DNA from: Microgenomates group bacterium
GTDB taxonomy: Bacteria; Patescibacteriota; Microgenomatia; UBA12405
DNA: 64,000 nucleotides
Reading direction: 5' to 3'
Assembly (NCBI GenBank): GCA_049303675.1
Contig: JBAQNJ010000001.1
Coordinates: forward strand, 278,994-342,993
Part shown: positions 1 to 64,000 of the stretch, one piece after another
How the letters are laid out: the number at the start of each line of letters is the position of its first letter
Numbering within the stretch: the first letter of the stretch is position 1
Position numbers and translations under genes: made by a program
The notes under the pieces: generated by a model
What the model was told of the DNA's origin: nothing
Seen by the model: only the letters and a program-made list of their open reading frames with translations
The model's database searches: none

Positions 1-2013
1 TAATTTTGGTGATGGACAAATAATTGTGTTACCTACCCCCTCAATAAAATAATCATTTTTACCACAAATATTTTTTTTATATATTCCTGTTGGGGGTATC
101 AACCATGATTGATTTTCCTGTCCTTTCAACATTTCTCTCATCATATTATTCCAAATTGGCGTCGCTCCCGAAATTCCTGATGCCACCCAACTCATCGGAG
201 TATTATCATTATTGCCTACCCACGAGGCTACTAATATATTTGGTGTCCACCCGATACACCAATTATCCCGTAAATTATTGGTTGTCCCAGTTTTGACTGC
301 AATTGTATAGTTATCAATCTTAAGTTTTGAATTTAATCCAAATATCGGTGAACGTGCCTCATTATCACTTAGGGCACTATCAATTAAAAATGCCAGCTTA
401 GGGTCGACCGTATCCACCAACTCTGGTTTAATTGTAAATATTTCTTCACCCAAAAAATTTTCAATTTTTAATATTGGATTTATTTCAGTTTTTTTACCCA
501 TATTGGCAAATATGCTATATGCATTTGCCAACTCAATCATTTTTACCTCACCACTACCCAGAGCCAACGATAAACCATATCTACTTCTATCCTGCCAAGT
601 ACTTATTCCCATTTGTTGTGCCAAATCTATCATATTGTTTATCCCATTGGCCGCCAACAATTTTACTGAGGGAATATTCAATGACGACGCCAGTGCCGTT
701 CTCAATGTCACTTGCCCCATATATTTACCATTGTAGTTAACTGGTACATATTCTTTTTGCCCAGCAATTTTATAACTAACTTTTTGGTCATCAACCAGTG
801 ATAACAAACTCCAGCCATTTTTCAAAGCCAGCAGATAATTTATAGGTTTAATCGAAGACCCAGGTTGTCGTAGAGCAGTCGTCACATTATATTTTCCATC
901 TATTTCCGTAGAAAAATAATCTTTTGACCCCACCATAGCCAATACCTCCCCAGTATTAGGTTTTATCACCAATGCCGCCCCGTTAGAAATTCTCAATCTA
1001 TTTATATTTTTTAGTTCGTTAGCGACTATTTGTTCAGCTTTTTTTTGAACATTTATATCGAGACTTGTAGTTACTACCATTCCTCTTCTGGCAAAATTAT
1101 CATATCCAAATTTATTTTGTAAATATTCTTTTATGTAAAATACAAAATGAGGAGCCTCGATTTTTGGTTTGACAGTTACGATATTCAGACTTTGACTTCT
1201 TATTTCCGCAGCTTCATTTTCACTGATGAATCCAGCTACTCTCATCTCATTAATAACATGTTTTTGTCGCAAATACCCAAACCTTGGGTTATCTCCAGTT
1301 GGTGAATATGACGATGGTGCTGCTGGCAATCCTGCCAGATAAGCAGCCTCCGCTGTGTTTATATTCCACACATCTTTGCCAAAATATTTTTTTGATGCTT
1401 CTTCCACCCCATATGTTTCCCCGCCATATGCCACTTGGTTAAAATATTTCTCCAATATCTCCTCTTTCGACAATTTCCTCTCTACCATTAGGGCTAGGAT
1501 CATCTCTCGCATTTTTCTCGTCCATGTTTTTTCATTTGAAAAAAAGACACTTTTCACTAACTGTTGGGTTATTGTCGATCCTCCTCGTAGTCCATCACCA
1601 CTGTTTCTCTTTATAAAATTATAAATCACAGCAGTCATCACGCCTCTTAACGATATCCCCTGATGTGACAAGAACTCCTTATCTTCGATCGCCAATGTTG
1701 CTTGAATTAAGGATTTGGGTATTTTTTCATACTTTACCCATGTCCGATCTTCATCTTTATAGAATTTATAGAGCAGGACTCCATTTCTATCCAATATTTG
1801 TGAAGAAAGATTTGGCGGGTTATATATTTCATTTACATTCGGTAGGTTTCTCATTACATTAATATAAAACCACACCAAAATCCCCGTCATCCCCGTCAAC
1901 ATCAGGCCCACAAACAAATACGAAGATATGATTCTCCAAAATATTTTTAAAACATATAGTACTGGCCAGCCCAACGCGATTAATATTTTTTTAAGCCGGA
2001 AGATCAATCGCAT
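1..2013 (-). CDS. Class A penicillin-binding protein (PBP1A-like), second paralogue; 3' end cut by window edge
   Basis: Absent from the ORF track because it runs off position 1. Manual translation from the ATG (complement of 2011-2013) gives MRLIFRLKKIL... It has GT51 motifs EDKEFLSHQGIS and RGGSTITQQLVK and transpeptidase motifs PGSSIKP and KTGTTNN, colinear with the neighbouring 727-aa PBP. Confidence 0.85.
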   Translation of the reverse strand, partial: MRLIFRLKKILIALGWPVLYVLKIFWRIISSYLFVGLMLTGMTGILVWFYINVMRNLPNVNEIYNPPNLSSQILDRNGVLLYKFYKDEDRTWVKYEKIPKSLIQATLAIEDKEFLSHQGISLRGVMTAVIYNFIKRNSGDGLRGGSTITQQLVKSVFFSNEKTWTRKMREMILALMVERKLSKEEILEKYFNQVAYGGETYGVEEASKKYFGKDVWNINTAEAAYLAGLPAAPSSYSPTGDNPRFGYLRQKHVINEMRVAGFISENEAAEIRSQSLNIVTVKPKIEAPHFVFYIKEYLQNKFGYDNFARRGMVVTTSLDINVQKKAEQIVANELKNINRLRISNGAALVIKPNTGEVLAMVGSKDYFSTEIDGKYNVTTALRQPGSSIKPINYLLALKNGWSLLSLVDDQKVSYKIAGQKEYVPVNYNGKYMGQVTLRTALASSLNIPSVKLLAANGINNMIDLAQQMGISTWQDRSRYGLSLALGSGEVKMIELANAYSIFANMGKKTEINPILKIENFLGEEIFTIKPELVDTVDPKLAFLIDSALSDNEARSPIFGLNSKLKIDNYTIAVKTGTTNNLRDNWCIGWTPNILVASWVGNNDNTPMSWVASGISGATPIWNNMMREMLKGQENQSWLIPPTGIYKKNICGKNDYFIEGVGNTIICPSPKL

Positions 2014-2017
2014 TATT

Positions 2018-4201
2018 TTAGTTTATTATTGTCGCTGGTAATTTTACAGGGTTTGTCGTCCCTTGTTCCAAGTTCACTGGACAGTCCAAACACACCCACA
2101 CACCGGTGGCGTCTTTAACAGACAGGTGGTCTTGCCATTCAATGTTCGGACTGGTATCCCCCTCTTTAAGAGTCCTATTAGTGTCTTTGTCAATCAAAAT
2201 ATTATTACGTATAGACAACCTCTCTGTTGGCATAAACTCCTTTTTGAAGTATTCATAGTGTGAATCACAGCCACCATCTGGCGGTAGTTGCCCAGTTAAG
2301 TTGCACACCGATATTTTCTGGACATCTGTTGGCATCACTTGTTTCCTGACTATTTTATCCTTCAGTAGATATGTCATGATCTTATTCCAAATTGGTGCCG
2401 CCCCCGTGGTGCCTGATACCAAATATCCCATTCGACTATTATTATTATTGCCTACCCAAACAGCAGTTACCACATCTGGTGTATAGCCAATCGTCCAGTT
2501 GTCTCTTAGATCATTAGTGGTTCCCGTTTTTACGGCCACCTCACTATGCCCCTTTATATTTAGAAGGGAGCCTCTGCCAAATACCATTCCCCTAGCTCCA
2601 TCATCACTCAATATGTCAGTGATAATAAAACTTGTCTCTCGTGATAGCACTCGTTTTCCCGGAGTTTCTGTATAAGTTTCTAGGACTTTTCCATGGCGAT
2701 CAGTTATGTTTAGAATAGTAGTTAGCTCCTGCCTTACCCCTCCACTTGCCAAAACTCCAAAGGCAGTATTCATCTCTGTCATCATCACTTCGCCTCCTCC
2801 CAGTGTTAAGGACAGTCCATATTTCGATGGATCAGCATAAGTACTAATTCCCATGGCCGATGCCGATGCTACAAAATTTACTAGACCCACCAACTTTAGC
2901 GTTTTTACAGCGGGGATATTCAGCGAATTTCCTAGAGAATTCCTCAAACTTTGGACTCCAGTATATCTTCCTCCATAGTTTGTTGGACAATATAGTTTTT
3001 GTCCCTCGACTCTAAAGCACGTCGGGTCATCATCAAAAACTGTTGCGGCTGTGACCACCCCCATTTCAATTCCGGTGGCATAATTTAGAGGCTTGATTGA
3101 TGATCCCGGCTGTCTTAGAGCAGTGGTGACATTAAAATTTCCTTCAATATCATTGGCAAAATAATCTTTTGAACCGACCATTGCCAGCACCTGTCCATTT
3201 TTCGGATCAGTAATTAGGGCAGCTCCGTTGCTAATTTTCTGTTTTACTAGTTTAGCTGTCTCTGAGGCAATCACTTCTTGGGCATATTGTTGGATATCTC
3301 TATCGAGGGTAGTGGTAATCCTCAGCCCTCCTTCGTTCACCATTTTTGCTCCATATTTTTCAATCAGTTGTTCTTTGACATAAAACACAAAATGAGGTGC
3401 TATTATTTTGTCTTTATTCACATAATAGTTCAAAGGTTCTCTTGCCGCCTTCTCTTTTTCCTCGCCACTAATATATCCCAGTTCCTGCATTCTGGTTAGC
3501 ACCATTAACTGCCTATTTTTTGCCGCTTCAGGGTAAGCAAAAGGAGAGTACCTTGTCGGCGAACCAGGTAGACCAGCCAATAATGCCATCTCTGCCAAGG
3601 TTAAGTCTTTGACCTCCTTGTTAAAGATCCCCTTGGCAGCTGCCTTCACCCCCCAGAGTGTTCCTCCGTATGGTGTTTGGTTAAAATACATCTCCAATAT
3701 CTGGTTCTTACTATATAGTATCTCAGTTACTACCGTCAAAATAGCCTCTTTTATTTTTCTGGTCCATGTCCTTTCTCGGGTCAACAGGGCGTTCTTGACT
3801 AATTGTTGGGTTAGGGTCGATCCTCCTTGAAGCCGTTTTTGAAAGACTGTCCTGTACAGACCTCTCATAATACCTTTTATATCAAAACCGCTGTGGCTAT
3901 AAAAATTAGCATCTTCTATCGCCATTGTTGCTTTTATCAAGTTAATCGGTATTTGGTCAAATCCAATAATATTTCTTTTTTTATCCGTATATATTTCATA
4001 AATTAGTTTTCCATTTCTGTCGTATATTTCCGAATTTTCAGGGTAAGTGTCAGAACTCAACTTTGTCGGATTGGGCATATCCCGCAGCACATAACCTAAT
4101 CCCAACACAATTATTAGCAATATACCCCCCGATACTATTAGTCCTTTATTCCTAATAGTTCCAGGTAAAACGAGTTTTTTCTTGATTTTTGTTCCAATCA
4201 T
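2018..4201 (-). CDS. Class A penicillin-binding protein (transglycosylase + transpeptidase)
   Basis: N-terminal TM segment. GT51 motifs EDANFYSHSGFD and GGSTLTQQLVKN; SxxK motif PGSSIKP; KTG motif KTGTTND. Confidence 0.9.
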   Translation of the reverse strand: MIGTKIKKKLVLPGTIRNKGLIVSGGILLIIVLGLGYVLRDMPNPTKLSSDTYPENSEIYDRNGKLIYEIYTDKKRNIIGFDQIPINLIKATMAIEDANFYSHSGFDIKGIMRGLYRTVFQKRLQGGSTLTQQLVKNALLTRERTWTRKIKEAILTVVTEILYSKNQILEMYFNQTPYGGTLWGVKAAAKGIFNKEVKDLTLAEMALLAGLPGSPTRYSPFAYPEAAKNRQLMVLTRMQELGYISGEEKEKAAREPLNYYVNKDKIIAPHFVFYVKEQLIEKYGAKMVNEGGLRITTTLDRDIQQYAQEVIASETAKLVKQKISNGAALITDPKNGQVLAMVGSKDYFANDIEGNFNVTTALRQPGSSIKPLNYATGIEMGVVTAATVFDDDPTCFRVEGQKLYCPTNYGGRYTGVQSLRNSLGNSLNIPAVKTLKLVGLVNFVASASAMGISTYADPSKYGLSLTLGGGEVMMTEMNTAFGVLASGGVRQELTTILNITDRHGKVLETYTETPGKRVLSRETSFIITDILSDDGARGMVFGRGSLLNIKGHSEVAVKTGTTNDLRDNWTIGYTPDVVTAVWVGNNNNSRMGYLVSGTTGAAPIWNKIMTYLLKDKIVRKQVMPTDVQKISVCNLTGQLPPDGGCDSHYEYFKKEFMPTERLSIRNNILIDKDTNRTLKEGDTSPNIEWQDHLSVKDATGVWVCLDCPVNLEQGTTNPVKLPATIIN

Positions 4202-4781
4202 CTATTCGATTTATTAGTTTTGAATAATTTTCTTGGTCTAATTCATATTCACCCTTATTTCTAGTAAATATTTCGCCATAAGCAAACCCAGCCCACAATA
4301 TTTGCGTTCTAAATTGTCTTAATTGGGCATCAGTTACCTTCAGCTGCTTAATTAAACCGTCCGAATATTCTAGTTTATCCACAGCTTCATTTCCAGACTC
4401 AATTGCCAAATTTCGGTTACCATCTTTGGCCAATTTCTCAAACTCCACTGCTTTTTTGTCGGCGATTAGCAATGCCACCTTCACTTTTTCATTTCCCTGA
4501 CTAAAGGTAATCCACAAAAAATCTCTGACTCTTTTAAAACCATAAAGAATATTACTCGGTAACATCCCCGTTTGTGGTAACTTATATGTTCCTGCCAAAG
4601 TTTCCCCATCGTCGAAATTTTTTAGAAATTTAATTTCATCATTTTTTAGACCAGCATAAGCGCCATCCTCAGCCATTAAATTCAACCCCGCCCTTGTCAT
4701 AGACACAAACAGTATCACCACTCCTAGGCCAACTGCGATAACTCTTAACAATATCTTCATATGTCTATCCAATTTTATCAT
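4152..4781 (-). CDS. Hypothetical membrane-anchored protein
   Basis: 209-aa ORF with one N-terminal hydrophobic helix (LLRVIAVGLGVVILFV). Purine-rich codon style typical of minus-strand genes here. Overlaps the PBP start by 50 nt. Confidence 0.5.
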   Translation of the reverse strand: MIKLDRHMKILLRVIAVGLGVVILFVSMTRAGLNLMAEDGAYAGLKNDEIKFLKNFDDGETLAGTYKLPQTGMLPSNILYGFKRVRDFLWITFSQGNEKVKVALLIADKKAVEFEKLAKDGNRNLAIESGNEAVDKLEYSDGLIKQLKVTDAQLRQFRTQILWAGFAYGEIFTRNKGEYELDQENYSKLINRIDDWNKNQEKTRFTWNY

Positions 4782-5541
4782 CTGGATGGAAAAAAGCCCT
4801 CTTTAGATCCACTTGTCCATTCTTAATTTTATTTTTCATGTACAATTTTTGCGGCCAGTAGACCAGCCAATTTATAAAGTTTAAAAATATTGTCTCATTT
4901 CTTTGTTTTGACTTTTTACTTTTTACTTTTGACTTTCGACTATATGGCGTCGCCACATATCTCCCAATCCACTTATTTTCCCTTATAAATTTCTTATATA
5001 TGCCACTTCTGTCTAGTACCGGTACCATCAATATTGAATCCATGGCATTTTTCAAGTTTTGCCTTTTTTGAGGTATTTCCAGCACGTCCTCTTCTAGCCA
5101 CAAATTAAAACAGAATTCATCACCCTTTTCGTTTTTGCCATACTTTCTATGGGGGATACCTCTTAATACCACAAATATTCTCAGCCACAATCTTGTCACC
5201 CATAGGCGGTTTTGTCTGGTGACAATCATCAAATCTATGTCGTCATCGACTTTTGGGTAGCCCGCCGCTACCGAGCCAGTTATGCCAACCAACAAAATAT
5301 TAGGGAAAAACTTTTCAATTAGTTTTACCACCTCCTTTGTTTTTACTATTTTATTATTCTTATTTTTAATTTTTAATTCGTAATTATTAATTCGTAATTT
5401 TTCCAATGCTCTATTTATGAGTTTTTCATTAAATACTGCCCCAGAAATCAAACGTTCCTTTATCACCCGTTTACTATATTCCACCCCATATTTTCTACCG
5501 TATTCTCTAGTTTTATTAATTGCCTCGTTTAATTGGTCCAC
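4765..5541 (-). CDS. Nucleotidyltransferase-fold protein
   Basis: Minimal NTase signature GITGSVAAGYPKVDDDIDLMIV (G-S ... DxD). GTG start 5 nt after a TAGAAT -10 box. Confidence 0.55.
   Translation of the reverse strand: MDQLNEAINKTREYGRKYGVEYSKRVIKERLISGAVFNEKLINRALEKLRINNYELKIKNKNNKIVKTKEVVKLIEKFFPNILLVGITGSVAAGYPKVDDDIDLMIVTRQNRLWVTRLWLRIFVVLRGIPHRKYGKNEKGDEFCFNLWLEEDVLEIPQKRQNLKNAMDSILMVPVLDRSGIYKKFIRENKWIGRYVATPYSRKSKVKSKKSKQRNETIFLNFINWLVYWPQKLYMKNKIKNGQVDLKRAFFHPDDKIG
4906..4940 (+). repeat. Tandem heptamer array TTTTGAC TTTTTAC TTTTTAC TTTTGAC TTTCGAC
   Basis: Read directly. Translated on the opposite strand as the KSKVKSKKSK tail region of the NTase-fold ORF. Confidence 0.85.
5367..5401 (+). 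repeat. Tandem heptamer array TAATTTT TAATTCG TAATTAT TAATTCG TAATTTT
   Basis: Read directly. Lies in the NTase-fold ORF (peptide LRINNYELKIKNKN). Confidence 0.8.
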
Positions 5542-5577
5542 TCTCTATTCTACCTTGGTATAATAATAGTCGTATCT

Positions 5578-7080
5578 ATGAATAAAAATGGCCGTTTATA
5601 CCGAATTCTTGAGATGGTTCCAGGAGTGTTTGCTTGGACAGCCATCACTTTCCCCATTTGGGGAGCCTTTATTTTTCCCAAGGTGGTTGCCTATTTTGTG
5701 ATTGCTTTTCTAATTTACTGGCTTTTTCAATCATTCAAATCAGCCATTTTTGCCATTATTGGTTATTTCAAAATTCATCGAGCTCAAAACACCTTGTGGT
5801 TTGAGCTATACAAACAACACCAAGATACCTCATGGTTGGAATATTCCAAAATTCACCATGTAATTATCATTTCCTCATACAAAGAACCTGTTGAAGTTAT
5901 CGACATGGCTGTAGGCAGTCTAGCTGCTCAAATTGATATCGACCTGCATCAGCTCCATGTGATTGTCGCCCAAGAGCAACGTGCCGGTATAGAAAATAAT
6001 CAGAGAACAATCAAATATTTTCAATCAAAATACAAAAACATTTTTGGCAACTTAATTTTTACCGAACATCCAGCAAATATCCATGGTGAAACTATTGGCA
6101 AACACAGCAACGAGGCCTACGCCGCCAAATATTTCAAAAAACACTATATCGATAATCACCAGTTTGATATTAATTTTCTAACACTCAGTTCTTGTGACGT
6201 TGATACTATTTTTAATCCCAAATATTTCTCTGCTCTTACTTATAACTTCGCCTCTTCCCCAAATCGTTATTTTAGATTCTGGCAGTCTCCCATCTTTTGG
6301 CATCACAATATTAATAGTGTCCCAGGACCAATTAGAATCATCGGAACTCTAGGCAATGTCATTCACATCGCCAATATTCAGGAGCCAGATGGTTTGTTTT
6401 TTAATTACTCCTGCTATTCATCGTCATATAAACTAATCGATTCAGCCGGTTACTGGGATGTCGACATGATACCTGAAGACTGGCATATTTTTCTCCAAAC
6501 ATTTTTTAGTAGCGGTGGTCGTAGCCAGGTTGAACCTATATTTCTCCCTACCATTGTCGACGCCCCCGATGGCAACAACTATCTTGACGCTCTCAAAAAT
6601 AGATACTCTCAATCCGTTCGTCACGCCTGGGGGGCTATTGATATACCCTATGCTATCCGCCAATCTGTGCTTCACCCCGAAATACCCTTTATCACCCGAG
6701 CCCTCCGTGTTTACAAGTTAGTCGAATCACATTTCATTTGGTCTAGTAATTGGTTCATCCTTACCCTAGGCACTTCACTTCCTGTTGTTCTCAACCCCAA
6801 ATTCTTCCAAACCACTATTGGTTTCAACCTACCTCGTATTTCCAATATCATTCTTACGCTCTGTCTTTTCCCGCTCATCTCCCTAATAATTCTCGACTGG
6901 AAACTCCGGCCAAAATATCAAAAAACTGGATTCAAAAATATCATGAACAATATCCTTCAATGGCCTTTTATGCCTTTGGCTACCTTGACCATGTCTGTCC
7001 TCCCCGGTCTCCATTCTCATACTCGACTCATGTTGGGCCAAAGGCTGGAATACAAGACTACCCAAAAAAAGGCAAAGTAA
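5578..7080 (+). CDS. Family 2 glycosyltransferase-like integral membrane protein
   Basis: VIIISSYKEPVEV, SSCDVD and a QSVRHAWG (Q-x-x-R-W-like) motif, flanked by TM segments. I prefer the ATG at 5578 (MNKNGRLY), 13 nt after TGGTATAAT, over the track start at 5533. Confidence 0.6.
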   Translation: MNKNGRLYRILEMVPGVFAWTAITFPIWGAFIFPKVVAYFVIAFLIYWLFQSFKSAIFAIIGYFKIHRAQNTLWFELYKQHQDTSWLEYSKIHHVIIISSYKEPVEVIDMAVGSLAAQIDIDLHQLHVIVAQEQRAGIENNQRTIKYFQSKYKNIFGNLIFTEHPANIHGETIGKHSNEAYAAKYFKKHYIDNHQFDINFLTLSSCDVDTIFNPKYFSALTYNFASSPNRYFRFWQSPIFWHHNINSVPGPIRIIGTLGNVIHIANIQEPDGLFFNYSCYSSSYKLIDSAGYWDVDMIPEDWHIFLQTFFSSGGRSQVEPIFLPTIVDAPDGNNYLDALKNRYSQSVRHAWGAIDIPYAIRQSVLHPEIPFITRALRVYKLVESHFIWSSNWFILTLGTSLPVVLNPKFFQTTIGFNLPRISNIILTLCLFPLISLIILDWKLRPKYQKTGFKNIMNNILQWPFMPLATLTMSVLPGLHSHTRLMLGQRLEYKTTQKKAK

Positions 7081-7093
7081 GCTAAAATATTTT

Positions 7094-8545
7094 ATGGTCA
7101 AGGTTTTTATACACAAGAACCGTTTTTTTATTATTCTATTTTTAATTTTTGTTTTATTACGTTTACCTTCTCTTTTTGAACCATATTGGTATGGCGATGA
7201 GGGGATTTATCTGGTACTAGGTCAAGCCATCCGTAGAGGTCTTGTTCTCTATACCCAAATTCACGATAACAAACCACCCACTCTCTATTACCTCGCTGCC
7301 CTTGCCCAGACAGTTTTTGGTTTTCGGCTTCTGTTGGCCCTATTCATGGCCGGAGCTTACTATTATTTTTATTTATTATCCAATAAATTATTGTCCTCAA
7401 AACTTTCTCAAGTTTCTTGTTTCTTGTTTCTTGTTTTAACTTCCATTCCCCTAATCGAAGGTAATATCGCCAATGCCGAGGTCTTTATGCTCCTCCCCAC
7501 TATTGCCGGTATATATTATTTTCTCTATTCCCATTCTAGTTTCAAATTTCTAGTTTCAGGCCTTTTACTTGGTTTCGCTTTCACCATCAAAATTCCAGTA
7601 GTAGTCGAATTTGGTTTTCTTGGTCTCTGGCTATTGATAAACAATAAAAATAATATCTACTCTACTCTAAAAAATTTATTCTTCTTCTCTCTTGGTTTCA
7701 TTTTTCCTTTTACCCTATACTTTATTTATTTTTATTTTAAGGGGGCTTTATCAGATTTTGTCTTCGCCTCAATTCTCCAAAATTTTGGCTATCTATCATC
7801 ATGGCAAACAGGCACTCACTCTGGCACGGCCACCAATAGTGGGTTGATAATCAGAGCCGTTACTCTGCTTGTTTTTTGGGGCACCACTTATTATCTGTAT
7901 TTAAAAAAATATCTCACCAAAAACACTTACCTTATTTTATTTTGGTTTTCTGCCACCATTTTTGGTGCACTTTTATCTGCCCGCCCATATCCTCACTATT
8001 TGATTCAGGTCACTCCGCCTCTCTGTCTGTTGATTCTCGCTATTTTTGATTCCAAGTTACATCCAAAAATTCGCTACTTTATTTTATTTTTGTGTTTTGT
8101 GTTTTGTGTTTTGATTTTTAGATTTAAATTCTATGCCTATCCCGTCTTTTCCTATTATAAAAACTATTATTCCCATCTCACCAGTCTAAGCTCACGCAGT
8201 TATCGAAATTATTTTGGATCCCGAGTTGACGATACCTACCAAATTTCCCAATACCTAAAAGACAATACCAGTCCTAACGACAAAATATTTGTTTGGGCCG
8301 ACGAACCCTATATTTATGCTCTCTCTTCTCGACTGCCAGTCGGCCGATTTACGGTTGCCTATCATATAGTCGACTTCAACCAGTACCTGCCCACATACAA
8401 CCAATTAATTGTTGATTTTCCCAAAGTAATTGTTACTTTTCCAATGAATAATCGACCCTATCCCGAACTCGAGAGATTACTAAAACTTTACTATCATCCC
8501 GATGCCAGCATCGGTGACTCAACCATATATTTTCGTACAGATTAA
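7094..8545 (+). CDS. GT39/GT83 (ArnT/PMT-like) polytopic glycosyltransferase
   Basis: About 12 TM segments. N-terminal YWYGDEGIYLVLGQ...HDNKPPTLYYL loop typical of ArnT/PMT-type lipid-linked sugar transferases. Confidence 0.6.
   Translation: MVKVFIHKNRFFIILFLIFVLLRLPSLFEPYWYGDEGIYLVLGQAIRRGLVLYTQIHDNKPPTLYYLAALAQTVFGFRLLLALFMAGAYYYFYLLSNKLLSSKLSQVSCFLFLVLTSIPLIEGNIANAEVFMLLPTIAGIYYFLYSHSSFKFLVSGLLLGFAFTIKIPVVVEFGFLGLWLLINNKNNIYSTLKNLFFFSLGFIFPFTLYFIYFYFKGALSDFVFASILQNFGYLSSWQTGTHSGTATNSGLIIRAVTLLVFWGTTYYLYLKKYLTKNTYLILFWFSATIFGALLSARPYPHYLIQVTPPLCLLILAIFDSKLHPKIRYFILFLCFVFCVLIFRFKFYAYPVFSYYKNYYSHLTSLSSRSYRNYFGSRVDDTYQISQYLKDNTSPNDKIFVWADEPYIYALSSRLPVGRFTVAYHIVDFNQYLPTYNQLIVDFPKVIVTFPMNNRPYPELERLLKLYYHPDASIGDSTIYFRTD
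7413..7433 (+). repeat. Tandem heptamer (TTTCTTG)x3, 21 nt
   Basis: Exact triplication read directly. Translated as CFLFLVL in a TM segment. Confidence 0.9.
8088..8108 (+). repeat. Tandem heptamer (TTTTGTG)x3, 21 nt
   Basis: Exact triplication read directly. Translated as LCFVFCVL in a TM segment. Confidence 0.9.
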
Positions 8546-8547
8546 AC

Positions 8548-8928
8548 ATGTCCATTTTCCACCGAGCCTCGATTTACATCTCTAAAATAGGTCAATTCTG
8601 GCAGGAGGATATCAATGGTACTATCCTGCGCTGGAATCTAGCTATTATCATCCTCCAGCTTATTTTTATTTGGTATTGGTACACGGATCTCCCTCCCGAA
8701 ATACCATTATTTTATTCACGCCCCTGGGGGGCAGAACAGTTGGCCGGCAGTTCTAAAGTCTTTCTCCTGCCCATGTTTTCGTTTTCAACTGTGTTGTTAA
8801 ACAACCTTTTGGCCATCTTTTTCCTCCGTTACAATCTACTGCTATCCAGATTGCTCATAGTTGTGTCACTGCTGTTCTCAATATTTTCATTCGTTGCTGT
8901 TTTTCGGTCAATTAGTCTCATCATTTAA
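8548..8928 (+). CDS. Hypothetical small membrane protein
   Basis: 126 aa with 3-4 hydrophobic helices, tightly packed between glycosyltransferase genes. Confidence 0.45.
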   Translation: MSIFHRASIYISKIGQFWQEDINGTILRWNLAIIILQLIFIWYWYTDLPPEIPLFYSRPWGAEQLAGSSKVFLLPMFSFSTVLLNNLLAIFFLRYNLLLSRLLIVVSLLFSIFSFVAVFRSISLII

Positions 8929-9984
8929 ATGATAAATACTTTTTATTTTTCATTACTTACCTCCTTTATTATTGTACTTATTCTGACACCTGTCATTCGA
9001 AACTATTTTATTTCCAAATCATTTATCGAAGACCCTTTGGAAAAACAGGCTAAAACCAACAATGCTACAGCTACCACCAAGTTACCTCGGGGAGGTGGAC
9101 TATCTATCTTTTTGGGGATTTTTTTATCACTTATTATCTTTCTTCCTCTCGACAAACATTTAATCGGCATTATCCTAGCACTTTGCCTCACTTTGTTAGT
9201 CGGTGTCTGGGACGATATCCACGATGTCAGTCCTAAAATCAGATTGTTTACCAATCTATTGGCAGCCGTAATTGTTGTTTCCTCTGGCGTTGGTATTGCC
9301 TATATTTCCAATCCATTTGGCGGAATAATTGACTTATCGTTTTTACAGTACACGTTCGATTTCTTTGGTACCCATAGTATCTGGATTCTCTCCGACATCC
9401 TCGCTATCATTTGGATAGTCTGGTGCATGAATATCACCGGCTGGTCTGGGGGAGTTGAAGGACAACTCCCAGGGTTTGTCGGTATCTCCGCCTTGTTTAT
9501 TGGTTTTGTCGGACTCAAGTATTCACAGGATATCTCCCAATGGCCGCTAATAATATTTTCTGCCATTGTCACCGGATCATATTTTGGATTTTTGCCCTAC
9601 AACTTTCATCCCCAATCAATCATGATTGGTTATAGTGGTAAAAGTATTGCTGGACTATCTCTGGCCATTCTGTCCATCCTCTCAGGGGCCAAACTAGCCA
9701 CTCTTTTTTTACTAATGGCCATTCCTATGTTGGATGCTATATTTGTAATTGTTCGCCGCTTTATTCAAAGGAAGTCCCTCGTCAGATCAGATGGTCAGCA
9801 TCTCCATCATCAATTACTCAAGTTGGGATGGAGTAGCCAAAAAATAGCTATTTTCTATTGGGCAGTTAGTTTATTTATGGGAATTATTACACTCTATCTC
9901 AATACCCAGCAAAAAATAATTGTTAGTCTTTTTATTTTAATTATCTTCTCTTTTTCACTGGCTACAATATCTCGGCGTATTTAG
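8929..9984 (+). CDS. Glycosyltransferase family 4 (MraY/WecA-type polyprenyl-phosphate sugar-1-phosphate transferase)
   Basis: Polytopic protein with VGVWDDIHDVSPKIRL (DD motif) and NITGWSGGVEG loops characteristic of the MraY/WecA family. Confidence 0.75.
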   Translation: MINTFYFSLLTSFIIVLILTPVIRNYFISKSFIEDPLEKQAKTNNATATTKLPRGGGLSIFLGIFLSLIIFLPLDKHLIGIILALCLTLLVGVWDDIHDVSPKIRLFTNLLAAVIVVSSGVGIAYISNPFGGIIDLSFLQYTFDFFGTHSIWILSDILAIIWIVWCMNITGWSGGVEGQLPGFVGISALFIGFVGLKYSQDISQWPLIIFSAIVTGSYFGFLPYNFHPQSIMIGYSGKSIAGLSLAILSILSGAKLATLFLLMAIPMLDAIFVIVRRFIQRKSLVRSDGQHLHHQLLKLGWSSQKIAIFYWAVSLFMGIITLYLNTQQKIIVSLFILIIFSFSLATISRRI

Positions 9985-10747
9985 ACAAGATCCAACCATT
10001 TTTATTGTTGCCCAAATCAATTTGAGTCCAATCAGTACTTTGTTGCAGTACCTTATACTTTTCCCCAGGTTTAATTTTTGTAACTTCAGTTCCACTACTA
10101 TTTGCGCTACTTCTGACTCTGAGCCACCCAGTTTCTGTCTCCAATATCCTCAGCATTTTTTCACCAGTTACTTCAGTTGGAGTTGGCACAGTCGTTGTCA
10201 CCGCCTGAACTTTTTCTTCAATTAAATCGGCATCAATTACCAACTGATAGCCGTTCACCATTCGAATGTATGAATTTATACTTTTGTGTCCGGGGTAGGA
10301 GATAGTTAACTTTCTGTCTCCCTCACCAATGTCTTCTAGTCGAATTGGCGAAAATCCCTTTACCTCATCATCTATCAGGACGGTCGACCGGTCAGGTCGC
10401 GAGCTCAACATAATTCCTGATTTTTTTGTATCCCCAGTTCCTTCGAAATAGAGCAAGTATCCACCATTTTGGCCATCTTCACTAAATTCACGATTAATAA
10501 CCGTATTTGCCCCGTTTTCCAGATGAACTGTTTTTATCCATTCTTGGCCATTTATCATTAGTTTAACTTTTACTTCCCCTGGCTTGAGTGTATTGCTTTT
10601 ATACGGAGTCATTCCTGCCTCTTTATCGTCTATATATACTTTTGCACTTGGGTAAGAGATTATTTCAATTCCCGATTTAGGAACACTCCAATTACATGCC
10701 GACAGTCCAAATGCCAGTGTCACCAGTATCCACAACTTCAATTTCAT
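9962..10747 (-). CDS. Lipoprotein with two PEGA-like domains and a C-terminal SH3b-like domain
   Basis: Lipobox LAFGLSAC. VYIDDKEAGMTPY and VLIDDEVKGFSPIRL are PEGA-like. WLRVRSSANSSGTEVTKIKPGEKYKV...WTQI is SH3b-like. Confidence 0.6.
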   Translation of the reverse strand: MKLKLWILVTLAFGLSACNWSVPKSGIEIISYPSAKVYIDDKEAGMTPYKSNTLKPGEVKVKLMINGQEWIKTVHLENGANTVINREFSEDGQNGGYLLYFEGTGDTKKSGIMLSSRPDRSTVLIDDEVKGFSPIRLEDIGEGDRKLTISYPGHKSINSYIRMVNGYQLVIDADLIEEKVQAVTTTVPTPTEVTGEKMLRILETETGWLRVRSSANSSGTEVTKIKPGEKYKVLQQSTDWTQIDLGNNKNGWILSKYAEIL

Positions 10748-10754
10748 AACATCA

Positions 10755-10762
10755 AGTATACT
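10755..10762. promoter_or_regulatory. Palindromic -10 element AGTATACT shared by two divergent leaderless genes
   Basis: TATACT reads on both strands. There are exactly 7 nt to the ATG at 10770 (+) and 7 nt to the ATG at 10747 (-). The intergenic region is only 22 bp. Confidence 0.55.
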
Positions 10763-10769
10763 AAATCAA

Positions 10770-11690
10770 ATGCGTCATTGGCTGATTTTTATTATTATTT
10801 CCTGTTCTTGTATTTTTTTGTCTTATTCTTACTTCTTAAATCATAAATCATATATCATATCCCCAACTGTTTATCAAAATTATATCCCGACAATCACTCC
10901 AACCCCCACACTGTCACCAACTGTGACAGTGGGCTTCGTCGGCGACCTTGGACTAGGCCGACACATCACCAGTACTGCTCGCAATAAAAATGATTTCAGT
11001 TGGAGCTTCACTCAAATTAATCCATGGCTATTGCAAAACGATTTTACCCTCGCCAATTTAGAGTCACCCATTATAACCAATTGTCCCTTAGGAAAAACCG
11101 GTACTTTTACTTTTTGTGGCGACCCAAAATTCATTCCCTACCTTACTCCATTTGTTATGAACCTCAACAATAACCATATTCTCAACTATGGTCTCGACGG
11201 TCTAAACCAGACAAAAAAATATTTACCCGACACCAGTTTTTACGACAATTTTTATATTAAAAAAGTGAATGGAATTTCTTTTGGATTTCTAGGATATGAT
11301 TTTATTACCTATCCACTCCAAGACAAACAGAAAATACTCAACGCTATAAGGTTGGCTAAACCACAGGTTGATTTTCTAGTGATATCCATTCACTGGGGTA
11401 ATGAGTATCTACCCCAACCAGAAAAATGGCGAGTAGAGTTGGCTCATCAAATGATCGATGCTGGGGCCGATTTTATTCATGGCCATCATCCTCATGTTTG
11501 GCAGGGGGTCGAGACTTACAAGGATAAATTAATTTTTTATTCTTTTGGCAACTTTATTTTTGACCAGAGTTGGTCCTACGAGACATCCCATTCCCAAATC
11601 GCCCGAGTTACTTTTGGCGACAATAAAATAAATTATGAATTATTTCCCATTGAGATCCGTTTTAACTCCCAACCCCGTCTAATACCTTGA
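10770..11690 (+). CDS. CapA/PGA_cap family metallophosphoesterase-like protein
   Basis: VGDLGLGRH, NLESPI, ISIHWGNEY, GADFIHGHHPHVWQG and YSFGNFIFDQ motifs. Confidence 0.75.
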   Translation: MRHWLIFIIISCSCIFLSYSYFLNHKSYIISPTVYQNYIPTITPTPTLSPTVTVGFVGDLGLGRHITSTARNKNDFSWSFTQINPWLLQNDFTLANLESPIITNCPLGKTGTFTFCGDPKFIPYLTPFVMNLNNNHILNYGLDGLNQTKKYLPDTSFYDNFYIKKVNGISFGFLGYDFITYPLQDKQKILNAIRLAKPQVDFLVISIHWGNEYLPQPEKWRVELAHQMIDAGADFIHGHHPHVWQGVETYKDKLIFYSFGNFIFDQSWSYETSHSQIARVTFGDNKINYELFPIEIRFNSQPRLIP

Positions 11691-12270
11691 GCACCTCAAT
11701 CGGTTTTTTCACTGTGGCCACCACTCTTTTCTCTTTTTCTTCAAAGTGCATTTTAGTTACTAGATCTTTTACAACAGCTTCCCATTCTTTGCCCACAAAA
11801 ATTAATGGCTCATGATGCCCATACTCAAATTTAGCCAGTTCCCACACCAACCCCACCTCCGCCAAAGTACCTGTCCCTCCACGAAAAACTACAAAAGCAT
11901 CGGCAATCTCCACTAGCTTGGTTACTCGCTCTTCAATATTGTTAGTTATAGTAACTTTACTGGCATACTCCATGTTTTTATTGTCATTCCCTTCATAATT
12001 ATTTGGCTCCCTCTTCGGATCTATAATCACCAATTCAACCCTTCCCCCTGCCTCTCTCGCTCCTTCAGTCGCTGCCCCCATAATTCCTGGGCCACCTCCA
12101 TTTACTATGGTATATCCATTTTCTGCCAACAATTTAGCCGTATTTCGCGCCAATTTATAAGTATGATCTTTTTCAGCTATATCAGCATCACCAAAAAATG
12201 CCACTCTCTTTATAATCTTATTTGTTTTTTGTAGCATCTTTTTTGTGAAATAGTTTAATTTTTGTATCAA
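11662..12270 (-). CDS. LOG family protein (TIGR00730 Rossmann-fold nucleotide-binding protein)
   Basis: GGGPGIMGA and PGGTGTLAE-like (RGGTGTLAEV) signatures. The start may be the internal Met at 12237. Confidence 0.8.
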   Translation of the reverse strand: MIQKLNYFTKKMLQKTNKIIKRVAFFGDADIAEKDHTYKLARNTAKLLAENGYTIVNGGGPGIMGAATEGAREAGGRVELVIIDPKREPNNYEGNDNKNMEYASKVTITNNIEERVTKLVEIADAFVVFRGGTGTLAEVGLVWELAKFEYGHHEPLIFVGKEWEAVVKDLVTKMHFEEKEKRVVATVKKPIEVLKVLDGVGS

Positions 12271-12673
12271 AACTCTTAGATTTAAATTGTTTTGGTAATA
12301 GTTCAGATAATTTTTTTATTTCAAAGTTACTATTCATATCACTAGCAATTATTTCAAAGTCACAATCATTTACCTGGCTAAATTGGGTCAAGTATTGCAG
12401 ACATGCTCCGCACGGATAAGTTATATTGTCATCGACAACACAGATTGCCTTAAAATCATAGTTTCCGTGTACTACTGCATGGTCTATTGCTGACATTTCC
12501 GCACATACCCCTAGACTAGAAATCACCCCCTCTGAGTTACACCCACCATAAATCTCATTATCACTAGTTAGTACTGCCGCCCCAAAACTATGTCCAGACT
12601 TAAAAGAGAAGGCCTTATCTCTGGCTATTTTTGCCGTCACAATTAAACTATTTATTTCTTTGGTTGTTAGCAT
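12218..12673 (-). CDS. cdd: Cytidine deaminase
   Basis: Zinc motifs CAEMSAI and PCGACLQ; size about 150 aa. Confidence 0.85.
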   Translation of the reverse strand: MLTTKEINSLIVTAKIARDKAFSFKSGHSFGAAVLTSDNEIYGGCNSEGVISSLGVCAEMSAIDHAVVHGNYDFKAICVVDDNITYPCGACLQYLTQFSQVNDCDFEIIASDMNSNFEIKKLSELLPKQFKSKSFDTKIKLFHKKDATKNK

Positions 12674-13256
12674 CCAGCAGTTTCCAATAATTAACTTCTG
12701 AGTAAATTATATCTGCTCCTGCCTCCACGATTTTTTCATAATTATCTACATCCACCCCACCATCAATTCCCACCCTATAGCCCATATCTTTTACTTTTTT
12801 TATTTTATCCAAGACTTTTCCTTCGAAATCAAAATAGCCAAAACCGGCCCTTCTTCCCATTAGCAATATTATGTCCCAATCTCCCTCAATAGTTTTTACT
12901 TCGGTATCCACATCAAATGCCAGACCTGCCTCCGCCGCCTCATTTTTGACTTTGTCCAAAAACATAGTCTTGTCACTCATCATCTCCGATTGCCCAATTA
13001 TCCTACTGGCGCCCACCTTTACACATTTATTTATCCAATTAATCGGCTCCTTGACCATTAGGTGTACATCCCACAAACTATTTTTTGTCTCAAAATCGAG
13101 CTTGCCGAGCAGTTCTAGTTCAAAAGTTTTCCCCTTTGCAAAGACACTATCGCACACATCTATCTGTATCCAGTTTGAATAATCCCGAATTTGTCTAATT
13201 CTCTCCTCCGCCTCTTCGTATTGTTTTTTTAGTCCAATTGTTGGGATAATCTGCAT
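12648..13256 (-). CDS. Ribulose-phosphate 3-epimerase family protein (divergent)
   Basis: DVHLMV, ILLMGRRAGFGYFDF and GIDGGV match the Rpe barrel. The first metal motif reads IQIDVCDSVF instead of H-x-D-x-M-D-G. Confidence 0.55.
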   Translation of the reverse strand: MQIIPTIGLKKQYEEAEERIRQIRDYSNWIQIDVCDSVFAKGKTFELELLGKLDFETKNSLWDVHLMVKEPINWINKCVKVGASRIIGQSEMMSDKTMFLDKVKNEAAEAGLAFDVDTEVKTIEGDWDIILLMGRRAGFGYFDFEGKVLDKIKKVKDMGYRVGIDGGVDVDNYEKIVEAGADIIYSEVNYWKLLDANNQRNK

Positions 13257-13270
13257 TTTATATTCTGTAG

Positions 13271-13298
13271 ACTGTTAACTGTTCACTGATAACTATTT
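13271..13298 (+). repeat. Tandem heptamer array ACTGTTA ACTGTTC ACTGATA ACTATTT
   Basis: Read directly. Intergenic between the rpe-like gene and gap, overlapping the gap stop codon. Confidence 0.8.
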
Positions 13299-14327
13299 AC
13301 AAATGTACATAGCCATCTCTATCAACCGACATGAATAGCCGTATTCGTTATCGTACCATGCTCCAATACACACCATATCATCGGCCACTACATTGGTCAT
13401 TCGAGCATCGATAATACATGATCCATTGTTACCAATAATATCCGATGACACCAATGGTTCATAAGATACTTTCACTTTTCCCACTAGTTCTGGGCTCACG
13501 CTAGCCTCTTCGAAAATAGCGTTTACTTCTTCTATGGTTGTTTTTCGGACCATCTTAAAAGTTAAATCGGAATACGAGCCACAGACTACAGGAACTCGGA
13601 TGGCCGTCCCTGCAAACCTCCCTTTTGCCTCAGGATAAGCCGCAATTACCGCCTCCGCCGCCCCAGTGGCTGTCGGGACTATATTTATTGCCGCCGCTCT
13701 TGCTCGTCTTGGGTCTTTTCCCCCACCATCAACTATATTTTGATTGGTAGTATAGGCATGAATTGTTGTCAAAGATCCTTCTTGGAACCCAATTTTTTCA
13801 TCAATCAGTTTGACAATTGGTGCCACACAATTTGTGGTACATGAACCATTGGAAATTAATTCTTCCCCTTTATATCTATTTTCATTTACTCCCAGTATGA
13901 ATACTGGAATTTTTGGATCCTTAGCCGGCGCCGATAATACCACTTTCTTTGCTCCACCTCTAATATGCCCCAACGCTTTTGTGTCATTAAATGCCCCAGT
14001 GCACTCCAACACTACTTCAGCCCCATAATCACCCCAACGAATTTTACTCGGATCCGTTTCACCGAGTAAGGGAATTACTGTTTCCCCGACTGCCAATCTT
14101 CCCAATTCTCCGCCTTTTTGTGGATCAGCTGTTTCTACCTTCATCGGCATCCTGCCATATACCGAGTCATATTTAAATTGCATAGCATAGGCCTCCGCCG
14201 GCAAGTCTCCTTTAGTATTTATCGCCACTACTTCCACATTATATTTTTCCAGTAGTATCGCCCGTAGCACCACCGTTCCAATTCTCCCAAAACCATTAAT
14301 TCCAATTTTTATTTTTTTATTTTCCAT
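13293..14327 (-). CDS. gap: Glyceraldehyde-3-phosphate dehydrogenase
   Basis: INGFGRIGT NAD-binding motif and SCTTNC active site; 344 aa. Confidence 0.95.
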   Translation of the reverse strand: MENKKIKIGINGFGRIGTVVLRAILLEKYNVEVVAINTKGDLPAEAYAMQFKYDSVYGRMPMKVETADPQKGGELGRLAVGETVIPLLGETDPSKIRWGDYGAEVVLECTGAFNDTKALGHIRGGAKKVVLSAPAKDPKIPVFILGVNENRYKGEELISNGSCTTNCVAPIVKLIDEKIGFQEGSLTTIHAYTTNQNIVDGGGKDPRRARAAAINIVPTATGAAEAVIAAYPEAKGRFAGTAIRVPVVCGSYSDLTFKMVRKTTIEEVNAIFEEASVSPELVGKVKVSYEPLVSSDIIGNNGSCIIDARMTNVVADDMVCIGAWYDNEYGYSCRLIEMAMYICK

Positions 14328-14375
14328 AATTCAATTTTATACATAATTCTTAATACTTGATACTAAATACTTTTA

Positions 14376-15434
14376 TTATTCCCATGCTACTAATTTTCCT
14401 TTTGTCAACAGTTCCAACATCATTCCACCACCAGAAGCTATCAAATCAATTTTATCCTTCATTCCCAAATTCTCAATCGATGCAGTTGTATCACCACCAG
14501 CAATTATCTTATAAGCATTTGATTCAGCCACAGCGACAGCTATCTCTTCTGTCCCTTTTTTACAATCTTCTTTTTCGAACCATCCCATCGCTCCCGCCCA
14601 GACTATCATCTTTGATTCACTAATTACTTTTTTAAATTCTTCAATATCCTCCTCGCTCAAATCAAACGTGTCCTCCCTCAACTTAGCAATTTTTATTTTT
14701 CCACTATTCACTGTTAACTGTTCACTATTAACTAAAAGCGGTAATTTACCGCCAATAAGTATGTTATCAGCGATCTTGAGGATTTCAGCAATGTGGTCCA
14801 GTTTGTCTTCCTTTGCTCCCCCTAAAATAATGGTCAAGGGACTAGTCTTTTCCTCCACCACTTTCATTATTTTATTTACCTCTTCAATAAACGCCAGTCC
14901 ATAAAATCCAGGCATCTCTTTATACAACATGTTAGACCTTTCTCTTCGGTGGGACACCGCTAGGGCATCATTCACAAAAAATTGACAAATTTCCACCAAG
15001 TTTTTCAAAAAATCACTGTCATTATTTTCTTCACCCTTCCAAAAACGTAAATTTTCCAAAAACACAATCTGATTTTTAGATATCGCCATATCTAATTTTT
15101 CAAAATTACCCACATCTTCCACAAAAATACTCTCAATCATATTTTCGCCATTTGGTTCAAGTAGCGTCATCAACTCCAAGTAGACAGGTCTAAGTGATAA
15201 CTTTGGATCATAGCCATCAGGCTTGCCCGCCGTAGCCTTGGCGTAGGTGGGTCTACCTAGTTTTCCCACAATCACTATCTTACATTTTTTATCCATCAGT
15301 AACCTTATCGTTGGAATTGACTTAGACAACCTAGCATTGTCCCTCACCATCCCCTCCATCATAGGCACGTCCAAGTCTAGTTTTAGAATTACTTTTGTTT
15401 CTGGTAATATTTCCTCAACCGATCTCAGTTTCAT
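14376..15434 (-). CDS. pgk: Phosphoglycerate kinase
   Basis: LDLDVPM...RDNARL...IPTI N-terminal motifs and GGDT..A near the C-terminus. I start at Met33 of the track ORF (MKLRSVEEIL), which removes a 32-codon extension that runs back over the 3' part of rpiB and leaves a 20-nt overlap with the rpiB 3' end. Confidence 0.9.
   Translation of the reverse strand: MKLRSVEEILPETKVILKLDLDVPMMEGMVRDNARLSKSIPTIRLLMDKKCKIVIVGKLGRPTYAKATAGKPDGYDPKLSLRPVYLELMTLLEPNGENMIESIFVEDVGNFEKLDMAISKNQIVFLENLRFWKGEENNDSDFLKNLVEICQFFVNDALAVSHRRERSNMLYKEMPGFYGLAFIEEVNKIMKVVEEKTSPLTIILGGAKEDKLDHIAEILKIADNILIGGKLPLLVNSEQLTVNSGKIKIAKLREDTFDLSEEDIEEFKKVISESKMIVWAGAMGWFEKEDCKKGTEEIAVAVAESNAYKIIAGGDTTASIENLGMKDKIDLIASGGGMMLELLTKGKLVAWE
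14703..14737 (+). repeat. Tandem heptamer array ACTATTC ACTGTTA ACTGTTC ACTATTA ACTAAAA
   Basis: Read directly. Lies inside pgk, translated as LLVNSEQLTVNSG. Confidence 0.8.
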
Positions 15435-15861
15435 ACTTTTTAATTTTATTAATTCTTCTGATATACCTCTCCTCAGATCCAAAAGTAGTTGCCAAAAACA
15501 GCGCCATAATCTTTTCGTTATCTTCCACACTTACCGAATCTGCCGACAAGCAAAGTACATTAATATCATCGTCATTTCGAGCCGCCCGCACTAGCTTCTC
15601 CGAAGTGCACAACCCAGCCCGTATTCCTTTGACCTTATTGGCCGCAATCGATGCACCAGCTCCTGAGCCACATACCAATATTCCCTTAACATTTTCCACC
15701 GCCACTTTTTCTGCCAGCTTTATGGCTATATCCGTATAATCATCATCTTTGTCGTACTCGGATGCTCCCAAATCCCTAAATTCATAATGTTCGGATTCCA
15801 ATATTTTTTTTAGTTCTTCCTTGAGTCTAAAGCCTCTATGATCGGCGCCAATATAAATCAT
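15415..15861 (-). CDS. rpiB: Ribose-5-phosphate isomerase B
   Basis: IGADHRGFRLKE and CGSGAGASIAANK motifs; 148 aa. Confidence 0.9.
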   Translation of the reverse strand: MIYIGADHRGFRLKEELKKILESEHYEFRDLGASEYDKDDDYTDIAIKLAEKVAVENVKGILVCGSGAGASIAANKVKGIRAGLCTSEKLVRAARNDDDINVLCLSADSVSVEDNEKIMALFLATTFGSEERYIRRINKIKKYETEIG

Positions 15862-15881
15862 CTATTATAATATTACCATCA

Positions 15882-16574
15882 ATGTCCACTATTTTTCTCA
15901 AAGGCCAGAAATACACTTACCAAGTATCTCGAAAAGCAATCAGCTCCATTACTCTAAAACTAAAATCCCGCCGTTGTTTTATGATGTCCGTCCCCCTATT
16001 TACTCCACAGTTCATGATCAACAACTTTTTACATGAACATACCGACTGGCTTGTCAATAATTCCTCAAAACTAACACCTCAAAAAACCCTCAGAAGGACA
16101 AAACAACTCCAAATTCTTGATAATAGTTATCAATTAATCATCACAAAAACACTGAGGGACTCCGTAGTAATATTCCATGATGAACACAAAATTTATGCAA
16201 ATACCACCTCACTGTCCAACTCTTATCTCAAAAAACTATTTGATACCAAATTTCGCCCCCTATCCTTATCTCTCATCACCCAAGAGATCTCTGATTTGTC
16301 GACTAAACATAGTTTTACTGTTGGCAAGATATCTGTCAAAAACACCACTTCTCGTTTCGGTTCTTGTTCTAGTACCAACAATCTAAATTTTAATTGGCAA
16401 ATAATATTTTTGCCCCGACCCATTTTTATCCACATTCTTCTTCACGAGTTAACTCATACAATCCATCACAATCACTCCTACAAATTTTGGGATCAATTAT
16501 CCCAGTTTGACCCAGACTGGCATTCTCATCGCCAGTATCTTCGCACCCACGCCAGTCTCCATTTTTTGATCTAA
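15882..16574 (+). CDS. DUF45/YgjP-like zinc metallohydrolase
   Basis: C-terminal HELTHTIHHNHSYKFW (HExxH followed by H) typical of the YgjP/WLM-like family. Confidence 0.7.
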   Translation: MSTIFLKGQKYTYQVSRKAISSITLKLKSRRCFMMSVPLFTPQFMINNFLHEHTDWLVNNSSKLTPQKTLRRTKQLQILDNSYQLIITKTLRDSVVIFHDEHKIYANTTSLSNSYLKKLFDTKFRPLSLSLITQEISDLSTKHSFTVGKISVKNTTSRFGSCSSTNNLNFNWQIIFLPRPIFIHILLHELTHTIHHNHSYKFWDQLSQFDPDWHSHRQYLRTHASLHFLI

Positions 16575-16887
16575 ATTACCGATTTAATCTATTCTTAATT
16601 TGCCCTTGTGTATATTTGGGCTATGATCACCCCACTTCTCCCCAATTCTGTTTTTGATTTTTTTAATCTAATTAGTCATCAATCAGATACAAAAAATCAA
16701 TCAAACAAGATTAACTATTACCGAAAAATAAATTTAGGCATACTCAAATTCGAGTCTTATATTTATCATCATCCCAGTGGTGCCAACTTACCCCGAATTT
16801 CCCTTCATTCCGGCTGGTCTCGCCACCGTCGCCATACTATAATAAAATTCAAGTTAGATCATCTTAGTTATTATTGATAACAAAAAT

Positions 16888-17808
16888 ATGAAGATAGGCT
16901 ATATCGGACTTGGCAAAATGGGTAAAAATATGGTGTTTCGTTTATTAGAACAGAGGATCGACGTTGTCGCTTGGAACAGATCTCCCCAACCAATGGTCGA
17001 AGTTGGTGCCTCTGGAGCCAATACTTCCTCAGATATTATTCATCTTATTTCCCAACTCGAAGCTCCTCGTATTATTTGGCTAATGTTGCCAGCAGGCGAT
17101 GTTACCGACCAAATTATAGATATTTTAATCCCTCTATTAAGCCCCCATGATTTAATCATTGACGGCGCCAATTCTTTTTACAAAGATACACTCAAAAGAG
17201 GTCAGTTATTATCCCAACATTCAATCCGATTTATGGACATTGGTGTTTCCGGTGGTCCGGATGGCGCTCGAAATGGTGCTTGCCTCATGGTCGGAGGAAC
17301 AAGTGAAGACTATCAATATATTTTACCAGTGATTAAGGCCGCCAGTGCCCCGCAAGCCTTTGGCCATTTTGGACCGCTCGGTTCAGGCCACTTTGCCAAA
17401 ATGGTCCACAATGGAATCGAATATGGCATGATGCAGGCCATTGCCGAGGGTGCGGCAGTACTAAAAAATAGCTCATTTGATCTGGATTTAGTTGAAATTT
17501 TTCGAGTCTATGGACTAGGTTCAGTTATTTCCTCTCGCTTAGTTGATTGGACCCGAGAAGCATTGGAAGATGATATAAATTTAGTCAATATATCCGCCAA
17601 AATAAATGCCTCTGGTGAAGGGGAGTGGACAGTTAAAACAGCTCACGAGCTAGGAATCGAAGTGCCAATTATTGAAAAGTCTTTAGATATTCGTACGGCT
17701 TCTCAAACTGAAAGCAGTGATTCACCCAATTCCTTTCGCAACAAGGTTGTTTCCGCCCAAAGAGGCAAATTCGGTCATCATCCAGTCACCAAAAGCGAAG
17801 AGGTGTAA
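16888..17808 (+). CDS. gnd: 6-phosphogluconate dehydrogenase (short, decarboxylating-type family)
   Basis: IGYIGLGKMGKNM, GVSGGPDGARNGACLMVGG and HFAKMVHNGIEYGMMQAIAEG motifs. Confidence 0.85.
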   Translation: MKIGYIGLGKMGKNMVFRLLEQRIDVVAWNRSPQPMVEVGASGANTSSDIIHLISQLEAPRIIWLMLPAGDVTDQIIDILIPLLSPHDLIIDGANSFYKDTLKRGQLLSQHSIRFMDIGVSGGPDGARNGACLMVGGTSEDYQYILPVIKAASAPQAFGHFGPLGSGHFAKMVHNGIEYGMMQAIAEGAAVLKNSSFDLDLVEIFRVYGLGSVISSRLVDWTREALEDDINLVNISAKINASGEGEWTVKTAHELGIEVPIIEKSLDIRTASQTESSDSPNSFRNKVVSAQRGKFGHHPVTKSEEV

Positions 17809-17820
17809 TATAATCTCTGT

Positions 17821-18684
17821 ATGTTCACACCCCAAAAATCAAAAACACTTTTATTTTTATTAATTTTAGTTTGGTTCCCTCTTTCGTGGTTTATTATTCA
17901 GTTACCCATCTCCCAATTTAACTCTGTCTTACAAAACGCCCCCAAGTACATCAATGAAAACTTATTAATCAAATATCCTACCGATTTAATTATCACTCTC
18001 AAGTCCGGACAAGTTTCCCTCAATCAGCCCTCACCTTATTGTCTTGTCCTAGATGATAAGTCCAATAGTGGTGTCGTTTTTGATACTGCCCTGACCGGTG
18101 CCCCAAATCCAGCCGATCTTGGTGCAAACGGTAAATATTCTCAACTTTGCACGCCTATGGGTATAATTGGCCGCCAATTTGTCCTCTATCCTGACAAAGA
18201 AAACTCCTACAAAGTTACCCAAATTAGTCCCGACCTAAATTACACCATCGACAAACCTGCCATCACCAAGTTTGTCGATCAATATTTACCCAATCTCCTC
18301 AGTTTCGCCAAGAGTGGTTACTATTTTGGTCCAATTATTCTGGCACTATTTGCCTATCTCTATTTTTTATTGATCAATACGTGGTATACCCTTGTCACCC
18401 GTTTTTTTACACGAGTTCTCAAAATTTCCACTTCGTATCCAGTCGATCAAATTTTTAACTTAACTTTATTTTTCTATACTTTTGTCTTAGCCTTTGATTG
18501 GATAATCATTGGCTACTTTGTCCACACCTTAGCTGGTTTGACCAACGTCTCCGCCATTTTCTTCCTGCGGAATACTATCGTGATTACACTGTTGTCTTTG
18601 TATTACCAAACTTCCCGTCCACCTATAGTTCCATCTCAATCCCCACTGGACAGTGGTCCGAGCCCATTACCTCCGGCAGTATAA
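17821..18684 (+). CDS. Hypothetical polytopic membrane protein
   Basis: 287 aa with several TM helices. Leaderless-type start (TATAAT + 6 nt + ATG). Confidence 0.45.
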   Translation: MFTPQKSKTLLFLLILVWFPLSWFIIQLPISQFNSVLQNAPKYINENLLIKYPTDLIITLKSGQVSLNQPSPYCLVLDDKSNSGVVFDTALTGAPNPADLGANGKYSQLCTPMGIIGRQFVLYPDKENSYKVTQISPDLNYTIDKPAITKFVDQYLPNLLSFAKSGYYFGPIILALFAYLYFLLINTWYTLVTRFFTRVLKISTSYPVDQIFNLTLFFYTFVLAFDWIIIGYFVHTLAGLTNVSAIFFLRNTIVITLLSLYYQTSRPPIVPSQSPLDSGPSPLPPAV

Positions 18685-19393
18685 AAGCATTTTTTAAATT
18701 GGGGAGTAGTTTATTATCTACAAAAAAATAATCAATTCTCCATCCCACATTTCTCAATCTGGCTTTAGTGATTTGATCCCACCAACTATAATTTTCCGGC
18801 TCTTTATTGAATTCTCTAAATGTATCCACCCAGCCATTTTCTACCAATTTGTCTATCCATCGTCTCTCTATATCCAAAAATCCCGAAGTCTTCGAATTTT
18901 CCTTGGGTCGACTCAGATCAATTTCAGTGTGGGCCGTATTCACATCTCCACAAAAAATTACCCTCTCCCCATTATCTCTCAAATTATTTATATATTTCAA
19001 AAAATATTCATAAAAATCCATTTTATATTGCAGTCGACCCTTATCTCTTTTTCCGTTAGGAAAATAGACATTGAGTAGTGTAAATTCATCATATTTGGCA
19101 ATTATTACCCGCCCCTCTCCATCCCAATCATTATCTCTATCTCCATTAATTATTACTTTTGGCTCCAGTTTGGAAAATATCCCCACTCCAGAATATCCCG
19201 CTTTTTCCGCATCATTTAGGAAGAATCTATATTCTGCCGGTGCTCCCATTGGCACTTGTTCAAATTTCGCCTTGCATTCCTGAAGACAATAAATCTCTGC
19301 CTTGTCCTTGGCTACAAACTCATACAACCCCTTTTTTATCGCTGCCCTTATCCCCGCCACGTTCCATGAGATTATTCGTATTTTTTGACTCAT
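18623..19393 (-). CDS. xth: Exodeoxyribonuclease III
   Basis: IISWNVAGIRA, LQECK, GDVNTAHTEIDL and SDHCPV motifs. Confidence 0.9.
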   Translation of the reverse strand: MSQKIRIISWNVAGIRAAIKKGLYEFVAKDKAEIYCLQECKAKFEQVPMGAPAEYRFFLNDAEKAGYSGVGIFSKLEPKVIINGDRDNDWDGEGRVIIAKYDEFTLLNVYFPNGKRDKGRLQYKMDFYEYFLKYINNLRDNGERVIFCGDVNTAHTEIDLSRPKENSKTSGFLDIERRWIDKLVENGWVDTFREFNKEPENYSWWDQITKARLRNVGWRIDYFFVDNKLLPNLKNAFILPEVMGSDHCPVGIEMEL

Positions 19394-19779
19394 ATTTTTT
19401 CGGAAAACATTAATACATAGCCACTATTGTCCTTCATTGAAAATTCTTTTGATCCGTAAAAGGTTGTATGTTTTTCAGCGACTATCTCAACTTTACCTTT
19501 TACCTTTTCATACAGCTCATCCAATCCTTCAAGCTCAATATATTGAACTACACTTCCACCAATACTTTTTGTCTTAAACTCGACAATTTCTTCTCCCATA
19601 CTTTCGGGAGTCATAAACATAAACCCAACTTCACTTTCTGGCCACATGACATTAGCCCACACTAGGTCGCCTTCCCCGACACTGTTGGTTAATTCAAAAC
19701 CCAATACACTAGTATAAAAGTCGACAGATTCTTTAATGTTCCTAACCACCAACTCTGGAGTTAATCTTTTTATTTTCAT
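19390..19779 (-). CDS. VOC (glyoxalase/bleomycin-resistance) family protein
   Basis: 129 aa with the N-terminal pattern LVVRNIKESVDFYTSVLGFEL typical of the VOC fold. Confidence 0.65.
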   Translation of the reverse strand: MKIKRLTPELVVRNIKESVDFYTSVLGFELTNSVGEGDLVWANVMWPESEVGFMFMTPESMGEEIVEFKTKSIGGSVVQYIELEGLDELYEKVKGKVEIVAEKHTTFYGSKEFSMKDNSGYVLMFSEKI

Positions 19780-19797
19780 AACAAATTATATAGTATG

Positions 19798-20151
19798 CTA
19801 TATTTCACCCCTCAGCCACCTAATTCTTTCTATATATTCATCATAATTTCGCAACTCTCCGTTTTTCTCAAAAGTATATCTCGCTCCCCGAATATCCATC
19901 TTGGCTTGTTCGCTTGCCTCCACCACTTCTACCTCAATTGCTGTTCTCAATCCAATTTCCAATGCTCTGGCAATCCTATGATGACCAAATTTGACATACA
20001 GGTTACCGTCCCCAGTATCCTCCAAAACAACTCCTTCAAAATTAATATCTCCAATTTGTTTAGCCCTAGCCAAATCACGGGCAGAATTGTATCTAGGGTA
20101 ATCAGTGGGGATTATTTTTTCTTTATCGAGAATAACCATTTTTCTGGTCAT
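19798..20151 (-). CDS. Hypothetical protein, possible ParB/sulfiredoxin-like N-terminal domain
   Basis: KFGHHRIARALEIGL resembles the DGHHR...A..LG motif of ParB-like nuclease domains. This is a weak call. Confidence 0.35.
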   Translation of the reverse strand: MTRKMVILDKEKIIPTDYPRYNSARDLARAKQIGDINFEGVVLEDTGDGNLYVKFGHHRIARALEIGLRTAIEVEVVEASEQAKMDIRGARYTFEKNGELRNYDEYIERIRWLRGEI

Positions 20152-20214
20152 GTCCGATTATAGTCCTTCTTACCTAGATTAGCATGATTATTATTGATAT
20201 AATCCCACAGTAAC

Positions 20215-20249
20215 CCGGTGATAGTCCCGCCGCTGCGGGACGGTTATGC
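20215..20249 (+). pseudogene. tRNA-Tyr-like 5' fragment with its D-loop replaced by a GC hairpin
   Basis: CCGGTGATAG-TCCCGCCGCTGCGGGAC-GGTTATGC matches positions 1-10 and GGTTATGC of the intact tRNA at 20532. It has its own TGATATAAT box (20195-20203) and CAGTAAC leader. The GIY-YIG ATG lies in the TTATGC. Confidence 0.6.
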
Positions 20250-20512
20250 AAATAATGTATTATGTCTATATTTTAAAAAGTTTGGTTGACGGAAAAATTT
20301 ATACAGGTTTTACTTCTGACCTAAAGCACCGATATCAACAACATTTAGACGGAATGGTTTTTTCGACCAAAAATCGTCGACCACTTAAACTAATTTATTA
20401 CGAAGCTTTTTTATCAAAAATAGATGCAGCAAAACAAGAAAAGTATCTAAAGTCAGGTGGTAAAGCAAAAATTGATTTAAAAACAAAAATAAAAAATAGC
20501 TTAGAACTTTGA
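20246..20512 (+). CDS. Small stand-alone GIY-YIG nuclease-domain protein
   Basis: YVYILKSLVDGKIYTGFTSDLKHRYQQH is the GIY-YIG signature; 88 aa. Confidence 0.8.
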   Translation: MQIMYYVYILKSLVDGKIYTGFTSDLKHRYQQHLDGMVFSTKNRRPLKLIYYEAFLSKIDAAKQEKYLKSGGKAKIDLKTKIKNSLEL

Positions 20513-20531
20513 TATAATTTGGCTCAGTAAC

Positions 20532-20603
20532 CCGGTGATAGCAAAGCGGTTATGCGTCGGTCTGTAAAACCGATCTAGGTAGGTTCAACTCCTACTCACC
20601 GGA
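20532..20603 (+). tRNA. tRNA-Tyr (anticodon GTA), class I, C1-G72
   Basis: Manual cloverleaf: acceptor CCGGTGA/TCACCGG, anticodon stem TCGGT/ACCGA, loop CTGTAAA, 5-nt variable loop, T arm GTAGG-TTCAACT-CCTAC, discriminator A. No encoded CCA. Promoter TGATATAAT at 20510-20518. Confidence 0.75.
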
Positions 20604-20613
20604 CATAATTTTA

Positions 20614-20661
20614 GCGACGGTCTGTAACCCCGCCGCTGCGGGGCAACTCCTACTCACCGGA
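20614..20661 (+). pseudogene. tRNA-Tyr-like 3' fragment with an internal GC hairpin
   Basis: GCGACGGTCTGTAA-CCCCGCCGCTGCGGGG-CAACTCCTACTCACCGGA matches the intact tRNA from its anticodon arm onward. The same CCCGCCGCTGCGGG hairpin replaces the variable/T-stem part. It overlaps the 3' end of the minus-strand Ham1-like ORF. Confidence 0.6.
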
Positions 20662-21297
20662 CTCATTTTTTAATCTCTCTAATATTTTTGGTGTTATCGG
20701 CCATAAAGTAGCCGCAGTATAATCCGCGTATTCTTCTGGTGTCATTTCTGATAAAGTATTTTTTTTCCCTTCAGGAATAAAAAACCAATCAAAATAATAA
20801 CCAAGTTTTGTAATTCGTAATTCATTTGCCGCTGTACCTCTTGTTCTGACACCTTCCGAAATTACTTCACCATTAGGTATAGCCAAGGCAATTCCATAAC
20901 CAAAATAAATAGTTCGATTTTCAGTACCATTCAATTTGTCTAACAGTTTTTGAGTATTAGTTACGTCCGACTCGTATCGATTGTCTACTCCCAGTATCAT
21001 TTTGTCGTTGCCTGTTAATTCTTTTTTGGATTCTGTCCCTGGCCAGCCACCAAGTGCTTCAAATTCAATTCCTCTGTCAAAAGAAATCGACATCAGACCA
21101 GATGCTCTGCAGTAAGCCCTAGCCTTCAATTCACTATCACCTACAAAGCTACCCGAATTCTCCTCAACTTCAATATCTATCCCCAGTTCTTTAGGGTTTA
21201 CAAATCTATACAGCTTATCAAGTCCCAACTTTCGACAAGAATATAAAAATGGTTCTACCTTTGATCTATTTGTCGTCGCAATTAGTAGGTCTTTCAT
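20650..21297 (-). CDS. Ham1/RdgB-like non-canonical purine NTP pyrophosphatase
   Basis: LLIATTNRSKVEPF N-terminus and FDRGIEFEALGGWPGTES resemble the ATgN.gK and D.GL.v.aL.G.PG motifs. Confidence 0.65.
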   Translation of the reverse strand: MKDLLIATTNRSKVEPFLYSCRKLGLDKLYRFVNPKELGIDIEVEENSGSFVGDSELKARAYCRASGLMSISFDRGIEFEALGGWPGTESKKELTGNDKMILGVDNRYESDVTNTQKLLDKLNGTENRTIYFGYGIALAIPNGEVISEGVRTRGTAANELRITKLGYYFDWFFIPEGKKNTLSEMTPEEYADYTAATLWPITPKILERLKNESGE

Positions 21298-21308
21298 ACA
21301 CGCTTTAA

Positions 21309-21791
21309 CTACCTTATTTTACACGAATATTTTATTAGATCCTTCGTGATTTTATTTACATCGACCTTTTTTCCATCAACTTTGAAAAAAGCCAAATATC
21401 TAAGCCCAGCTCCCGGTGCTTCACTCATCATTATTTTTAAAACTATTTCTCCAATTTCTTTAGTACTAGTTACTTTCTTCTGACTCAGAATCAACTTTTC
21501 TTCAACCTCATCGAATATTTTCTTTGATGTAATTCCTGAATCTCCTCTATCTATTTTCTTTTGTCCGACGACTACATGGTAAATGGATGAGTATAATTTT
21601 GCTCCAACATATTTAACTCTTTTTCCAGATCTTTTAACGACTGTAATATGTCCTAAATCAATCTTCTCGTGAGTTGTAAACAAAAAATCACATTTTAGAC
21701 ACTTCCTTCTTCTCCATATTTGAATTCCTTTATTTGTTGGCCTTGAGTTCGTCACCTCAATTTGTTCACTTCCACAATTCGGACAAAACAT
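21309..21791 (-). CDS. nrdR: Transcriptional repressor NrdR
   Basis: MFCPNCGS...RRRKCLKCDFLFTTHE zinc ribbon plus an ATP-cone-like C-terminus. I use the Met giving MFCPNCG rather than the track start at 21818. Confidence 0.85.
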   Translation of the reverse strand: MFCPNCGSEQIEVTNSRPTNKGIQIWRRRKCLKCDFLFTTHEKIDLGHITVVKRSGKRVKYVGAKLYSSIYHVVVGQKKIDRGDSGITSKKIFDEVEEKLILSQKKVTSTKEIGEIVLKIMMSEAPGAGLRYLAFFKVDGKKVDVNKITKDLIKYSCKIR

Positions 21792-21921
21792 ACCCATATA
21801 TTGACATATAATAGCCATTTTATCAATTTATAATTTACTTTTGAACTAAAATAAGTTGTCATATCTGTCAACAATATGTTCTATCAAATCGATCCTGTTT
21901 GACATTAAATATAAATATCAA

Positions 21922-22296
21922 ATGACAAGGGAAAATATAATCAACATCACAATAAGTGAGCCTTCCCAAATATGTATTATTGTTAGGCAAGCCAACAAAT
22001 TCATCGCTTCAAAACCTTATCTGGGTGTTCATACCATTGGAGCCAGTGCAAATGGTGTAATTTCGTACCCTGTCGGCAACATCGAAGGTTCGTATCTAAA
22101 ACCAACTGTCAAACCAGTCACAATTAGTCCGCCGTTTAGAATTTCCTTATCACAAGATACCAATATTGTTGTTAGTTTTCAGGCGAAAGGCGAATTCTCA
22201 CCAGAACCATCACAAGACTGGATGCTCGACCGACTTAAGAACCAATTTACCAGTGTCATAGCCGACTCACATCCAAAATTAAGACAGTCCACTTAA
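21922..22296 (+). CDS. Hypothetical protein
   Basis: Start chosen at MTRENIINITISEPS (TATAAA + 6 nt + ATG). Weak similarity to the next ORF (ENIINITISEPSQI vs KNIVVDKPSEISQI). Confidence 0.4.
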   Translation: MTRENIINITISEPSQICIIVRQANKFIASKPYLGVHTIGASANGVISYPVGNIEGSYLKPTVKPVTISPPFRISLSQDTNIVVSFQAKGEFSPEPSQDWMLDRLKNQFTSVIADSHPKLRQST

Positions 22297-22315
22297 ATTA
22301 TCAGTTAAATTTAAT

Positions 22316-22618
22316 ATGAAAAATATCGTCGTCGACAAGCCAAGTGAAATAAGTCAAATTGCCTATTTCCTTAATCATTCAGATATCTTTAGCTCCGTTA
22401 ATATCAGTTCAATTAGTGCCAATCAAAATTATCTCAAATGGTCCGCTCCTTCAACAGATTATCCTTGCATTTATAATTCATATTATCTATTTTCACCATT
22501 CAAAATAGTATTGTATCCACATCCTTTTGTTGTTCCAACTGATGAAAGTGGCGAAAGTAAAATTATTCTTGACCAAGTAAAAACAAAATTAATGGAAGCC
22601 ATTCTCAGGATAATCTGA
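22316..22618 (+). CDS. Hypothetical protein, possible paralogue of the preceding ORF
   Basis: 100-aa ORF with pyrimidine-ending codons like other plus-strand genes. Confidence 0.4.
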   Translation: MKNIVVDKPSEISQIAYFLNHSDIFSSVNISSISANQNYLKWSAPSTDYPCIYNSYYLFSPFKIVLYPHPFVVPTDESGESKIILDQVKTKLMEAILRII

Positions 22619-22635
22619 TTTTGCTATAATCATTT

Positions 22636-23685
22636 GTGCAGATTTCTACCTTAATCCTCGAAAATTTTCGCTCTTACACACGACGTGAACTAAAACTTGA
22701 TTCAAAAACTAATTTAATTTTGGGACACAATGGTGCCGGCAAGACTAATATTTTAGAAGCTATTTATTTCCTGTCCTGTGGTAAAAGTTTTCGTAGTAGT
22801 TCCCTATCGCAATTAATCAATTGGAACAGTACTTACACTAGTGTTCAGGGTCAACTTGATGACCATACTCTCGAGGCTCAGCTAATCAAGAATGCTGCCA
22901 AAATGTCCCTTAGTCGTCAGTTCAAACTCGACCAAGTGATCAAAACTCGTCCCAAATATCTCGGCACTATGAAATGTGTTGTTTTTGAGCCAGAGGATAT
23001 TCGACTAGTTAATGGTTCACCCACCCGTCGTCGCGATTATCTCGATAGTGTTTTTGCTACCACCGAGTGGCGTTATGCTGGTGCCCTGTCCCAATTTCAC
23101 CGAGCTCTTAAGCATCGCAATGAATTGCTAGATCAAATCAGGGACGGCAAAAACCAAAAATCAGAGTTATTTTACTGGGATCAGTCTCTTATTAAAAACT
23201 CAGAAATAATTCACGATTTCCGGCAAAAATTTATACAATCAGTCAATCAATTTTTTCAGAACCATTCTTTCACCGAAATAAAAACTTTGTTTTTAACCTA
23301 CCACCCCTCAGTTCTGACTCAAGAAAAATTAGAACTCAATTATTTCCACGACCTCAATTCCGGATTTACCCAAGCAGGAATTCATCGTGACGATTTTACC
23401 TTCAATAATTCAATTTTCTCCACTGAAGACAAGAATTTAGCTTATTGGGGGAGTCGTGGTCAACAGAGACTAGCAGTCCTAGCTCTCAGACTTGCTCAAA
23501 TAAATTATCTAGAGGAAACCTATTCTCAAAAGCCAATTTTACTTCTCGACGATATTTTTTCCGAGCTCGATCCCGAGCATCGCCAGTTAGTTGTCAACAT
23601 CTGTCAAACGTACCAAACCATTTTTACCTCCGCCGAGGACAATATTTCTCACTTTTTACCTCAAGCTAACCAAATTAGTCTCTAA
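22636..23685 (+). CDS. recF: DNA replication and repair protein RecF
   Basis: LENFRSY...GHNGAGKTNILEAIYFL Walker A and LLLDDIFSELD Walker B. GTG start 5 nt after TGCTATAAT. Confidence 0.85.
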   Translation: MQISTLILENFRSYTRRELKLDSKTNLILGHNGAGKTNILEAIYFLSCGKSFRSSSLSQLINWNSTYTSVQGQLDDHTLEAQLIKNAAKMSLSRQFKLDQVIKTRPKYLGTMKCVVFEPEDIRLVNGSPTRRRDYLDSVFATTEWRYAGALSQFHRALKHRNELLDQIRDGKNQKSELFYWDQSLIKNSEIIHDFRQKFIQSVNQFFQNHSFTEIKTLFLTYHPSVLTQEKLELNYFHDLNSGFTQAGIHRDDFTFNNSIFSTEDKNLAYWGSRGQQRLAVLALRLAQINYLEETYSQKPILLLDDIFSELDPEHRQLVVNICQTYQTIFTSAEDNISHFLPQANQISL

Positions 23686-23710
23686 AGATATTGTATAATC
23701 TGACTAAATT

Positions 23711-23929
23711 ATGAAAATATCACCAATTATGGATTCAGATGAAGCCACTGCCCAGCAAAGGCTGAAAGAAATATATCGACGTCAAAGAAATGACCTTTCT
23801 ACTGAAACTAGTCTTGAGGATTTACGAACCGAACTAACAATTACCACCAGATTATTGGAACTAAAATGTCGAATTCAATTGAGCAACATGGAAAATATTG
23901 TTGCCGCTTCGGTCGAGGCACAGATGTAA
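23711..23929 (+). CDS. Hypothetical small protein
   Basis: 72-aa ORF downstream of TTGTATAAT. Confidence 0.35.
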   Translation: MKISPIMDSDEATAQQRLKEIYRRQRNDLSTETSLEDLRTELTITTRLLELKCRIQLSNMENIVAASVEAQM

Positions 23930-24016
23930 AACTATTTACCCCCTCCACAAACGCAATATTTGTTCTATAATACCTACACTGTCTTTATCAAGACAGGTTT
24001 TTATTGTACATTAACA

Positions 24017-24063
24017 TTCAACCACTCTATTTTTTTAAAGCCACGGCTGTTAGTATCAGAGAG
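24017..24063 (+). other. 5' arm of the 16S rRNA processing stem
   Basis: TTCAACCACTCTATTTTTTTAAAGCCA...TGTTAGTATCAGAGAG is complementary to 25668-25715. Confidence 0.7.
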
Positions 24064-24119
24064 ATGACACCGATAATTCGGTATTTCTTTTTTGAAAATC
24101 ATCCCGATCATTCGGGATT

Positions 24120-25618
24120 TGTACTAAGAGTTTGATCGTGGCTCAGGGTAAACGCTGGCGATGTGCCTAAGACATGCAAGTCGAACGGGATTCATTATCT
24201 TCACAAAGTTTCTAATTTTAGTGATTTTGTGAAGATAGTGAGTTTAGTGGCGAACGGGTGAGTAATGAGTACGAACGTACTCTCAAGCGGAACATAGCCC
24301 ACCGAAAGGTGGAGTAATTTTCCATAGTCTCGCAAGAGTAAAGATGCAAATCACTTGAGAAGCGGCGTACTTGCCACCAGCTAGTTGGTAGGGTAACGGC
24401 CTACCAAGGCTATAACGGCTAACGGCTCTTAGCGGAGAGTCCGTCACAATGGGACTGAGACACGGCCCATACTTCTACGGAAGGCAGCAGTTAGGAATCT
24501 TGCGCAATGGACGAAAGTCTGACGCAGCGACATCGCGTGAAGGATGAAGGCCCTCGGGTCGTAAACTTCTTTTATTGTGCCATGAAGGCATTTTGAATCA
24601 ACAGCTACTAACTACGTGCCAGCAGTCGCGGTAATACGTAGGCTGTAAGCGTTACCCGGTTTTATTGGGCGTAAAGCGTCTGTAGGTGGTTTTGTAAGTC
24701 TTGTTTCAAAGACCCCAGCTTAACTGGGGGCAGGGGCAGGATACTGCAAGACTAGAGTGATATCGGGGTTACTGGAATTTTTAGTGTAGGGGTAAAATCC
24801 GTGGATACTAAAAAGAACACCAAGCGCGAAGGCGGGTAACCAGGTATTTACTGACACTCAGAGACGAAAGCTAGGGTAGCCAATCAGATTAGAGACCTGA
24901 GTAGTCCTAGCTGTAAACTATGTATGTTAATTCTCTGTAATTTATTATGGGGGATGTAAGCTAACGCGTTAAACATACCGCCTGGGGAGTATAGCCGCAA
25001 GGCCGAAACTCAAACGAATTGGCGGGGAGGCGCACAACCAGTGGAGCATGTGGTTCAATTCGATACGAAGCGATGAACCTTACCTGGGTTTGAAATGTAT
25101 CTGCAAACCCCCAGAAACGGGGGAATCCTTAGAGGGTGATACACAGCTGTTGCATGGCTGTCGTCAGCTCGTGACGTGAGTTGTTCTCTTAAGTGAGGTA
25201 ACGAGCGCAACCCCCATCCGGTGTTATTGTGTCACCGGAGACTGCCTAGCATTATTTTGTTAGGAGGAAGGAGGGGACGACGTCAAGTCAGCATGATGCT
25301 TATGTCCAGGGCTACACACATCCTACAATGAGGAAGACAATGGGTCGCGAAACCGCGAGGTGGAGCCAATCCCACAAACTTCCTCTCAGTTGGGATTGCA
25401 GGCTGAAACTCGCCTGCATGAACCCGGAATTGGTAGTAATCGCGCATCAGCAGCGCGCGGTGAATACGTTCTCGCCTCTTGCACACACTGCCCGTCAAAT
25501 CAGCAAAGTTGAGGGCACCTGAAGCTTGGCCTTTGGCCGAATCAAGGTGAATTCAGCGATGAGGGTTAAGTCGTAACAAGGTATCTGTACTGGAAGGTGC
25601 AGATGGATCACCTCCTTT
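24120..25618 (+). rRNA. rrs: 16S ribosomal RNA (about 1.5 kb, no large insertion)
   Basis: AGAGTTTGATCGTGGCTCAG at 24127; GTGCCAGCAGTCGCGGTAATAC; AAGTCGTAACAAGGTA; 3' end GGATCACCTCCTTT. Confidence 0.95.
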
Positions 25619-25667
25619 GAGGATTTATCCGTATTCCAATTTATTGGATATCGGATCATGAATCGAA

Positions 25668-25715
25668 CTCTTTCTGGTACTAACATTTTTGGCTTTAAAT
25701 AAAATAGTGGTTGAA
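25668..25715 (+). other. 3' arm of the 16S rRNA processing stem
   Basis: CTCTTTCTGGTACTAACATTTTTGGCTTTAAATAAAATAGTGGTTGAA pairs with 24017-24063. Confidence 0.7.
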
Positions 25716-25721
25716 TAAAAT

Positions 25722-25752
25722 AAAAATCCCCCAGTAATGGGGGATTTTTTTT
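25722..25752 (+). terminator. Intrinsic terminator after 16S
   Basis: ATCCCCC-AGTAAT-GGGGGAT followed by a T8 run. Confidence 0.75.
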
Positions 25753-25762
25753 GCAATAAATA

Positions 25763-25981
25763 TTATTTGGTTTTAGGTTTAAGATACTGAATTGATATTC
25801 CACCTGGAGTCAATTCGTCTTTCTTTTCCACTCTCTGCCATCCCGCACTACTAAATATCAAAGCCACTGCTGGTTCTTCAACTGGAGATACATAAAAAAC
25901 ATCCCTATCCTTTTCACTTAGAGCTAACCTCGCTCTTGAAACTAATGAATCTTCGATCGCTTGTGCTATTTGTTCTGTCAT
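25763..25981 (-). CDS. Hypothetical small protein
   Basis: 72-aa ORF; coding status uncertain. Confidence 0.3.
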   Translation of the reverse strand: MTEQIAQAIEDSLVSRARLALSEKDRDVFYVSPVEEPAVALIFSSAGWQRVEKKDELTPGGISIQYLKPKTK

Positions 25982-26048
25982 ATTGAACTTATTCTCTCCC
26001 TCTCTCTTCTATAAGTCAAATTTTCCGATATTTTTAGTACAATCAACC

Positions 26049-26573
26049 ATGAATCTAATTTTTATCTATGGCCCTCCGGCCACTGGCAAACTTACAGTTG
26101 CTAAAGAATTGTCAATATTGACCAATTATCCTGTCTTTCATAATCACTTAACTTATGATTTAGCATTTTCATTGTTTAAGGGTTATAAGTTTGGAAAATT
26201 AATTGAACAAATTCGGCTTGATGTTTTTCAACACGCCATTAATCAAAAGTTGTCAGGCTTAATTTTTACAGTCGCCTATGGATATGGCTCTGACGATCAA
26301 TTCGTAAAATCAGTTATAAAATTAATCGAAAAATCAGGTAATAAAATTAATTTTGTCCAGCTAAAATGTTCTCGAGAAGAATTACATGATCGTGTCAATC
26401 AGGACTCTCGTCAACAATTTGGCAAGGTCAAAGATGTCCAAAATTTAGACGAATTATTAAACACCAATGACTACTTTACTCCTATTTCATTCGTCAAAAA
26501 TCTAATAATTGACAACACATCTCTCGACCCAAAAACTGTCGCCGAAAAAATTATGAATGAGTTTGCAATATAA
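26049..26573 (+). CDS. P-loop kinase-like ATPase (AAA_33/shikimate-kinase-like)
   Basis: MNLIFIYGPPATGKLTVAKEL Walker A at the N-terminus. Start moved to 26049 (TACAAT + 5 nt + ATG). Confidence 0.6.
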   Translation: MNLIFIYGPPATGKLTVAKELSILTNYPVFHNHLTYDLAFSLFKGYKFGKLIEQIRLDVFQHAINQKLSGLIFTVAYGYGSDDQFVKSVIKLIEKSGNKINFVQLKCSREELHDRVNQDSRQQFGKVKDVQNLDELLNTNDYFTPISFVKNLIIDNTSLDPKTVAEKIMNEFAI

Positions 26574-26588
26574 TCCGACTAACCTTCT

Positions 26589-27311
26589 ATGCCTCCATTT
26601 GTTACCAAACTAAAAATCGAGCCGGACAAACTTCCCCAACACATTGCCATTATTATGGACGGCAACCGTCGTTGGGCCAAACAAAACAATTTTGACCCCA
26701 GCAAAGGCCACGAGGCAGGCGCTGCCAATCTCCAAAAAATTGTCGAATATTGTCGCGATATTGGCGTCAAACATTTGACAGTCTATGCCCTATCTACCGA
26801 AAACTGGCGACTCCGTTCCCCCCTCGAAGTCAGGGGATTATTTAATTTATTGATCAAGGTAGTCAAGACCAAGGCCGAGGAATATCAGCGTTCCGGCATC
26901 AAGTTTTTTGTCCTCGGCAATTTTCAAGCTTTCCCTCACAAGGTCAAAGAAGCAATCAAAAAAATATTATCTCTGGCCATAGTTAAGGAAAAAATACAGT
27001 TCAATATCGCTCTCAATTACGGCGGTCGTGATGAAATCGTTCATGCTCTGAAGAAAATTATTCAGGACAAAGTTCCTGAAAACAAAATAGACGAAAATTT
27101 AATTAGCAGCTATCTCTATACCAAAAATCAGCCCGATCCTGATCTCATTATTCGTCCGGGCGGTGAATTTAGACTTTCCAATTTTCTTATTTGGCAAATG
27201 TCCTATGCCGAACTATTTTTCACCAATATTCTCTGGCCAGATTTTACCCCCCGTGAACTCGAAAAAGCCATCTACTGGTACCAGCAGCGCGACCGCCGCA
27301 TGGGAAAATAA
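26589..27311 (+). CDS. uppS: Undecaprenyl diphosphate synthase
   Basis: HIAIIMDGNRRWA, ALSTENW and RPGGEFRLSNFLIWQ motifs. Confidence 0.9.
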   Translation: MPPFVTKLKIEPDKLPQHIAIIMDGNRRWAKQNNFDPSKGHEAGAANLQKIVEYCRDIGVKHLTVYALSTENWRLRSPLEVRGLFNLLIKVVKTKAEEYQRSGIKFFVLGNFQAFPHKVKEAIKKILSLAIVKEKIQFNIALNYGGRDEIVHALKKIIQDKVPENKIDENLISSYLYTKNQPDPDLIIRPGGEFRLSNFLIWQMSYAELFFTNILWPDFTPRELEKAIYWYQQRDRRMGK

Positions 27312-27313
27312 AT

Positions 27314-28249
27314 CTATATATTTATTTTCCACTTTGGCGGGTAAAAATACTTAATCAAATTGTTTGCTGGTTGATATCTCGTTTTTATTCGTACTCGATT
27401 ACTTACCAACTTTGGAAATTTTACTCGACAGTATTTATCAGTTTCACAAAACCATCCCTGACAATCAATCGCACTCATAGGCCTGCCTCCCAGATTTTTG
27501 AAATCAATTCCTAGTCTCCGAAATTCTTTTTCCTGATTTTCCACCATATATCGTATGATATCCTCATCACTCTTTCCAGATGTATTTACAAAACATTTGG
27601 CAATTCCTCTGAGTGCCCCAGGCCCAGCTACAGTAAAGTCATTTTCATCAAAATCAAATATTTCGGAATAATTAAAATCAATCGCCAACTGATACGCCAT
27701 AAAATTTCCCAGTAGAGGAAAACCTTTCAAACCTTCATACAATTTTTTCAAAGAATTTGCGCTCAAAATTAACTGTGTATTTTTCTTATTTCCAAAAATA
27801 AAATTCAACAAAGCTAGGTGATTTTCGTGTTTTTTATCAAAACCAAATATTTTGTTCGCACACAAAATAAATGCATTGCCGTATATTGGTTTATTTTCTT
27901 TTATCTTTTCTAATATTCTTGCGTATCTATCAGCACTAAAATTTTTTAGGCTAATTTCTCCCAGATCTAACTCTAACTGCTGCCATGTTTCAATTTTATT
28001 GAGTAGTCTAAATAACAAAATTCTAAAAAGAGTATCCTCTGCCGTAAATTTATCAGTGTAGATTACGTTTTTAATCAAAAATTGGGAAACTCTGTCACTT
28101 GCTCGGTAGACATTACAAAATTTATAACTTTGGTAAATTGGATCATCTGTCAAATGAACAGTTTTATTATTTAATTTACGAAAAAATATTTCTTGTCGCT
28201 CAGCTGCTGTTTTCCAATAGGTGTCATAAACTTTTTGCCGAACTCTCAT
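27314..28249 (-). CDS. Hypothetical protein; N-terminus resembles the aGPT-pyrophosphorylase / 5-hmdU-DNA-kinase helical family (DNA base hypermodification)
   Basis: The N-terminal pattern ...ERQEIFFRK......LTDDPIYQSYKFCNVYRASDRVSQFL matches my recollection of the R..I..R....WT.DPIL..YRFxNVxRExDRxT signature. The family assignment is not verified. Confidence 0.4.
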   Translation of the reverse strand: MRVRQKVYDTYWKTAAERQEIFFRKLNNKTVHLTDDPIYQSYKFCNVYRASDRVSQFLIKNVIYTDKFTAEDTLFRILLFRLLNKIETWQQLELDLGEISLKNFSADRYARILEKIKENKPIYGNAFILCANKIFGFDKKHENHLALLNFIFGNKKNTQLILSANSLKKLYEGLKGFPLLGNFMAYQLAIDFNYSEIFDFDENDFTVAGPGALRGIAKCFVNTSGKSDEDIIRYMVENQEKEFRRLGIDFKNLGGRPMSAIDCQGWFCETDKYCRVKFPKLVSNRVRIKTRYQPANNLIKYFYPPKWKINI

Positions 28250-28254
28250 TTTAT

Positions 28255-28545
28255 CTAGTGACTCAAAAAATCAAACCCCTGTGCCGCCAATCTCATTCTC
28301 ATTACCCCCGCAATCAGCTCTTTATCCCATTCTTCCTGTGCCGATTTCACTTCTCTGGCCTTATCCTCAGCCATTCTCGCCTCTGGGCTCATGGCTTCTC
28401 TTCTAGCAACGGATCTCTCTAACAATTTTGTAAATTCTTCTTTTGCTGCCAACGCCCTAGGGGTAAAACTGCTTCCAGCCCCAGAGAGAGTCTCTATCCA
28501 TCTCTGGTCATTCTTACCATCATCCATTTTGCTTCTCATCCCCAA
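28255..28545 (-). CDS. Hypothetical protein
   Basis: 96-aa K/E/R/A-rich ORF. Confidence 0.4.
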   Translation of the reverse strand: MGMRSKMDDGKNDQRWIETLSGAGSSFTPRALAAKEEFTKLLERSVARREAMSPEARMAEDKAREVKSAQEEWDKELIAGVMRMRLAAQGFDFLSH

Positions 28546-28802
28546 TTATATCCTATTTTTTTACCAACCCGATCTATTGCCGAGTATACAACCACCACTT
28601 GTTTCGCCAACGCCTCATCAATTTCTGCCGAAGATGCTCCCATTGGCAGTAGTAGCCCCCGAGGGAATATGGCTCTGCCTGTACCTACTGGTATTGGCAC
28701 TCGGCACTCTATACAAGCTGTATGAGGAAAGCTAGGTATTCCCCCACATGGCTCTTTTTTTTTCCAATCTTCTTGCGGACAATCTCTTGGTACTTTTCCC
28801 AT
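28536..28802 (-). CDS. Hypothetical Cys-containing small protein
   Basis: Start moved to MGKVPRD, 5 nt after TGATATACC. Cys pairs CPQ...PCGG and CIEC. Confidence 0.35.
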   Translation of the reverse strand: MGKVPRDCPQEDWKKKEPCGGIPSFPHTACIECRVPIPVGTGRAIFPRGLLLPMGASSAEIDEALAKQVVVVYSAIDRVGKKIGYNWG

Positions 28803-28824
28803 ACAGAGGTATATCACACTTTCA

Positions 28825-29106
28825 CTACAAAAATTTTACCCCAAACACAACTTGTACAATTTGCGCCACAAAATAGGCCACAAATATAATGATGAATCCA
28901 ATTATCGCCGCCGAAATCTTGCCATAGCCATCTTTTGATTTGGCTTGGTCCCCGCCAGCAGTCATCAGGGTAATTCCTCCCACAATCAACATCACTAGCA
29001 TCGCCAATCCGGCAATGACGTACACATATGGTAAAACTGCACTAATCACCGACCCAATAGTCGGAAACTTAGTACTAATCGCATCAGTTGGAAGTGTTAC
29101 TGCCAT
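28825..29106 (-). CDS. TrbC/VirB2-like (T4SS-pilin-like) two-TM protein
   Basis: VGGITLMTAGGDQAKSKDGYGKISAAIIGFIIIFVAYF matches the ..GG(D/N)p.k....k....a.iGl.i. pattern of CPR T4SS-pilin-like proteins. Confidence 0.6.
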   Translation of the reverse strand: MAVTLPTDAISTKFPTIGSVISAVLPYVYVIAGLAMLVMLIVGGITLMTAGGDQAKSKDGYGKISAAIIGFIIIFVAYFVAQIVQVVFGVKFL

Positions 29107-29107
29107 A

Positions 29108-29500
29108 TTAATTTATTCCGGGAATTTTTAATATTCCTACGGCCAATAGTCGTAGTAAAAAAAGTGCAAAAATAGACACTAGTAGTCCCGTAATCGCCGA
29201 TGTCACCGTTTCTTGCGCCCCTGCCACTTTCTTGGGATCTCCTCCCGAGGTGGTTAGTAGGAAAAATCCGTAACACATTAGTAGAAATGCAATTCCCCCC
29301 GCCACTCCAAACATCGAAGGTAGCAGCCACGCTACAAATTGATCTATTTTTACCGGTACACAGCCAAAGGCAGTATTTACCTTGGGATCATTACCAGTTT
29401 GGCAAAATGCTTTATTGGTCGCTGCCATAATTGGGCTGACTGTATTTATCATCAACACCGTCACAATTACAGCAACCTTCGCCAATTTCCCAAAATTCAT
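29108..29500 (-). CDS. TrbC/VirB2-like (T4SS-pilin-like) protein with signal peptide
   Basis: FFLLTTSGGDPKKVAGAQETVTSAITGLLVSIFALF. Start moved to MNFGKLAKV, 5 nt after TGATATACT. Confidence 0.55.
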   Translation of the reverse strand: MNFGKLAKVAVIVTVLMINTVSPIMAATNKAFCQTGNDPKVNTAFGCVPVKIDQFVAWLLPSMFGVAGGIAFLLMCYGFFLLTTSGGDPKKVAGAQETVTSAITGLLVSIFALFLLRLLAVGILKIPGIN

Positions 29501-29525
29501 ACACAAGTATATCATGCACACCTAA

Positions 29526-31226
29526 ATGATAAACTTACTAGTGATCCAAAAAATGCTTTTCTTTTTTACTTTTTACTTTTTACTTTTTACTTTCGTCCCC
29601 CATGTTTTTGCCGATATAAATGATGATATAGCGCAGCTTAGTAAACAAATTTCCGCCCTAGATGCTGCCATCGCCCCCCTCAAAAAAGAATCTACCGGAC
29701 TCTCCGCCAAAATTTCCTCAGCCAAAGCCACCATTCTCAAAACCGAAAAACAAATTACCGACCTTGGTGTCCGCCTGATTGACAAGGAGGCGGATCTCGA
29801 AGTCCAAAAAACTCTTCTCTCTTCTCGAGTTCGTCGTTATTACATCAACACCAAAAAATACAATCCACTCCTCATCTTTTTTGCCTCTACCGAGAGTACT
29901 TCTCTCCTCCGCCAATATTCTTGGTATCAATCAATTATTAGTACTGATCGCAATACCATTGTTGGCTATGTCAACGATATTAATTCTCTTAATCAAAATA
30001 AAATAAAATTAGAAGCTGAAAAAGTCAAATTGGCCGTCATCAAAAAAAATCTTGAATCCCGTTTTGGCTTTTTAGCCGGTGAAATCCAAAAAGCCGAGGC
30101 CTACAAAAATGAACTTAGCAAAAAACAGCAAGCCTTAATCGCCGAGAAAACCGCTATGTTCAACACCAGCGTTGGTGACGTCTCCTCATCCGACGATCCC
30201 GCCTCTAGATCCGATTATAATCCGGGGTTTTCCCCTGCTTTTGCTGTCTTTTCTTTTGGCGCCCCCCATCGTAAAGGTATGTCCCAATACGGTGCTTTTG
30301 GTCGATCCAAGGCAGGGCAATCCGCCGAAACCATTCTCAAGGCCTACTATGGCGATATTCGTCTCGAGAAAATGGACTCACCAGCTTCAATCCGCACCAC
30401 AGTTGGTATCCTTCCCTTCGAAGATAATTACTTAGTCGGTATCGCCGAAATGCCCGCTAGTTGGGGAGATTTAGGTGGCTATGAAGCACTCAAAGCTCAG
30501 GCCATTGCCGCTCGCACTTATGCCATCAATTCCACCAACAATTTATCCGGCACTATTTGTGTCACCGAGGCTTGTCAGGTCTACAGTCGTTCCCGACTCA
30601 ATTCACCGGGGCGCTGGCGTCAGGCAGTTATTGATACTCGGGGTATAGTTATCAAAAGCAACAAAACTGGCCGAGTTTTCTCCACCATGTATGCTTCGAC
30701 TTCTGGTGGGGCCATCACTTCATATTCCAGTTCCGATCACAGCACTCCTATGGTTTGGGATACCACTTGTGGCAGCCAGTCCTGCTGGCCATCTGGAGCC
30801 TACGAAAAATCAGCAGGTTCTTCGTGGTATTACAAGGGTTGGTACAAGACTCGTAGCAATGTCTCCGCCGGTCGATCTCATCCATGGTTAAATCAAGAGG
30901 AATTTTCCGACATTATCAATGCTATTATTTATTTTTCCAAAAACAAAGACTCTTCTCATTTATCTCAAATCCAAAATTGTCTCGGTTCCTGTGATTCAAA
31001 TGCGTGGTCTAGGGACGAACTTCGTAGGCAAGTAGGCAACGCCGTAAGTTCAGTCAACTCTGTCTCTGTTGACTATTCTACCGCTGGCTATACCCAAACC
31101 GTTCGAGTCAGTACCGACAAAGGTGATTTTAGCTTTAATGGCACAGACTTTAAAGAAATATTTACCCTCCGTGCCCCAGGTGCCCTGACTGCTAAATCCA
31201 GTCTCTTCAATATTGAGAAAAAATAA
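29526..31226 (+). CDS. SpoIID/LytB-domain protein with N-terminal coiled coil
   Basis: GYEALKAQAIAARTYAI and CVTEACQVY are SpoIID motifs. The N-terminal half is heptad-rich. The alternative start at 29553 gives the signal peptide MLFFFTFYFLLFTFVPHVFA. Confidence 0.75.
   Translation: MINLLVIQKMLFFFTFYFLLFTFVPHVFADINDDIAQLSKQISALDAAIAPLKKESTGLSAKISSAKATILKTEKQITDLGVRLIDKEADLEVQKTLLSSRVRRYYINTKKYNPLLIFFASTESTSLLRQYSWYQSIISTDRNTIVGYVNDINSLNQNKIKLEAEKVKLAVIKKNLESRFGFLAGEIQKAEAYKNELSKKQQALIAEKTAMFNTSVGDVSSSDDPASRSDYNPGFSPAFAVFSFGAPHRKGMSQYGAFGRSKAGQSAETILKAYYGDIRLEKMDSPASIRTTVGILPFEDNYLVGIAEMPASWGDLGGYEALKAQAIAARTYAINSTNNLSGTICVTEACQVYSRSRLNSPGRWRQAVIDTRGIVIKSNKTGRVFSTMYASTSGGAITSYSSSDHSTPMVWDTTCGSQSCWPSGAYEKSAGSSWYYKGWYKTRSNVSAGRSHPWLNQEEFSDIINAIIYFSKNKDSSHLSQIQNCLGSCDSNAWSRDELRRQVGNAVSSVNSVSVDYSTAGYTQTVRVSTDKGDFSFNGTDFKEIFTLRAPGALTAKSSLFNIEKK
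29563..29597 (+). repeat. Tandem heptamer array (TTTTTAC)x4 + TTTCGTC
   Basis: Read directly. Encodes the signal/TM peptide FYFLLFTF of the SpoIID-like ORF. Confidence 0.9.
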
Positions 31227-31311
31227 TCCTCTCCAATTTATTAACTCAATCAATTTGATAAAAAACCTATCTTGATGTAAAATCTCACTCAAATTAGCCA
31301 AGCACCTATTT

Positions 31312-31632
31312 ATGAGCATTCATCTAATCGCCATTGCCCTCCATGGCCCAAATCATCCCCCAGTTATTGAAATTAATGATGATCAACAACCAAACTTTTC
31401 ACATAACAGTGGTCTTCCTTATCGTCGGACAGCTGTGCCTATTTTTTCCGGTGATGACATTGTTGCTGCCGATAAGGGCGATATCGGGACGGTTGATCTA
31501 AGGTTCAAAAACAAAGATGGAAATACTGTTTTCAAACCAATACTAGACTTAAAACCAGGTGAGCTCTGTTCCGCTACCACCACTAATCTTCCCAGTGGCC
31601 ACAGATATACATTTATTTTGCAACGTCTCTAA
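31312..31632 (+). CDS. Hypothetical protein
   Basis: 106-aa ORF. Confidence 0.35.
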   Translation: MSIHLIAIALHGPNHPPVIEINDDQQPNFSHNSGLPYRRTAVPIFSGDDIVAADKGDIGTVDLRFKNKDGNTVFKPILDLKPGELCSATTTNLPSGHRYTFILQRL

Positions 31633-31691
31633 AATCTGTACTCATCTATGCTTTTTCTAACCAGTGGGGGACCAACATTTCCCGTCGCACT

Positions 31692-32171
31692 TTGCTGGAA
31701 TTAGAGAAAAAATTGCCAAAAAACAATTTGCTAAATTATCAAATTGTTTATTTTCATCCCAAAACTTTTTTCAATAAATATATAAAAAGTTTTTGCACCC
31801 CTTCCCCCTTGTTAAAGGGGGATCGAGGGGGATTAATCATTGGTCTTGGCGATTTCTTTGGTGACATTACCAAAATCCGTCTCGAAACTATTACCCATAA
31901 TCAATATGCTCAAAACTCAATTTATCCATTTTCACCCATCAATTTAGATATTTCGCTGCCACCACTGGAAGATATTGACGAAAGAATCTTTACCGTTAGT
32001 GAACACATGGGCAAATACAATTGCAACTGGATTGTCTATTCTACCGAATTATATATCCGTCAACATGCCCCAGCCACAAAGCAATTATTTTTTCACCTGC
32101 CCCGTTCCCAAAATGCCACCATTTTAGCCTCTCAAATATACAATTTGCTCAATAATAATCAAATAATTTAG
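31692..32171 (+). CDS. Hypothetical protein (contains a REP-like repeat in frame)
   Basis: 159-aa ORF. The repeat is translated as SPLLKGDRGGL. Confidence 0.35.
   Translation: MLELEKKLPKNNLLNYQIVYFHPKTFFNKYIKSFCTPSPLLKGDRGGLIIGLGDFFGDITKIRLETITHNQYAQNSIYPFSPINLDISLPPLEDIDERIFTVSEHMGKYNCNWIVYSTELYIRQHAPATKQLFFHLPRSQNATILASQIYNLLNNNQII
31803..31834 (+). repeat. REP-like element, short form (copy A)
   Basis: TCCCCCTT-GTTA-AAGGGGGA-TCGA-GGGGGATT. Confidence 0.85.
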
Positions 32172-32175
32172 TGTT

Positions 32176-32218
32176 TTCCCCCTTTTCAAGGGGGAAGCGG
32201 CGTAGCCGAGGGGGTTTT
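32176..32218 (+). repeat. REP-like element, long two-hairpin form (copy B)
   Basis: TTCCCCCTTTTCAAGGGGGAAGCGGCGTAGCCGAGGGGGTTTT. It abuts the TGTTATAAT promoter of 32235. Confidence 0.9.
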
Positions 32219-32234
32219 GATGTTATAATTAACC

Positions 32235-32942
32235 ATGCCTCGAATCAAAGATGTTGATAATGTCGCTCCTGACGATTTAATTACTTCCCCAAAAACTAAT
32301 TTAACTATAAATACAAATCCAATTATAAAATCACCCAACAAGTTGGTCGATACAGAGACTTTAAACGACAAGGTTTACTCAATTTTTGGTCACACCAAGT
32401 CCTCATTTTCCTCTGCCCTAGTTTTCCCTCATGTCTTTAGTTTTGCCGAGCAGGACGACGATGAAAAAATTCTCGTCGCTATGCGTCCCCATTGGTTCAC
32501 CAATGTTTCTTGGATTTTCACCTCTATTTTTTTATTTCTCCTTCCTAGCCTAATCCATTTTGTTCCCCTTATCAACACCCTCCCGTGGAACTACCAGTTT
32601 GTCATTACCCTCTCTTGGTATCTAATCGCCATTGCCTACACTTTCGAGAAATTTATGGGCTGGTATTTCGATGTCTATATTATTACTGACCGTCGGGTCA
32701 TTGACATCGACTTTATCAATCTCCTTACCAAAAAATACGCCGAAGCAGATATATCCAAGATACAAGATGTCTCCTCGAAGGTTTCTGGTGTTAGCCAGAC
32801 ATTCTTCAATTATGGCTCAGTTCTCATCCAGACCGCCTCCGAAGTCAATGAATTGCACTTTGACAAAGTTGCCAATCCCGAAAAAATTGTCAAAATATTA
32901 CAGGAATTAGGCGAGTTAGAAGAATCCAAACACCATGAATAA
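32235..32942 (+). CDS. Membrane protein, possible bacterial PH (YdbT-like) domain
   Basis: Two central TM helices followed by DRRVIDIDF....ADISKIQDVS....SVLIQTA. This is a weak domain call. Confidence 0.4.
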   Translation: MPRIKDVDNVAPDDLITSPKTNLTINTNPIIKSPNKLVDTETLNDKVYSIFGHTKSSFSSALVFPHVFSFAEQDDDEKILVAMRPHWFTNVSWIFTSIFLFLLPSLIHFVPLINTLPWNYQFVITLSWYLIAIAYTFEKFMGWYFDVYIITDRRVIDIDFINLLTKKYAEADISKIQDVSSKVSGVSQTFFNYGSVLIQTASEVNELHFDKVANPEKIVKILQELGELEESKHHE

Positions 32943-33150
32943 TCTCAATCTCTATTTTTTACTGGCCCAAAAATTTTCTTTTGTTCTCGGTTCTATTATT
33001 TATCTTGTTTTTGCCCTAATTGTGGTGAAGCAAACTACTATGATGAGTAAAAACGTTATCGACAAATTCAATCCTGTTCTGATCTCCATTGCCTATCTCC
33101 ACCTCGCCTTTTCCATATTTCTCGTCTTCCTTACTTTAGTAATACTCTAA
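32935..33150 (+). CDS. Hypothetical small membrane protein
   Basis: 71 aa with two hydrophobic helices. Overlaps the upstream stop by 8 nt. Confidence 0.35.
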   Translation: MNNLNLYFLLAQKFSFVLGSIIYLVFALIVVKQTTMMSKNVIDKFNPVLISIAYLHLAFSIFLVFLTLVIL

Positions 33151-33188
33151 CAAAGATTATCCCCCTCTTTCGTCAATATAGTTTGTAC

Positions 33189-33234
33189 TTCTCCCTTTTT
33201 CAAGGGGAGATGCGGCGAAGCCGAGAGGGGTTTT
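33189..33234 (+). repeat. REP-like element, long form (copy C)
   Basis: TTCTCCCTTTTTCAAGGGGAGATGCGGCGAAGCCGAGAGGGGTTTT. It abuts the promoter/ATG of 33250. Confidence 0.9.
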
Positions 33235-33249
33235 GTAGTATCATTAATC

Positions 33250-35052
33250 ATGCACTTTATTTGTCGATCTTTCCTCGGTCAAGCACAGCCCAATTCTTGG
33301 TCTCAGTATTGGGAGAACGAACCAGAGGATCAGGCTCTCGCTGCCAATCGTGGCCATCTTTTTGCCCTGCTCAATCTTGTCGTTGATCAAAATATCCCCA
33401 CTAGCGATATCGGTCATCGGCTTATCAATGAACTCAATCAACAATATTTTTCTTCATCCCTTGATCCAATTCCCGTTTCACTGACGCAGGCTATCCAGAC
33501 AGTTGTCAATCAACCAGCCTACAACTTACTCGACATTTCTCTGACTATCGCCATTATTCACCAGTCCCAGCTCTATCTGGCTATGTACAACTCCGGTTAT
33601 GTTTTTCTCGTTCGCCAGCATCAGTTCTCTCAGCTTCTTAGCGGCACCACCTCGAAGGTCAATCTCGTCTCTGGCCTGATTGCCCCCGATGACATTATCT
33701 TTATTTGCACTCAAAATTTTTATGACAATGCTACCCTAAATGGTATCAAGAGTTACCTGTCATTAGGCAAAACAGAAGACATTGAGGAGAGCATTATGGC
33801 CGACATTTACACTTTTACCGAGCAGGCCACCCTCGCTTCCCTCCTCATCGGAATTCACCCCGATGTCGATACCCCTTCCCCTCTTCCTGACAGCCCCGAG
33901 CCTAGTTCTCCCCCAGTTTCTGAGGTTATTTCTCCTCCCGATGTCTACATTTCCCACCTCGACTCTACCGCCATCAAAAATCGTCGTTATTTCAACATCA
34001 TTATTGCCATCATTTTGATTTTAGCCCTGTCTGTCAGTGTTTTCTTTGGCAATCAGCGTAATCAAAAAAATAATTTACAAACCAAATATCAGACCCTCAA
34101 ATCAGCCTATCAGGCCAAAATGAGTAGTGCTCTAGCCACCAAAAATATCAATCTCGAAGAGGCCCAGAAGATTGCTGCCGAGGCCAAAAGTATCGCCCTC
34201 GAATTGCAGTCTCTCAAGATAAATTCAGCCGAATCATCCCAGTTATTAGCTGATGCCCTCAATATACTGTCCCAAACTGGTTCTGCCGACAGTTACTCAC
34301 CCCAAGACTACTACGACACCACCGATCTCAACTCTGCTGCGAATTATTCTCATCTTATTTCTGCCAAAAACTTTTTATATCTCCTCGATCAGACTTCAGG
34401 TCGTCTCGACCGCCTCGATCTAGCCGCCAAAAGCAAACAAAAAATTATCCAAAATGATCAACTAAAAAATGCCACCGATATCGCCGAAAATAATGGTCAA
34501 CTCTACCTCCTCATCGACAAAAAAATCTATCAAGTTAGTGGCACTTCCCTTAATTCAGTTATTGATATTCCCACCGACATTCCCGACTTCACCTCCGGCA
34601 AAATCCACTTTTGGAACAGTAGTCTCTATCTTCTTGGCACCAACATTTGGAAATTCACCCCCTCAGGCACCTCCTTTTCTCAGGCCCAAGTCTGGCTCAA
34701 GGATGGCAACAATTTACCACCCACTAGTTCCTCATTGGCCATCAATGGCCAAGTTTGGGTCTTAGCCAAGTCAGGGGATCTTTCCTCCTACACTCGGGGT
34801 ACCCGCGATGCCACCCCGCCCCATATTGCCACCAATTTATCAGCCGCCGATCACTTAGTTGTTTCTCTTGACTCAGAAATTATTTCCTTTGTCGATGGCA
34901 GTTCCGTTGTTTATATTTATCACAAATCTACCGCATCCGCCTCCAAATACAATTTTGGCAATCGTCAGATTCTTAGTACCGCTCTCGATTCTACTAACAA
35001 TCGTCTTTTAGTTCTCTGTGCCGACAAAAAAATCTACCAAATTAAATTATAG
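33250..35052 (+). CDS. Hypothetical single-pass membrane protein (globular N-domain, Pro-rich linker, TM, coiled coil, repeat-rich C-domain)
   Basis: 600 aa. PSPLPDSPEPSSPPVSEVISPP linker and TM segment YFNIIIAIILILALSVSVFF. No family recognised. Confidence 0.45.
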   Translation: MHFICRSFLGQAQPNSWSQYWENEPEDQALAANRGHLFALLNLVVDQNIPTSDIGHRLINELNQQYFSSSLDPIPVSLTQAIQTVVNQPAYNLLDISLTIAIIHQSQLYLAMYNSGYVFLVRQHQFSQLLSGTTSKVNLVSGLIAPDDIIFICTQNFYDNATLNGIKSYLSLGKTEDIEESIMADIYTFTEQATLASLLIGIHPDVDTPSPLPDSPEPSSPPVSEVISPPDVYISHLDSTAIKNRRYFNIIIAIILILALSVSVFFGNQRNQKNNLQTKYQTLKSAYQAKMSSALATKNINLEEAQKIAAEAKSIALELQSLKINSAESSQLLADALNILSQTGSADSYSPQDYYDTTDLNSAANYSHLISAKNFLYLLDQTSGRLDRLDLAAKSKQKIIQNDQLKNATDIAENNGQLYLLIDKKIYQVSGTSLNSVIDIPTDIPDFTSGKIHFWNSSLYLLGTNIWKFTPSGTSFSQAQVWLKDGNNLPPTSSSLAINGQVWVLAKSGDLSSYTRGTRDATPPHIATNLSAADHLVVSLDSEIISFVDGSSVVYIYHKSTASASKYNFGNRQILSTALDSTNNRLLVLCADKKIYQIKL

Positions 35053-35071
35053 TAGTTTTTTTGTACAACTT

Positions 35072-35080
35072 TGATATAAT
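35072..35080 (+). promoter_or_regulatory. Extended -10 promoter TGATATAAT of a leaderless gene
   Basis: TGATATAAT-TTGATT-ATG. The identical 18-mer occurs on the minus strand at 40074-40057. Confidence 0.6.
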
Positions 35081-35086
35081 TTGATT

Positions 35087-35575
35087 ATGCCAGTTGATAA
35101 AACCCATCGAGAAATATTAGACCATGCCATCAACATTGCCTATCAAAACGCCACCAAATTCACTGCTCGCCAGCCAAATAGTGACTTCGCTACCACCTCT
35201 GCAGAAATAGATAGTTCTCGGGGTAAAGCCCATTTGTCAATTGGTGTCACTCGAACACAGCAAGGGCTAGATACCGAAGTCAGTCTTCAGCCAGCAGGTA
35301 GTGGTAAAGGCAATGACTGGAGCTATCGACTTGTATCCCAAACCGTCTGGCCAGATATCTACGGTCAACTAGTTGGAACTATGGACCATTACCCAGAAAC
35401 ACAAGGCATGACTGCCTCAGAAGCATTGGAAGTTTTACAGAAGACCTCACCCATAGAAATATCTTTTCCAAGGCGAGAACAACATTCATCTGAGGAAATC
35501 AGCTTTTTTCTACTGAGGGGAGATGGCAGAAGTGTGATTGACGATCTAGCTCGAATGGTCCGACCCCGTCGATAA
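35087..35575 (+). CDS. Hypothetical protein
   Basis: Start moved from TTG 35081 to ATG 35087, 6 nt after the -10 box. Confidence 0.4.
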   Translation: MPVDKTHREILDHAINIAYQNATKFTARQPNSDFATTSAEIDSSRGKAHLSIGVTRTQQGLDTEVSLQPAGSGKGNDWSYRLVSQTVWPDIYGQLVGTMDHYPETQGMTASEALEVLQKTSPIEISFPRREQHSSEEISFFLLRGDGRSVIDDLARMVRPRR

Positions 35576-35577
35576 AA

Positions 35578-36006
35578 TTATCGTTTTTTTCTATCCAATA
35601 TTACGTCAATATATCCCGTTTTCACCCCTTCTGCTTGAGGTCTGCCCACGCCCATCATCAAAAAATACATTTTTTCTTCGCTTGCCGGCATGTCTTTTAT
35701 CCAAGCATCAGTTTTAGACATCGGTTCGATTATTTGCAAGTGGCCCACACACCTACTATCAGGATTTTCTCCTCTAGGTGTCAAATAAGTTATATTTTTT
35801 AGTGCTCGAAGTTGTTCTAGCGTCAAGCCTTCCTCTTCCCCTAACATAGTTTCAAAATTTTTTTGAGTATGTTCGGCAATTTCTTTATGAAAATCACTTG
35901 CCCTAGGTATTAGTATGAGTGCAAAAATATCCTTATTGACTGCATCCATCATTTGGGCTGAAGCTTTCAATTTCTTATAATACTCTCTAAATTTCTCGTC
36001 ATCCAT
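35578..36006 (-). CDS. Hypothetical protein
   Basis: 142 aa. TGATATAAT + 6 nt + ATG. Confidence 0.4.
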   Translation of the reverse strand: MDDEKFREYYKKLKASAQMMDAVNKDIFALILIPRASDFHKEIAEHTQKNFETMLGEEEGLTLEQLRALKNITYLTPRGENPDSRCVGHLQIIEPMSKTDAWIKDMPASEEKMYFLMMGVGRPQAEGVKTGYIDVILDRKKR

Positions 36007-36046
36007 ATCATTATTATATCAATAAAGCCCATAATATACAATGTTT

Positions 36047-36089
36047 TTCTCCCTTGTCATAGGGAGAAGCGGCTGTGCCGAGAGGGATT
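36047..36089 (+). repeat. REP-like element, long form (copy D)
   Basis: TTCTCCCTTGTCATAGGGAGAAGCGGCTGTGCCGAGAGGGATT. Confidence 0.9.
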
Positions 36090-36155
36090 GAAATATGAGA
36101 TAATCACTTAGTTTGTTTTATTCATAAATCATATTTCTTATTTCATACACCAACT

Positions 36156-36566
36156 ATGAGGTACTTCAATCGAGATTCACTCGACTACGAGTTCAAAGAC
36201 AAGTACGAAGCAGGCCTCGTCCTCACTGGTTCTGATGCCAAATCTCTCCGGACTCAGGGAGTCCTCTTCAATGGCTCCAAAATCGAGATAATTGATGGTA
36301 TTCCTACAGTTTTCAATCTGACTATCGAGCCCTACAAGTATTCCCAAAACCAATCGATCGACACCACTCGGGAACGAAAAATCTTATTATCGCAGAGGGA
36401 AATAGCCAAGTTAATTAGTCTCCGCAATCAAAAATATATGATCATCCCCATCAGTATATTTTTGAAGCACAATTGGTTCAAAATGGAAATTGGTGTCGGC
36501 CGCAAGCTCCGCAAATACGAAAAAAGAGAAAAAATCAAAGCCAAGGATTCTCTACGTCACTCCTAA
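36156..36566 (+). CDS. smpB: SsrA-binding protein SmpB
   Basis: EFKDKYEAGLVLTGSDAKSLR...RERKILLSQREIAKL...GRKLRKYEKREKIK matches the SmpB pattern. Confidence 0.85.
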   Translation: MRYFNRDSLDYEFKDKYEAGLVLTGSDAKSLRTQGVLFNGSKIEIIDGIPTVFNLTIEPYKYSQNQSIDTTRERKILLSQREIAKLISLRNQKYMIIPISIFLKHNWFKMEIGVGRKLRKYEKREKIKAKDSLRHS

Positions 36567-36567
36567 A

Positions 36568-36804
36568 CTAGCCAATTTTTCCCTTTTCTGTCTGAACTAG
36601 GGGACCAGTCACTTCCAATTTTTGTCGACCTCTTAGTACCGCAAGTTCTGATTTTTTCACTACCGTCCCAATCCTCACCTGATTATCATCAGTTCCATAG
36701 ACCACTGTATCATCACCCACAGTTTGTATTTCTTTCACCAAAATACGCCCGCTATTTGTCGGCCAGATAAATGGTTTTTCCACTATATTGTTATCATTTG
36801 ACAC
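36568..36804 (-). CDS. Hypothetical small protein
   Basis: 78-aa ORF. Confidence 0.3.
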   Translation of the reverse strand: MSNDNNIVEKPFIWPTNSGRILVKEIQTVGDDTVVYGTDDNQVRIGTVVKKSELAVLRGRQKLEVTGPLVQTEKGKIG

Positions 36805-36882
36805 ATCGCTAATCTATCATATTATTGTCATTTTTTCTCCTTGTTGCTGGCCAATGCCCCTAGTTTGTAGTAACCTATATGT

Positions 36883-38211
36883 ATGTCCAAATACATCATT
36901 GACGGTGGTACACCACTCTCCGGTGAAGTTTTTATCCGTGGCGCCAAAAATGCCAGTTACAAGCAAATCATTGCCTCCCTGCTGACCAGTGATTCCGTCG
37001 AACTGACCAACATTCCTCAAATTTCCGACGTTCACATTACCACTAGTATTGCCCAAAACTTAGGCGTTTCTGTCGAAGAGGTTGGCGAGCATGGCCTGAT
37101 TATCACCGCCAAAAATATCACCCATTCGGTCATTCCCAGTGGTACCGGCGAGAAATCACGCACTTCTTTTATATTTATTGGTCCCTTGCTAGCCCGTACC
37201 GGTAGCATTACCTTTCCTTCTCCGGGAGGCGACAAATTGGGGGAGCGGCCCCTTGATCGTCTTTTTGCCTGTCTGACTCAGATGAATGTCCAGATAGTTG
37301 CCGCCGAGGATTCCTATACTCTCACTACTTCAGGGCTTGTCGGTACTGATTATACTTTCGAAAAGCCTTCACACACCTCCACCGAAGTTGTCATCATGAC
37401 TGCTTGTCTGGCTGCAGGGGAGACAATTATTCGCCATGCCGCCTGCGAGCCCGAAATCGACGACCTCATCCACTTACTCAATCAAATGGGTGCCCAGATC
37501 AAGCGAGATACTACCGAACCTTCCACTATTTATATTACTGGTGTCCAGTCACTCCATGGTGCTACTCATCAGGTTATCTCCGACCGCAATGAGGCAGTCA
37601 CTTTTGCTTGTGCTGCTCTCAGTACCCGTGGTTCCATCAGTATTTTGCGCCTCAACCCTCAGATAATTGCCACATTTTTAGATACCATCGAAAAAATGGG
37701 AGCGCAGGTCAATCGGGGCAAGGATGAAGTTAAGATTAGCTGGCACCAGCCTCTCTCTGCTATCGATATTGCCACCGGACCAGAGCCGGAATTTATGACT
37801 GACTGGCAAGCAGTTTTTAGTCTAGTTCTTACTCAGGCCGTCGGGGTTAGTAGTGTCATCGAGCGGGTTTTCCCTTCTCGTTTCCAACACATCCAATTGC
37901 TCAACCAAATGGGAGCCAAGACCAAATTTTTTCAGCCAGATATAGCCGATCCTGCCGCTTATTACCACTTCAATCCTAGTTCCGATCGCCCTGAATTTTT
38001 TCATGGCGTTACCATCTATGGCCCCACCAAATTACAGCCAGCCGATATGAAAATCTCCGATCTCCGAGCCGGTGCTACCTCCACCCTCGCCGCTCTCACT
38101 GCTCAGGGCACATCTACCATTGAGGGTGTCGAGTTTATCGAGCGCGGCTACGAAAAATTAGCCGATAGATTGGCTTCACTAGGTGCTCGCATCAAGTACA
38201 TCAAGACTTAG
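36883..38211 (+). CDS. murA: UDP-N-acetylglucosamine 1-carboxyvinyltransferase
   Basis: IDGGTPLSGEVFIRGAKNASYKQI N-terminus; PGGDKLGERPLD active-site loop (Asp in place of the usual Cys); DLRAGATS...ERGYEKL. Confidence 0.92.
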   Translation: MSKYIIDGGTPLSGEVFIRGAKNASYKQIIASLLTSDSVELTNIPQISDVHITTSIAQNLGVSVEEVGEHGLIITAKNITHSVIPSGTGEKSRTSFIFIGPLLARTGSITFPSPGGDKLGERPLDRLFACLTQMNVQIVAAEDSYTLTTSGLVGTDYTFEKPSHTSTEVVIMTACLAAGETIIRHAACEPEIDDLIHLLNQMGAQIKRDTTEPSTIYITGVQSLHGATHQVISDRNEAVTFACAALSTRGSISILRLNPQIIATFLDTIEKMGAQVNRGKDEVKISWHQPLSAIDIATGPEPEFMTDWQAVFSLVLTQAVGVSSVIERVFPSRFQHIQLLNQMGAKTKFFQPDIADPAAYYHFNPSSDRPEFFHGVTIYGPTKLQPADMKISDLRAGATSTLAALTAQGTSTIEGVEFIERGYEKLADRLASLGARIKYIKT

Positions 38212-38227
38212 TGCTATAATTTTCCAT

Positions 38228-38455
38228 ATGTCCAAAAAATCAACAGCATCTCTCGAAATTGAATTACCTCAAGACACTATTACTGCGATCAAAGCCTATG
38301 CCTCCGAGAAACACCTATCTTTCAACAAAGCTACCCTCAGGTTTATCAGTATTGGTCAACAATTCGAACAATTGGCCAGTGAATCAGGAGTGACTTTTCA
38401 CACCAAGCTGCCTGCCAGTCGTCATCCTCATCCATTTGGTCGCAAATTTCCCTAA
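38228..38455 (+). CDS. Hypothetical small protein
   Basis: ATG 7 nt after TGCTATAAT. The track ORF start at 38183 overlaps the murA end. Confidence 0.3.
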   Translation: MSKKSTASLEIELPQDTITAIKAYASEKHLSFNKATLRFISIGQQFEQLASESGVTFHTKLPASRHPHPFGRKFP

Positions 38456-38859
38456 CCAATTTTTGTTGTTAGTCCATATATCGGCAATATTATTGCCACC
38501 ACCAACAGTCCCACTACTAGTCCGATCAACAGCATTGCCAACCATTGTAATTCACTAATCATCAAATCCTTCGAGCTAATCATTGAACCTTCCTTGTATT
38601 TTAGTAGTCTCTCATCAAACTTAATATCCATAAAATTTGGTGAGAATATGTATCCCGCAAAAATAATCAATCCTACTACCACATAATTAATGTACTTCTC
38701 TACCAAAATAGTTATTGCCAGTTTATCCACCCCCATTTCAGTATACAGTCCCGTTAGCTTTGGCATTACCACATACGACATTAATCCCAGTACTATCGCC
38801 ATTACTATTGATACTATGGCCACCTGCAACTTTTGCCCTTTCAAAATATCCCTTGCCAC
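38452..38859 (-). CDS. Hypothetical membrane protein, possible single T2SS-F (PilC/GspF)-like domain
   Basis: Three TM helices. MPKLTGLYTEMGVD and the C-terminal ILPIYGL faintly resemble GspF-domain motifs. Confidence 0.3.
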   Translation of the reverse strand: MARDILKGQKLQVAIVSIVMAIVLGLMSYVVMPKLTGLYTEMGVDKLAITILVEKYINYVVVGLIIFAGYIFSPNFMDIKFDERLLKYKEGSMISSKDLMISELQWLAMLLIGLVVGLLVVAIILPIYGLTTKIG

Positions 38860-38892
38860 TTCTTTTTTTATATAAGCTGGTTACATAGACTA

Positions 38893-39132
38893 TTATACAA
38901 AATGTTTCTTGGCAAAAGCTATTCCCGACCCTGTTTTAAGATATTTCTCAAATTTATATGCGATATATTTGTCATTAAATGCAAAATACACCTTTACTTT
39001 CCAGGGTTTATAAAATTGTGTTGCGGGTACTTTTCCTTCATTGTGCATTTTAATCCGCTCTTTTAGGTCTTCAGTACATCCTACATACCTCCGTCCGTAC
39101 TTATTTGTAAGTATGTAAACATAAGAAAACAT
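38893..39132 (-). CDS. Small stand-alone GIY-YIG nuclease-domain protein
   Basis: YVYILTNKYGRRYVGCTEDLKERIKMHNEG signature; 79 aa. Lies immediately downstream of tmRNA. Confidence 0.8.
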   Translation of the reverse strand: MFSYVYILTNKYGRRYVGCTEDLKERIKMHNEGKVPATQFYKPWKVKVYFAFNDKYIAYKFEKYLKTGSGIAFAKKHFV

Positions 39133-39212
39133 TACAAATTTTATTACAAATGGAGGACTTTGTCCTCCGGAGCAGAGAGATTATTTGACAATTTAGACAG
39201 TTGGCGTATACG

Positions 39213-39243
39213 AAAAACGCGCCTTTGTATACACAAAAGCGCG
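39213..39243 (-). terminator. Intrinsic terminator downstream of tmRNA
   Basis: On the minus strand, an interrupted CGCGC/GCGCG + TTTGT/ACAAA hairpin is followed by TTTTT. Confidence 0.6.
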
Positions 39244-39247
39244 CGCA

Positions 39248-39678
39248 GGAGGAGATGCTCGGTATTGAGCCGAGGTCCAAAGTGGACTATAAAAAACGTC
39301 TACAAGCTTAATTTACTTTATCCTACACTTTCAACAACTAAAGTAAACGAAAAGTGTTGAAATGTCGATTATTGAGGGCATTACCCCTCTCTTAAATCCA
39401 CGATCTAATCGAGAAGATCGGGACAGCATTCTAGTTTAATTTACACTAGCTAGTCTTCTCTAGAAAAGGGGACTAACTAATGGATGATTCTGTTTAGGCA
39501 AGAGCCCAAACAGGAGCCTTAGAAGCTAGAGCGCCTTTTACAGCGTTTGCAACTTTGGTTAAATCAACACCAAAAGTATTTTTGGCATGTTTGTTTTTGA
39601 CCCTGTTTAACGACTCAATGGATCAAAGTCGGCTTGCGGTTTTTTAAGGTACTCACCTTGTCGATGCAATACATCTCC
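39248..39678 (-). ncRNA. ssrA: tmRNA (SsrA), one-piece
   Basis: Minus strand. 5' GGAGATGTATTGCATCGACAAGG (compare E. coli GGGGCTGATTCTGGATTCGACGGG). 3' GGAC-CTCGG-CTCAATA-CCGAG-CATCTCC-TCC is a T-arm plus acceptor. Tag ORF GTT-GCAAACGCT... (resume codon 39550-39548, stop 39496-39494) encodes ANAVKGALASKAPVWALA. smpB lies 2.7 kb away. Confidence 0.75.
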
Positions 39679-39720
39679 AAGTTATAGAACTACATATTCT
39701 ACCAATAATCAGCCCAAAAA

Positions 39721-40059
39721 TCAACCTTTTTTGTAAAACCTACTTACAGGTTTTACATTTTTCGGAAGAATTTCTCTGGAGACCACATCCCCAGGTCTAA
39801 AATTATCACCTTCAACTACAACTGATATAACTGGTCTATAACAAGCGAAATCTTCTTTTTTCCATACCAACACTTTTCCGAGAGACAATGTTTGTCTCAC
39901 CGGCCTACCATTTTCAAAAGATGTCCCCGTTCCAATTACTTCTATAGTTTTTTCGAGTGCACGCTCCATAATTCCGTCATCCATTCCTGCCAATTTTCCT
40001 TCTCGTTCCCACTTGTCCCATTGAGCTCTATTTTTAGGATTTGCTTTTGATTCATTCAT
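39721..40059 (-). CDS. Hypothetical protein
   Basis: Start moved to ATG 40059 (TGATATAAT-TTGATT-ATG). Confidence 0.4.
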   Translation of the reverse strand: MNESKANPKNRAQWDKWEREGKLAGMDDGIMERALEKTIEVIGTGTSFENGRPVRQTLSLGKVLVWKKEDFACYRPVISVVVEGDNFRPGDVVSREILPKNVKPVSRFYKKG

Positions 40060-40145
40060 AATCAAATTATATCATATGTTATAGGTTCTTTCAAGTATTC
40101 GTTAGAATTATCCAAGTTGTATAGTCGACTAACTTACGATTAAAA

Positions 40146-40358
40146 TCAACCTTTCAACTCTTTAGCATACAATCTTCTAGCATATCGTTGCATTAGCTCA
40201 CCCATTTCCGGTGCCCGTCTATCGAGCATATTCTCCACTACCTTCTTTCGTTCAGCAGCACTAACTGGTGGAAGAACTCTTCCCCTTATCCCAGGCGCAA
40301 TTTCCTCCAAAACTATTTTTTGAGGTACTTCGTCTAAATTACCTTCCATTGTTTTCAT
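40146..40358 (-). CDS. Hypothetical small protein
   Basis: 70 aa. TGATATAAT + 6 nt + ATG. Confidence 0.35.
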   Translation of the reverse strand: MKTMEGNLDEVPQKIVLEEIAPGIRGRVLPPVSAAERKKVVENMLDRRAPEMGELMQRYARRLYAKELKG

Positions 40359-40397
40359 AACCCGATTATATCACCAAGTTGTTATACTCTTTTCACA

Positions 40398-41018
40398 ATG
40401 CCCATTCCATTTTTAGTCAAATCAGTCAAAAATCTTAGTTACCTAGACGACAAATTTACTCTCAGTTGGCCCAAATTTGTCGAGTGGTACTCTAGCCGCA
40501 AAGCCATCAAAGCCTTTGCTAAAGTCAAGCCATTCATAGTTGGGGAGAATATTCTTGATGTTGGTTTTGGCGCCGGCACCATCGGTAAAATTATCGCCAC
40601 CTCAGGGTATAATCTCACCGGAATCGATGTGGCCGATCTAAGCATTTATTCCGATCTAAAGGCAGTTATCTATGATGGTGTCAAAATGCCTTTTAAGAAT
40701 AAACAGTTCGACACTGCCGTCATTATTCACGTCCTCCATCATTGTTCTGACCCTGTTGCTACTTTAATCGAAGCCAAAAGATGTGCCAAAAGAGTTGTCT
40801 TTATCGAGGATACCTACCGCAATTCGTTTGAAAAGGCCATTGTTTCCTTCAATGACAACCTTGGCAACTGGGAATTTTATCAACATCCATATCAGACCGA
40901 TTTATCTTGGCGCCAAACTATCCAGAAGCTGGGATACAAACTTATTTATCAACAAAGTTGGACAGAGATGTCACCTTCAATCCTTCCCTCCCGATATTGT
41001 CTTTGTGTTATTGAGTAA
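40398..41018 (+). CDS. Class I SAM-dependent methyltransferase
   Basis: ILDVGFGAGTIG motif I and a downstream FDTAVIIHVLHH motif. Confidence 0.75.
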   Translation: MPIPFLVKSVKNLSYLDDKFTLSWPKFVEWYSSRKAIKAFAKVKPFIVGENILDVGFGAGTIGKIIATSGYNLTGIDVADLSIYSDLKAVIYDGVKMPFKNKQFDTAVIIHVLHHCSDPVATLIEAKRCAKRVVFIEDTYRNSFEKAIVSFNDNLGNWEFYQHPYQTDLSWRQTIQKLGYKLIYQQSWTEMSPSILPSRYCLCVIE

Positions 41019-41039
41019 ATTGTGGCAATCTTTACCTAG

Positions 41040-41666
41040 ATGTCTCTTCTATTCGATCTTCTCTTTCCCCGTACCTGCGCCGGCTGTGGTCGAGTCGGCC
41101 ACTATCTTTGTCGGGATTGTCAGTCAAAACTTGTTTATCAAAGTGTTTATCAAAACAATCGTCTCTCTCTGTTTCGTTATCATGGTGCCATCAAGCAATT
41201 AATTACCGATCTCAAATTTAGCTTTGTCAGCGATATTGTCCCTGAAATAGGGGACATTCTGGTTTACGGGCTAGTCAACAAATATCCCCACCTTCTTCGC
41301 TATTGGCAGCAAAATAATTATATTTTAGTCCCTATTCCCCTTTATGAATCTCGCCACAATTGGCGCGGATACAATCAATCAGAATTGTTATGTCAAAAAT
41401 TATCAGCCGAATTAAACCTATCCTACGAACCAAATCTATTGGTCCGCACTCGCAACACCATCCCCCAGACTAGTATTCGCGACCGCCGCCTTCGTAAAAC
41501 CAACATCAATTCTTCATTTTCGTTTCGTTCCGATTTATTAAATTCTGTTAAATTATTAAATTTTATTATTGTAGACGACGTCTACACCACCGGTTCCACC
41601 ATTCATTCTGCTGCTTCCGCTTTTCCTAGAGGCTCAAATCTCTGGGCTCTCACAATAGCTGGATAG
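41040..41666 (+). CDS. comF: ComF family phosphoribosyltransferase-domain protein
   Basis: N-terminal CAGCG....CRDC zinc-finger-like motif and C-terminal IIVDDVYTTGSTI PRTase motif. Confidence 0.75.
   Translation: MSLLFDLLFPRTCAGCGRVGHYLCRDCQSKLVYQSVYQNNRLSLFRYHGAIKQLITDLKFSFVSDIVPEIGDILVYGLVNKYPHLLRYWQQNNYILVPIPLYESRHNWRGYNQSELLCQKLSAELNLSYEPNLLVRTRNTIPQTSIRDRRLRKTNINSSFSFRSDLLNSVKLLNFIIVDDVYTTGSTIHSAASAFPRGSNLWALTIAG
41534..41567 (+). repeat. 34-nt AT-rich repeat, copy 1 (inside comF)
   Basis: TTTATTAAATTCTGTTAAATTATTAAATTTTATT is identical to 43577-43610. Translated as LLNSVKLLNFI just before the PRTase motif. Confidence 0.9.
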
Positions 41667-41696
41667 TTACGTCTTTTAGTGATACAATAGTTCAAT

Positions 41697-42125
41697 ATGT
41701 TTCGTATTATCACCGAGAAATCATTAATACAGGAGCAGAAGCGAGTCGGTCGATCCGGACGCACTCTCGGATTTTCTCCTATTCACGCTCATGAAATAAA
41801 CTTGGTTAGGGATATTGTCGCCGCATCTGAATCTTCTGCACTCGGCAAACATACAGTCGAAGAAGCCACAGTTGTATTTGGACTTCTCCCCCGCAGATGC
41901 GTTATTATCGAGGGTCCTGCACACGGGCTAAGTCCGTTTTGGAACGTTTTCAACGATGTTGCCGATACTTTGGCTCAGGCAAAGTCACTCAAAGCGGAGG
42001 GATATTCTTTTCAGGTCACCCAATCACTTCAAGACCTTGCCACTGGTAAGTTGCAGGAGCGAAAAGAGAAACGCCAGAGAATACTGGAACGTAAAATAAA
42101 GACACAGCTAGATCTTCGTGGTTAG
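41697..42125 (+). CDS. Hypothetical protein
   Basis: 142-aa ORF. TGATACAAT is upstream. Confidence 0.35.
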   Translation: MFRIITEKSLIQEQKRVGRSGRTLGFSPIHAHEINLVRDIVAASESSALGKHTVEEATVVFGLLPRRCVIIEGPAHGLSPFWNVFNDVADTLAQAKSLKAEGYSFQVTQSLQDLATGKLQERKEKRQRILERKIKTQLDLRG

Positions 42126-42155
42126 TTTATTCTGAATACAAACCATTACCCAAAA

Positions 42156-42824
42156 TCATCCCTGGCTAATCACTCTACTTTTTCTTATCTCTTCTTCTGT
42201 CTTCATTTCTCCCATTACTTCTTTTGGCATACTTACCGTCGCTTCATCAATCAACTTTCCATCAATTGGAGTTAGTGAGCTGAGGTAAAAATTCTCTACA
42301 TCCAGTCCGTGGTTCGACAGCGATTCTCTCAATTCTTTCTTAATTTCATCTTCTATTTGGCTTCGGCTAGTCGCTAGCGCCATATTGAGAGTATGGTTAG
42401 TCAGTACTTTTCGTATTCTACTGCGAGTTACCGGTCGGACCACTTTTGACACAAAATTTTCCCCTATATTTTGCCAAATCTCTGGCAATCTCTCGGTATC
42501 TAGTTTGATTAGAGCCGTGGCTTCTACCGCTACAAATTTATTGTCCGCCGTCACTGCATTAATTACTTCATCACCCATAATTTCTTTGTTGTCCTTGACG
42601 GTCACATCCTTTGATATCGTGTATTCAATTAGTTGGGCATTAAACAATTTGACGCGATGAATAATCGGGATTTTAAAATGCATCCCTGGGTACCATACAT
42701 TTTGTAGGACTCCCTGAAATATACTATAGATACAGCCCACATGCCCAGGGGGGACAGTGACGATAAATCCGCCGACTACTTCGTCAACGAATAGGGAGAC
42801 TAATAGATTATCAATTGATGCCAT
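42156..42824 (-). CDS. SPFH/band-7 (prohibitin/HflC-like) domain protein
   Basis: PGMHFKIPIIHRVKLFN and the following beta-rich core are typical of SPFH domains. Confidence 0.75.
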   Translation of the reverse strand: MASIDNLLVSLFVDEVVGGFIVTVPPGHVGCIYSIFQGVLQNVWYPGMHFKIPIIHRVKLFNAQLIEYTISKDVTVKDNKEIMGDEVINAVTADNKFVAVEATALIKLDTERLPEIWQNIGENFVSKVVRPVTRSRIRKVLTNHTLNMALATSRSQIEDEIKKELRESLSNHGLDVENFYLSSLTPIDGKLIDEATVSMPKEVMGEMKTEEEIRKSRVISQG

Positions 42825-42831
42825 ATTCGGT

Positions 42832-43491
42832 CTAAATTATACCATTAAACCCACTTGCCAACTCTCGAAGTTCTTTCTCTGGATCTTTTGCCAATACGAA
42901 ATCACTCGCCGACACCACTCCAACTGCCCCCATCTTTAGGCAAACTTCTACATCAGCTTTGCTTTTGATTCCTGCTCCGGCAATTAGTTTTATTCCCTTG
43001 GCCATCTCCACCGCGTTTTTAATCATTTTTGGCTCTTCCGATGAGATTGACTTATCTTTACTGCCAATTAGACTTGGCGGTTCATACATTATCCAATCAG
43101 GCTTACCACTTGCTCCCCATTTTTCGATTTGGCCCAATGTCCCCATGCACAGGCATATTTCAAACCCATCTGGTTTCCCCTTGATTATTTTAAGCACTGT
43201 CCCTTTAGGTTTTTTGTGTTCCGAGTGGTTGACTAGTGACCCTTTTATCCCCAGCATTCTTGCCTGATCCATACTTGTCCAGCCAGTGGCCTTACCCCCA
43301 TTATATTCATCCACATTTTGTAGCCATACCTCTGCCCCTGTTTCTTGGATTATCCGTACTGCATCCAGTGCCGAGGCTACCACCACCATTCTGATTTTTG
43401 TCTCATCAGCCACTTTTTTGACAATTTTTGCCAACTTTACCGCCCCATCTCCAAAAGTTTCTTTATATATTTTAAAATTAATTAATATCAT
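42832..43491 (-). CDS. tpiA: Triosephosphate isomerase, short archaeal-type
   Basis: MILINFKIYKE, LVNHSEHK, YEPPSLIG and AGAGIKS; 219 aa as in archaeal TIMs. SD-like AAAGGA lies 5-10 nt upstream. Confidence 0.8.
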   Translation of the reverse strand: MILINFKIYKETFGDGAVKLAKIVKKVADETKIRMVVVASALDAVRIIQETGAEVWLQNVDEYNGGKATGWTSMDQARMLGIKGSLVNHSEHKKPKGTVLKIIKGKPDGFEICLCMGTLGQIEKWGASGKPDWIMYEPPSLIGSKDKSISSEEPKMIKNAVEMAKGIKLIAGAGIKSKADVEVCLKMGAVGVVSASDFVLAKDPEKELRELASGFNGII

Positions 43492-43492
43492 T
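43457..43492 (+). repeat. 36-nt direct repeat, copy 1 (covers the tpiA start codon)
   Basis: GTTTCTTTATATATTTTAAAATTAATTAATATCATT is identical to 43538-43573. Confidence 0.9.
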
Positions 43493-43537
43493 GTTTCCTT
43501 TTAACTTTATAAACTTTCAACTTTACAAACTCTTCTT

Positions 43538-43573
43538 GTTTCTTTATATATTTTAAAATTAATTAATATCATT
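43538..43573 (+). repeat. 36-nt direct repeat, copy 2 (creates a 21-codon uORF, 43572-43507 minus)
   Basis: The second copy of the tpiA 5' end gives MILINFKIYKETRRVCKVESL*, ending 15 nt before the tpiA ATG. Confidence 0.85.
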
Positions 43574-43576
43574 AAG

Positions 43577-43610
43577 TTTATTAAATTCTGTTAAATTATT
43601 AAATTTTATT
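43577..43610 (+). repeat. 34-nt AT-rich repeat, copy 2 (intergenic, overlaps the stop of 43606..45105)
   Basis: Identical to 41534-41567. Confidence 0.9.
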
Positions 43611-45105
43611 TTATTCCATACTTCTGCCTCATTTGTTCGATCCCATTTCGGAGTGCTGGCATTACCTCTTCCATGGTCGCATTTTTGACCACAATTCCAT
43701 TAATTGCGTCCCCAAAATATTTACTCATTTCATCATTTAATCCCTCATCAAAAGTCCGCGAGGACAAATACCAGCCACTACTATTATTGGCCACCTTCGC
43801 AAAGGGTCGGGTCAGGGGATTGGACTCCATCTTTGTTGCCATACTTTTACGGGGATATATTTCCCCAAAGCTTCTAATTTGTGAGGCAGCAGTATACATT
43901 TTTTCTAGGCTTTCTTTGGTGGCTAGGAATGCCAAAAATTTCCAAGCTTCTTTTTGATATTTACTCTTGGCACTGACTCCTTCCGCCCAATAAGTCGACC
44001 AGTGAATATTGGTTAGGTTGGCCTCATTATTCACCTGATCCGGTGGCACATCTTTGAGTGTTGGTAGCTGGGGCACGGTGGTTATATCGTATCTTAGGCT
44101 GGGTATTTTCATTTCTTCTATATTAAATACCCGCCAGCTGGGGGCAAAATAAAAGGCCAACTTGCCATTGGCAAACAGTTCGGTCGAGCTCGGCAGTGCC
44201 TCATCCCAGACTTTATCTTTAGTTTTAAACAGAGTGTAATAAGTCAGTACATCTTGCATTTTTTTCTCACTTTCGGCATCCACGGCCAGCGGATCTACTC
44301 CGCCCTGTTTCATCATTAGTCCGACTATATCACTCCAATGATCCACATTATCCACTAGTCCCATGGCTGCTCCCGCCACTGTAATCTTGCCATTGGCATC
44401 TCGGACGGTCAGTTTATTGGCCGATTGTTCTAGGTCCCACCATGATTTGGGCAGGCTCACTCCCCCCGACTCCACCAAATCTTTGTTGTAAAACAGTGAC
44501 AATCCATCATACATTAGTGGTATCCCCAGCCAGCTCCCACTTATTTTTATGGTATTTTTATATCCCTCAAAAAAGTCGCTATCCAATCCCACTGTTGTCG
44601 ATATATCTGTTGGTACCTTGGCCAAGTCACCGGTAAACATCGGCAGCCAGCTACTGTGATATCTAAAAATATCTGGCGCATCAGTCTCTCCACCCTCAAT
44701 TCTAGTTTTTAGTCGAGTTCGGTAATTTACCTTTTGATTACGCACGTAATTAATTTTTATATTTGGGTTTTTCGATTCGTAGTCAGCAATTATTGCCTGT
44801 ATTGTCGCCGGTTCTTCCCATAGTCCCCAATAATTCAAAGTTATCACTGGTGTTTTTCCTCCTAGGTTAGGGATAATTACTTTGAATATCAAAAACAAAA
44901 TTAGTAGTATTAGTGCACCAATTCCCCCATAAATTAGGTATTTTTTAGTATCAATTGGCTTGGCCAGTGGCAGATTATTTGTTACCGTTATTTCCTCTTT
45001 CTGATCACTAATCACTGTTTTCTGTTCACTTATTTCGCTTTCATCCGCTAGGCTACTAAACCTCCGTGGTGGTAATGGTGATTTGATTTCTTCCTCAACA
45101 GGCAT
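43606..45105 (-). CDS. Membrane-anchored extracellular solute-binding protein (ABC family 1-like)
   Basis: N-terminal TM anchor, then an SBP-like body (LNYWGLWEEP..., YHSSWLPMF, FYNKDL). No permease genes are adjacent. Confidence 0.65.
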   Translation of the reverse strand: MPVEEEIKSPLPPRRFSSLADESEISEQKTVISDQKEEITVTNNLPLAKPIDTKKYLIYGGIGALILLILFLIFKVIIPNLGGKTPVITLNYWGLWEEPATIQAIIADYESKNPNIKINYVRNQKVNYRTRLKTRIEGGETDAPDIFRYHSSWLPMFTGDLAKVPTDISTTVGLDSDFFEGYKNTIKISGSWLGIPLMYDGLSLFYNKDLVESGGVSLPKSWWDLEQSANKLTVRDANGKITVAGAAMGLVDNVDHWSDIVGLMMKQGGVDPLAVDAESEKKMQDVLTYYTLFKTKDKVWDEALPSSTELFANGKLAFYFAPSWRVFNIEEMKIPSLRYDITTVPQLPTLKDVPPDQVNNEANLTNIHWSTYWAEGVSAKSKYQKEAWKFLAFLATKESLEKMYTAASQIRSFGEIYPRKSMATKMESNPLTRPFAKVANNSSGWYLSSRTFDEGLNDEMSKYFGDAINGIVVKNATMEEVMPALRNGIEQMRQKYGIK

Positions 45106-45146
45106 ATCTAATCTTAACAGATTTTACTATGTGTTAATATAATCAT

Positions 45147-45719
45147 ATGCAAAAAATAATCATCATCCACTCTGTTGTTTTAGCCATTATTTTGGCCATT
45201 GCTGGTTTTGCTTATGCCAAGTATTGGAACGTTGCCATTGTCAATGGTCGCCCTATTACCCGTCTTTCCTATATCAAATTAATGGAAAAACAGGCCGGCA
45301 AACAAATTCTAAGTCAAATGGTCGATGATGCCATTATCATGGCCGAAGCCGATGCCAAGGGACTCAAAATTGATCAAGCCGCCATCGATGAAGAATTAGC
45401 CAAAATAGAAACCAATCTCAAATCCAAGGGTCAAACTCTTGATGCCGCCCTAGCTAGTGCTGGCATGACCCGCGACGATCTCACTGGTCAAATCAAATTG
45501 AAGAAAATTCAGGATGCCCTCTCTGCCTCCAAAATCGAAGTCACCCAAGCCAAAATCGATGAATTTCTCAAAGCCAACAAAGCTCTGTTGCCTACTGGCA
45601 AAACCCGCGACGAGCTCAACACTCTCGCCAAAAATCAGCTAATTCTCGAGGCTGATCAGGCCTCCGCTACCGCTTGGCTCGATACTCTTCGCGCCTCCGC
45701 CAAAGTCATCTACAAATAA
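45147..45719 (+). CDS. SurA N-terminal-domain-like chaperone protein
   Basis: TM anchor plus a helical domain with the pattern AIVNGRPITRLSYIKLMEKQAGKQILSQMVDDAII. No PPIase domain. Confidence 0.5.
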   Translation: MQKIIIIHSVVLAIILAIAGFAYAKYWNVAIVNGRPITRLSYIKLMEKQAGKQILSQMVDDAIIMAEADAKGLKIDQAAIDEELAKIETNLKSKGQTLDAALASAGMTRDDLTGQIKLKKIQDALSASKIEVTQAKIDEFLKANKALLPTGKTRDELNTLAKNQLILEADQASATAWLDTLRASAKVIYK

Positions 45720-45765
45720 GTTCACTCGCTCTTGACTTTGTAATACAAACACACTACAATGTGTT

Positions 45766-46086
45766 ATGTCTACACTACAAACAGTCAATGCCCGCCAGTC
45801 TGACTTTATCCAAATCAGACTTGATTCTCAGACCAAAAAAATGGCCACCAATATACTCGACAAACTTGGTTTATCTCCATCTCAGGCCATCAAACTATTT
45901 TTAAACAAGGTTATTATGACTCGGTCAATTCCTTTCTCTCTTGAACTGTCACCCGACTATATTGAGCCATTATCACCCACCCAATCTGCCGAGGTTGGAC
46001 TTGCCCTTACCCAAATCCAAAATGGTAAATACGTCAAAATAGATATGTCCGATTCCAAAGCAGTTAAAAAACATTTGGGTGTCTAA
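45766..46086 (+). CDS. RelB/DinJ family antitoxin
   Basis: IQIRLDSQTKKMATNILDKLGLSPSQAIKLFLNKV is a DinJ-type RHH. Confidence 0.75.
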   Translation: MSTLQTVNARQSDFIQIRLDSQTKKMATNILDKLGLSPSQAIKLFLNKVIMTRSIPFSLELSPDYIEPLSPTQSAEVGLALTQIQNGKYVKIDMSDSKAVKKHLGV

Positions 46087-46089
46087 AAA

Positions 46090-46386
46090 GTGGCTCACTG
46101 CAATTTGTTATTTTCAAAGATATTTCTCCAAAAACAGCAAAAGTTAGCCAAAACTGATCATCAGTTAGCCCAAAAAGTCTACCGAGTCTTACAGATACTT
46201 GAGACTGATCCCAAAAACTTGTCTCTTCATTCTCACAAGGTTTCTACCAAAAACTTTGGTACTGCTTGGAGCTCGTCAGTCACTGGGGACATCCGGATTA
46301 TCTGGAATTACGACTCCCAAAATAATCTGGTTATATTTATACCTACTCTCGGTTCACACTCGGGCAAAGATAAAGTCTACAAATAA
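46090..46386 (+). CDS. RelE/YafQ-type mRNA interferase toxin
   Basis: Follows the antitoxin by 3 nt. LETDPKNLSLHSHKV...GDIRIIWNYD...LGSH pattern of RelE/ParE-fold toxins. Confidence 0.6.
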   Translation: MAHCNLLFSKIFLQKQQKLAKTDHQLAQKVYRVLQILETDPKNLSLHSHKVSTKNFGTAWSSSVTGDIRIIWNYDSQNNLVIFIPTLGSHSGKDKVYK

Positions 46387-46417
46387 TAATTTATTTTACT
46401 TTAGACAGTATCAATAC

Positions 46418-46455
46418 TTTCCCCTCTTTGCTCAAAGAGGGGCTAGGGGTGATTT
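46418..46455 (+). repeat. REP-like element, variant short form (copy E)
   Basis: TTTCCCCTCTTTG-CT-CAAAGAGGGG-CTA-GGGGTGATTT. Confidence 0.7.
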
Positions 46456-46461
46456 AAAATC

Positions 46462-46490
46462 TTGCATTCTATTTTTAGTTTCGCTATTAT
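46462..46490 (+). promoter_or_regulatory. Sigma70-type promoter of metK (TTGCAT-N17-TATTAT)
   Basis: -35 TTGCAT at 46462-46467; 17-nt spacer; -10 TATTAT at 46485-46490. Confidence 0.6.
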
Positions 46491-46497
46491 TCTTAGA

Positions 46498-46565
46498 GTG
46501 TTTAGAAGACCCTTAGGGGTTGACAACCGAGTCCGCCAAATGGTCCACGGTGCCCACTAAAACAC
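46498..46565 (+). promoter_or_regulatory. Structured metK 5' leader, candidate SAM-I/IV-like riboswitch
   Basis: Closing helix GTGTTTAG...CTAAAACAC encloses ACCC-TTA-GGGT, GACAACC, CCG...CGG and GGTGCCC (compare the SAM-I/IV core GGCAACC...GGUGCC). Followed by CCTT...AAGG around the SD. Confidence 0.35.
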
Positions 46566-46589
46566 GCCTTATCAATTAAAAGGAAAAAT

Positions 46590-47690
46590 ATGAATTATCC
46601 TCAATTTTCGTCCGAATCTGTCTGTGAAGGTCACCCCGACAAAGTCTGTGACCAAATTAGTGATGCTATCTTAGACGCTGCCTATACCCTCGACCCTATG
46701 GCTCGGGTCGCTATCGAGACTTTGGCTACGGTCAACAAATTAGTTTTAGCCGGAGAAGTTACTATTAATGGTACTCTCGATTATGCCGCTATTGCCCGCC
46801 AAAAGATCGCCGAGCTCGATTTTCTCGATTCAGTTTTAGATTTTACCGACAAATGCGACATCGAAATTGCTGTCCACACACAGTCACCCGATATTGCTCA
46901 GGGCGTCAATGCTGGTGGAGCCGGTGATCAGGGGATGATGTTTGGTTATGCTTGTCGCGAGACACCCGAACTAATGCCCCTTCCCATTTCCATGGCTCAC
47001 AAATTATGCCGTCAAATGGACGAATTACAGCGCATTCATCGTTGGATGCGCCCCGATGGCAAGTCTCAGGTTACCGTTCGTTATGATGGTCAGACTCCGG
47101 TAGCCATCGAGCGAGTTGTCTTGGCCAAGCCCATGAATTACGACCTCGCCCCTGCTGATTATTCTCACTTTTTCTATCAAAATGTCATTGTTCCAGTCTT
47201 AGCTGAATACAAGTTTGAAATCAGTGAAGACAAAATGATTCTCAATGGTACCGGTAAATGGACCATTGGTGGCCCCTCCGCCGATACTGGCGTTACTGGC
47301 CGCAAAATTGTCGTTGATACTTACGGTGGTATGGGTCGTATTGGTGGTGGTTGCTTTTCCGGCAAGGATACTACCAAGGTCGATCGCAGTGCCGCCTACG
47401 CCGCTCGCTATATTGCCAAAAATATTGTGGCTGCAGGTCTCGCCGATCGCTGCGAGGTTCAATTAGCCTATGCTATTGGTCAAGTCCTGCCTGTTGGTCA
47501 ATCTATTGAGACTTTTGGCACTGCCAAGTCAGAATTAAAGGTAATCGAAGATTTTGCATGGAAATTACTCGAATTATCGGTCGCTGGTATCAACAGTGGT
47601 CTCAATCTCCGCGTGCCAATGTATGCCAAAACCGCCCGCTATGGCCACTTTGGCCATCCCGAGTATCCATGGGAGAAGATAAAAGGCTAA
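46590..47690 (+). CDS. metK: S-adenosylmethionine synthetase
   Basis: SESVCEGHPDKVCDQISDAILDA, GAGDQGMMFGYA and DTYGG motifs. Confidence 0.95.
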   Translation: MNYPQFSSESVCEGHPDKVCDQISDAILDAAYTLDPMARVAIETLATVNKLVLAGEVTINGTLDYAAIARQKIAELDFLDSVLDFTDKCDIEIAVHTQSPDIAQGVNAGGAGDQGMMFGYACRETPELMPLPISMAHKLCRQMDELQRIHRWMRPDGKSQVTVRYDGQTPVAIERVVLAKPMNYDLAPADYSHFFYQNVIVPVLAEYKFEISEDKMILNGTGKWTIGGPSADTGVTGRKIVVDTYGGMGRIGGGCFSGKDTTKVDRSAAYAARYIAKNIVAAGLADRCEVQLAYAIGQVLPVGQSIETFGTAKSELKVIEDFAWKLLELSVAGINSGLNLRVPMYAKTARYGHFGHPEYPWEKIKG

Positions 47691-47692
47691 AC

Positions 47693-47725
47693 AAAAACCC
47701 CTCCGAAAACTTTCGGAGGGGTTTT
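47693..47725. terminator. Bidirectional intrinsic terminator
   Basis: AAAAA-CCCCTCCGAAA-AC-TTTCGGAGGGG-TTTT between convergent genes. Confidence 0.8.
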
Positions 47726-47752
47726 AGGTTAAAAAATTGAAACTTAGATTAA

Positions 47753-47944
47753 CTATCTAACAATTAGTGTCGTAGGATCAGTCAGTGGAGGTCCAACTTT
47801 AGTCAATTGATCTACTCTTGGGTTGAGGGGCTGATTAGTGACATCACCTACCGTACCTTTATTTTTTAACAAAGCATCAGTATCAATTATGCTGTCAGTA
47901 TTGGCGGTAACTGATTTTGGTTTTAGCTCTGATTTTTTAATCAT
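47753..47944 (-). CDS. Hypothetical small protein
   Basis: 63-aa ORF. Confidence 0.3.
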   Translation of the reverse strand: MIKKSELKPKSVTANTDSIIDTDALLKNKGTVGDVTNQPLNPRVDQLTKVGPPLTDPTTLIVR

Positions 47945-48019
47945 ATTGAGCTTATAATATCACATAAATCGATATTATCAAGTAGTCAAGTTTAATATCA
48001 TTTTTGTTACAATCTCTCT

Positions 48020-48436
48020 ATGCAAGTTAGTATCTACACCGATGGTGGTAGTCGAGGCAATCCAGGCCCTTCCGGTTTTGGCGTCGTTATTTATGACGAA
48101 CACAAAAAAATCATCGAAAAAATCAGTCAGTTTGTGGGAGTGAAGACCAACAATGAAGCCGAATATCTCGCCCTCAATGAGGCAATTTCTTGGGTCAAGC
48201 ACAATTATCAAAAGTTGGACATCACTCAAATCGAATTTTATTCCGATTCTCAGCTCTTAGTCCGCCAAATGCAAGGCAAATACAAGGTCAAGGCTCCTAC
48301 TATTGTTCCACTTTATCGTCTTGCGGCCTCCACTCTCTTTGAATTAAAATTAAATTATTCTTTTCACGAAATTTTACGTGAATTAAATTCCGTCGCCGAC
48401 TCTCTTGCTAATCAAGCAATGGATAATAAAAAATAA
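48020..48436 (+). CDS. rnhA: Ribonuclease HI
   Basis: IYTDGGSRGNPGPSGFG, NNEAEYLAL and SDSQLLV motifs. TGTTACAAT + 6 nt + ATG. Confidence 0.9.
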   Translation: MQVSIYTDGGSRGNPGPSGFGVVIYDEHKKIIEKISQFVGVKTNNEAEYLALNEAISWVKHNYQKLDITQIEFYSDSQLLVRQMQGKYKVKAPTIVPLYRLAASTLFELKLNYSFHEILRELNSVADSLANQAMDNKK

Positions 48437-50217
48437 TGAATAATAATCTATATAAAAATAGTACTTTCCCCCTTTTTCAAGGGGGGATTAAGGGGGGTTT
48501 TGTATTAAAAACTTTTTTTTACTTTTTACTTTTTACTTTTGTTTTTATTTTAATTTTTACTCTCCCTCTTATTTTCGGTTTTGGCAAAACCGGCAAAAAC
48601 ACTCTTGTTTTAGGCAAAGACTATTCCTTACTCTCCAAATCCCAAATAATTTCTCGCTTATCAGTCGATTTTCCTCTTCCTCCCAGCCTGAATATTCAGA
48701 CCTCAAACCGCAAATTTACTCTCAATTTAGCCGATATCTCCGCCCAATACGACTATCCCTCAATCGCATCCAATCTACTATTCCGTCGACTTCATAGTGG
48801 AGTTTTACCTTATTTTAAGGCATTTTTTCAGCCAAAAAACTTTAGCCTTAGTCTCGATTACAGCTCCGATTCACTCGATAAACAAATTGCCAATATCTCC
48901 CAGCAGGTCGATCATCCCTTTGTTCCCTCCCAATTTAGTCTCGATGAGAAATCCAAAGAAATCATCCTCAAAAACGGTGAACGGGGGCAAAGAGTCAATT
49001 CTGAAGAATTGAAAAACCGTCTCGTCTCTGCTCTTCGTTATTATGAGGCATCTACCCCTATCGACCTTCCCCTCGACCCTATTGGTGAGTTGCCCACTAC
49101 TGATCAAATTAGTAGTGCCACCGCTGTCGCTCAGTCCCTTATCGGCAAGAAGCTCGAATTTTCCGCCCCCGACGAGGTTGTCACCCTCGACGACAAGACC
49201 CTTATTTCTTGGGTCGACTTTGGGACCATTTGTCGCCGCTCCACAGTTGATGATTATGTCGCTGGACTGAAGTCTAGTCTGAAAAAGGATCCTGTCGAAG
49301 CCGTCTTCAAATTTGAAAATGGTCAAGTCCTCGAATTTCAACCATCTAAAAATGGTTATCTATTAGATGACTCCAATTTAAGCCAACAAATTTGTTCAAA
49401 AATAGTTGAACTATCCCAATCCTCGGACAAAATAATTAAGGATAAATTCCCAGTTATCACCCTCGAAACCAAGACTCAAAACTCTGATGTCAACAATTTA
49501 GGCATCAAAGAATTAATTGGCAGTGGCACCTCTACCTTCCGTCACAGTAGTACTATTCGCAATATCAATGTCGAGCGCGGCGCCCAAATAGTCAATCGCA
49601 TTTTAGTCGCCCCAGGCGAAAAGTTTTCCTTTGTCAAAGCTCTTGGCGATGTCACCATCGAAAATGGTTTCAAAATGGCTTATGTCATTCGGGCCGGCAA
49701 GACGGAATTAGACGTTGGTGGTGGTATCTGTCAGGTCTCCACCACTTTTTTCCGCGCCCTTCTCAATTCTGGGCTCGATATAATTGACAGACGCAACCAC
49801 GCCTATCGAGTCCAATACTATGAAGAAGACATGCCCCCAGGTTATGACGCCACTGTTTTTATCCCCAGTCCTGATTTATCTTTTGTCAACGACACTGGCC
49901 ATCATATCCTTATTCAAAGTAAATATGATGGTAAAAATAAACGGCTTACCTACGATCTTTATGGTACCTCCGATGGTCGATCTGTCGATATTAGCAACTA
50001 TCGCCAATGGGGAGCTGCTCCTGCTCCTCCGGCGGTCTATATTGACGATCCTACCTTACCGGCGGGCAAAGTCGTTCAGGACGAGCACGCTATTCCAGGA
50101 CTGAAGACATCTTTTGACTGGAAAGTGACCCGAGCCGGAGAGATAATCCATCAGAAAACCTTTACCAGCAATTTCGTCCCTTGGGCCGCCGTTTTCCGTC
50201 GCGGACCGCAAATTTAA
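48436..50217 (+). CDS. VanW family protein
   Basis: GGGICQVSTTFFRALLNSGL and RNHAYRVQYY VanW core; N-terminal TM anchor. Confidence 0.8.
   Translation: MNNNLYKNSTFPLFQGGIKGGFVLKTFFYFLLFTFVFILIFTLPLIFGFGKTGKNTLVLGKDYSLLSKSQIISRLSVDFPLPPSLNIQTSNRKFTLNLADISAQYDYPSIASNLLFRRLHSGVLPYFKAFFQPKNFSLSLDYSSDSLDKQIANISQQVDHPFVPSQFSLDEKSKEIILKNGERGQRVNSEELKNRLVSALRYYEASTPIDLPLDPIGELPTTDQISSATAVAQSLIGKKLEFSAPDEVVTLDDKTLISWVDFGTICRRSTVDDYVAGLKSSLKKDPVEAVFKFENGQVLEFQPSKNGYLLDDSNLSQQICSKIVELSQSSDKIIKDKFPVITLETKTQNSDVNNLGIKELIGSGTSTFRHSSTIRNINVERGAQIVNRILVAPGEKFSFVKALGDVTIENGFKMAYVIRAGKTELDVGGGICQVSTTFFRALLNSGLDIIDRRNHAYRVQYYEEDMPPGYDATVFIPSPDLSFVNDTGHHILIQSKYDGKNKRLTYDLYGTSDGRSVDISNYRQWGAAPAPPAVYIDDPTLPAGKVVQDEHAIPGLKTSFDWKVTRAGEIIHQKTFTSNFVPWAAVFRRGPQI
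48465..48501 (+). repeat. REP-like element, short form (copy F)
   Basis: TTTCCCCCTTTTTCAAGGGGGGATTAAGGGGGGTTTT. Translated as FPLFQGGIKGGF in the VanW N-terminus. Confidence 0.85.
48516..48536 (+). repeat. Tandem heptamer (TTTTTAC)x3
   Basis: Read directly. Encodes FYFLLFTF, the same peptide as at 29563-29597. Confidence 0.9.
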
Positions 50218-50235
50218 CAATTTAATTAAACGCGA

Positions 50236-50652
50236 ATGCCGCAACACTTTTTTTGTCCTCACGCCTTAATCAGAAAAGATGGTAAGTATTTAGTAATGCA
50301 TCGTTCCGCCAATACCGGCTATAAGCCGGGATTTTGGGATATCCCTGGCGGCCACTTCAACGAAGGTGAAGACAACATTGCCGAAGTGGTTATGAGAGAA
50401 ACGTTGGAAGAGACAGGTTTACATATCGCTGTAGGCAAAGTCGTTCACATTTCTTCAGAGATCCAGAGTCCCCAACGACATCAATTTTGTGGCATATATG
50501 AGTGTGAACCTCTGGCAGGTGAAGAAATCAATTTAGATCCAGTTGAACATGACGAGTATCGCTGGGTCACTCCACAGGAGATGGCCGAGCTTCCAATCAT
50601 GTTTTTTGTTCAAAGTCTTCTCGAGAATTATTTACTGAAATCTCAAATATAG
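50236..50652 (+). CDS. NUDIX hydrolase
   Basis: Nudix box GGHFNEGEDNIAEVVMRETLEETGL. Confidence 0.85.
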   Translation: MPQHFFCPHALIRKDGKYLVMHRSANTGYKPGFWDIPGGHFNEGEDNIAEVVMRETLEETGLHIAVGKVVHISSEIQSPQRHQFCGIYECEPLAGEEINLDPVEHDEYRWVTPQEMAELPIMFFVQSLLENYLLKSQI

Positions 50653-50669
50653 TTTTTGTCTATATTCTC

Positions 50670-51038
50670 TTATTTAATCCAATAGCCAGAAATTCTTGTT
50701 CTTTGAGTCCTACCAATTTCACTCAGGTTCTTTTCTTGACACCAGCATCCTCTGTAAGAATCGTATACCATCTCCACCTCTCCAATTTCGGGAATCACAA
50801 TTTTTTTGGACAACTCGACATGCTGTGTATGACCGGCGCTAAATCTTTCTGCTTGTGGGAGCTGGTGTACGGCTCTCACCGTAAACTCTCCTGTTCCAAA
50901 TCGTTTCTCTAGTCCAGGTTCCAAAGTCACCACTTCTCCTACTGCTATTTTTCTTAATATAGCTGGGTCGCTCAACACTGCTGCAGTCACAAGATCTAAT
51001 CCTAATTCCTTATATTGACCAAAAGAAAGCGTTTTCAT
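50670..51038 (-). CDS. Hypothetical protein
   Basis: 122 aa. TATAAT + 7 nt + ATG. Confidence 0.35.
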   Translation of the reverse strand: MKTLSFGQYKELGLDLVTAAVLSDPAILRKIAVGEVVTLEPGLEKRFGTGEFTVRAVHQLPQAERFSAGHTQHVELSKKIVIPEIGEVEMVYDSYRGCWCQEKNLSEIGRTQRTRISGYWIK

Positions 51039-51089
51039 ACCCTATATTATACGAAACACCAATTATATAGTCAACTATCCATCAAATTT

Positions 51090-51737
51090 CTATATTCTAT
51101 GTTCAGGATTGCTCTGCATTTTTCCTTTCGCCAGCCAGGGGCTGGGTCTCTTTGATCCTTTTTTATAACACTCTTTCAATTCTGTCACCAGTTCAGGTAT
51201 AAATTGCAAGTCAATTTTCTCCACTATATTTAGAGTATTAAACCAAATCATTTCCCAGCCATCATGGGCATATCCTAGGTATTTCCATTCCTGCATTTCC
51301 AGTAGGTACGCCGTCCAATCGGCCGCTTTTATTACTAGCTTTTCTCTTTCATTCAATTCTTCACCATACTTTGATGTGTCCATCTCTTCCGATATCGATG
51401 ACATCATTTCTTTATACGCCTTCTCTCCCGCCTTACTTGCCTCTTCTTTTATATTTATCTCCCAAAAACTGGCATAACTCGGACTTCCTGAGGGTATGTC
51501 TCCAATTACAATTTCCCGCCAATCATGGGTCATTGCATATCTCATCACTTTGTCAAAACTTATTTCTGGTTCGCCTAGTTTATCGACAAATAGCATGGCA
51601 AGGTAGCCCACCATATACGAATGTTCGGCAATCGATATATTCATACTCGTGGGCAGCCCCAAGGCCAAGTTCCCTCCAGTTCTTTTAATCCTATTTAAGT
51701 TTTGTAAATTTTGTACCAGTTCAAATATTTTTTTCAT
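51090..51737 (-). CDS. HD-domain phosphohydrolase (YfbR-like)
   Basis: RIKRTGG......SIAEHSYMVGYLA....HDWREIVIGDIP is the HD signature. Confidence 0.7.
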   Translation of the reverse strand: MKKIFELVQNLQNLNRIKRTGGNLALGLPTSMNISIAEHSYMVGYLAMLFVDKLGEPEISFDKVMRYAMTHDWREIVIGDIPSGSPSYASFWEINIKEEASKAGEKAYKEMMSSISEEMDTSKYGEELNEREKLVIKAADWTAYLLEMQEWKYLGYAHDGWEMIWFNTLNIVEKIDLQFIPELVTELKECYKKGSKRPSPWLAKGKMQSNPEHRI

Positions 51738-51751
51738 GACGAATTATAACT

Positions 51752-51782
51752 TTTTTGTAGGGGCGACGCTAGCCGTCGCCCT
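51752..51782 (+). repeat. GC-palindrome element, copy 1 (TTTTTGTAGGGGCG...GTCGCCCT)
   Basis: GGGCGACG-CTAGC-CGTCGCCC hairpin overlapping the tsaD stop. Shares its ends with 52345-52377. Confidence 0.7.
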
Positions 51783-52884
51783 AAAAGTTTAATCGTGGAT
51801 CACGGTCCAGAGTCTCGGGATCCGACCATTCTTTTCGCTTCGCCAATTCCCAGCCCACTCTTCCAATCATGGCCGCATTATCGGTATTTAGCCATATTTT
51901 CGCTGGCATATAAATTAGCAATTTCTTTTTTCTGGCTAGGGCTCTCAGTTTTTTTCGAAGCATCATATTGGCCAGTACCCCTCCCGAGGCCATTATAGTT
52001 TTTGGCTCATATTTATCAATCGCCAAATCAAATTTTCTAATCAAAGTATTGAATACCGACTCTTGAAATGTTGCCGCCAGACTAGCCAAATTTTTATTTT
52101 TTTCCTCTATTGACCAGTCTTTTATTTTATAATAAAAACTAGTTTTCAGTCCCGAAAAGCTATAGTCCAACACTTTTTTATCGGCGAGCGGTTTGGGTAA
52201 TTCAAACAAATTATTATTGGCGCCAGCTTGCATCGCCAGTCGCTCTATCACCGGCCCCCCAGGGTATCCCAAACCCAGTAATTTTGCCGCCTTATCCAAC
52301 GCTTCTCCCGCCGCATCATCCAACGTTTCCCCCACTACAGTATATTTTTGTAAGGGCGTACCCTTGTGGTCGCCCTTTTCCAAAAGTACAATCTTCGTAT
52401 GTCCTCCACTTACCGTCAGGCAAATAGCTGGCAGCTCTATCTCTCTCTCTGGCAATCCTTTACTATTTTTGACGAGGTTAGACAATATATGTCCCTCCAC
52501 ATGATTCACCGCCACCAATTTTTTATTATATTTTATCGCCAATTCACAGGCAGTTTTCACCCCTACTCCTAGAGCAATCGCCAGCCCCGGCCCTTTCGTC
52601 ACTGCAATTACATCAACAGACTTCATGTAATATTCCAATGTCTTTCTCTCCCTTGTCAAAGGGAGATGCCCCGAAGGGGAGAGGGATTGAGAACGTTTCA
52701 ATGCCGTCATTATCACCGGCAAAATTCTCGCTTGATGTGCTCTTTTCGCAATATCCGGTACCACCCCACCCCAATCTTTATGCAAATCAGTTTGCGAGGA
52801 AATTACATTACTTATCACTCGATCATTTTCCAGCACTGCCGCACAGGTATCATCACAGCTGGTTTCAATCGCCAATATTTTCAT
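51781..52884 (-). CDS. tsaD: tRNA N6-adenosine threonylcarbamoyltransferase TsaD
   Basis: ILAIETSCDDTCAAV, NHVEGH, SGGHT and DDAAGEALDK motifs. Carries two repeat-derived in-frame insertions. Confidence 0.92.
   Translation of the reverse strand: MKILAIETSCDDTCAAVLENDRVISNVISSQTDLHKDWGGVVPDIAKRAHQARILPVIMTALKRSQSLSPSGHLPLTRERKTLEYYMKSVDVIAVTKGPGLAIALGVGVKTACELAIKYNKKLVAVNHVEGHILSNLVKNSKGLPEREIELPAICLTVSGGHTKIVLLEKGDHKGTPLQKYTVVGETLDDAAGEALDKAAKLLGLGYPGGPVIERLAMQAGANNNLFELPKPLADKKVLDYSFSGLKTSFYYKIKDWSIEEKNKNLASLAATFQESVFNTLIRKFDLAIDKYEPKTIMASGGVLANMMLRKKLRALARKKKLLIYMPAKIWLNTDNAAMIGRVGWELAKRKEWSDPETLDRDPRLNF
52345..52377 (+). repeat. GC-palindrome element, copy 2 (inside tsaD)
   Basis: TTTTTGTAAGGGCGTACCCTTGTGGTCGCCCT. 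Translated on the minus strand as KGDHKGTPLQK. Confidence 0.7.
52643..52688 (+). repeat. REP-like element, long form (copy G, inside tsaD)
   Basis: TTTCTCTCCCTTGTCAAAGGGAGATGCCCCGAAGGGGAGAGGGATT. The second hairpin is CCCC-GAA-GGGG instead of CGGC-GTA-GCCG. Translated on the minus strand as QSLSPSGHLPLTRERK. Confidence 0.9.
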
Positions 52885-52905
52885 AATTGGGTATATTATA
52901 AATTA

Positions 52906-53466
52906 ATGAGTCGCCATCTACCCTACATATTATTATCCCTCATTTTTTTAGGGCTATCCCTCTTTGGTGTTAATTACCTCAAAAGCATAGTTGTCGTCCA
53001 GCCGGAACCGCTAGTCAACGATGTTTTTCCCATTCCAACTGCCGCTGCCACGGCAACAGCGGTCCCTACCGATATCTCTGCAACTATGACTCTCGCCCCT
53101 ACAGTGACTCCTGTTACCCAAACTCTAACTAGTGACAAATATCACTTTAGCTTAGTTTACCCATCTTTCCGTACTTTATACGAAGCAGCCGAGAATGGGG
53201 GTACCCGTTTTACCCTTTATTCTGCCTCTGGCAATATCACTCTTCACGCTGGCACCCTCTGGTCATGGACTCATCCCAGCCGTGTTTTTTCCACCGAGTT
53301 ACTCGTTTCCGGACAGCCCACCTTTGTCTACCGTGTTCCCACCCAGACAATTGTCGACTTCCAAAACGGTGGTATCAACTACACTATTCAGTGTGTCCAC
53401 AAAGACATTCCTTCAGCCGTTCTCGAGTGCGACAATATTATCTCCAGCTTCGTTCTAACTTCCTAA
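52906..53466 (+). CDS. Hypothetical secreted/anchored protein
   Basis: Start moved to MSRHLPYILLSLIFLGLSLF (TATTAT + 6 nt + ATG). The track start at 52666 runs antisense through tsaD. Confidence 0.4.
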   Translation: MSRHLPYILLSLIFLGLSLFGVNYLKSIVVVQPEPLVNDVFPIPTAAATATAVPTDISATMTLAPTVTPVTQTLTSDKYHFSLVYPSFRTLYEAAENGGTRFTLYSASGNITLHAGTLWSWTHPSRVFSTELLVSGQPTFVYRVPTQTIVDFQNGGINYTIQCVHKDIPSAVLECDNIISSFVLTS

Positions 53467-54136
53467 TCAACATATTTTTTTTGACGTATTCTCTGGTAAA
53501 TGACACCAAACTCTTTTTTCTATCAATACTCATCTCAAAATCACCAACTCTTATTTTCTCTATTATCTCCTGCCAACTTTTTATCCCTTCACCAAAAACC
53601 ATTTTTCCCTTACCGAGATACATTAGTGCATGAGCATCACTGCCAGTTATGGATATCATGTTCAGTTTTTTTGCCAGACGTACTGCCTTTCTGGTAGCCA
53701 ATTTTGTTTGGGCCACACAATAGCTTTCCATCGCGTCTAGGTCAAGTTTTTTTATTTTGCTATTCAGCGACGAGCCAAACTTGTTAAACGGGTGAGCCGC
53801 GATAGCCAACCCACCTTGTTGATGAATCAGTTCTATTGTCTCCTTAGCACTTAACTTGGCCGGAATTTCTCTCAATATGCCATAAGCTAATATATGTCCA
53901 TCTTTACTGGATATTTCACACGCCGGCACCAGCACTATCGGCAGTTTTTTGTCCCCAATTATTTTTTTTGCCCTCCGATATCCTTCTAGTGAATCATGAT
54001 CGGTAATTGCCAATATTTCAATTCCTAGCTCAATACATCTCTCCATAATTTCCTCCACCGACATCACCGAGTCATAAAACTTTTTGAAGTAGGGGAGTCT
54101 AGTTGTCCGGCTATGGCAATGTAATTCCGCAATCAT
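53438..54136 (-). CDS. PHP-domain metal-dependent phosphoesterase
   Basis: AELHCHS, ITDHDS, AHP and GSDAH motifs. Confidence 0.75.
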   Translation of the reverse strand: MIAELHCHSRTTRLPYFKKFYDSVMSVEEIMERCIELGIEILAITDHDSLEGYRRAKKIIGDKKLPIVLVPACEISSKDGHILAYGILREIPAKLSAKETIELIHQQGGLAIAAHPFNKFGSSLNSKIKKLDLDAMESYCVAQTKLATRKAVRLAKKLNMISITGSDAHALMYLGKGKMVFGEGIKSWQEIIEKIRVGDFEMSIDRKKSLVSFTREYVKKNMLIRKLERSWR

Positions 54137-54159
54137 TATGTATTATATATAATTCGAAG

Positions 54160-54191
54160 TCCCCCTTGTTAAAGGGGGATTTAGGTGGATT
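54160..54191 (+). repeat. REP-like element, short form (copy H)
   Basis: TCCCCCTTGTTAAAGGGGGATTTAGGTGGATT, 18 nt upstream of the lemA ATG. Confidence 0.85.
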
Positions 54192-54208
54192 AGGTGTTAT
54201 TATAAAGT

Positions 54209-54769
54209 ATGAACAAAACACTTATCTCTATTGTTGCCATTCTTGTTTTTCTCGGTCTGGTTCTCGCCGGAGTCTACAACAATCTTATCTCTCTAAATCA
54301 AAAAGTTGACCTTGCTTGGGCTCAGGTTGATACTCAGTATCAGCGTCGTTTTGACCTCATTCCCAATTTAGTCTCATCAGTCCAAGGCGAGATGAAACAG
54401 GAGCAGAAAATATTCTCCGACATTGCTACCGCTCGGACTCAATATTCCGGTGCTGCCTCGGTCAATGACAAAGCCACTGCCGCCACAGCCTTAGAGGGGA
54501 CTTTGGGCAGATTATTAGTTATTATGGAAAATTATCCCGTTCTAAAATCCAACGAAAATGTCACTCGACTTATGGATGAATTGGCTGGTACCGAAAATCG
54601 TATCAGTGTCGAGCGCTCTCGTTTCAACAATCAGGTTACTACCTACAACATGGTAGTAATTCGATTCCCTGGCAATCTTCTCGCTCGACTTTTTGGCTTT
54701 AGTTCACGAGCATTTTTTCAAAGTGCCAGTGGCGCCGATGTTGCCCCACGAGTGGAAATTAATCCCTAA
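54209..54769 (+). CDS. lemA: LemA family protein
   Basis: N-terminal TM plus YNNLISLNQKVDLAWAQVDTQYQRRFDLIPNLV. Confidence 0.9.
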   Translation: MNKTLISIVAILVFLGLVLAGVYNNLISLNQKVDLAWAQVDTQYQRRFDLIPNLVSSVQGEMKQEQKIFSDIATARTQYSGAASVNDKATAATALEGTLGRLLVIMENYPVLKSNENVTRLMDELAGTENRISVERSRFNNQVTTYNMVVIRFPGNLLARLFGFSSRAFFQSASGADVAPRVEINP

Positions 54770-54772
54770 TTC

Positions 54773-55615
54773 ATGAGAACAATTTGGCTTAGCTTTCTTT
54801 TCTTTATTTTTTCACTTTCGCAGGTCTTTGCTCAAAATATTCCCAATCCCACGAGCTATGTTAATGATTACGCCAATGTTTTATCTGATCAGTTTGAAGC
54901 CCAATTAGACCAGCAAATATCCGATTTTCAAAAGAAAACTTCTATTGAAATCGCAGTAGTCACGGTTGCCTCCCTCGATGGCACCACTGTCGATGATTAT
55001 GCGGTCAAGTTGTTTGAGAAATGGGGCATTGGTCAGGCCAAAAAAGATAATGGCTTATTATTTCTAATTGCCCCAAATGAAAAAAAAGTCCGCCTTGAAG
55101 TCGGTTATGGCTTGGAAGGCACTATCACCGATGGTCGTGCTGGAAATATTCTGGACACTCAGGTACTGCCAGAATTCAAAAAAAATGATTATGAAGCCGG
55201 AGTCAAAAACGGTGTCGATGTGCTAATTTCTTACCTCAATGATCCTTCCTCTATCCCCGCCACCACTTCTGATTTACCATCAGAGTCTACCATCACTTGG
55301 CTAATGATAATTTTATTTTCCGGTCTGCCAATTTATTTTCTGTCCTATCTTAGCCGCTCTCGGGAAATCACTACTGGCGCTATTGTCGGAGGTCTTATTG
55401 GTTACTTAATATACGGCTTTATTTTTGCCATTATTTTGGGTATTTTTGGACTAATACTTGACCTAATTCTCTCTCGCAATTACAAAAAATTTACCTCGAT
55501 GGGACTATCGACTAGTTTTTGGAAAAGTCGTGGTGGTTTTGGCGGTGGGGGAGGTGGATTTGGAGGTTTTGGTGGAGGGGGTAGTGGCGGCGGCGGCTCG
55601 TCGAGAGGTTGGTAG
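54773..55615 (+). CDS. TPM-domain (YgcG-like) protein with Gly-rich C-terminal tail
   Basis: YVNDYANVLS...IAVVTV...GLLFLIA...VRLEVGYGLEG is a TPM domain. It is followed by TM helices and a GGFGGGGGGFGGFGGGGSGGGG tail. The LemA-TPM pairing is typical. Confidence 0.8.
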   Translation: MRTIWLSFLFFIFSLSQVFAQNIPNPTSYVNDYANVLSDQFEAQLDQQISDFQKKTSIEIAVVTVASLDGTTVDDYAVKLFEKWGIGQAKKDNGLLFLIAPNEKKVRLEVGYGLEGTITDGRAGNILDTQVLPEFKKNDYEAGVKNGVDVLISYLNDPSSIPATTSDLPSESTITWLMIILFSGLPIYFLSYLSRSREITTGAIVGGLIGYLIYGFIFAIILGIFGLILDLILSRNYKKFTSMGLSTSFWKSRGGFGGGGGGFGGFGGGGSGGGGSSRGW

Positions 55616-55727
55616 CGCTAGTGTCATTCCCGCGCCGTGTCAGTCTGTAGCTTTAGCGTAGGATGATAGGTGGGAATCTATTAAATTTATTTGTCCTATT
55701 CATAAATCTTAAATCGTATATCTTAAA

Positions 55728-56816
55728 TCAAAAATTTATCTCCCGTGTCGTCTCATCCACATAGCTAAAATTAATCGGTATATAGTTAGTTATTTTTTTT
55801 AATTTATTTAGGTATTCTTCACCCATATTTTCCGGCCACTCAATACAGGCAACTAGCTCTGAGCTTGTCGAAGGGAATTGTTCCAAAAATTTTATTTCCT
55901 CAAATTCATATTTATTTCCCAATCTATACAAATCAAAATGTAAAAATTTCTTGCACTGATAACTGTTCACTGATAACTGTTCACTGATTAAATATTCATT
56001 ATAAATTACAAACGTCGGGCTAGTTATTTTTTCCTTTACCCCGAGTAGTTGTCCTATCTTTCGGGAAAATACAGTCTTTCCACAACCTAGGTCTCCGCTC
56101 AATCCAAACACTAGAGGTTTTCTCTCCCTTGTTAAAGGGAGAAGCGGCGTAGCCGAGAGGGATTTGTTCAACAAAAATTCAGCAATTTTCTCCGTTTCCT
56201 TTTCCGATTTAGAAATTAGTGTTTGGGATTTCCCCACTATCAAGTCTCCCCGTCTGAGGATTTTTATCTCCGGTTCAGTGGCGTCAATTACTGTCGATGG
56301 TTTGTTCCGTGGTAATTTACCACTGTCCACCATCATATCGATCATCATCAATTTTTTCTGGGACAGAGTTTTTACAAAGCTTGCCAGTGAATAGTGGGGA
56401 GTCCGTCCCGACAGATTCGCTGACGTCGCCGTCACTGGCCCTCCCACCGCCTTCACCAGATCCATTATCCATTGGTTATCCGGTATTCGTATTCCCAATG
56501 TCCCATTTTCCGCCTCTATACCCTTGGCCACCTTATGTTTGCCCTCCGACACAATCGTAAAAGGTCCGGGTAGCAAGTTTGCATAAATATTTTCTGCATT
56601 TTCACTCAGTTTTACAAAATCTTGTGCCATTTTTTTATCTGCTACAGCTATCGATATCGCCTTCCCCGTCCATCTGTTTTTAAATGCGAGAAGTTTATCT
56701 GTTGCGCTCTGGCTTCTCGGATCTACCGCCAAAATGTACACCGTATCACTCGGGAATATTACTAGCCCACCATCTTTTATTATTCTGGCCGCCTTTTCAA
56801 TATCCTCGACTTTCAT
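55728..56816 (-). CDS. Fusion of a Sua5/YrdC (TsaC) domain and TsaE
   Basis: N-terminal half: FPSDTVYILAVD, LPGPFT, TATSANLSG, STVID, ILRRG (YrdC fold). C-terminal half: GDLGCGKTVFSRKIG, SPTF, HFDLYRL, IEWPE (TsaE). Confidence 0.8.
   Translation of the reverse strand: MKVEDIEKAARIIKDGGLVIFPSDTVYILAVDPRSQSATDKLLAFKNRWTGKAISIAVADKKMAQDFVKLSENAENIYANLLPGPFTIVSEGKHKVAKGIEAENGTLGIRIPDNQWIMDLVKAVGGPVTATSANLSGRTPHYSLASFVKTLSQKKLMMIDMMVDSGKLPRNKPSTVIDATEPEIKILRRGDLIVGKSQTLISKSEKETEKIAEFLLNKSLSATPLLPLTRERKPLVFGLSGDLGCGKTVFSRKIGQLLGVKEKITSPTFVIYNEYLISEQLSVNSYQCKKFLHFDLYRLGNKYEFEEIKFLEQFPSTSSELVACIEWPENMGEEYLNKLKKITNYIPINFSYVDETTREINF
55955..55989 (+). repeat. Tandem heptamer array ACTGATA ACTGTTC ACTGATA ACTGTTC ACTGATT
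   Basis: Read directly. Lies inside the TsaE module, translated as ISEQLSVNSYQ. Confidence 0.85.
56118..56165 (+). repeat. REP-like element, long form (copy I, inside the TsaE module)
   Basis: TTTCTCTCCCTTGTTAAAGGGAGAAGCGGCGTAGCCGAGAGGGATTT. Translated on the minus strand as SLSATPLLPLTRERKP just before the P-loop strand. Confidence 0.9.
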
Positions 56817-56832
56817 GGGGATATTCTATCAC

Positions 56833-57246
56833 TTAAGGGTTAGATTTTTGAGCTTCTTCCAATAACACCTTCGACACCCTCTCAAGTCCCCACATCTGAA
56901 TTTGATAAAGACTTACATCTGTTGTTACCGCGCCTGTTAAAAACCCTCTGTCAAATTCTTCCTTTGCTACTTCTGAGCAATGAAGGGCAAAACCAGCTAG
57001 AGCCAAATCGGGATTTAATTTATTTACTTGATCATAAATTGTCAGCGCTACTAGATCATCGTTTCCACTTTGATATTCGAGTTTCATACCAGTTTCTTGT
57101 ACTCTCAGGCTATTCACCAGATCTAAAGTAATTTCTCTAGCTGTCTCCAAACCAATTTTTTCTGGAGTAGCTTTTTCAAATTTTTCTCTCAAACCATCAT
57201 CTGTTAAAAGCCTTTGATTTAACTTGCTACTTCCTTCGTTAAACAT
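56833..57246 (-). CDS. Hypothetical protein
   Basis: 137-aa ORF. TAATAT + 7 nt + ATG. Confidence 0.35.
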   Translation of the reverse strand: MFNEGSSKLNQRLLTDDGLREKFEKATPEKIGLETAREITLDLVNSLRVQETGMKLEYQSGNDDLVALTIYDQVNKLNPDLALAGFALHCSEVAKEEFDRGFLTGAVTTDVSLYQIQMWGLERVSKVLLEEAQKSNP

Positions 57247-57305
57247 TTTTTTATATTAAATTTTTAATCTGCCCTCATTATATTTCATTTCTCTCCCATG
57301 TCAAA

Positions 57306-57725
57306 ATGTTAAACTCTCTTATGTCCAAGTATGCAATACCACTTTTCATTTGTCTTATTCTTACAAGTCTTATCTATAGTCAGAAAAATAATTTTTCCTC
57401 GGGCAACCGCTATTACTCGACTTTGCAACAGTGGTATTCGTTTGCCCAAACAGGGGACTGGGTAAGTGCTGATCGTCTCGCCACTCGTCTTGATCCAGCC
57501 GACATTGCTCACTATCGTTCACTTTATCATCCCGACGAATTAAAAAAAGATATAAATACCCTGATGTTGGCGCCCCAAAAATCCGTCGAGGATTGGATAG
57601 AATTAGCCCGTATTCAGGCAATCTTAGGCAAAGGCAGTGAGTCACTCGAATCTTTGTCCCGGGCTCATTCTCTCGACCTCCTGCGCGACGACATTAGTCG
57701 TCTCTATTACCAGACCAAAAAATAA
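57306..57725 (+). CDS. Hypothetical protein with N-terminal anchor
   Basis: 139-aa ORF, helical, possibly TPR-like. Confidence 0.35.
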   Translation: MLNSLMSKYAIPLFICLILTSLIYSQKNNFSSGNRYYSTLQQWYSFAQTGDWVSADRLATRLDPADIAHYRSLYHPDELKKDINTLMLAPQKSVEDWIELARIQAILGKGSESLESLSRAHSLDLLRDDISRLYYQTKK

Positions 57726-57771
57726 CTCCCAAAAGTTTTTACTTTTGTCTTTTGTTTTTAGGATTTAGAAT

Positions 57772-58488
57772 TTATTTATCTTTCTCTTCTTTCTTTTTCT
57801 CCTCCGCCTTCTTGGCATCATCTGCCGCCTTTTCTTCTTCTGTCTTTTGGTTCATAGCTGGGGCGACCACTACTTCAGTCGTCTCTTCTACTACTGGTTC
57901 GACTTCTACCTTAGGTTCTTCGACTTTGACCACTACTTGTTCTGGATCATTTTTAATTTCGATTTTACTTCGATCAACAATTAGGTCAGCTACCGTAATT
58001 TCTGAATCTAGGGTCACTAGTTTTGCCAAATCAACCTCAATTTTTTCTGGTAAATCAGTTGGTAGTGCTTCGACCTCAATTTCGTTCACTGCTTCCACCA
58101 GTACATTTCCTAGTTTTACTGCCTCCGATTCGCCCACAAATTCAATCGGGACGAAGGTGGTAATCTTTTCTTTCAGGTTCACTTTATAACAGTCAATATG
58201 AGTCATTAGTCCGGTGACAGGGTGATATTGGGGGTTACGGAACAATATTGGCAATGCTTTTCCATCTAGTTCTAGTTCTACTAGTCCTGATTCTCCCGCA
58301 TGGGCAAAAATTGCGGCCATTTCTTTTTCATTTATTTGAATTGAAACAGGTTCAAATCCGTGTCCATAGACACTTGAGGGCATTAATCCCTGTTTGCGTA
58401 GTTGGCGGACTTTTTTACCAGTAATTGTTCGGACACTAGCGGACAGTTTTGATTTTTCTTTGGTCATATTATTCTTGGAAGCCTTCAC
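57772..58488 (-). CDS. rplY: Ribosomal protein bL25 (Ctc form) with K/E-rich C-terminal extension
   Basis: LSASVRTITGKKVRQLRKQGLMPSSVYGHG N-terminus and a two-domain Ctc-like length. Confidence 0.85.
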   Translation of the reverse strand: MKASKNNMTKEKSKLSASVRTITGKKVRQLRKQGLMPSSVYGHGFEPVSIQINEKEMAAIFAHAGESGLVELELDGKALPILFRNPQYHPVTGLMTHIDCYKVNLKEKITTFVPIEFVGESEAVKLGNVLVEAVNEIEVEALPTDLPEKIEVDLAKLVTLDSEITVADLIVDRSKIEIKNDPEQVVVKVEEPKVEVEPVVEETTEVVVAPAMNQKTEEEKAADDAKKAEEKKKEEKDK

Positions 58489-58579
58489 CCACTAACTCGG
58501 GGCTAACTCAACCATAGCAAGGACTGTGTCACGCCATAGCTTTGCGTCGGCGGACTGAGGCTATTCTAGCACAAATTAT

Positions 58580-58780
58580 TTATATTGTTATAGTAAAGAT
58601 TCCCCGTCCATATGTTTTTCTTGTATCTGTTTCTTCTTCTTTTTGAGGAGGAGTTACGTATCCCTCAGGCATTTCAACTCTTGCAGTTACTTGTGTTGAT
58701 ACAGGTGTAAAACCATCTTTCTTCACGATAGCTTTCCTCTCAGCAACTTTATTTGAAAATTCTTTCCATAATATCTTCAT
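58580..58780 (-). CDS. Hypothetical small protein
   Basis: 66 aa. TGATATAAT + 7 nt + ATG. Confidence 0.3.
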   Translation of the reverse strand: MKILWKEFSNKVAERKAIVKKDGFTPVSTQVTARVEMPEGYVTPPQKEEETDTRKTYGRGIFTITI

Positions 58781-58805
58781 GTCCTATATTATATCATTTA
58801 TTTTT

Positions 58806-59426
58806 TTAATTACAATTCAGTGCCTTCTTGTATCCCGCCGCTATTGCCTCAGCTTCAGTGCAAAACCATTGATCTCCCAAGTCAGTTTCAATATCGGTAT
58901 TGGTATAACCCTTGCATTTTGGTAGCACAAATATTTTTTCATTTTCTCGATTATTACCCTTAATTAGGCACTTGGGATTATTCAGATTAGTCGTCTCTAC
59001 GCACTTTCCATAAATCCCTAACTTATTTTTTTCTGCCACATTATCAATTTCACTTATTTGCTTATTGTCACCCTGACTAACATATCTTACCCAGCCACTT
59101 CTGGCCATTTCTTCGTTGAGCATTTTATTGTCAATCCAAGCAGTTGTCAGTAGTCGTCCAAACTTATCATTTGTTTTCCCAACTATCTTTATCTTTTTAT
59201 TTAGAGTCAGCTTCTCCATTTCATTTTTTGCTTCTTCGAATCCACACAATCCTTTCTCTGGCGCGTCAATATTTGCGAGGCGTATTTCTTGGTTATTATC
59301 AACCACCAGTGTGTCTCCATCGATAACTCTTTGGACTGTATACAGCTTTTCCTTATTTATATTTTTTCCAATTCCTACTCCCACACCAATACATACCAAT
59401 ATTGCCAACACAACTTTCCAATTCAT
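58806..59426 (-). CDS. Thermonuclease (SNase) family protein, membrane-anchored
   Basis: VIDGDTLVV....IRLANIDAPE and the RYV..G pattern of staphylococcal nuclease homologues. Confidence 0.8.
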   Translation of the reverse strand: MNWKVVLAILVCIGVGVGIGKNINKEKLYTVQRVIDGDTLVVDNNQEIRLANIDAPEKGLCGFEEAKNEMEKLTLNKKIKIVGKTNDKFGRLLTTAWIDNKMLNEEMARSGWVRYVSQGDNKQISEIDNVAEKNKLGIYGKCVETTNLNNPKCLIKGNNRENEKIFVLPKCKGYTNTDIETDLGDQWFCTEAEAIAAGYKKALNCN

Positions 59427-59429
59427 ACT

Positions 59430-59693
59430 CTAGTACACCTCCTCATGTTTGCCAATTTTTAATAAATATATAGTACCTTTTTCAATTGACAACAAAATTC
59501 TGATTGATTTATTAACTGAAATTGAATACCATTTTGTTCCTGACAACTTATGCAGCCTGAGGCTTGGATGATCTACATCATGTTCGAGAAGATCTACTAT
59601 TTTTCTAATTTTAACTACATACTTTCGATTGTGTCGAGTTAAATTTCGAAGCTGCTGATCAAATTTGTTTCCGAATACAATTTTGTACACCAA
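59430..59693 (-). CDS. RelE/ParE-fold toxin
   Basis: HPSLRLHKLSGTKWYSISVNKSIRILLSIEKGTIYLLKIGKHEEVY pattern. Lies 6 nt after the antitoxin ORF. Confidence 0.7.
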   Translation of the reverse strand: MVYKIVFGNKFDQQLRNLTRHNRKYVVKIRKIVDLLEHDVDHPSLRLHKLSGTKWYSISVNKSIRILLSIEKGTIYLLKIGKHEEVY

Positions 59694-59699
59694 CTAACA

Positions 59700-59936
59700 C
59701 TATAGACTCTTGAAATAGTTGTCAATATCTTTCTTGTTTTTTAATACAAAGCCCTTACCAGCCTTCCTCTCAGCTTTTGCTTCTGACAATAATTGATCAA
59801 GCTCTGACTCCATCAAAGTTTTTCGTAGTGATGATCTAACCAGATCACTAAACGAGGCATAATAGCCCTTTTCTATTTCTTTTTCAGCCAAAGTCTTTAA
59901 TGCCTTCGGTAGCGATATATTAATTGTACTAATCAT
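59700..59936 (-). CDS. Ribbon-helix-helix (ParD/CopG-like) antitoxin
   Basis: INISLPKALKTLAEKEIEKGYYASFSDLVRSSLRKTL is RHH-like. TGCTAATAT + 6 nt + ATG. Confidence 0.65.
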   Translation of the reverse strand: MISTINISLPKALKTLAEKEIEKGYYASFSDLVRSSLRKTLMESELDQLLSEAKAERKAGKGFVLKNKKDIDNYFKSL

Positions 59937-59973
59937 GTATGAATATTAGCATAATTGACACATGAAGACAATG

Positions 59974-59982
59974 TGTTACAAT
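59974..59982 (+). promoter_or_regulatory. Extended -10 promoter (TGTTACAAT) of the Trp leader transcript
   Basis: 6 nt upstream of the leader ATG at 59989, the same geometry as other leaderless genes here. Confidence 0.6.
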
Positions 59983-59988
59983 ATCCCA

Positions 59989-60060
59989 ATGAAATTAAAC
60001 ATCTCTACAATCTGGTGGCGAGAATCTAGCCCAAGTGCGGGAGATATTAATTTGTCATAA
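59989..60060 (+). CDS. Trp-rich leader peptide MKLNISTIWWRESSPSAGDINLS
   Basis: Tandem TGG TGG at 60013-60018 in the context WWRES (E. coli TrpL: [14 protein letters not shown]). Followed by alternative antiterminator/terminator helices. Confidence 0.65.
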   Translation: MKLNISTIWWRESSPSAGDINLS

Positions 60061-60092
60061 GTTCTAGTTTTTCCAAAAATATCAATCCCGCA
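60036..60092 (+). promoter_or_regulatory. Antiterminator helix of the Trp attenuator
   Basis: TGCGGGA-GATATT (60036-60048) pairs with AATATC-AA-TCCCGCA (60078-60092): 7 + 6 bp with a 2-nt bulge. It competes for the terminator 5' arm. Confidence 0.6.
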
Positions 60093-60109
60093 ACTGCGGG
60101 ATTTTTTTT
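60084..60109 (+). terminator. Intrinsic terminator (attenuator) upstream of tRNA-Trp
   Basis: AATCCCGC-AACT-GCGGGATT followed by a T8 run. Confidence 0.8.
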
Positions 60110-60184
60110 CGTTTAAATAGGTCTAAATTTCAAACGAAGTGAAAAAATTTTGCCTATTTACACAATCCGCCTCTGGCGGAGTTT

Positions 60185-60257
60185 GGGTGGATAGTTCAGT
60201 TGGTTAGAATGCTGGTCCCCAAAACCGGCGACAATGGTTCAAGTCCATTTCCACCCA
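60185..60257 (+). tRNA. tRNA-Trp (anticodon CCA), G1-C72, A73
   Basis: Manual cloverleaf: acceptor GGGTGGA/TCCACCC, D arm GTTC-AGTTGGTTA-GAAT, anticodon stem CTGGT/ACCGG, loop CCCCAAA, T arm AATGG-TTCAAGT-CCATT, discriminator A. No encoded CCA. Confidence 0.85.
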
Positions 60258-60259
60258 CT

Positions 60260-61222
60260 ATGATTAATTATAATCTGACAGTAGATAGGATAAAAAACAG
60301 CCTGCAAAACGGGAGATGTTTCTATGGTGAAACCTATGATTCTCATGGCATGACAATTGACTCTCTAAAGTACTATTTTTTCTTATCTCTACTACATCTG
60401 ATATTAGCTAAATCAAATATCAAAACTGAGTCGACGGTGATAATCGCCGATATTGCCTCGGGTATCAACAAATCTAGTCAAAAAATAAATTGCGATATAG
60501 ATGAGGTGGGGAAAAATCGTCTAGATTATTGTGAAAAAATAAAAAAATATTTTAATTTACCTATCAAGTTTGTTTTAATGAGCAACTTTTTTGCCACCAA
60601 TCCCATTGCAAAACTAGTTGAACAATTCGAAAATGTTGGTCATAGCAACCCCAAAGTGACTGAACTTTTAGCAAAAACAGTACTCCAAAATAAAATTAAA
60701 CAAGAAAATGATTCGGGCTTTCGTTATGGTTATGAAGAAATTGCTACCGGATCATTTTTTAATATCAAAATTGGCCCACCGCGAGAAAAATATTACGACC
60801 AAGCCGCCAAAATTATTTGCAAAAAATTAAAACTGAATCAATTAAAAAGTATTTATCTGACACCCACGTTTCCTTTGGGTCAAGATTTTTCCTATTTCCT
60901 AACTCACCCCGAAATAGAAGAATTTGGACTTACACCATACAAAGCCGGTAGTAACCAAATGCAGGATTTCAGAATAACTATAAATACAACCACGATAGAA
61001 AAAGTTGAGCAACTAATCAACGATACTTACATCACTACTAATCCAAATTTACCAAATCCAATATTTGATTTACTGTTTATTGCCAATATGGCAGAAAAGT
61101 TAAAAAACAAAGAATATGAGTTTCCAGTTTACAAAAATAATATTTATATAAATCCAAAAAAACTAAAGAGTTTTGCTTTCCAGAAAATAACTAGGTTATT
61201 GATTGATCTAAAAAATCTATGA
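60260..61222 (+). CDS. Degenerate class Ic aminoacyl-tRNA-synthetase-like protein (TyrRS/TrpRS fold, HIGH and KMSKS lost)
   Basis: By-eye alignment to trpS and archaeal TyrRS: FYGETYDSHGMTIDS (HIGH region), TVIIADIASGIN, IKFVLMSNF, IKIGPPREKYYDQAAKII (compare PVGIDQHPYILLARDVAKKI), IYLTPTFPLG. ATG 2 nt after the tRNA; the track start at 60200 lies inside the tRNA. Confidence 0.45.
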   Translation: MINYNLTVDRIKNSLQNGRCFYGETYDSHGMTIDSLKYYFFLSLLHLILAKSNIKTESTVIIADIASGINKSSQKINCDIDEVGKNRLDYCEKIKKYFNLPIKFVLMSNFFATNPIAKLVEQFENVGHSNPKVTELLAKTVLQNKIKQENDSGFRYGYEEIATGSFFNIKIGPPREKYYDQAAKIICKKLKLNQLKSIYLTPTFPLGQDFSYFLTHPEIEEFGLTPYKAGSNQMQDFRITINTTTIEKVEQLINDTYITTNPNLPNPIFDLLFIANMAEKLKNKEYEFPVYKNNIYINPKKLKSFAFQKITRLLIDLKNL

Positions 61223-62385
61223 ATAGCCCACAGGCAATTGCCCAATCACATCAAGAATATCAATCTAAATTAACTATCAAGAAAAAAATTGGGGATTATT
61301 ACTTGGATCAAACCACCAAAAATGGTCTCTCTAGCCTTGATAAAATTAAGGCCTATTTACCTCTTGATCTACAGCCACTTCATTTTCGACGCAGCATCGC
61401 TATCGCCCATCTTGATCTTGAACCAATCATCGAAAAAATTGCCAAGAATCAGGAGTTTGTTATTGTTTCCGGTCTCAATCCGTCTTCTCCCTTACACCTC
61501 GGTCATAAGGCCCTGTTTGATTTACTCCTAAGTTTACAAGGACTAGGAGCCAGAGTATTTATTCCTCTGACCAACGACGAGTCGCTAGTTGATGGTAAGG
61601 TTAGTTCTTTGGCTCAGAGTCTAAACATTGCCAAAACCTCAATTCTCCCCGACATTATCAATTTTGGATTTGATCCGGACAAAACCCATATTTTTATTGA
61701 CTCCGAATATCCCCAGCTCTACAACTTCGCTATGTATCTCAGCCAACATATTTCCTTTGGACAACTTCGTCAAGTCTTTGGTGACGATTCACTGACTACT
61801 CCTGGCCAAATTTTTTATCGTGGAGTCGTTCAAATGGCGCAGATCCTGTTACCCCAACTCCCTGAATTTGGTGGTCCAAAAGTGACTTTGATTCCAGTTG
61901 GTATTGACCAGCACCCATATATATTATTGGCTCGTGATGTTGCCAAAAAAATTGGTATGATTCCACCGTCTGAGTTGGTTATTAGATTCTTGCCTAGCTT
62001 ACTAGGGCCAGAAGATAAAATGTCGGCATCAAAACCAAACACTGCTATTTACCTTAGTGACACTCCAGAGGCAATTCACAAAAAAATTAGTCGAGCCTAT
62101 ACCGGTGCTGTTTCAGCCCTTGATGTATATCAAGAACGGGGTGGTATTCCCGAAATATGCTCAGTTTTTACTCTTCTAAATTTTCATCATCCCGACGGTG
62201 TATTTGTCGAAAATATTAAACAAAGTTATTTGCATGGTCTTATTACCATGTCTGAGTTGAAAGAACTTACAACAGCTTTTATTACCGAATTAGTCACCCG
62301 CCACCAGCAAAAAAGCCCGCCTACCTCTGATCAAATCAATAAGTACATTTTAACTACACCATTAAAATCACTTTTAACCCTATGA
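61219..62385 (+). CDS. trpS: Tryptophanyl-tRNA synthetase, archaeal/eukaryal type
   Basis: PSSPLHLGH (HIGH), IPVGIDQHPY, KMSAS (KMSKS) and GGIPEIC. ATGA overlap with the upstream ORF. Confidence 0.9.
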   Translation: MNSPQAIAQSHQEYQSKLTIKKKIGDYYLDQTTKNGLSSLDKIKAYLPLDLQPLHFRRSIAIAHLDLEPIIEKIAKNQEFVIVSGLNPSSPLHLGHKALFDLLLSLQGLGARVFIPLTNDESLVDGKVSSLAQSLNIAKTSILPDIINFGFDPDKTHIFIDSEYPQLYNFAMYLSQHISFGQLRQVFGDDSLTTPGQIFYRGVVQMAQILLPQLPEFGGPKVTLIPVGIDQHPYILLARDVAKKIGMIPPSELVIRFLPSLLGPEDKMSASKPNTAIYLSDTPEAIHKKISRAYTGAVSALDVYQERGGIPEICSVFTLLNFHHPDGVFVENIKQSYLHGLITMSELKELTTAFITELVTRHQQKSPPTSDQINKYILTTPLKSLLTL

Positions 62386-62610
62386 ACCAGATACCCGAAT
62401 CTTTAAACAATAATTCAGACCAAAGGAGGCCTCTAGGTGAACTTCCTCACCAGAGGTTAGTTTGGTGAAACTCCATCACAAAGAAGGTTTATCACTTGCT
62501 TATCCCAATCGCCACTCCAAGTTCTTGACCAAGGTGCTGGCGATCAGCGAATTATCAAACATTTAGATAGAGTCGTCCCTCCTGCCGAGTTTCCCAAAAA
62601 AGAGGCTGAG

Positions 62611-63510
62611 GTGTTGGGCAAGTTTTTAAGTCAAAATCAAACGCATCTTTCTGCTATCGATTTAGGTGGAGTATCTCAAGCAGTAGATATCACCAAAAAA
62701 CTAGTCGCTACACCGTCGCTAGTAAAAAATACAAAAATAATTACTGTCTTTGGCGCTACCGAAGCCACACCTCTTCGGGCTCTAGCTTACCCAATCCCTG
62801 CCCTTAAGTTGGCCACGGAAATTGGAGCAGTAAATCATCAGCTTCTTCCTCAGGTTGAATTTATTTTTATGTCAGAGGCAGGAGTTTTAGCCAATGGACT
62901 CGATAGATCCAAAGTTCATCAAGAAAGGGATCTTCTGCAGAAACTAATCAAAGGCTACGTCGACGAATTTCATCCCTTACTTTCTAGTCATGTCAATTTT
63001 TCCAATGACGACAGTTTCACCCCTCAAGTCATTGCCTCATCTAGTTTCAAGAACTTAACTGATGTTCTCCAAAGTTCAAATGCTGTTAATGATTTATCCA
63101 GAATGGGCACTAGTCATGGCGGTACCAATAACTCCCTAAAATACGGTGTTCTTCACTCTTACGTCCACGACCTTGTCTTGGACGATTCAAATGTCGATCT
63201 ACTCATATCTCTCGGTGCCCAGCCCGAAAGACATTTTTACAAGACAAGACAAGTCCTCAAGCCACATCTTCCATCAGTTGATGGCTTTCGACCTGTAAAG
63301 ACAATTCAATATCTGAGTTCATTTAATGTTCCCCCTTACCAGCCATTGGCAAGTGGCGACCCTACGTTACGTCAAGTTATCAATGACTTTAATAATGTCG
63401 ATTTTGATGATCTTCAAACTCCGGTCCGACAAGCCATAAATTTATTGGCCAAGGATACATCAGGATATTCTACTCTCGCTAACTTTCTCAAAGAAAATCA
63501 AAATATTTAA
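62611..63510 (+). CDS. Second degenerate class Ic synthetase-like protein
   Basis: ITVFGATEATPLRALAYPI (HIGH region without His), VEFIFMSEAGVLANGLD, VNFSNDDSF, LKYGVLHSYVHDLVL....LLISLGAQPERHFYKTRQVL (compare GIDQHPYILLARDVA). GTG start; the frame is open for 150 nt upstream without a start codon. Confidence 0.4.
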   Translation: MLGKFLSQNQTHLSAIDLGGVSQAVDITKKLVATPSLVKNTKIITVFGATEATPLRALAYPIPALKLATEIGAVNHQLLPQVEFIFMSEAGVLANGLDRSKVHQERDLLQKLIKGYVDEFHPLLSSHVNFSNDDSFTPQVIASSSFKNLTDVLQSSNAVNDLSRMGTSHGGTNNSLKYGVLHSYVHDLVLDDSNVDLLISLGAQPERHFYKTRQVLKPHLPSVDGFRPVKTIQYLSSFNVPPYQPLASGDPTLRQVINDFNNVDFDDLQTPVRQAINLLAKDTSGYSTLANFLKENQNI

Positions 63511-63527
63511 ATGTTAAACTTCATCAT

Positions 63528-64000
63528 ATGATCGAACCAATTGTTCTTCAAAATAATCAAACACTCGCAAAACTTGGCATTGAATATACCAACCTCGAGC
63601 ATCCACCCATCAAAGAAATCTTTGATTGTATGCGTTTTCTTGGTCTGCCCATTTCCGAAGGTTTTTCCACCCTTATCATGAAGGCTGATGATCGCTATGT
63701 GGCCATCATCCGTCGCGATGATTGTAAATTAGACTTAAACAAAGCCTGTAAGGTAATTGGCTGCTCCAAATTAAATTTAGCATCCCCCGACGAGTTTGAA
63801 GCCTTAACCCACTTACCTTCCGGAGCCGCTTTCGTCGTTAATTCAGGAATAAAAACATATCTCGACCAAAAGCTATTCGATAAAGAATACCTAATTGGTG
63901 GATCAGGCAGTTTGTCAGTCAGTAACAAATACCGTTCCGTTGACCTCAAAAAAATACCCGACAGCATCATTGTCGATATTGCTGATATTAAGGCAAAACA
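63528..64000 (+). CDS. YbaK/ProX-like aminoacyl-tRNA deacylase domain protein; 3' end beyond window
   Basis: Not in the ORF track because it runs off the end. Manual translation MIEPIVLQNNQTLAKLGIEYTNLEHPPIKEIFDC...STLIMKADDRYVAIIRRDDCKLDLNKA...LPSGAAFVVNSG...LIGGSGSL fits the YbaK/EbsC editing-domain pattern. Confidence 0.6.
   Translation, partial: MIEPIVLQNNQTLAKLGIEYTNLEHPPIKEIFDCMRFLGLPISEGFSTLIMKADDRYVAIIRRDDCKLDLNKACKVIGCSKLNLASPDEFEALTHLPSGAAFVVNSGIKTYLDQKLFDKEYLIGGSGSLSVSNKYRSVDLKKIPDSIIVDIADIKAK

Follow-up and report, generated by a model that had tools for sequence, protein, structure and literature searches.

Does the choice of bases at the silent sites of a gene depend on the physical DNA strand that encodes it? 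The question is raised by a stretch of 64,000 nucleotides (positions 1-64000, hereafter the window) from a 998-kb contig of a genome whose best matches belong to Ca. Shapirobacteria, with 62-86% amino-acid identity and synteny. The putative host would be a Shapirobacteria-like Microgenomates bacterium with a chromosome of ~1 Mb. The initial annotation of the window had described strand-dependent codon dialects, with C/T-ending codons in + strand genes and G/A-ending codons in - strand genes.

Codon usage and base composition by strand

Four-fold degenerate sites were tallied in Pfam-confirmed genes only, 16 on the + strand and 21 on the - strand. In the + genes, C/T occupied 77% of these sites (T.353, C.413, A.167, G.067), giving a GC4 skew of -0.72 and an AT4 skew of -0.36, whereas in the - genes, read in coding orientation, A/G occupied 67% (A.382, G.284, T.188, C.147), with GC4 and AT4 skews of +0.32 and +0.34. 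When the per-gene comparison of four-fold skews suggested in the initial annotation was run, the two strands differed in both GC4 and AT4 (Mann-Whitney p = 2.8e-7 for each), with no overlap between them in GC4 and barely any in AT4. GC4 was at or below -0.50 in 16/16 + genes and positive in 20/21 - genes. Valine illustrates the division, being encoded in + genes by GTC (46%), GTT (40%), GTA (8%) and GTG (6%), and in - genes by GTG (38%), GTA (34%), GTC (16%) and GTT (12%). These tallies bear out the proposed dialects and confirm that codon usage divides the genes by strand into separate groups, most strongly so at silent sites. The window and its example genes are as follows:

1..64000, whole window, no strand assigned: + strand C/T-rich, asymmetry greatest at four-fold degenerate sites
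36883..38211, + strand, murA (Pfam EPSP_synthase): GC4 -0.71, AT4 -0.54; pyrimidine-ending codons
46590..47690, + strand, metK: GC4 -0.80, AT4 -0.63
29526..31226, + strand, SpoIID-domain protein: GC4 -0.79, AT4 -0.49
16888..17808, + strand, gnd (6-phosphogluconate dehydrogenase): GC4 -0.63, AT4 -0.10
61219..62385, + strand, trpS: GC4 -0.50, AT4 -0.24
2018..4201, - strand, class A penicillin-binding protein: GC4 +0.17, AT4 +0.32; purine-ending codons
1-2013, - strand, penicillin-binding protein, paralogue of the gene at 2018..4201
13293..14327, - strand, gap (GAPDH): GC4 +0.41, AT4 +0.36
14376..15530, - strand, pgk: GC4 +0.41, AT4 0.00
57772..58488, - strand, ribosomal protein L25/TL5: GC4 -0.18, AT4 +0.51
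24120-25618, + (C-rich) strand, 16S rRNA gene: the RNA itself contains more G than C

The L25/TL5 gene was the sole confirmed gene whose GC4 departs from the codon usage of its own strand; our own guess is that high expression may have placed its codons under selection.

Averaging four-fold sites over both gene orientations, with bootstrapping over genes, yielded a strand component of -0.519 for GC (95% CI -0.568 to -0.468) and -0.349 for AT (95% CI -0.406 to -0.288). This corresponds to -0.432 on the purine/pyrimidine axis and -0.051 on the keto/amino axis, in agreement with the earlier proposal of an unusually strong purine/pyrimidine asymmetry distinct from the usual G+T type. A 50-kb control from E. 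coli K-12 gave +0.023 for GC, -0.017 for AT, +0.007 for purine/pyrimidine and +0.021 for keto/amino, so that the strand component here is ~20x that of the control. The purine fraction of the + strand at four-fold sites is ~0.28, whichever strand codes, and a secondary component follows the coding strand, favoring C over G by ~0.20 in GC4 skew.

The + strand of the window as a whole contains G 16.1%, C 24.0%, A 27.4% and T 32.6% (GC 0.40; bulk GC skew -0.199; bulk AT skew -0.087). GC skew is negative in all 4-kb windows of the 64-kb stretch and flattens at one place only, the 16S rRNA gene (24120-25618), because of the G excess of the RNA itself. Intergenic DNA (9.5 kb) has a GC skew of -0.21 and an AT skew of -0.08, with the same signs as the four-fold sites and a smaller size. 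Since both gene orientations and the intergenic DNA leave the + strand C/T-rich, it is confirmed that the physical strand, and not gene direction, carries the bias. Coding DNA is near balance, with 29.3 kb on the + strand vs 23.0 kb on the - strand (56:44). The reported lack of a switch point holds within the 64 kb, which, being only 6% of the 998-kb contig, is uninformative on this point alone; the sign was also unchanged over a further 8.0 kb leftward and 9.5 kb rightward on the source contig, giving one sign throughout the 81.5 kb read (8% of the contig).

The encoded proteins differ as well. Those of the + strand were enriched in Q (2.05x), H, F, S and L, and those of the - strand in E (1.9x), K, M and V. 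From the amino-acid shifts listed in the initial annotation, S, L and F on the + strand and K, E and M on the - strand were recovered, but those in P, T, Y, G and R were small or not significant. Q and H, the strongest + strand markers, had been missing from that list. Stop-codon density was.036-.041 in + strand frames vs.063-.074 in - strand frames, and the longest antisense open run covered 40% of gene length for - genes vs 23% for + genes. The many long antisense ORFs on the + strand are thus explained by the bias, as had been suggested, because stop codons are rare on the pyrimidine-rich strand.

Orthologues on opposite strands in relatives

The skew pattern recurs in more than 25 loci of relatives, drawn from MAGs of many different studies. 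With our own ORF calls, it was found in at least 21 Shapirobacteria loci and in Woesebacteria-labelled loci among the matches listed; with database gene calls, it was found in 8 further relatives' loci. It was absent from a Parcubacteria control and from E. coli. A 5-hmdU DNA kinase gene was considered as a cause of the skew and rejected, as no partner genes lie near it and it is absent from the syntenic interval of an equally skewed relative.

Genes that have changed strand between relatives were informative. A murA orthologue with 73% identity, which a relative carries on its G-rich strand, has a GC4 of +0.16 and an AT4 of +0.18, and the SpoIID-domain orthologue in relative locus L030, which belongs to the opposite strand class, has values of +0.21 and +0.04. 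Orthologues therefore adopt the codon usage of the strand they occupy. The recommended comparison of amino-acid composition between orthologues on opposite strands was run for MurA, whose E+K content is 15.7% on the G-rich strand vs 9.7-12.7% on the C-rich strand.

Replication and the source of the asymmetry

We propose, with a probability of roughly 0.7, that this pattern results from a lineage-wide, replication-linked mutational asymmetry that necessarily involves transversions. A mutation pressure tied to the strand, and not to transcription, would dominate composition at weakly selected sites and would reach codon positions 1 and 2, hence the amino-acid shifts. Transitions leave the purine content of a strand unchanged. 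It follows that purine-to-pyrimidine transversions on the + strand exceed the reverse, by a ratio that would be ~2.5 to 1 at equilibrium. A single asymmetric transversion class would suffice, because near-symmetric transitions, as observed at two-fold sites, would carry the asymmetry over from one base pair to the other. The class might be G to T, arising from oxidised guanine, or else G to C, A to C or purine loss. Single-class fits to the equilibrium frequencies were dropped as non-discriminating, since every class fits once transition rates are free. For a polarised substitution spectrum, the closest relatives proved too distant, with protein identity of at most 80%, and the sister assemblies, 100% identical, too close. 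Counting against the proposal, the intergenic skew (-0.21, -0.08) is far below that at four-fold sites (-0.52, -0.35), which a purely neutral equilibrium would not predict.

We infer that the asymmetry is linked to replication and that its sign probably stays the same along most of the chromosome, if not all of it. Such a pattern matches that of Ch65 and of related Collierbacteria and Beckwithbacteria, for which unidirectional replication has been proposed. The work in question dealt with related Microgenomates of order UBA1400 ('Ca. Chazhemtobacterium aquaticus' Ch65, a Collierbacteria and a Beckwithbacteria) and described an excess of C over G on one strand of the whole chromosome (Kadnikov et al. 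2020, PMC7143001).

An ordinary two-replichore skew of the Borrelia/Chlamydia kind, in a small genome with weak repair and with the window inside one replichore, would be the main alternative, and we consider it unlikely. The 8% of the contig that was read is still compatible with it, as a stretch of 81.5 kb out of 998 kb would contain neither switch point in ~84% of cases. At least 10 small genomes are also known to separate codon usage by strand (PMC2671203), and no DnaA-box cluster was found within the window, where matches are scattered and their excess on the + strand is explained by base composition alone. However, the classical cases oppose G+T to A+C, whereas here C goes with T and the keto/amino component is ~0. 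Moreover, closed genomes of related Microgenomates are one-signed, and two relatives keep their sign between points 314-374 kb apart: an 836,690-bp contig has skews of +0.130 and +0.168 there, and a 563,806-bp contig has -0.187 and -0.123. This two-point agreement is suggestive, its joint probability under symmetric bidirectional replication being ~0.03-0.10. As further routes to other regions of the source genome, its GyrB was not found among the 120 matches listed, and paralogue families within the genome yielded none that was useful.

No replicase gene was found in the 81.5 kb read. RNA-gene orientation gave a mixed result and was rejected as a leading-strand marker: the C-rich strand carries the 16S gene and three tRNAs, and the G-rich strand carries two tRNAs and the tmRNA, the latter belonging to the other strand class in locus L030. 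Coding density (the majority of coding lies on the C-rich strand in 6/6 independent regions), the 16S gene, gyrBA and the dcw cluster all favor the C/T-rich strand, which is thus probably the leading strand. This assignment is a weak one because tRNA, tmRNA, ribosomal-protein and glycolytic genes occur on both strands. A C/T-rich leading strand would mean that GC skew is inverted relative to the usual bacterial rule.

Selection acting on the DNA or RNA itself, through purine loading, polar segregation motifs or avoidance of structure, was also weighed. A hairpin repeat of the form TCYCCCTT-loop-AAGGGRGA, followed by a purine-rich tail, is present in the window in 8 copies, and 8/8 share one orientation, in keeping with the reported parallel between the repeats and the strand bias:

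31803..31835, + strand, hairpin repeat: marks the same strand as the skew
32172..32217, + strand, hairpin repeat: 18 nt upstream of the + ORF starting at 32235
33187..33232, + strand, hairpin repeat: 18 nt upstream of the + ORF starting at 33250
36044..36089, + strand, hairpin repeat: 67 nt upstream of smpB (36156)
48468..48500, + strand, hairpin repeat: 5' end of a VanW-domain gene
52643..52688, + strand, hairpin repeat
54160..54192, + strand, hairpin repeat: 17 nt upstream of lemA (54209)
56119..56164, + strand, hairpin repeat: inside the - strand Sua5-TsaE ORF

The polarity of this repeat relative to the skew is strict in the window and in at least 27 loci of relatives, which speaks for such selection, and the excess of four-fold over intergenic skew hints that 'neutral' sites differ. 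Yet the mRNAs are oppositely loaded, those of - genes being purine-rich and those of + genes pyrimidine-rich, so that they share no common RNA-level benefit, and motifs would be unable to shift a net purine/pyrimidine skew of ~43% over all four-fold families. Selection of this kind is therefore a highly improbable source of the asymmetry.

Codon preference, or transcription-coupled mutation or repair, combined with uneven gene orientation, draws support from the secondary coding-strand C-over-G component (~0.20 in GC4) and from the departure of L25. As an explanation of the asymmetry it is scarcely credible: the sign of the four-fold skew reverses with gene orientation, that orientation is near balance, intergenic DNA has the same sign, and codon usage switches in flipped orthologues, while strand mis-assignment is excluded by the Pfam matches. 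Finally, nothing was found to suggest that the pattern arose through faulty assembly or sequencing of a single metagenome-assembled genome, a negligible prospect given that independent Logan assemblies of two runs were 100% identical over 24 kb, with three Logan contigs 100% identical to the window, and that the loci from other studies and the published closed genomes are alike.

Relation to known strand asymmetries

One-sided C>G disparity in Microgenomates is already published (PMC7143001). The Ch65 group belongs to the same superphylum and has small genomes of about 0.8-1.1 Mb, with a strong C>G disparity on one strand irrespective of gene orientation and a slight gene excess on the C-rich strand; in Ch65, as for the 16S gene on the + strand here, rRNA genes lie on the C-rich strand (PMC7143001). 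Bulk GC skew is -0.20 here vs -0.33, -0.14 and -0.16 in that group (computed from Table 1 of PMC7143001). The group nevertheless appears to be a different lineage, the nearest relatives here being Shapirobacteria, and its one-sign cumulative skew covers closed chromosomes, whereas ours is seen over 81.5 of 998 kb. In addition, T>A joins C>G here (T 32.6% vs A 27.4%; AT4 component -0.35), whereas in Ch65 A ~ T, and 'no clear trend' was reported for AT skew (PMC7143001). Given the lack of a bulk AT disparity in Ch65, the T>A component may not be common to all lineages. Our silent-site, amino-acid and orthologue-flip analyses go beyond the published work.

Strand-separated codon usage has been described in Borrelia burgdorferi, Treponema pallidum, Chlamydia, Buchnera, Blochmannia, Bartonella, Tropheryma and Lawsonia (PMC2671203). 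As here, these genomes are small and of low-to-medium GC, the encoding strand chiefly sets codon usage and amino-acid composition, and third positions are most affected. However, leading-strand genes of the Borrelia type end codons in G/T and lagging-strand genes in C/A, whereas the division here is between C/T and G/A; the former, of keto/amino type, can be explained by transitions biased to one strand, such as cytosine deamination, and the latter is a purine/pyrimidine asymmetry beyond the reach of transitions. Instead of the canonical G>C with T>A on one strand, C>G accompanies T>A here. The GC4 values of -0.72/+0.32 also exceed the third-position GC skew of Lawsonia (~+0.32/-0.13).

In Firmicutes/Tenericutes, which have PolC, the leading strand is purine-rich, with a positive correlation between AT bias and GC bias (Zhang & Gao 2017, PMC5291525; Charneski et al. 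2011, PMC3174206). At the bulk level our case is similar, with GC and AT skews of the same sign on a strand. The Firmicutes-type asymmetry is, however, very weak at four-fold and intergenic sites, lies in codon positions 1-2 of strongly co-oriented genes and is attributed to selection; the asymmetry here is strongest at four-fold sites, is also intergenic and accompanies a gene orientation of 56:44. Animal mitochondria resemble our case in having a skew strong enough to shape codon usage and proteins. They replicate by strand displacement and show a one-signed skew over the whole circular genome. The mitochondrial asymmetry opposes G+T to A+C, arising from deamination of the displaced strand, and is not of the purine/pyrimidine kind.

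The asymmetry has consequences for the analysis of such genomes. Gene finders are to be expected to call spurious ORFs on the stop-poor strand, and gene strand is a confounder of any inference on expression, horizontal transfer or phylogeny drawn from codons or amino acids. Methods that presuppose a V-shaped skew, whether for predicting origins or for estimating growth rates (iRep/PTR type), may fail here.

In biological terms, bacterial replication and repair are read from sequence chiefly through strand asymmetries, and for an uncultured lineage composition is almost the sole evidence. A silent-site purine/pyrimidine asymmetry beyond deamination transitions suggests a different damage/repair imbalance, possibly together with unidirectional replication, in a major uncultured radiation. 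As a tentative extension of the proposed mutational asymmetry, Shapirobacteria-like Microgenomates might replicate mostly or wholly unidirectionally, with a C/T-rich leading strand, inverted GC skew and strand-asymmetric transversions, one possible source of which would be purines oxidised or lost on one template and left unrepaired. If true, this would represent a mutational regime undocumented at neutral sites in other bacteria, one that rewrites codon usage and proteins genome-wide.

Strand asymmetry at silent sites

The window is compact bacterial DNA (GC 0.40) in which 65 ORF-level genes were called; the + strand has 36 of them (29.3 kb) and the - strand 29 (23.0 kb), and 37 of the 65 have Pfam support. 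Those on the + strand include murA, metK, gnd, trpS, uppS and a recF-like gene, and those on the - strand include two class A PBPs, gap, pgk, tpi, rpe, tsaD, a Sua5-TsaE fusion and ribosomal protein L25. The stretch also lies, reversed, at ~118.5-182.5 kb of NCBI contig JBAQFH010000001.1 (998,417 bp, GCA_049287145.1), and its closest relatives are Candidatus Shapirobacteria MAGs (amino-acid identity 62-86%, synteny kept).

Further features of the window
20246-20512 (+) and 38893-39132 (-): small paralogues of 88 and 79 aa, 47% identical over 66 aa
24120-25618 (+): single, stand-alone 16S rRNA gene between the recF-like and uppS genes
27314-28249 (-): 5-hydroxymethyl-dU DNA kinase homologue (PF18723 HMUDK_hel, E 2.6e-97, a strong match)
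36156-36566 (+): smpB
39247-39678 (-): long tmRNA (432 nt), 2.7 kb from smpB
46493-46599 (+): SAM-I/IV riboswitch match directly 5' of metK, its 41.1 bits exactly equal to the Rfam gathering score
+ strand: tRNA-Tyr and tRNA-Trp

The Rfam scan of the window found no 23S or 5S gene, and no sign of one was seen in the flanks. The window has its tmRNA on the G-rich strand, a Woesebacteria-labelled locus (L030) on the C-rich strand. The second small paralogue is assigned to GIY-YIG (PF01541), and a further GIY-YIG gene occurs in a syntenic flank of the relative JACPHO.

Bulk skews were -0.20 for GC and -0.087 for AT, with GC skew below zero in all 4-kb windows and flattening only over the 16S gene. 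The initial annotation had claimed a strand-dependent bias at silent sites, and we observed that skews at four-fold degenerate sites, read in coding orientation (GC4 and AT4), were opposite between + and - strand genes, the two sets hardly overlapping (Mann-Whitney p = 2.8e-7 for each skew). Valine was encoded by GTC/GTT in 86% of cases in + genes versus GTG/GTA in 72% in - genes, and alanine by GCC/GCT in 89% versus GCA/GCG in 58%.

Base composition at four-fold sites, in coding orientation
Window, 16 Pfam-confirmed + strand genes: A.167, C.413, G.067, T.353; GC4 -0.72, AT4 -0.36
Window, 21 Pfam-confirmed - strand genes: A.382, C.147, G.284, T.188; GC4 +0.32, AT4 +0.34
21 Shapirobacteria loci (~14 MAGs), C-rich-strand genes: A.152, C.378, G.071, T.399
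Same 21 loci, G-rich-strand genes: A.356, C.110, G.261, T.273

Strand component (mean of the two gene orientations, bootstrapped over genes): window; E. coli K-12, 50 kb
GC: -0.519 (95% CI -0.568 to -0.468); +0.023
AT: -0.349 (95% CI -0.406 to -0.288); -0.017
Purine/pyrimidine: -0.432; +0.007
Keto/amino: -0.051; +0.021

From these averages, the asymmetry is ~20 times the E. coli value and almost purely one of purine versus pyrimidine, the type that had been suspected from the sequence. A minor coding-strand component was also present, with C over G by ~0.2 in GC4 skew. Intergenic DNA had the same signs as four-fold sites at much weaker magnitude (GC -0.21, AT -0.08). The bias belongs to the physical strand and peaks at the coding sites under least constraint. 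Ribosomal protein L25 was the sole Pfam-confirmed gene off its strand's codon usage. The 5-hydroxymethyl-dU DNA kinase, an enzyme of phage thymidine-hypermodification pathways, is here a lone gene of a cellular genome, with uppS on one side and a small T4SS-pilin-like ORF on the other, and is missing from the syntenic interval of Shapirobacteria UBA2283; its codon usage is that of the local strand, and we therefore rejected a recent arrival.

The asymmetry extends to proteins. Among Pfam-confirmed genes, + strand products contained more Q (2.05-fold, p = 5e-7), H, F, S and L, and - strand products more E (1.9-fold, p = 1e-5), K, M and V. The enrichment annotated earlier thus held for F, S and L on the + strand and for E, K and M on the - strand, and P, T, Y, G and R did not differ significantly. 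Stop codons were scarce in the frames of the + strand, at.036-.041 per codon, and frequent in those of the - strand, at.063-.074. The longest open run antisense to a gene covered 40% of gene length for - genes versus 23% for + genes. The antisense ORFs ascribed to the bias follow this pattern, since of those that reach 100 aa and lie opposite real genes, the + strand holds ~11 and the - strand 1.

Physical strand, relatives and chromosomal extent

For three genes of the window or its flank, a relative has the orthologue on the opposite strand class, and every copy has the local codon usage, so the bias tracks the physical strand, not the gene.

Orthologues on opposite strand classes (GC4 / AT4)
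MurA: window, C-rich strand, -0.71 / -0.54; 73%-identical orthologue, G-rich strand, +0.16 / +0.18
SpoIID-like protein: window, -0.79 / -0.49; L030, +0.21 / +0.04
Flank gene: source contig, +0.32 / +0.42; locus L032 of a relative, -0.88 / -0.92

The proteins differ likewise: E+K made up 15.7% of the G-rich-strand MurA versus 9.7-12.7% of four C-rich-strand orthologues, and purines at codon positions 1 and 2 were 0.589 versus 0.525-0.561.

Independent Logan assemblies match the window exactly, which rules out an artefact of one assembly. The pattern recurred in eight 20-kb loci of relatives under the database's own gene calls (C-rich-strand genes, GC4 -0.48 to -0.80 and AT4 -0.16 to -0.49; G-rich-strand genes, GC4 +0.15 to +0.52 and AT4 near zero or positive, -0.04 to +0.21). 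Woesebacteria-labelled loci showed the same asymmetry as Shapirobacteria, and a control Parcubacteria MAG was without it. The asymmetry is a property of the lineage. Separately, MAGs labelled 'uncultured Gammaproteobacteria' (L003, L006, L009, L010, L044, L083; SRP192927 and similar; GC 30-43%) displayed extreme bulk GC skew (-0.42 to +0.51 over 2-8 kb) and the core of the hairpin repeat described below; either the label is wrong and these MAGs are Patescibacteria, or they represent another lineage of extreme strand asymmetry.

Along the source contig, skew was one-signed throughout 108,960-190,452 (81.5 kb). In a normal genome a stretch of this length would include neither switch point in ~84% of cases, so the result proves little. 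Two distant points agreed in sign in each of two relatives, JGI Ga0401391_000003 (836,690 bp; GC skew +0.130 at 286-307 kb, +0.168 at 660-682 kb) and JACPHO010000001.1 (563,806 bp; -0.187 at 16-38 kb, -0.123 at 352-374 kb). If replichores are equal and the genome measures 0.84-1.1 Mb, both pairs would fall within one replichore with a probability of ~0.03-0.10. This favours, without establishing it, a one-signed skew of the clade like that of Ch65, the Microgenomates genome 'Ca. Chazhemtobacterium aquaticus'.

A strand-polar hairpin repeat

The window contains eight copies of a hairpin repeat, TCYCCCTT-GTYA-AAGGGRGA, after which GCGGCGTAGCCG and AGAGGGATT often come. In its stem, a UCUCCC arm is paired with GGGAGA, which resembles a Shine-Dalgarno sequence.

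Hairpin copies in the window, all on the + strand
31803, 32172, 33187, 36044, 48468, 52643, 54160, 56119

For four of the eight, a + strand start codon lies 17-67 nt beyond the end of the repeat. Two copies are within called ORFs, VanW and Sua5-TsaE. The latter is a Sua5/YrdC (TsaC)-TsaE fusion in one ORF (55728-56816, -) with the hairpin in the linker or N-terminal TsaE region, conserved at ~70% identity in L015 and L122. The proposed parallel between repeat orientation and skew was borne out: besides the 8/8 in the window, the forward hairpin was on the C-rich strand in all 27 loci of other Microgenomates MAGs (loci L008-L122), one seeming exception, L011, being settled by its four-fold sites. 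The repeat was found with C-rich-strand genes only, and its 20-nt core is present in unrelated phyla too. A Y1/IS200-like transposase fragment (PF01797, E 4e-8) adjoins gyrB in a Shapirobacteria MAG (L110, 5316-5984, +). Such transposases work on single-stranded DNA at the replication fork, and we speculate that an enzyme of this kind could account for strand-polar hairpins in a REP/RAYT-like system.

Mechanism and precedent

Transitions exchange purine for purine or pyrimidine for pyrimidine and therefore cannot shift a strand's purine fraction. That of the + strand at four-fold sites is ~0.28, so strand-asymmetric transversions, or selection, are needed; an equilibrium at this value requires ~2.5 purine-to-pyrimidine changes on the + strand for every one in the opposite direction. 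Judged from two-fold sites (+ strand C/(C+T) 0.31-0.36, G/(A+G) 0.23-0.31), transitions are near-symmetric, and one asymmetric transversion class would therefore be enough, transitions then passing the asymmetry to both base pairs. Candidate classes are G to T, caused by 8-oxoguanine on one template; G to C; A to C, caused by oxidised dGTP; or depurination.

The C/T-rich strand is probably, though tentatively, the leading strand, as suggested by a coding majority on the C-rich strand in 6/6 independent regions; it carries 16S (window, Ch65), gyrBA (L110, L129, L132) and an 18-gene dcw cluster (L131, L137). Against this assignment, tRNAs, tmRNA, L25 and glycolytic genes are spread over both strands. 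If it holds, GC skew would be inverted relative to the bacterial rule and AT skew canonical.

The cumulative GC skew of Ch65 is monotonic, and the disparity, shared by one Collierbacteria and one Beckwithbacteria genome and absent from family PJMF01, does not come from gene distribution (449 versus 389 genes); AT skew had no clear trend (Kadnikov et al., PMC7143001). A later survey of 17,873 genomes picked out Ch65 as the outlier to Chargaff's second rule (PMC11514846), and our literature search on the phenomenon returned nothing beyond these two. In published Microgenomates genomes, bulk composition does not reveal the T-over-A component seen in the window. Strand-separated codon usage has been described in about ten small genomes, Borrelia among them, but always as G/T-ending versus C/A-ending codons (PMC2671203), whereas the window opposes C/T-ending to G/A-ending ones. 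In Firmicutes, the purine richness of the leading strand lies in codon positions 1-2, and four-fold sites hardly show it (PMC3174206; PMC5291525).

Taken as a whole, the initial annotation was correct and its interpretation sound. The window is a further, well-characterised case of a little-studied Microgenomates strand disparity, not a new kind, and a further case of strand-specific codon usage in small genomes. New here are the purine/pyrimidine type of the silent-site asymmetry, which therefore requires a transversion bias, the reshaping of amino-acid composition by the asymmetry, and its reach into Shapirobacteria-like lineages.

Follow-up and report, generated by a model that had tools for sequence, protein, structure and literature searches.

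Tandem heptanucleotide arrays inside and between genes of a Microgenomates bacterium: simple-sequence repeats probably made and homogenised in place

A stretch of 64,000 nucleotides from a Microgenomates group genome, referred to here as the window, carries short tandem arrays of seven-nucleotide units, and several of these units recur at distant loci. This raises the question of whether such arrays were copied from one locus to another or arose where they now stand. A preliminary description of this DNA listed nine arrays, held that all have the same orientation, took the recurrence of units to argue for a templated or mobile origin rather than local slippage alone, suggested that the repeats create transmembrane segments and loops, and proposed period-7 statistics and orthologue comparison as checks. 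Our analysis supports this interpretation in part. We consider it probable (about 0.7) that the arrays are heptanucleotide simple-sequence repeats that were made by slippage, homogenised in place and then filtered by selection.

Direct reading of the sequence, with which Tandem Repeats Finder independently agrees, confirms the positions of all nine arrays, and at least six further arrays are present in the window (marked as additional).

4906-4941, + strand: (TTTTKAC)x5, last unit TTTCGAC, in the nucleotidyltransferase-like gene 4765-5541 (- strand)
5362-5402, + strand: (TAATTNN)x5.9, in the N-terminal part of the same gene
7412-7436, + strand: (GTTTCTT)x3.6, perfect, in the membrane protein gene 7094-8545 (+ strand), encoding VSCFLFLV
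7534-7557, + strand: (TTCTAGT)x3.4, imperfect, in the same membrane protein gene (additional)
8082-8119, + strand: (TTTTGTG)x3.7, perfect with degenerate flanks, in a transmembrane helix of the same gene, encoding LCFVFCVL
10837-10860, + strand: (TAAATCA)x3.3, at the N-terminus of the CapA/PGA_cap gene (additional)
13265-13298, + strand: ACTGWTM family (TAACTGA-like), covering the gap stop codon and the whole gap-rpe spacer
14339-14372, + strand: (ATACTTA)x4.9, filling the pgk-gap spacer (additional)
14702-14737, + strand: ACTRTTM family, 5 units, inside pgk 14376-15530 (- strand)
19492-19508, + strand: (TTTACCT)x2.4, short, in the glyoxalase-family gene 19390-19779 (- strand) (additional)
20810-20823, + strand: (GTAATTC)x2, in the Ham1-like gene (- strand), gene sense GAATTAC GAATTAC, encoding NELRITK (additional)
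29563-29597, + strand: (TTTTTAC)x4.4, perfect, plus a TTTCGTC unit, codons 13-24 of the SpoIID-like gene 29526-31226 (+ strand)
48516-48540, + strand: (TTTTTAC)x3.6, perfect, in the N-terminal transmembrane helix of the VanW-family gene 48436-50217 (+ strand), encoding FYFLLFTF
55703-55729, + strand: (TAAATCT)x3.9, beginning at the Sua5-TsaE stop codon (additional)
55954-55989, + strand: (ACTGATA ACTGTTC)x2.5, in the TsaE domain of the Sua5-TsaE fusion gene 55728-56816 (- strand)

The arrays are real and lie both inside and between genes, as had been described, with about two-thirds of those in the window inside open reading frames, in transmembrane helices and loops. When dinucleotide-preserving shuffles are used as the null model, the window has 4 exact period-7 arrays of at least three copies where 0.0 are expected, with none at periods 6 and 8-15, while imperfect tracts number 6 at period 7 and 7 at period 14, each against 0.07 expected, with one at period 12 and none at periods 4-6, 8-11, 13 and 15-21. 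Exact two-copy duplications, which are the seed stage, exceed expectation at period 7 alone (19 observed and 4.65±2.03 expected, with diverse units; 1 against 1.2 at period 8), and more than ten different heptamer units form arrays in the window. The excess is far beyond chance and specific to period 7. That the arrays are accidental, or an artefact of the genome's AT-rich and skewed composition, is already refuted by these statistics, as shuffles yield 0-0.07 arrays against the 4-7 seen and the adjacent periods 6 and 8 lack enrichment. In its favour one could point to the very common T-rich 7-mers of the + strand and to coding periodicity that slightly inflates periods 6 and 9. Neither are the arrays assembly artefacts, since the VanW array is 100% identical in two independent Logan assemblies (SRR28062869 and SRR28062879) and the reading frames stay open. 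The nearest relatives of the window are Candidatus Shapirobacteria, and 372 kb of Shapirobacteria-like loci contain 12 period-7 arrays against 0.2 expected, with no excess at other periods.

Selection filters the arrays inside genes. No perfect array has a unit that would give a stop in the gene sense, and where the consensus contains a stop, variant bases remove it in 4 of 4 arrays; at 10837 a variant base eliminates an in-frame TAA. In simulations, gain or loss of one or two units truncates the SpoIID-like protein within 27-35 residues and the VanW protein within 36-122, and gain of three units keeps both frames. The one coding indel observed, a gap of exactly 21 nt in relative L006 at the 5362 array, likewise bears out the earlier remark that three units are frame-neutral. 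It is also confirmed that the TTTTTAC arrays encode FYFLLFTF in hydrophobic helices at the N-termini of the SpoIID-like and VanW proteins, the signal or anchor helix of the former reading FTFYFLLFTFV.

Several details needed correction. The 4906 array, previously given as (TTTTTAC)n, has the right coordinates but is a mixture of TTTTGAC and TTTTTAC ending in TTTCGAC. In the gene sense (GTCGAAA GTCAAAA GTAAAAA GTAAAAA GTCAAAA) it encodes RKSKVKSKKSK, and the supposed KSKVKSKKSK tail is indeed read from the opposite strand but is not terminal, lying at about residues 201-212 of a 258-residue product, which NCBI names a nucleotidyltransferase domain protein and which has a weak Pfam match to an MTPAP-like palm domain. 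The 5362 array in the same gene has gene-sense units AATTACG and AATTAAT and gives the peptide KLRINNYELKI. Within pgk, the array reported as ACTGWTM at 14703 is present, but its units are ACTATTC, ACTGTTA, ACTGTTC and ACTATTA; it falls in the variable loop that follows GGKLP, where it encodes LVNSEQLTVNS. This array and that at 13271 were called unlinked, but they are 1.4 kb apart in one operon (rpiB-pgk-gap-rpe), and only the tsaE copy is distant (41 kb). The tsaE copy has a perfect 14-nt period, encodes ISEQLSVNSYQ and lies in the loop YNEY..FLHxDLY, an indel hotspot among relatives, and it is only for this loop that creation of new loops by repeats is plausible. At gene ends, the 13265 array, in the gene sense TAG TTATCAG TGAACAG TTAACAG T, begins at the gap stop codon, and the first unit of the 55703 array (TTTTTGA TTTAAGA TATACGA TTTAAGA TTTATGA) holds the Sua5-TsaE stop codon.

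Comparison of orthologues reveals arrays at equal-length sites in genes and variable copy number in spacers. The arrays in pgk, the nucleotidyltransferase-like gene, the membrane protein gene, CapA and VanW all have orthologous sites of equal length in relatives, and in relative L005 a period of 7 is apparent at 6 of the 8 orthologous sites (P 0.0005-0.025). At the 5362 site L005 has AGTTATC AGTTAAC AGTTACG AGTTACG AGTTAAG, a change of A to G in 5 of 5 units (P=2.6e-4). The pgk array is not an insertion, because L005 has an array of equal length there; the two differ by G to A in 5 of 5 units and by A to C in 4 units (P=1.5e-4). Such changes, repeated in every unit between species, are concerted evolution at the DNA level, and selection on the protein cannot yield such a per-unit pattern because one position of the unit falls on different codon positions in succession. 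At the 7412 site L005 has GATTACG TGTTACG GATTACG at equal length, with a period-7 signal both there (P=0.025) and in L006 (P=0.018); at the 7534 site the signal is unclear in L005 (P=0.15) and marginal in L006 (P=0.047). The 10837 array is conserved in L005 as TAAATCT TAAATCA (P=0.010), the 20810 array in L008 as ACGAATT x2.7, and the VanW site of L009 (74% identity) carries an equal-length degenerate version, TTTTTAT ACTTTAC TCTTTGG (P=0.006). The helix at 8082 is of equal length and non-repetitive in L005 and L006, so the array there is lineage-specific and overwrites an existing helix. The suggested creation of transmembrane segments by repeats is not supported; the helices pre-exist at equal length in relatives and are overwritten.

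In spacers the behaviour is different in copy number. L005 has (AATTTAA)n in the gap-rpe spacer (P=0.004) and AATTAAT, AATTACT and AATTACG units in the pgk-gap spacer (P=0.003). Among relatives the number of AATTAnn units at the tsaD stop codon ranges from 0 to more than 16, and intergenic arrays at a single orthologous site run from about 3 copies to more than 16. This between-species comparison suggests that slippage is ongoing; within species, no copy-number polymorphism was seen, independent assemblies being identical and protein clusters free of sequence variants.

We propose that a replication or repair process strongly favouring 7-nt register shifts, with slipped-strand mispairing or out-of-register exchange within the array as candidates, would seed arrays and keep them homogeneous in place, acting genome-wide on spacers and genes alike; polymerase slippage is the molecular cause that we infer. 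Copy number would drift freely in spacers. Coding arrays would survive only in the orientation and unit variant without an in-frame stop, only if the net length change is zero or a multiple of three units (21 nt), and only in tolerant segments, T-rich sense arrays, which encode F/L/Y/C/V, sitting in signal or transmembrane helices and A-rich sense arrays, which encode K/S/N/E, in loops and linkers. One difficulty is that homogenising arrays of essential genes at constant length would require gains balanced by losses, steps of 21 nt or conversion out of register. On this reading TAACTGA-like and A[AG]TTA-core units are intrinsically preferred, as in other phyla, and the uniform polarity would follow from the strong C/T skew of the replichore together with the stop-free gene sense of coding arrays. 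As to this polarity, third codon positions on the + strand favour C over G and T over A whichever way the gene is oriented, and the strong strand-wide skew plus the stop-free requirement explains why arrays are T-rich on the + strand; the orientation is not invariable either, since the L005 orthologue of 7094-8545 has an ATTACG-type array on the other strand.

The strongest alternative is copying between loci, by ectopic gene conversion, a small mobile element or an enzyme writing a templated heptad repeat. The 4906 and 29563 arrays share 33 nt at 94%, including a degenerate terminal unit TTTCGWC, and the 13271 and 55955 arrays share 24 nt at 96%. Slippage alone leaves these 24-33-nt stretches common to different loci unexplained, and likewise the 20- to 35-fold excess of TAACTGA arrays over composition-matched heptamer arrays on viral contigs. 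Unit families do recur, as claimed, and some units are truly preferred: L005 likewise reuses one unit family at several loci, A[AG]TTA-core units make up 7 of 13 arrays in relatives against a 6.6% background (P=6.5e-6), and TAACTGA arrays in other organisms are often found at several loci of one contig, with 169 sets in one Beggiatoaceae genome (PMC4679880). Recurrence in the window, however, is not strong evidence. In 64 kb each of two unit families is found at three loci (P about 0.03 by simulation), random seeds from the window's own 7-mers giving two families of at least three in 3.4% of trials, and rotations of TTTTTAC are among the commonest + strand 7-mers (201 occurrences in the window). 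Further, orthologous sites are equal in length with or without a perfect array, which indicates no insertion, and shared flanks, terminal repeats, target duplications and insertion footprints were not found at the arrays. More than ten unrelated units are involved, the two-copy seed stage being itself enriched with diverse units, and G-type and A-type units are swapped between the pgk and nucleotidyltransferase-like loci of the window and L005, so there is no genome-wide homogenisation. Equal-length sites, per-unit substitutions, unconserved flanks and the variety of units speak against the templated or mobile origin first put forward, and we regard copying as unlikely.

A role as functional cis-elements, that is, sites for protein- or RNA-binding factors kept by selection at fixed operon-spacer positions, appears quite improbable. 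Array positions are kept in relatives in the rpiB-pgk-gap-rpe spacers and at the tsaD stop codon, intergenic arrays start at the upstream stop or no more than a few bases from it and end just short of the next start, unit sequence is biased, and there are precedents in Beggiatoaceae TAACTGA repeats (PMC4679880) and in the ToxR-bound TTTTGAT heptads of the cholera toxin promoter (a preprint). However, some two-thirds of the window arrays are within coding sequence, close relatives have different units at one and the same site, which leaves no sequence-specific site conserved, and the gap-rpe array is 'reverse' relative to the downstream gene, unlike those of Beggiatoaceae (PMC4679880). Shine-Dalgarno sequences are scarce genome-wide (6 of 44 genes) and their scarcity is not peculiar to repeat-preceded genes.

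Very improbable are phase-variation (contingency) switches, in which one-unit slippage near 5' ends would toggle cell-envelope genes. Perfect arrays do occupy SpoIID-like codons 13-24, VanW codons 27-35 and two sites in the membrane protein, with an imperfect (TAAATCA)x3.3 in the CapA N-terminus; the simulated truncations and the frame kept by three units fit a switch, and heptamer repeats are reported to drive phase variation of HMW adhesins in Haemophilus (PMC8262952, PMC12721329). Against this, copy numbers are low (3-4.4), like arrays lie in the essential pgk and tsaE, which could hardly be switched off without harm, independent assemblies are all identical and in frame, and array sites are of equal length in relatives.

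Heptamer repeats have counterparts elsewhere; our literature search found no report of them in CPR bacteria. The survey by Mrazek, Guo and Shah (2007), as summarised in PMC4679880 and PMC4692102, treats 7-nt-unit arrays as an over-represented class of long simple-sequence repeats with a sporadic distribution among lineages, proposes slippage with a 7-nt preference as the cause, and finds coding-region repeats mostly with multiple-of-three units; CPR/Microgenomates lie outside the survey. The window excess is likewise confined to period 7 (and 14), but about two-thirds of the window arrays lie in reading frames, including pgk and tsaE, kept open by compensating variants. TAACTGA direct repeats of Beggiatoaceae, Cyanobacteria and Bacteroidetes (MacGregor 2015) are proposed translational control sites in Beggiatoaceae (PMC4679880). 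The window ACTGWTM corresponds to this unit read in a shifted register (TAACTGT/TCACTGA), the 13265 and 55954 arrays matching (TAACTGA)n at 22 of 28 and 30 of 35 positions; both systems are multi-locus in one genome with arrays overlapping the upstream gene's stop codon, and 'reverse' TAACTGA copies in reading frames encode LSVISYQ-like peptides, comparable to QLSVNSYQ and QLTVNS here. In contrast, the window ACTGWTM units are imperfect, form three arrays in 64 kb, all 'reverse' to neighbouring genes and not concentrated forward-oriented just upstream of start codons, and are one among many different heptamers.

The STRR sequences of heterocystous cyanobacteria, reportedly described by Mazel in 1990, have the units CCCCAGT, TTGGTCA and CAACAGT. 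They resemble our arrays in being heptamer tandem arrays scattered over many loci, and the gene-sense units GAACAGT, TAACAGT and TATCAGT match CAACAGT at 22-27 of 28-35 positions; unlike the window arrays, STRR form long arrays that lie mostly between genes and are not known outside cyanobacteria. Nor are they known to have an established function or mechanism. In Calothrix PCC7601 three tandem heptanucleotides have been reported, as cited in PMC4692102. The GGGAATC and GGGGAYT repeats of Xanthomonas and Nostoc, which are G-rich, quadruplex-forming and about 90% intergenic (PMC4692102), are also a lineage-specific excess of one heptamer family, varying extensively in length and sequence at intergenic orthologous sites of close relatives, whereas the window arrays are AT-rich and mostly coding. 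Borg tandem repeats in reading frames are fast-evolving perfect repeats that likewise add or replace protein segments, but all their unit lengths are divisible by three (PMC9879509), whereas the 7-nt unit here is read in all three frames, with a peptide period of 7 residues per 21 nt. The promoter repeats of Haemophilus hmw (PMC8262952) and the TTTTGAT heptads of Vibrio cholerae ctxAB (10.1101/2021.05.14.444153) differ in their promoter position and in their demonstrated regulatory roles and strain polymorphism; shared with the window arrays are an AT-rich 7-nt unit (TTTTGAT against TTTTGAC/TTTTGTG) and copy-number change by slippage, the probable cause here. The window arrays fall within a class of repeats familiar from other bacteria and do not represent a new mobile element.

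For the heptamer arrays of the window, the best explanation is that they are heptanucleotide simple-sequence repeats, which arise and become homogenised in place and are afterwards filtered by selection. All nine arrays named in the preliminary description were found where it had placed them and were also recovered by Tandem Repeats Finder (TRF). TRF and our own scans of the window revealed at least six further arrays, and the array density is high, at about 15 in 64 kb. The further arrays are:

7534-7557, array of TTCTAGT
10837-10860, array of TAAATCA
14339-14372, array of ATACTTA
19492-19508, array of TTTACCT
20810-20823, array of two copies of GTAATTC
55703-55729, array of TAAATCT

Comparison with dinucleotide-preserving shuffles of the window confirms that such arrays far exceed chance for this base composition and reveals that the excess is specific to a period of 7 nt. 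Exact arrays of at least three copies occur four times at period 7 versus 0.0 expected, and there are none at periods 6 and 8-15. Imperfect tracts number six at period 7 and seven at period 14, each versus 0.07 expected, with one at period 12 and none at periods 4-6, 8-11, 13 and 15-21. The same holds for exact two-copy duplications, which matter because arrays probably start out as such duplications: 19 are found at period 7 versus 4.65 ± 2.03 expected, and one at period 8 versus 1.2. Periods 5, 6 and 8-12 lie at or near expectation in the window; they do so too in 372 kb from relatives, where the same 7-nt specificity is seen. The arrays therefore have the properties of heptanucleotide long simple-sequence repeats (SSRs), namely over-length head-to-tail 7-nt arrays, period-7 specificity and copy-number variation among orthologues. 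Their host genes are ordinary ones, including gap, pgk, a Sua5-TsaE fusion, SpoIID-like, VanW-family, CapA/PGA_cap and nucleotidyltransferase-like genes and a gene for a multi-pass membrane protein. The VanW array is 100% identical in two Logan assemblies from other runs, so the arrays are not assembly artefacts. No within-species array variation was found among contigs with identical neighbour proteins, all of which are 100% identical to the window, and the clusters formed by six host proteins at 90% identity contain no sequence variants.

Evidence for evolution in place comes from comparison with relatives, the closest of which, as judged by pgk, are Candidatus Shapirobacteria MAGs. In pgk the array is situated in a variable loop that follows the GGKLP motif. 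This loop is equal in length in the window and in the relatives L005 (74% identity) and L006, which rules out an insertion. In gene sense the array reads GTTAATAGTGAACAGTTAACAGTGAATAGT in the window and ATTACTAATGACCAATTACTAATTACTAAT in L005. The eleven differences between the two include G to A at unit position 1 in 5/5 units and A to C at unit position 5 in four units, for which, together with the 5/5 change, the permutation test gives P=1.5e-4. The N-terminal array of the nucleotidyltransferase (NTase)-like gene (4765-5541, - strand) shows A to G in 5/5 units (P=2.6e-4). As 7 and 3 have no common factor, a unit position shifts codon position between successive units, and selection at the protein level therefore cannot yield parallel changes of this kind. 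Such changes are the signature of concerted evolution, that is, of DNA-level homogenisation within the array. In L005, significant period-7 structure is present at 6/8 orthologous sites, mostly with another unit (P 0.0005-0.025), and in another relative, L009, it is present at the VanW site (P=0.006). In the more distant L006 it is mostly lost at the orthologous sites. These comparisons also speak against the earlier proposal that repeats create transmembrane (TM) segments. At the perfect arrays starting at 8088 and 48516, relatives have TM helices of equal length that are non-repetitive or degenerate, and the arrays thus overwrite existing helices. The only site where an array adds length, relative to the shortest relatives, is the TsaE loop, an indel hotspot across the lineage. 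In one relative (L019) the loop orthologous to 55955-55989 carries an apparent period-8 repeat, AGTCTGTC AGCTAATC AGTCTATC AGCTTGTC (period-8 match 0.50), which encodes LSANQSISLS; this hotspot therefore takes non-heptamer repeats as well.

The filter of selection is seen in which units and variants are found in coding arrays. Perfect arrays are limited to units that are stop-free in all sense frames (GTTTCTT, TTTTGTG and TTTTTAC). In 4/4 coding arrays whose consensus gives an in-frame stop, it is precisely the 'imperfect' bases that abolish this stop, as follows (consensus first, actual sequence second):

KLKIKN-stop-KLKI becomes KLRINNYELKI
NHKS-stop-II becomes NHKSYII
IVNS-stop-stop-LIVNS becomes LVNSEQLTVNS
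ISDQ-stop-SVISDQ becomes ISEQLSVNSYQ

These stop-removing bases also account for the 14-nt period of the arrays of the ACTGWTM family, which lie in the gap-rpe spacer, in pgk and in the TsaE domain. Arrays that are T-rich in the sense strand encode F/L/Y/C/V in hydrophobic helices, and A-rich ones encode K/S/N/E in loops and linkers. Copy number is unconstrained in spacer arrays. At the tsaD stop codon, different relatives have none, about 3, 5, 6, 7, at least 9 or at least 16 copies of AATTAnn-type units. Two of these arrays continue up to a contig end, and the contigs L016 and L027 end in (AATTACC)n arrays. The only coding indel seen at an array, in L006, is a gap of exactly 21 nt. This agrees with the previous remark that 21 nt is frame-neutral, and it is indeed the sole frame-keeping step: in simulations, +3 units stays in frame, whereas a change of 1 or 2 units in either direction truncates the SpoIID-like (29526-31226, + strand) and VanW-family (48436-50217, + strand) proteins. 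At these two genes both the position of the arrays and the frameshift effects would fit phase variation; the tracts are short, at 3.6-4.4 units.

All arrays had been described as having the same orientation. A common T-rich polarity does exist in the window, which lies entirely on one skew arm, with C>G and T>A on the + strand throughout. Third-codon-position GC skew read on the + strand is -0.43 for + strand genes and -0.33 for - strand genes, and the skew is a very strong, strand-wide mutational bias that is independent of gene orientation. The + strand is thus where T-rich units would be expected, and there rotations of TTTTTAC number 201 versus 50 on the - strand; the shared polarity results from this skew together with the constraint on stop-free sense. 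The word 'always' does not hold, since L005 has an imperfect ATTACG-type array on the opposite strand and orientation is thus not fixed in the lineage. Arrays with an A[AG]TTA core are found 8:0 on the G-rich strand; we do not rely on this count because 5/8 represent one orthologous tsaD site and because of the other-strand array in L005. The single 16S rRNA gene of the window is on the C-rich strand.

The recurrence of the same unit at distant loci had also been taken as an argument for a templated or mobile origin. In simulations whose random seeds were 7-mers of the window itself, one family of at least three arises in 37% of trials (P=0.37) and two families in 3.4% (P=0.034). These values are only modest, and recurring units are not proof of copying, which they imply only weakly. 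What remains unexplained by simple slippage is a shared block and a clear preference for certain units. Between the arrays starting at 4906 and 29563, a 33-nt block that takes in the degenerate end unit TTTCGWC is 94% identical. A[AG]TTA-core units account for 7/13 arrays in relatives versus a background of 6.6% (P=6.5e-6), and on viral contigs 107 stretches contain (TAACTGA)3, versus 3 and 6 for two control heptamers of matched composition. These viral scans served mainly to provide such controls, and arrays on viral contigs identify no vector. One could propose a dedicated sequence-specific activity, for instance an enzyme of repair or recombination or a polymerase that adds repeats from a template, which writes or homogenises TAACTGA-like and A[AG]TTAC-like heptads at many loci and acts in a length-neutral manner even in essential genes. 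It would be common to CPR bacteria, cyanobacteria, Beggiatoaceae, Bacteroidetes and some of their viruses. If real, the activity would explain the 20-35-fold excess of TAACTGA arrays over the matched controls, the blocks of 24-33 nt that are common to different array loci, and how existing helices and loops come to be overwritten with no change in length. We consider it very unlikely. On each of the IMG/VR contigs L062, L091 and L125, a stretch of a few kb holds (TAACTGA)n arrays at three to five distinct loci, so that multi-locus recurrence of TAACTGA is also seen on contigs classed as viral. In the relative L032, a (CTTCCCC)x2.6 array at 5887-5904 is found again 2 kb away at 7842-7859, and it may belong to GC-rich hairpin elements and not be a true heptamer array.

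Generation and homogenisation within each array remains our preferred explanation. G-type and A-type units are exchanged between the pgk and NTase loci when the window is compared with L005, so there is no genome-wide homogenisation. A MITE- or REP-like mobile element is rejected, because we found no similarity between loci beyond the array limits, no conserved ends or flanks and no gain of length at orthologous sites. The arrays belong to a known repeat class and are not a mobile or templated element.

The GC-rich hairpins form a second class of short dispersed repeats in the window, exemplified by TCCCCCTT-GTTA-AAGGGGGA and TCTCCCTT-GTCA-AAGGGAGA, and are found at:

31803-31823
32188-32219
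36048-36089
about 48466-48495
52643-52666
54160-54180
56119-56166

Several are in frame within ORFs (tsaD, the Sua5-TsaE linker and the VanW N-terminus) and encode, for example, PLLPLTRERK, SPLLKGDRGG and PLFQGGIKGG. The relatives L018, L031, L032, L012, L013 and L022 have such elements in the TsaE loop (TLTPxPFPLTGQGEK). Rickettsia palindromic elements insert in frame into genes, and by analogy the hairpins recall them; compared with the heptamers, the hairpins may be the more unusual class. Two AT-rich sites separated by 2 kb (41534-41567 and 43577-43610) share a perfect 34-nt direct repeat, TTTATTAAATTCTGTTAAATTATTAAATTTTATT, and TRF reports a period-37 repeat at 43461-43573. Rfam matches in the window are:

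20532-20603, tRNA
24120-25618, + strand, 16S rRNA gene
39247-39678, - strand, tmRNA
46493-46599, + strand, SAM-I/IV riboswitch, just upstream of metK (46590-47690)
60185-60257, tRNA

Rfam gave no match to LSU (23S) rRNA anywhere in the window. The ORFs listed at 25283-25981 are spurious because all or most of their length falls within the 16S gene. Shine-Dalgarno-like motifs precede only 6/44 starts of the window (25 nt upstream examined), which makes the absence of such motifs, as observed by MacGregor, uninformative as a repeat-specific feature here. A TATAAT-like box stands about 7-12 nt before many start codons, for example 17821, 22636, 45147, 48020, 51737 and 54136, and this, with the rarity of Shine-Dalgarno motifs, suggests that leaderless mRNAs may be widespread.

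An excess of 7-nt repeats has been recognised in prokaryotes since 2007, and its cause is unexplained. According to Mrazek 2007, as cited in PMC4679880 and PMC4692102, heptanucleotides are the most abundant class of long SSRs in most prokaryotic genomes, with slippage tied to the polymerase footprint as the proposed cause. Our literature search yielded no description of heptamer arrays from CPR bacteria. What is noteworthy here is the density of arrays in genes, including essential ones, the clean signal of concerted evolution and the reach of TAACTGA-like heptads into CPR bacteria. This lineage provides an unusually clean natural experiment: with small genomes, high density, orthologous sites in relatives and readable per-unit changes, one can measure how frequently 7-nt steps, 21-nt steps and conversion occur. 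Borg tandem repeats in ORFs always have units divisible by three, the opposite of the 7-nt units of the window. The arrays of the window show that non-triplet repeats can persist in essential enzymes and supply signal or TM helix and loop sequence, which bears on gene calling and protein evolution in CPR genomes.

A parallel by sequence is the TAACTGA repeat known from Beggiatoaceae, Cyanobacteria and Bacteroidetes (MacGregor 2015, PMC4679880), which the ACTGWTM family resembles in a shifted register. Identity to (TAACTGA)n is 22/28, 25/35 and, in tsaE, 30/35; the units are each about one base off (TAACTGT, TCACTGA), with no perfect TAACTGA dimers. The Beggiatoaceae type has many sets per genome, mostly 'forward' and a few nt upstream of starts. 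The window does not fit this pattern: it has three TAACTGA-like loci in 64 kb, two of them inside ORFs, and at the third, in the gap-rpe spacer, the array runs in reverse, with about 14 nt between it and the rpe start. Published 'reverse' copies in ORFs encode LSVISYQ-type peptides at tolerant positions, which is paralleled by ISEQLSVNSYQ in the TsaE loop and LVNSEQLTVNS in the pgk loop. In both systems arrays overlap an upstream stop codon, the TAG stop of gap beginning the spacer array here. TAACTGA-like heptads are now found in a fourth, very distant phylum, which weakens horizontal transfer among a few groups as an account of their distribution.
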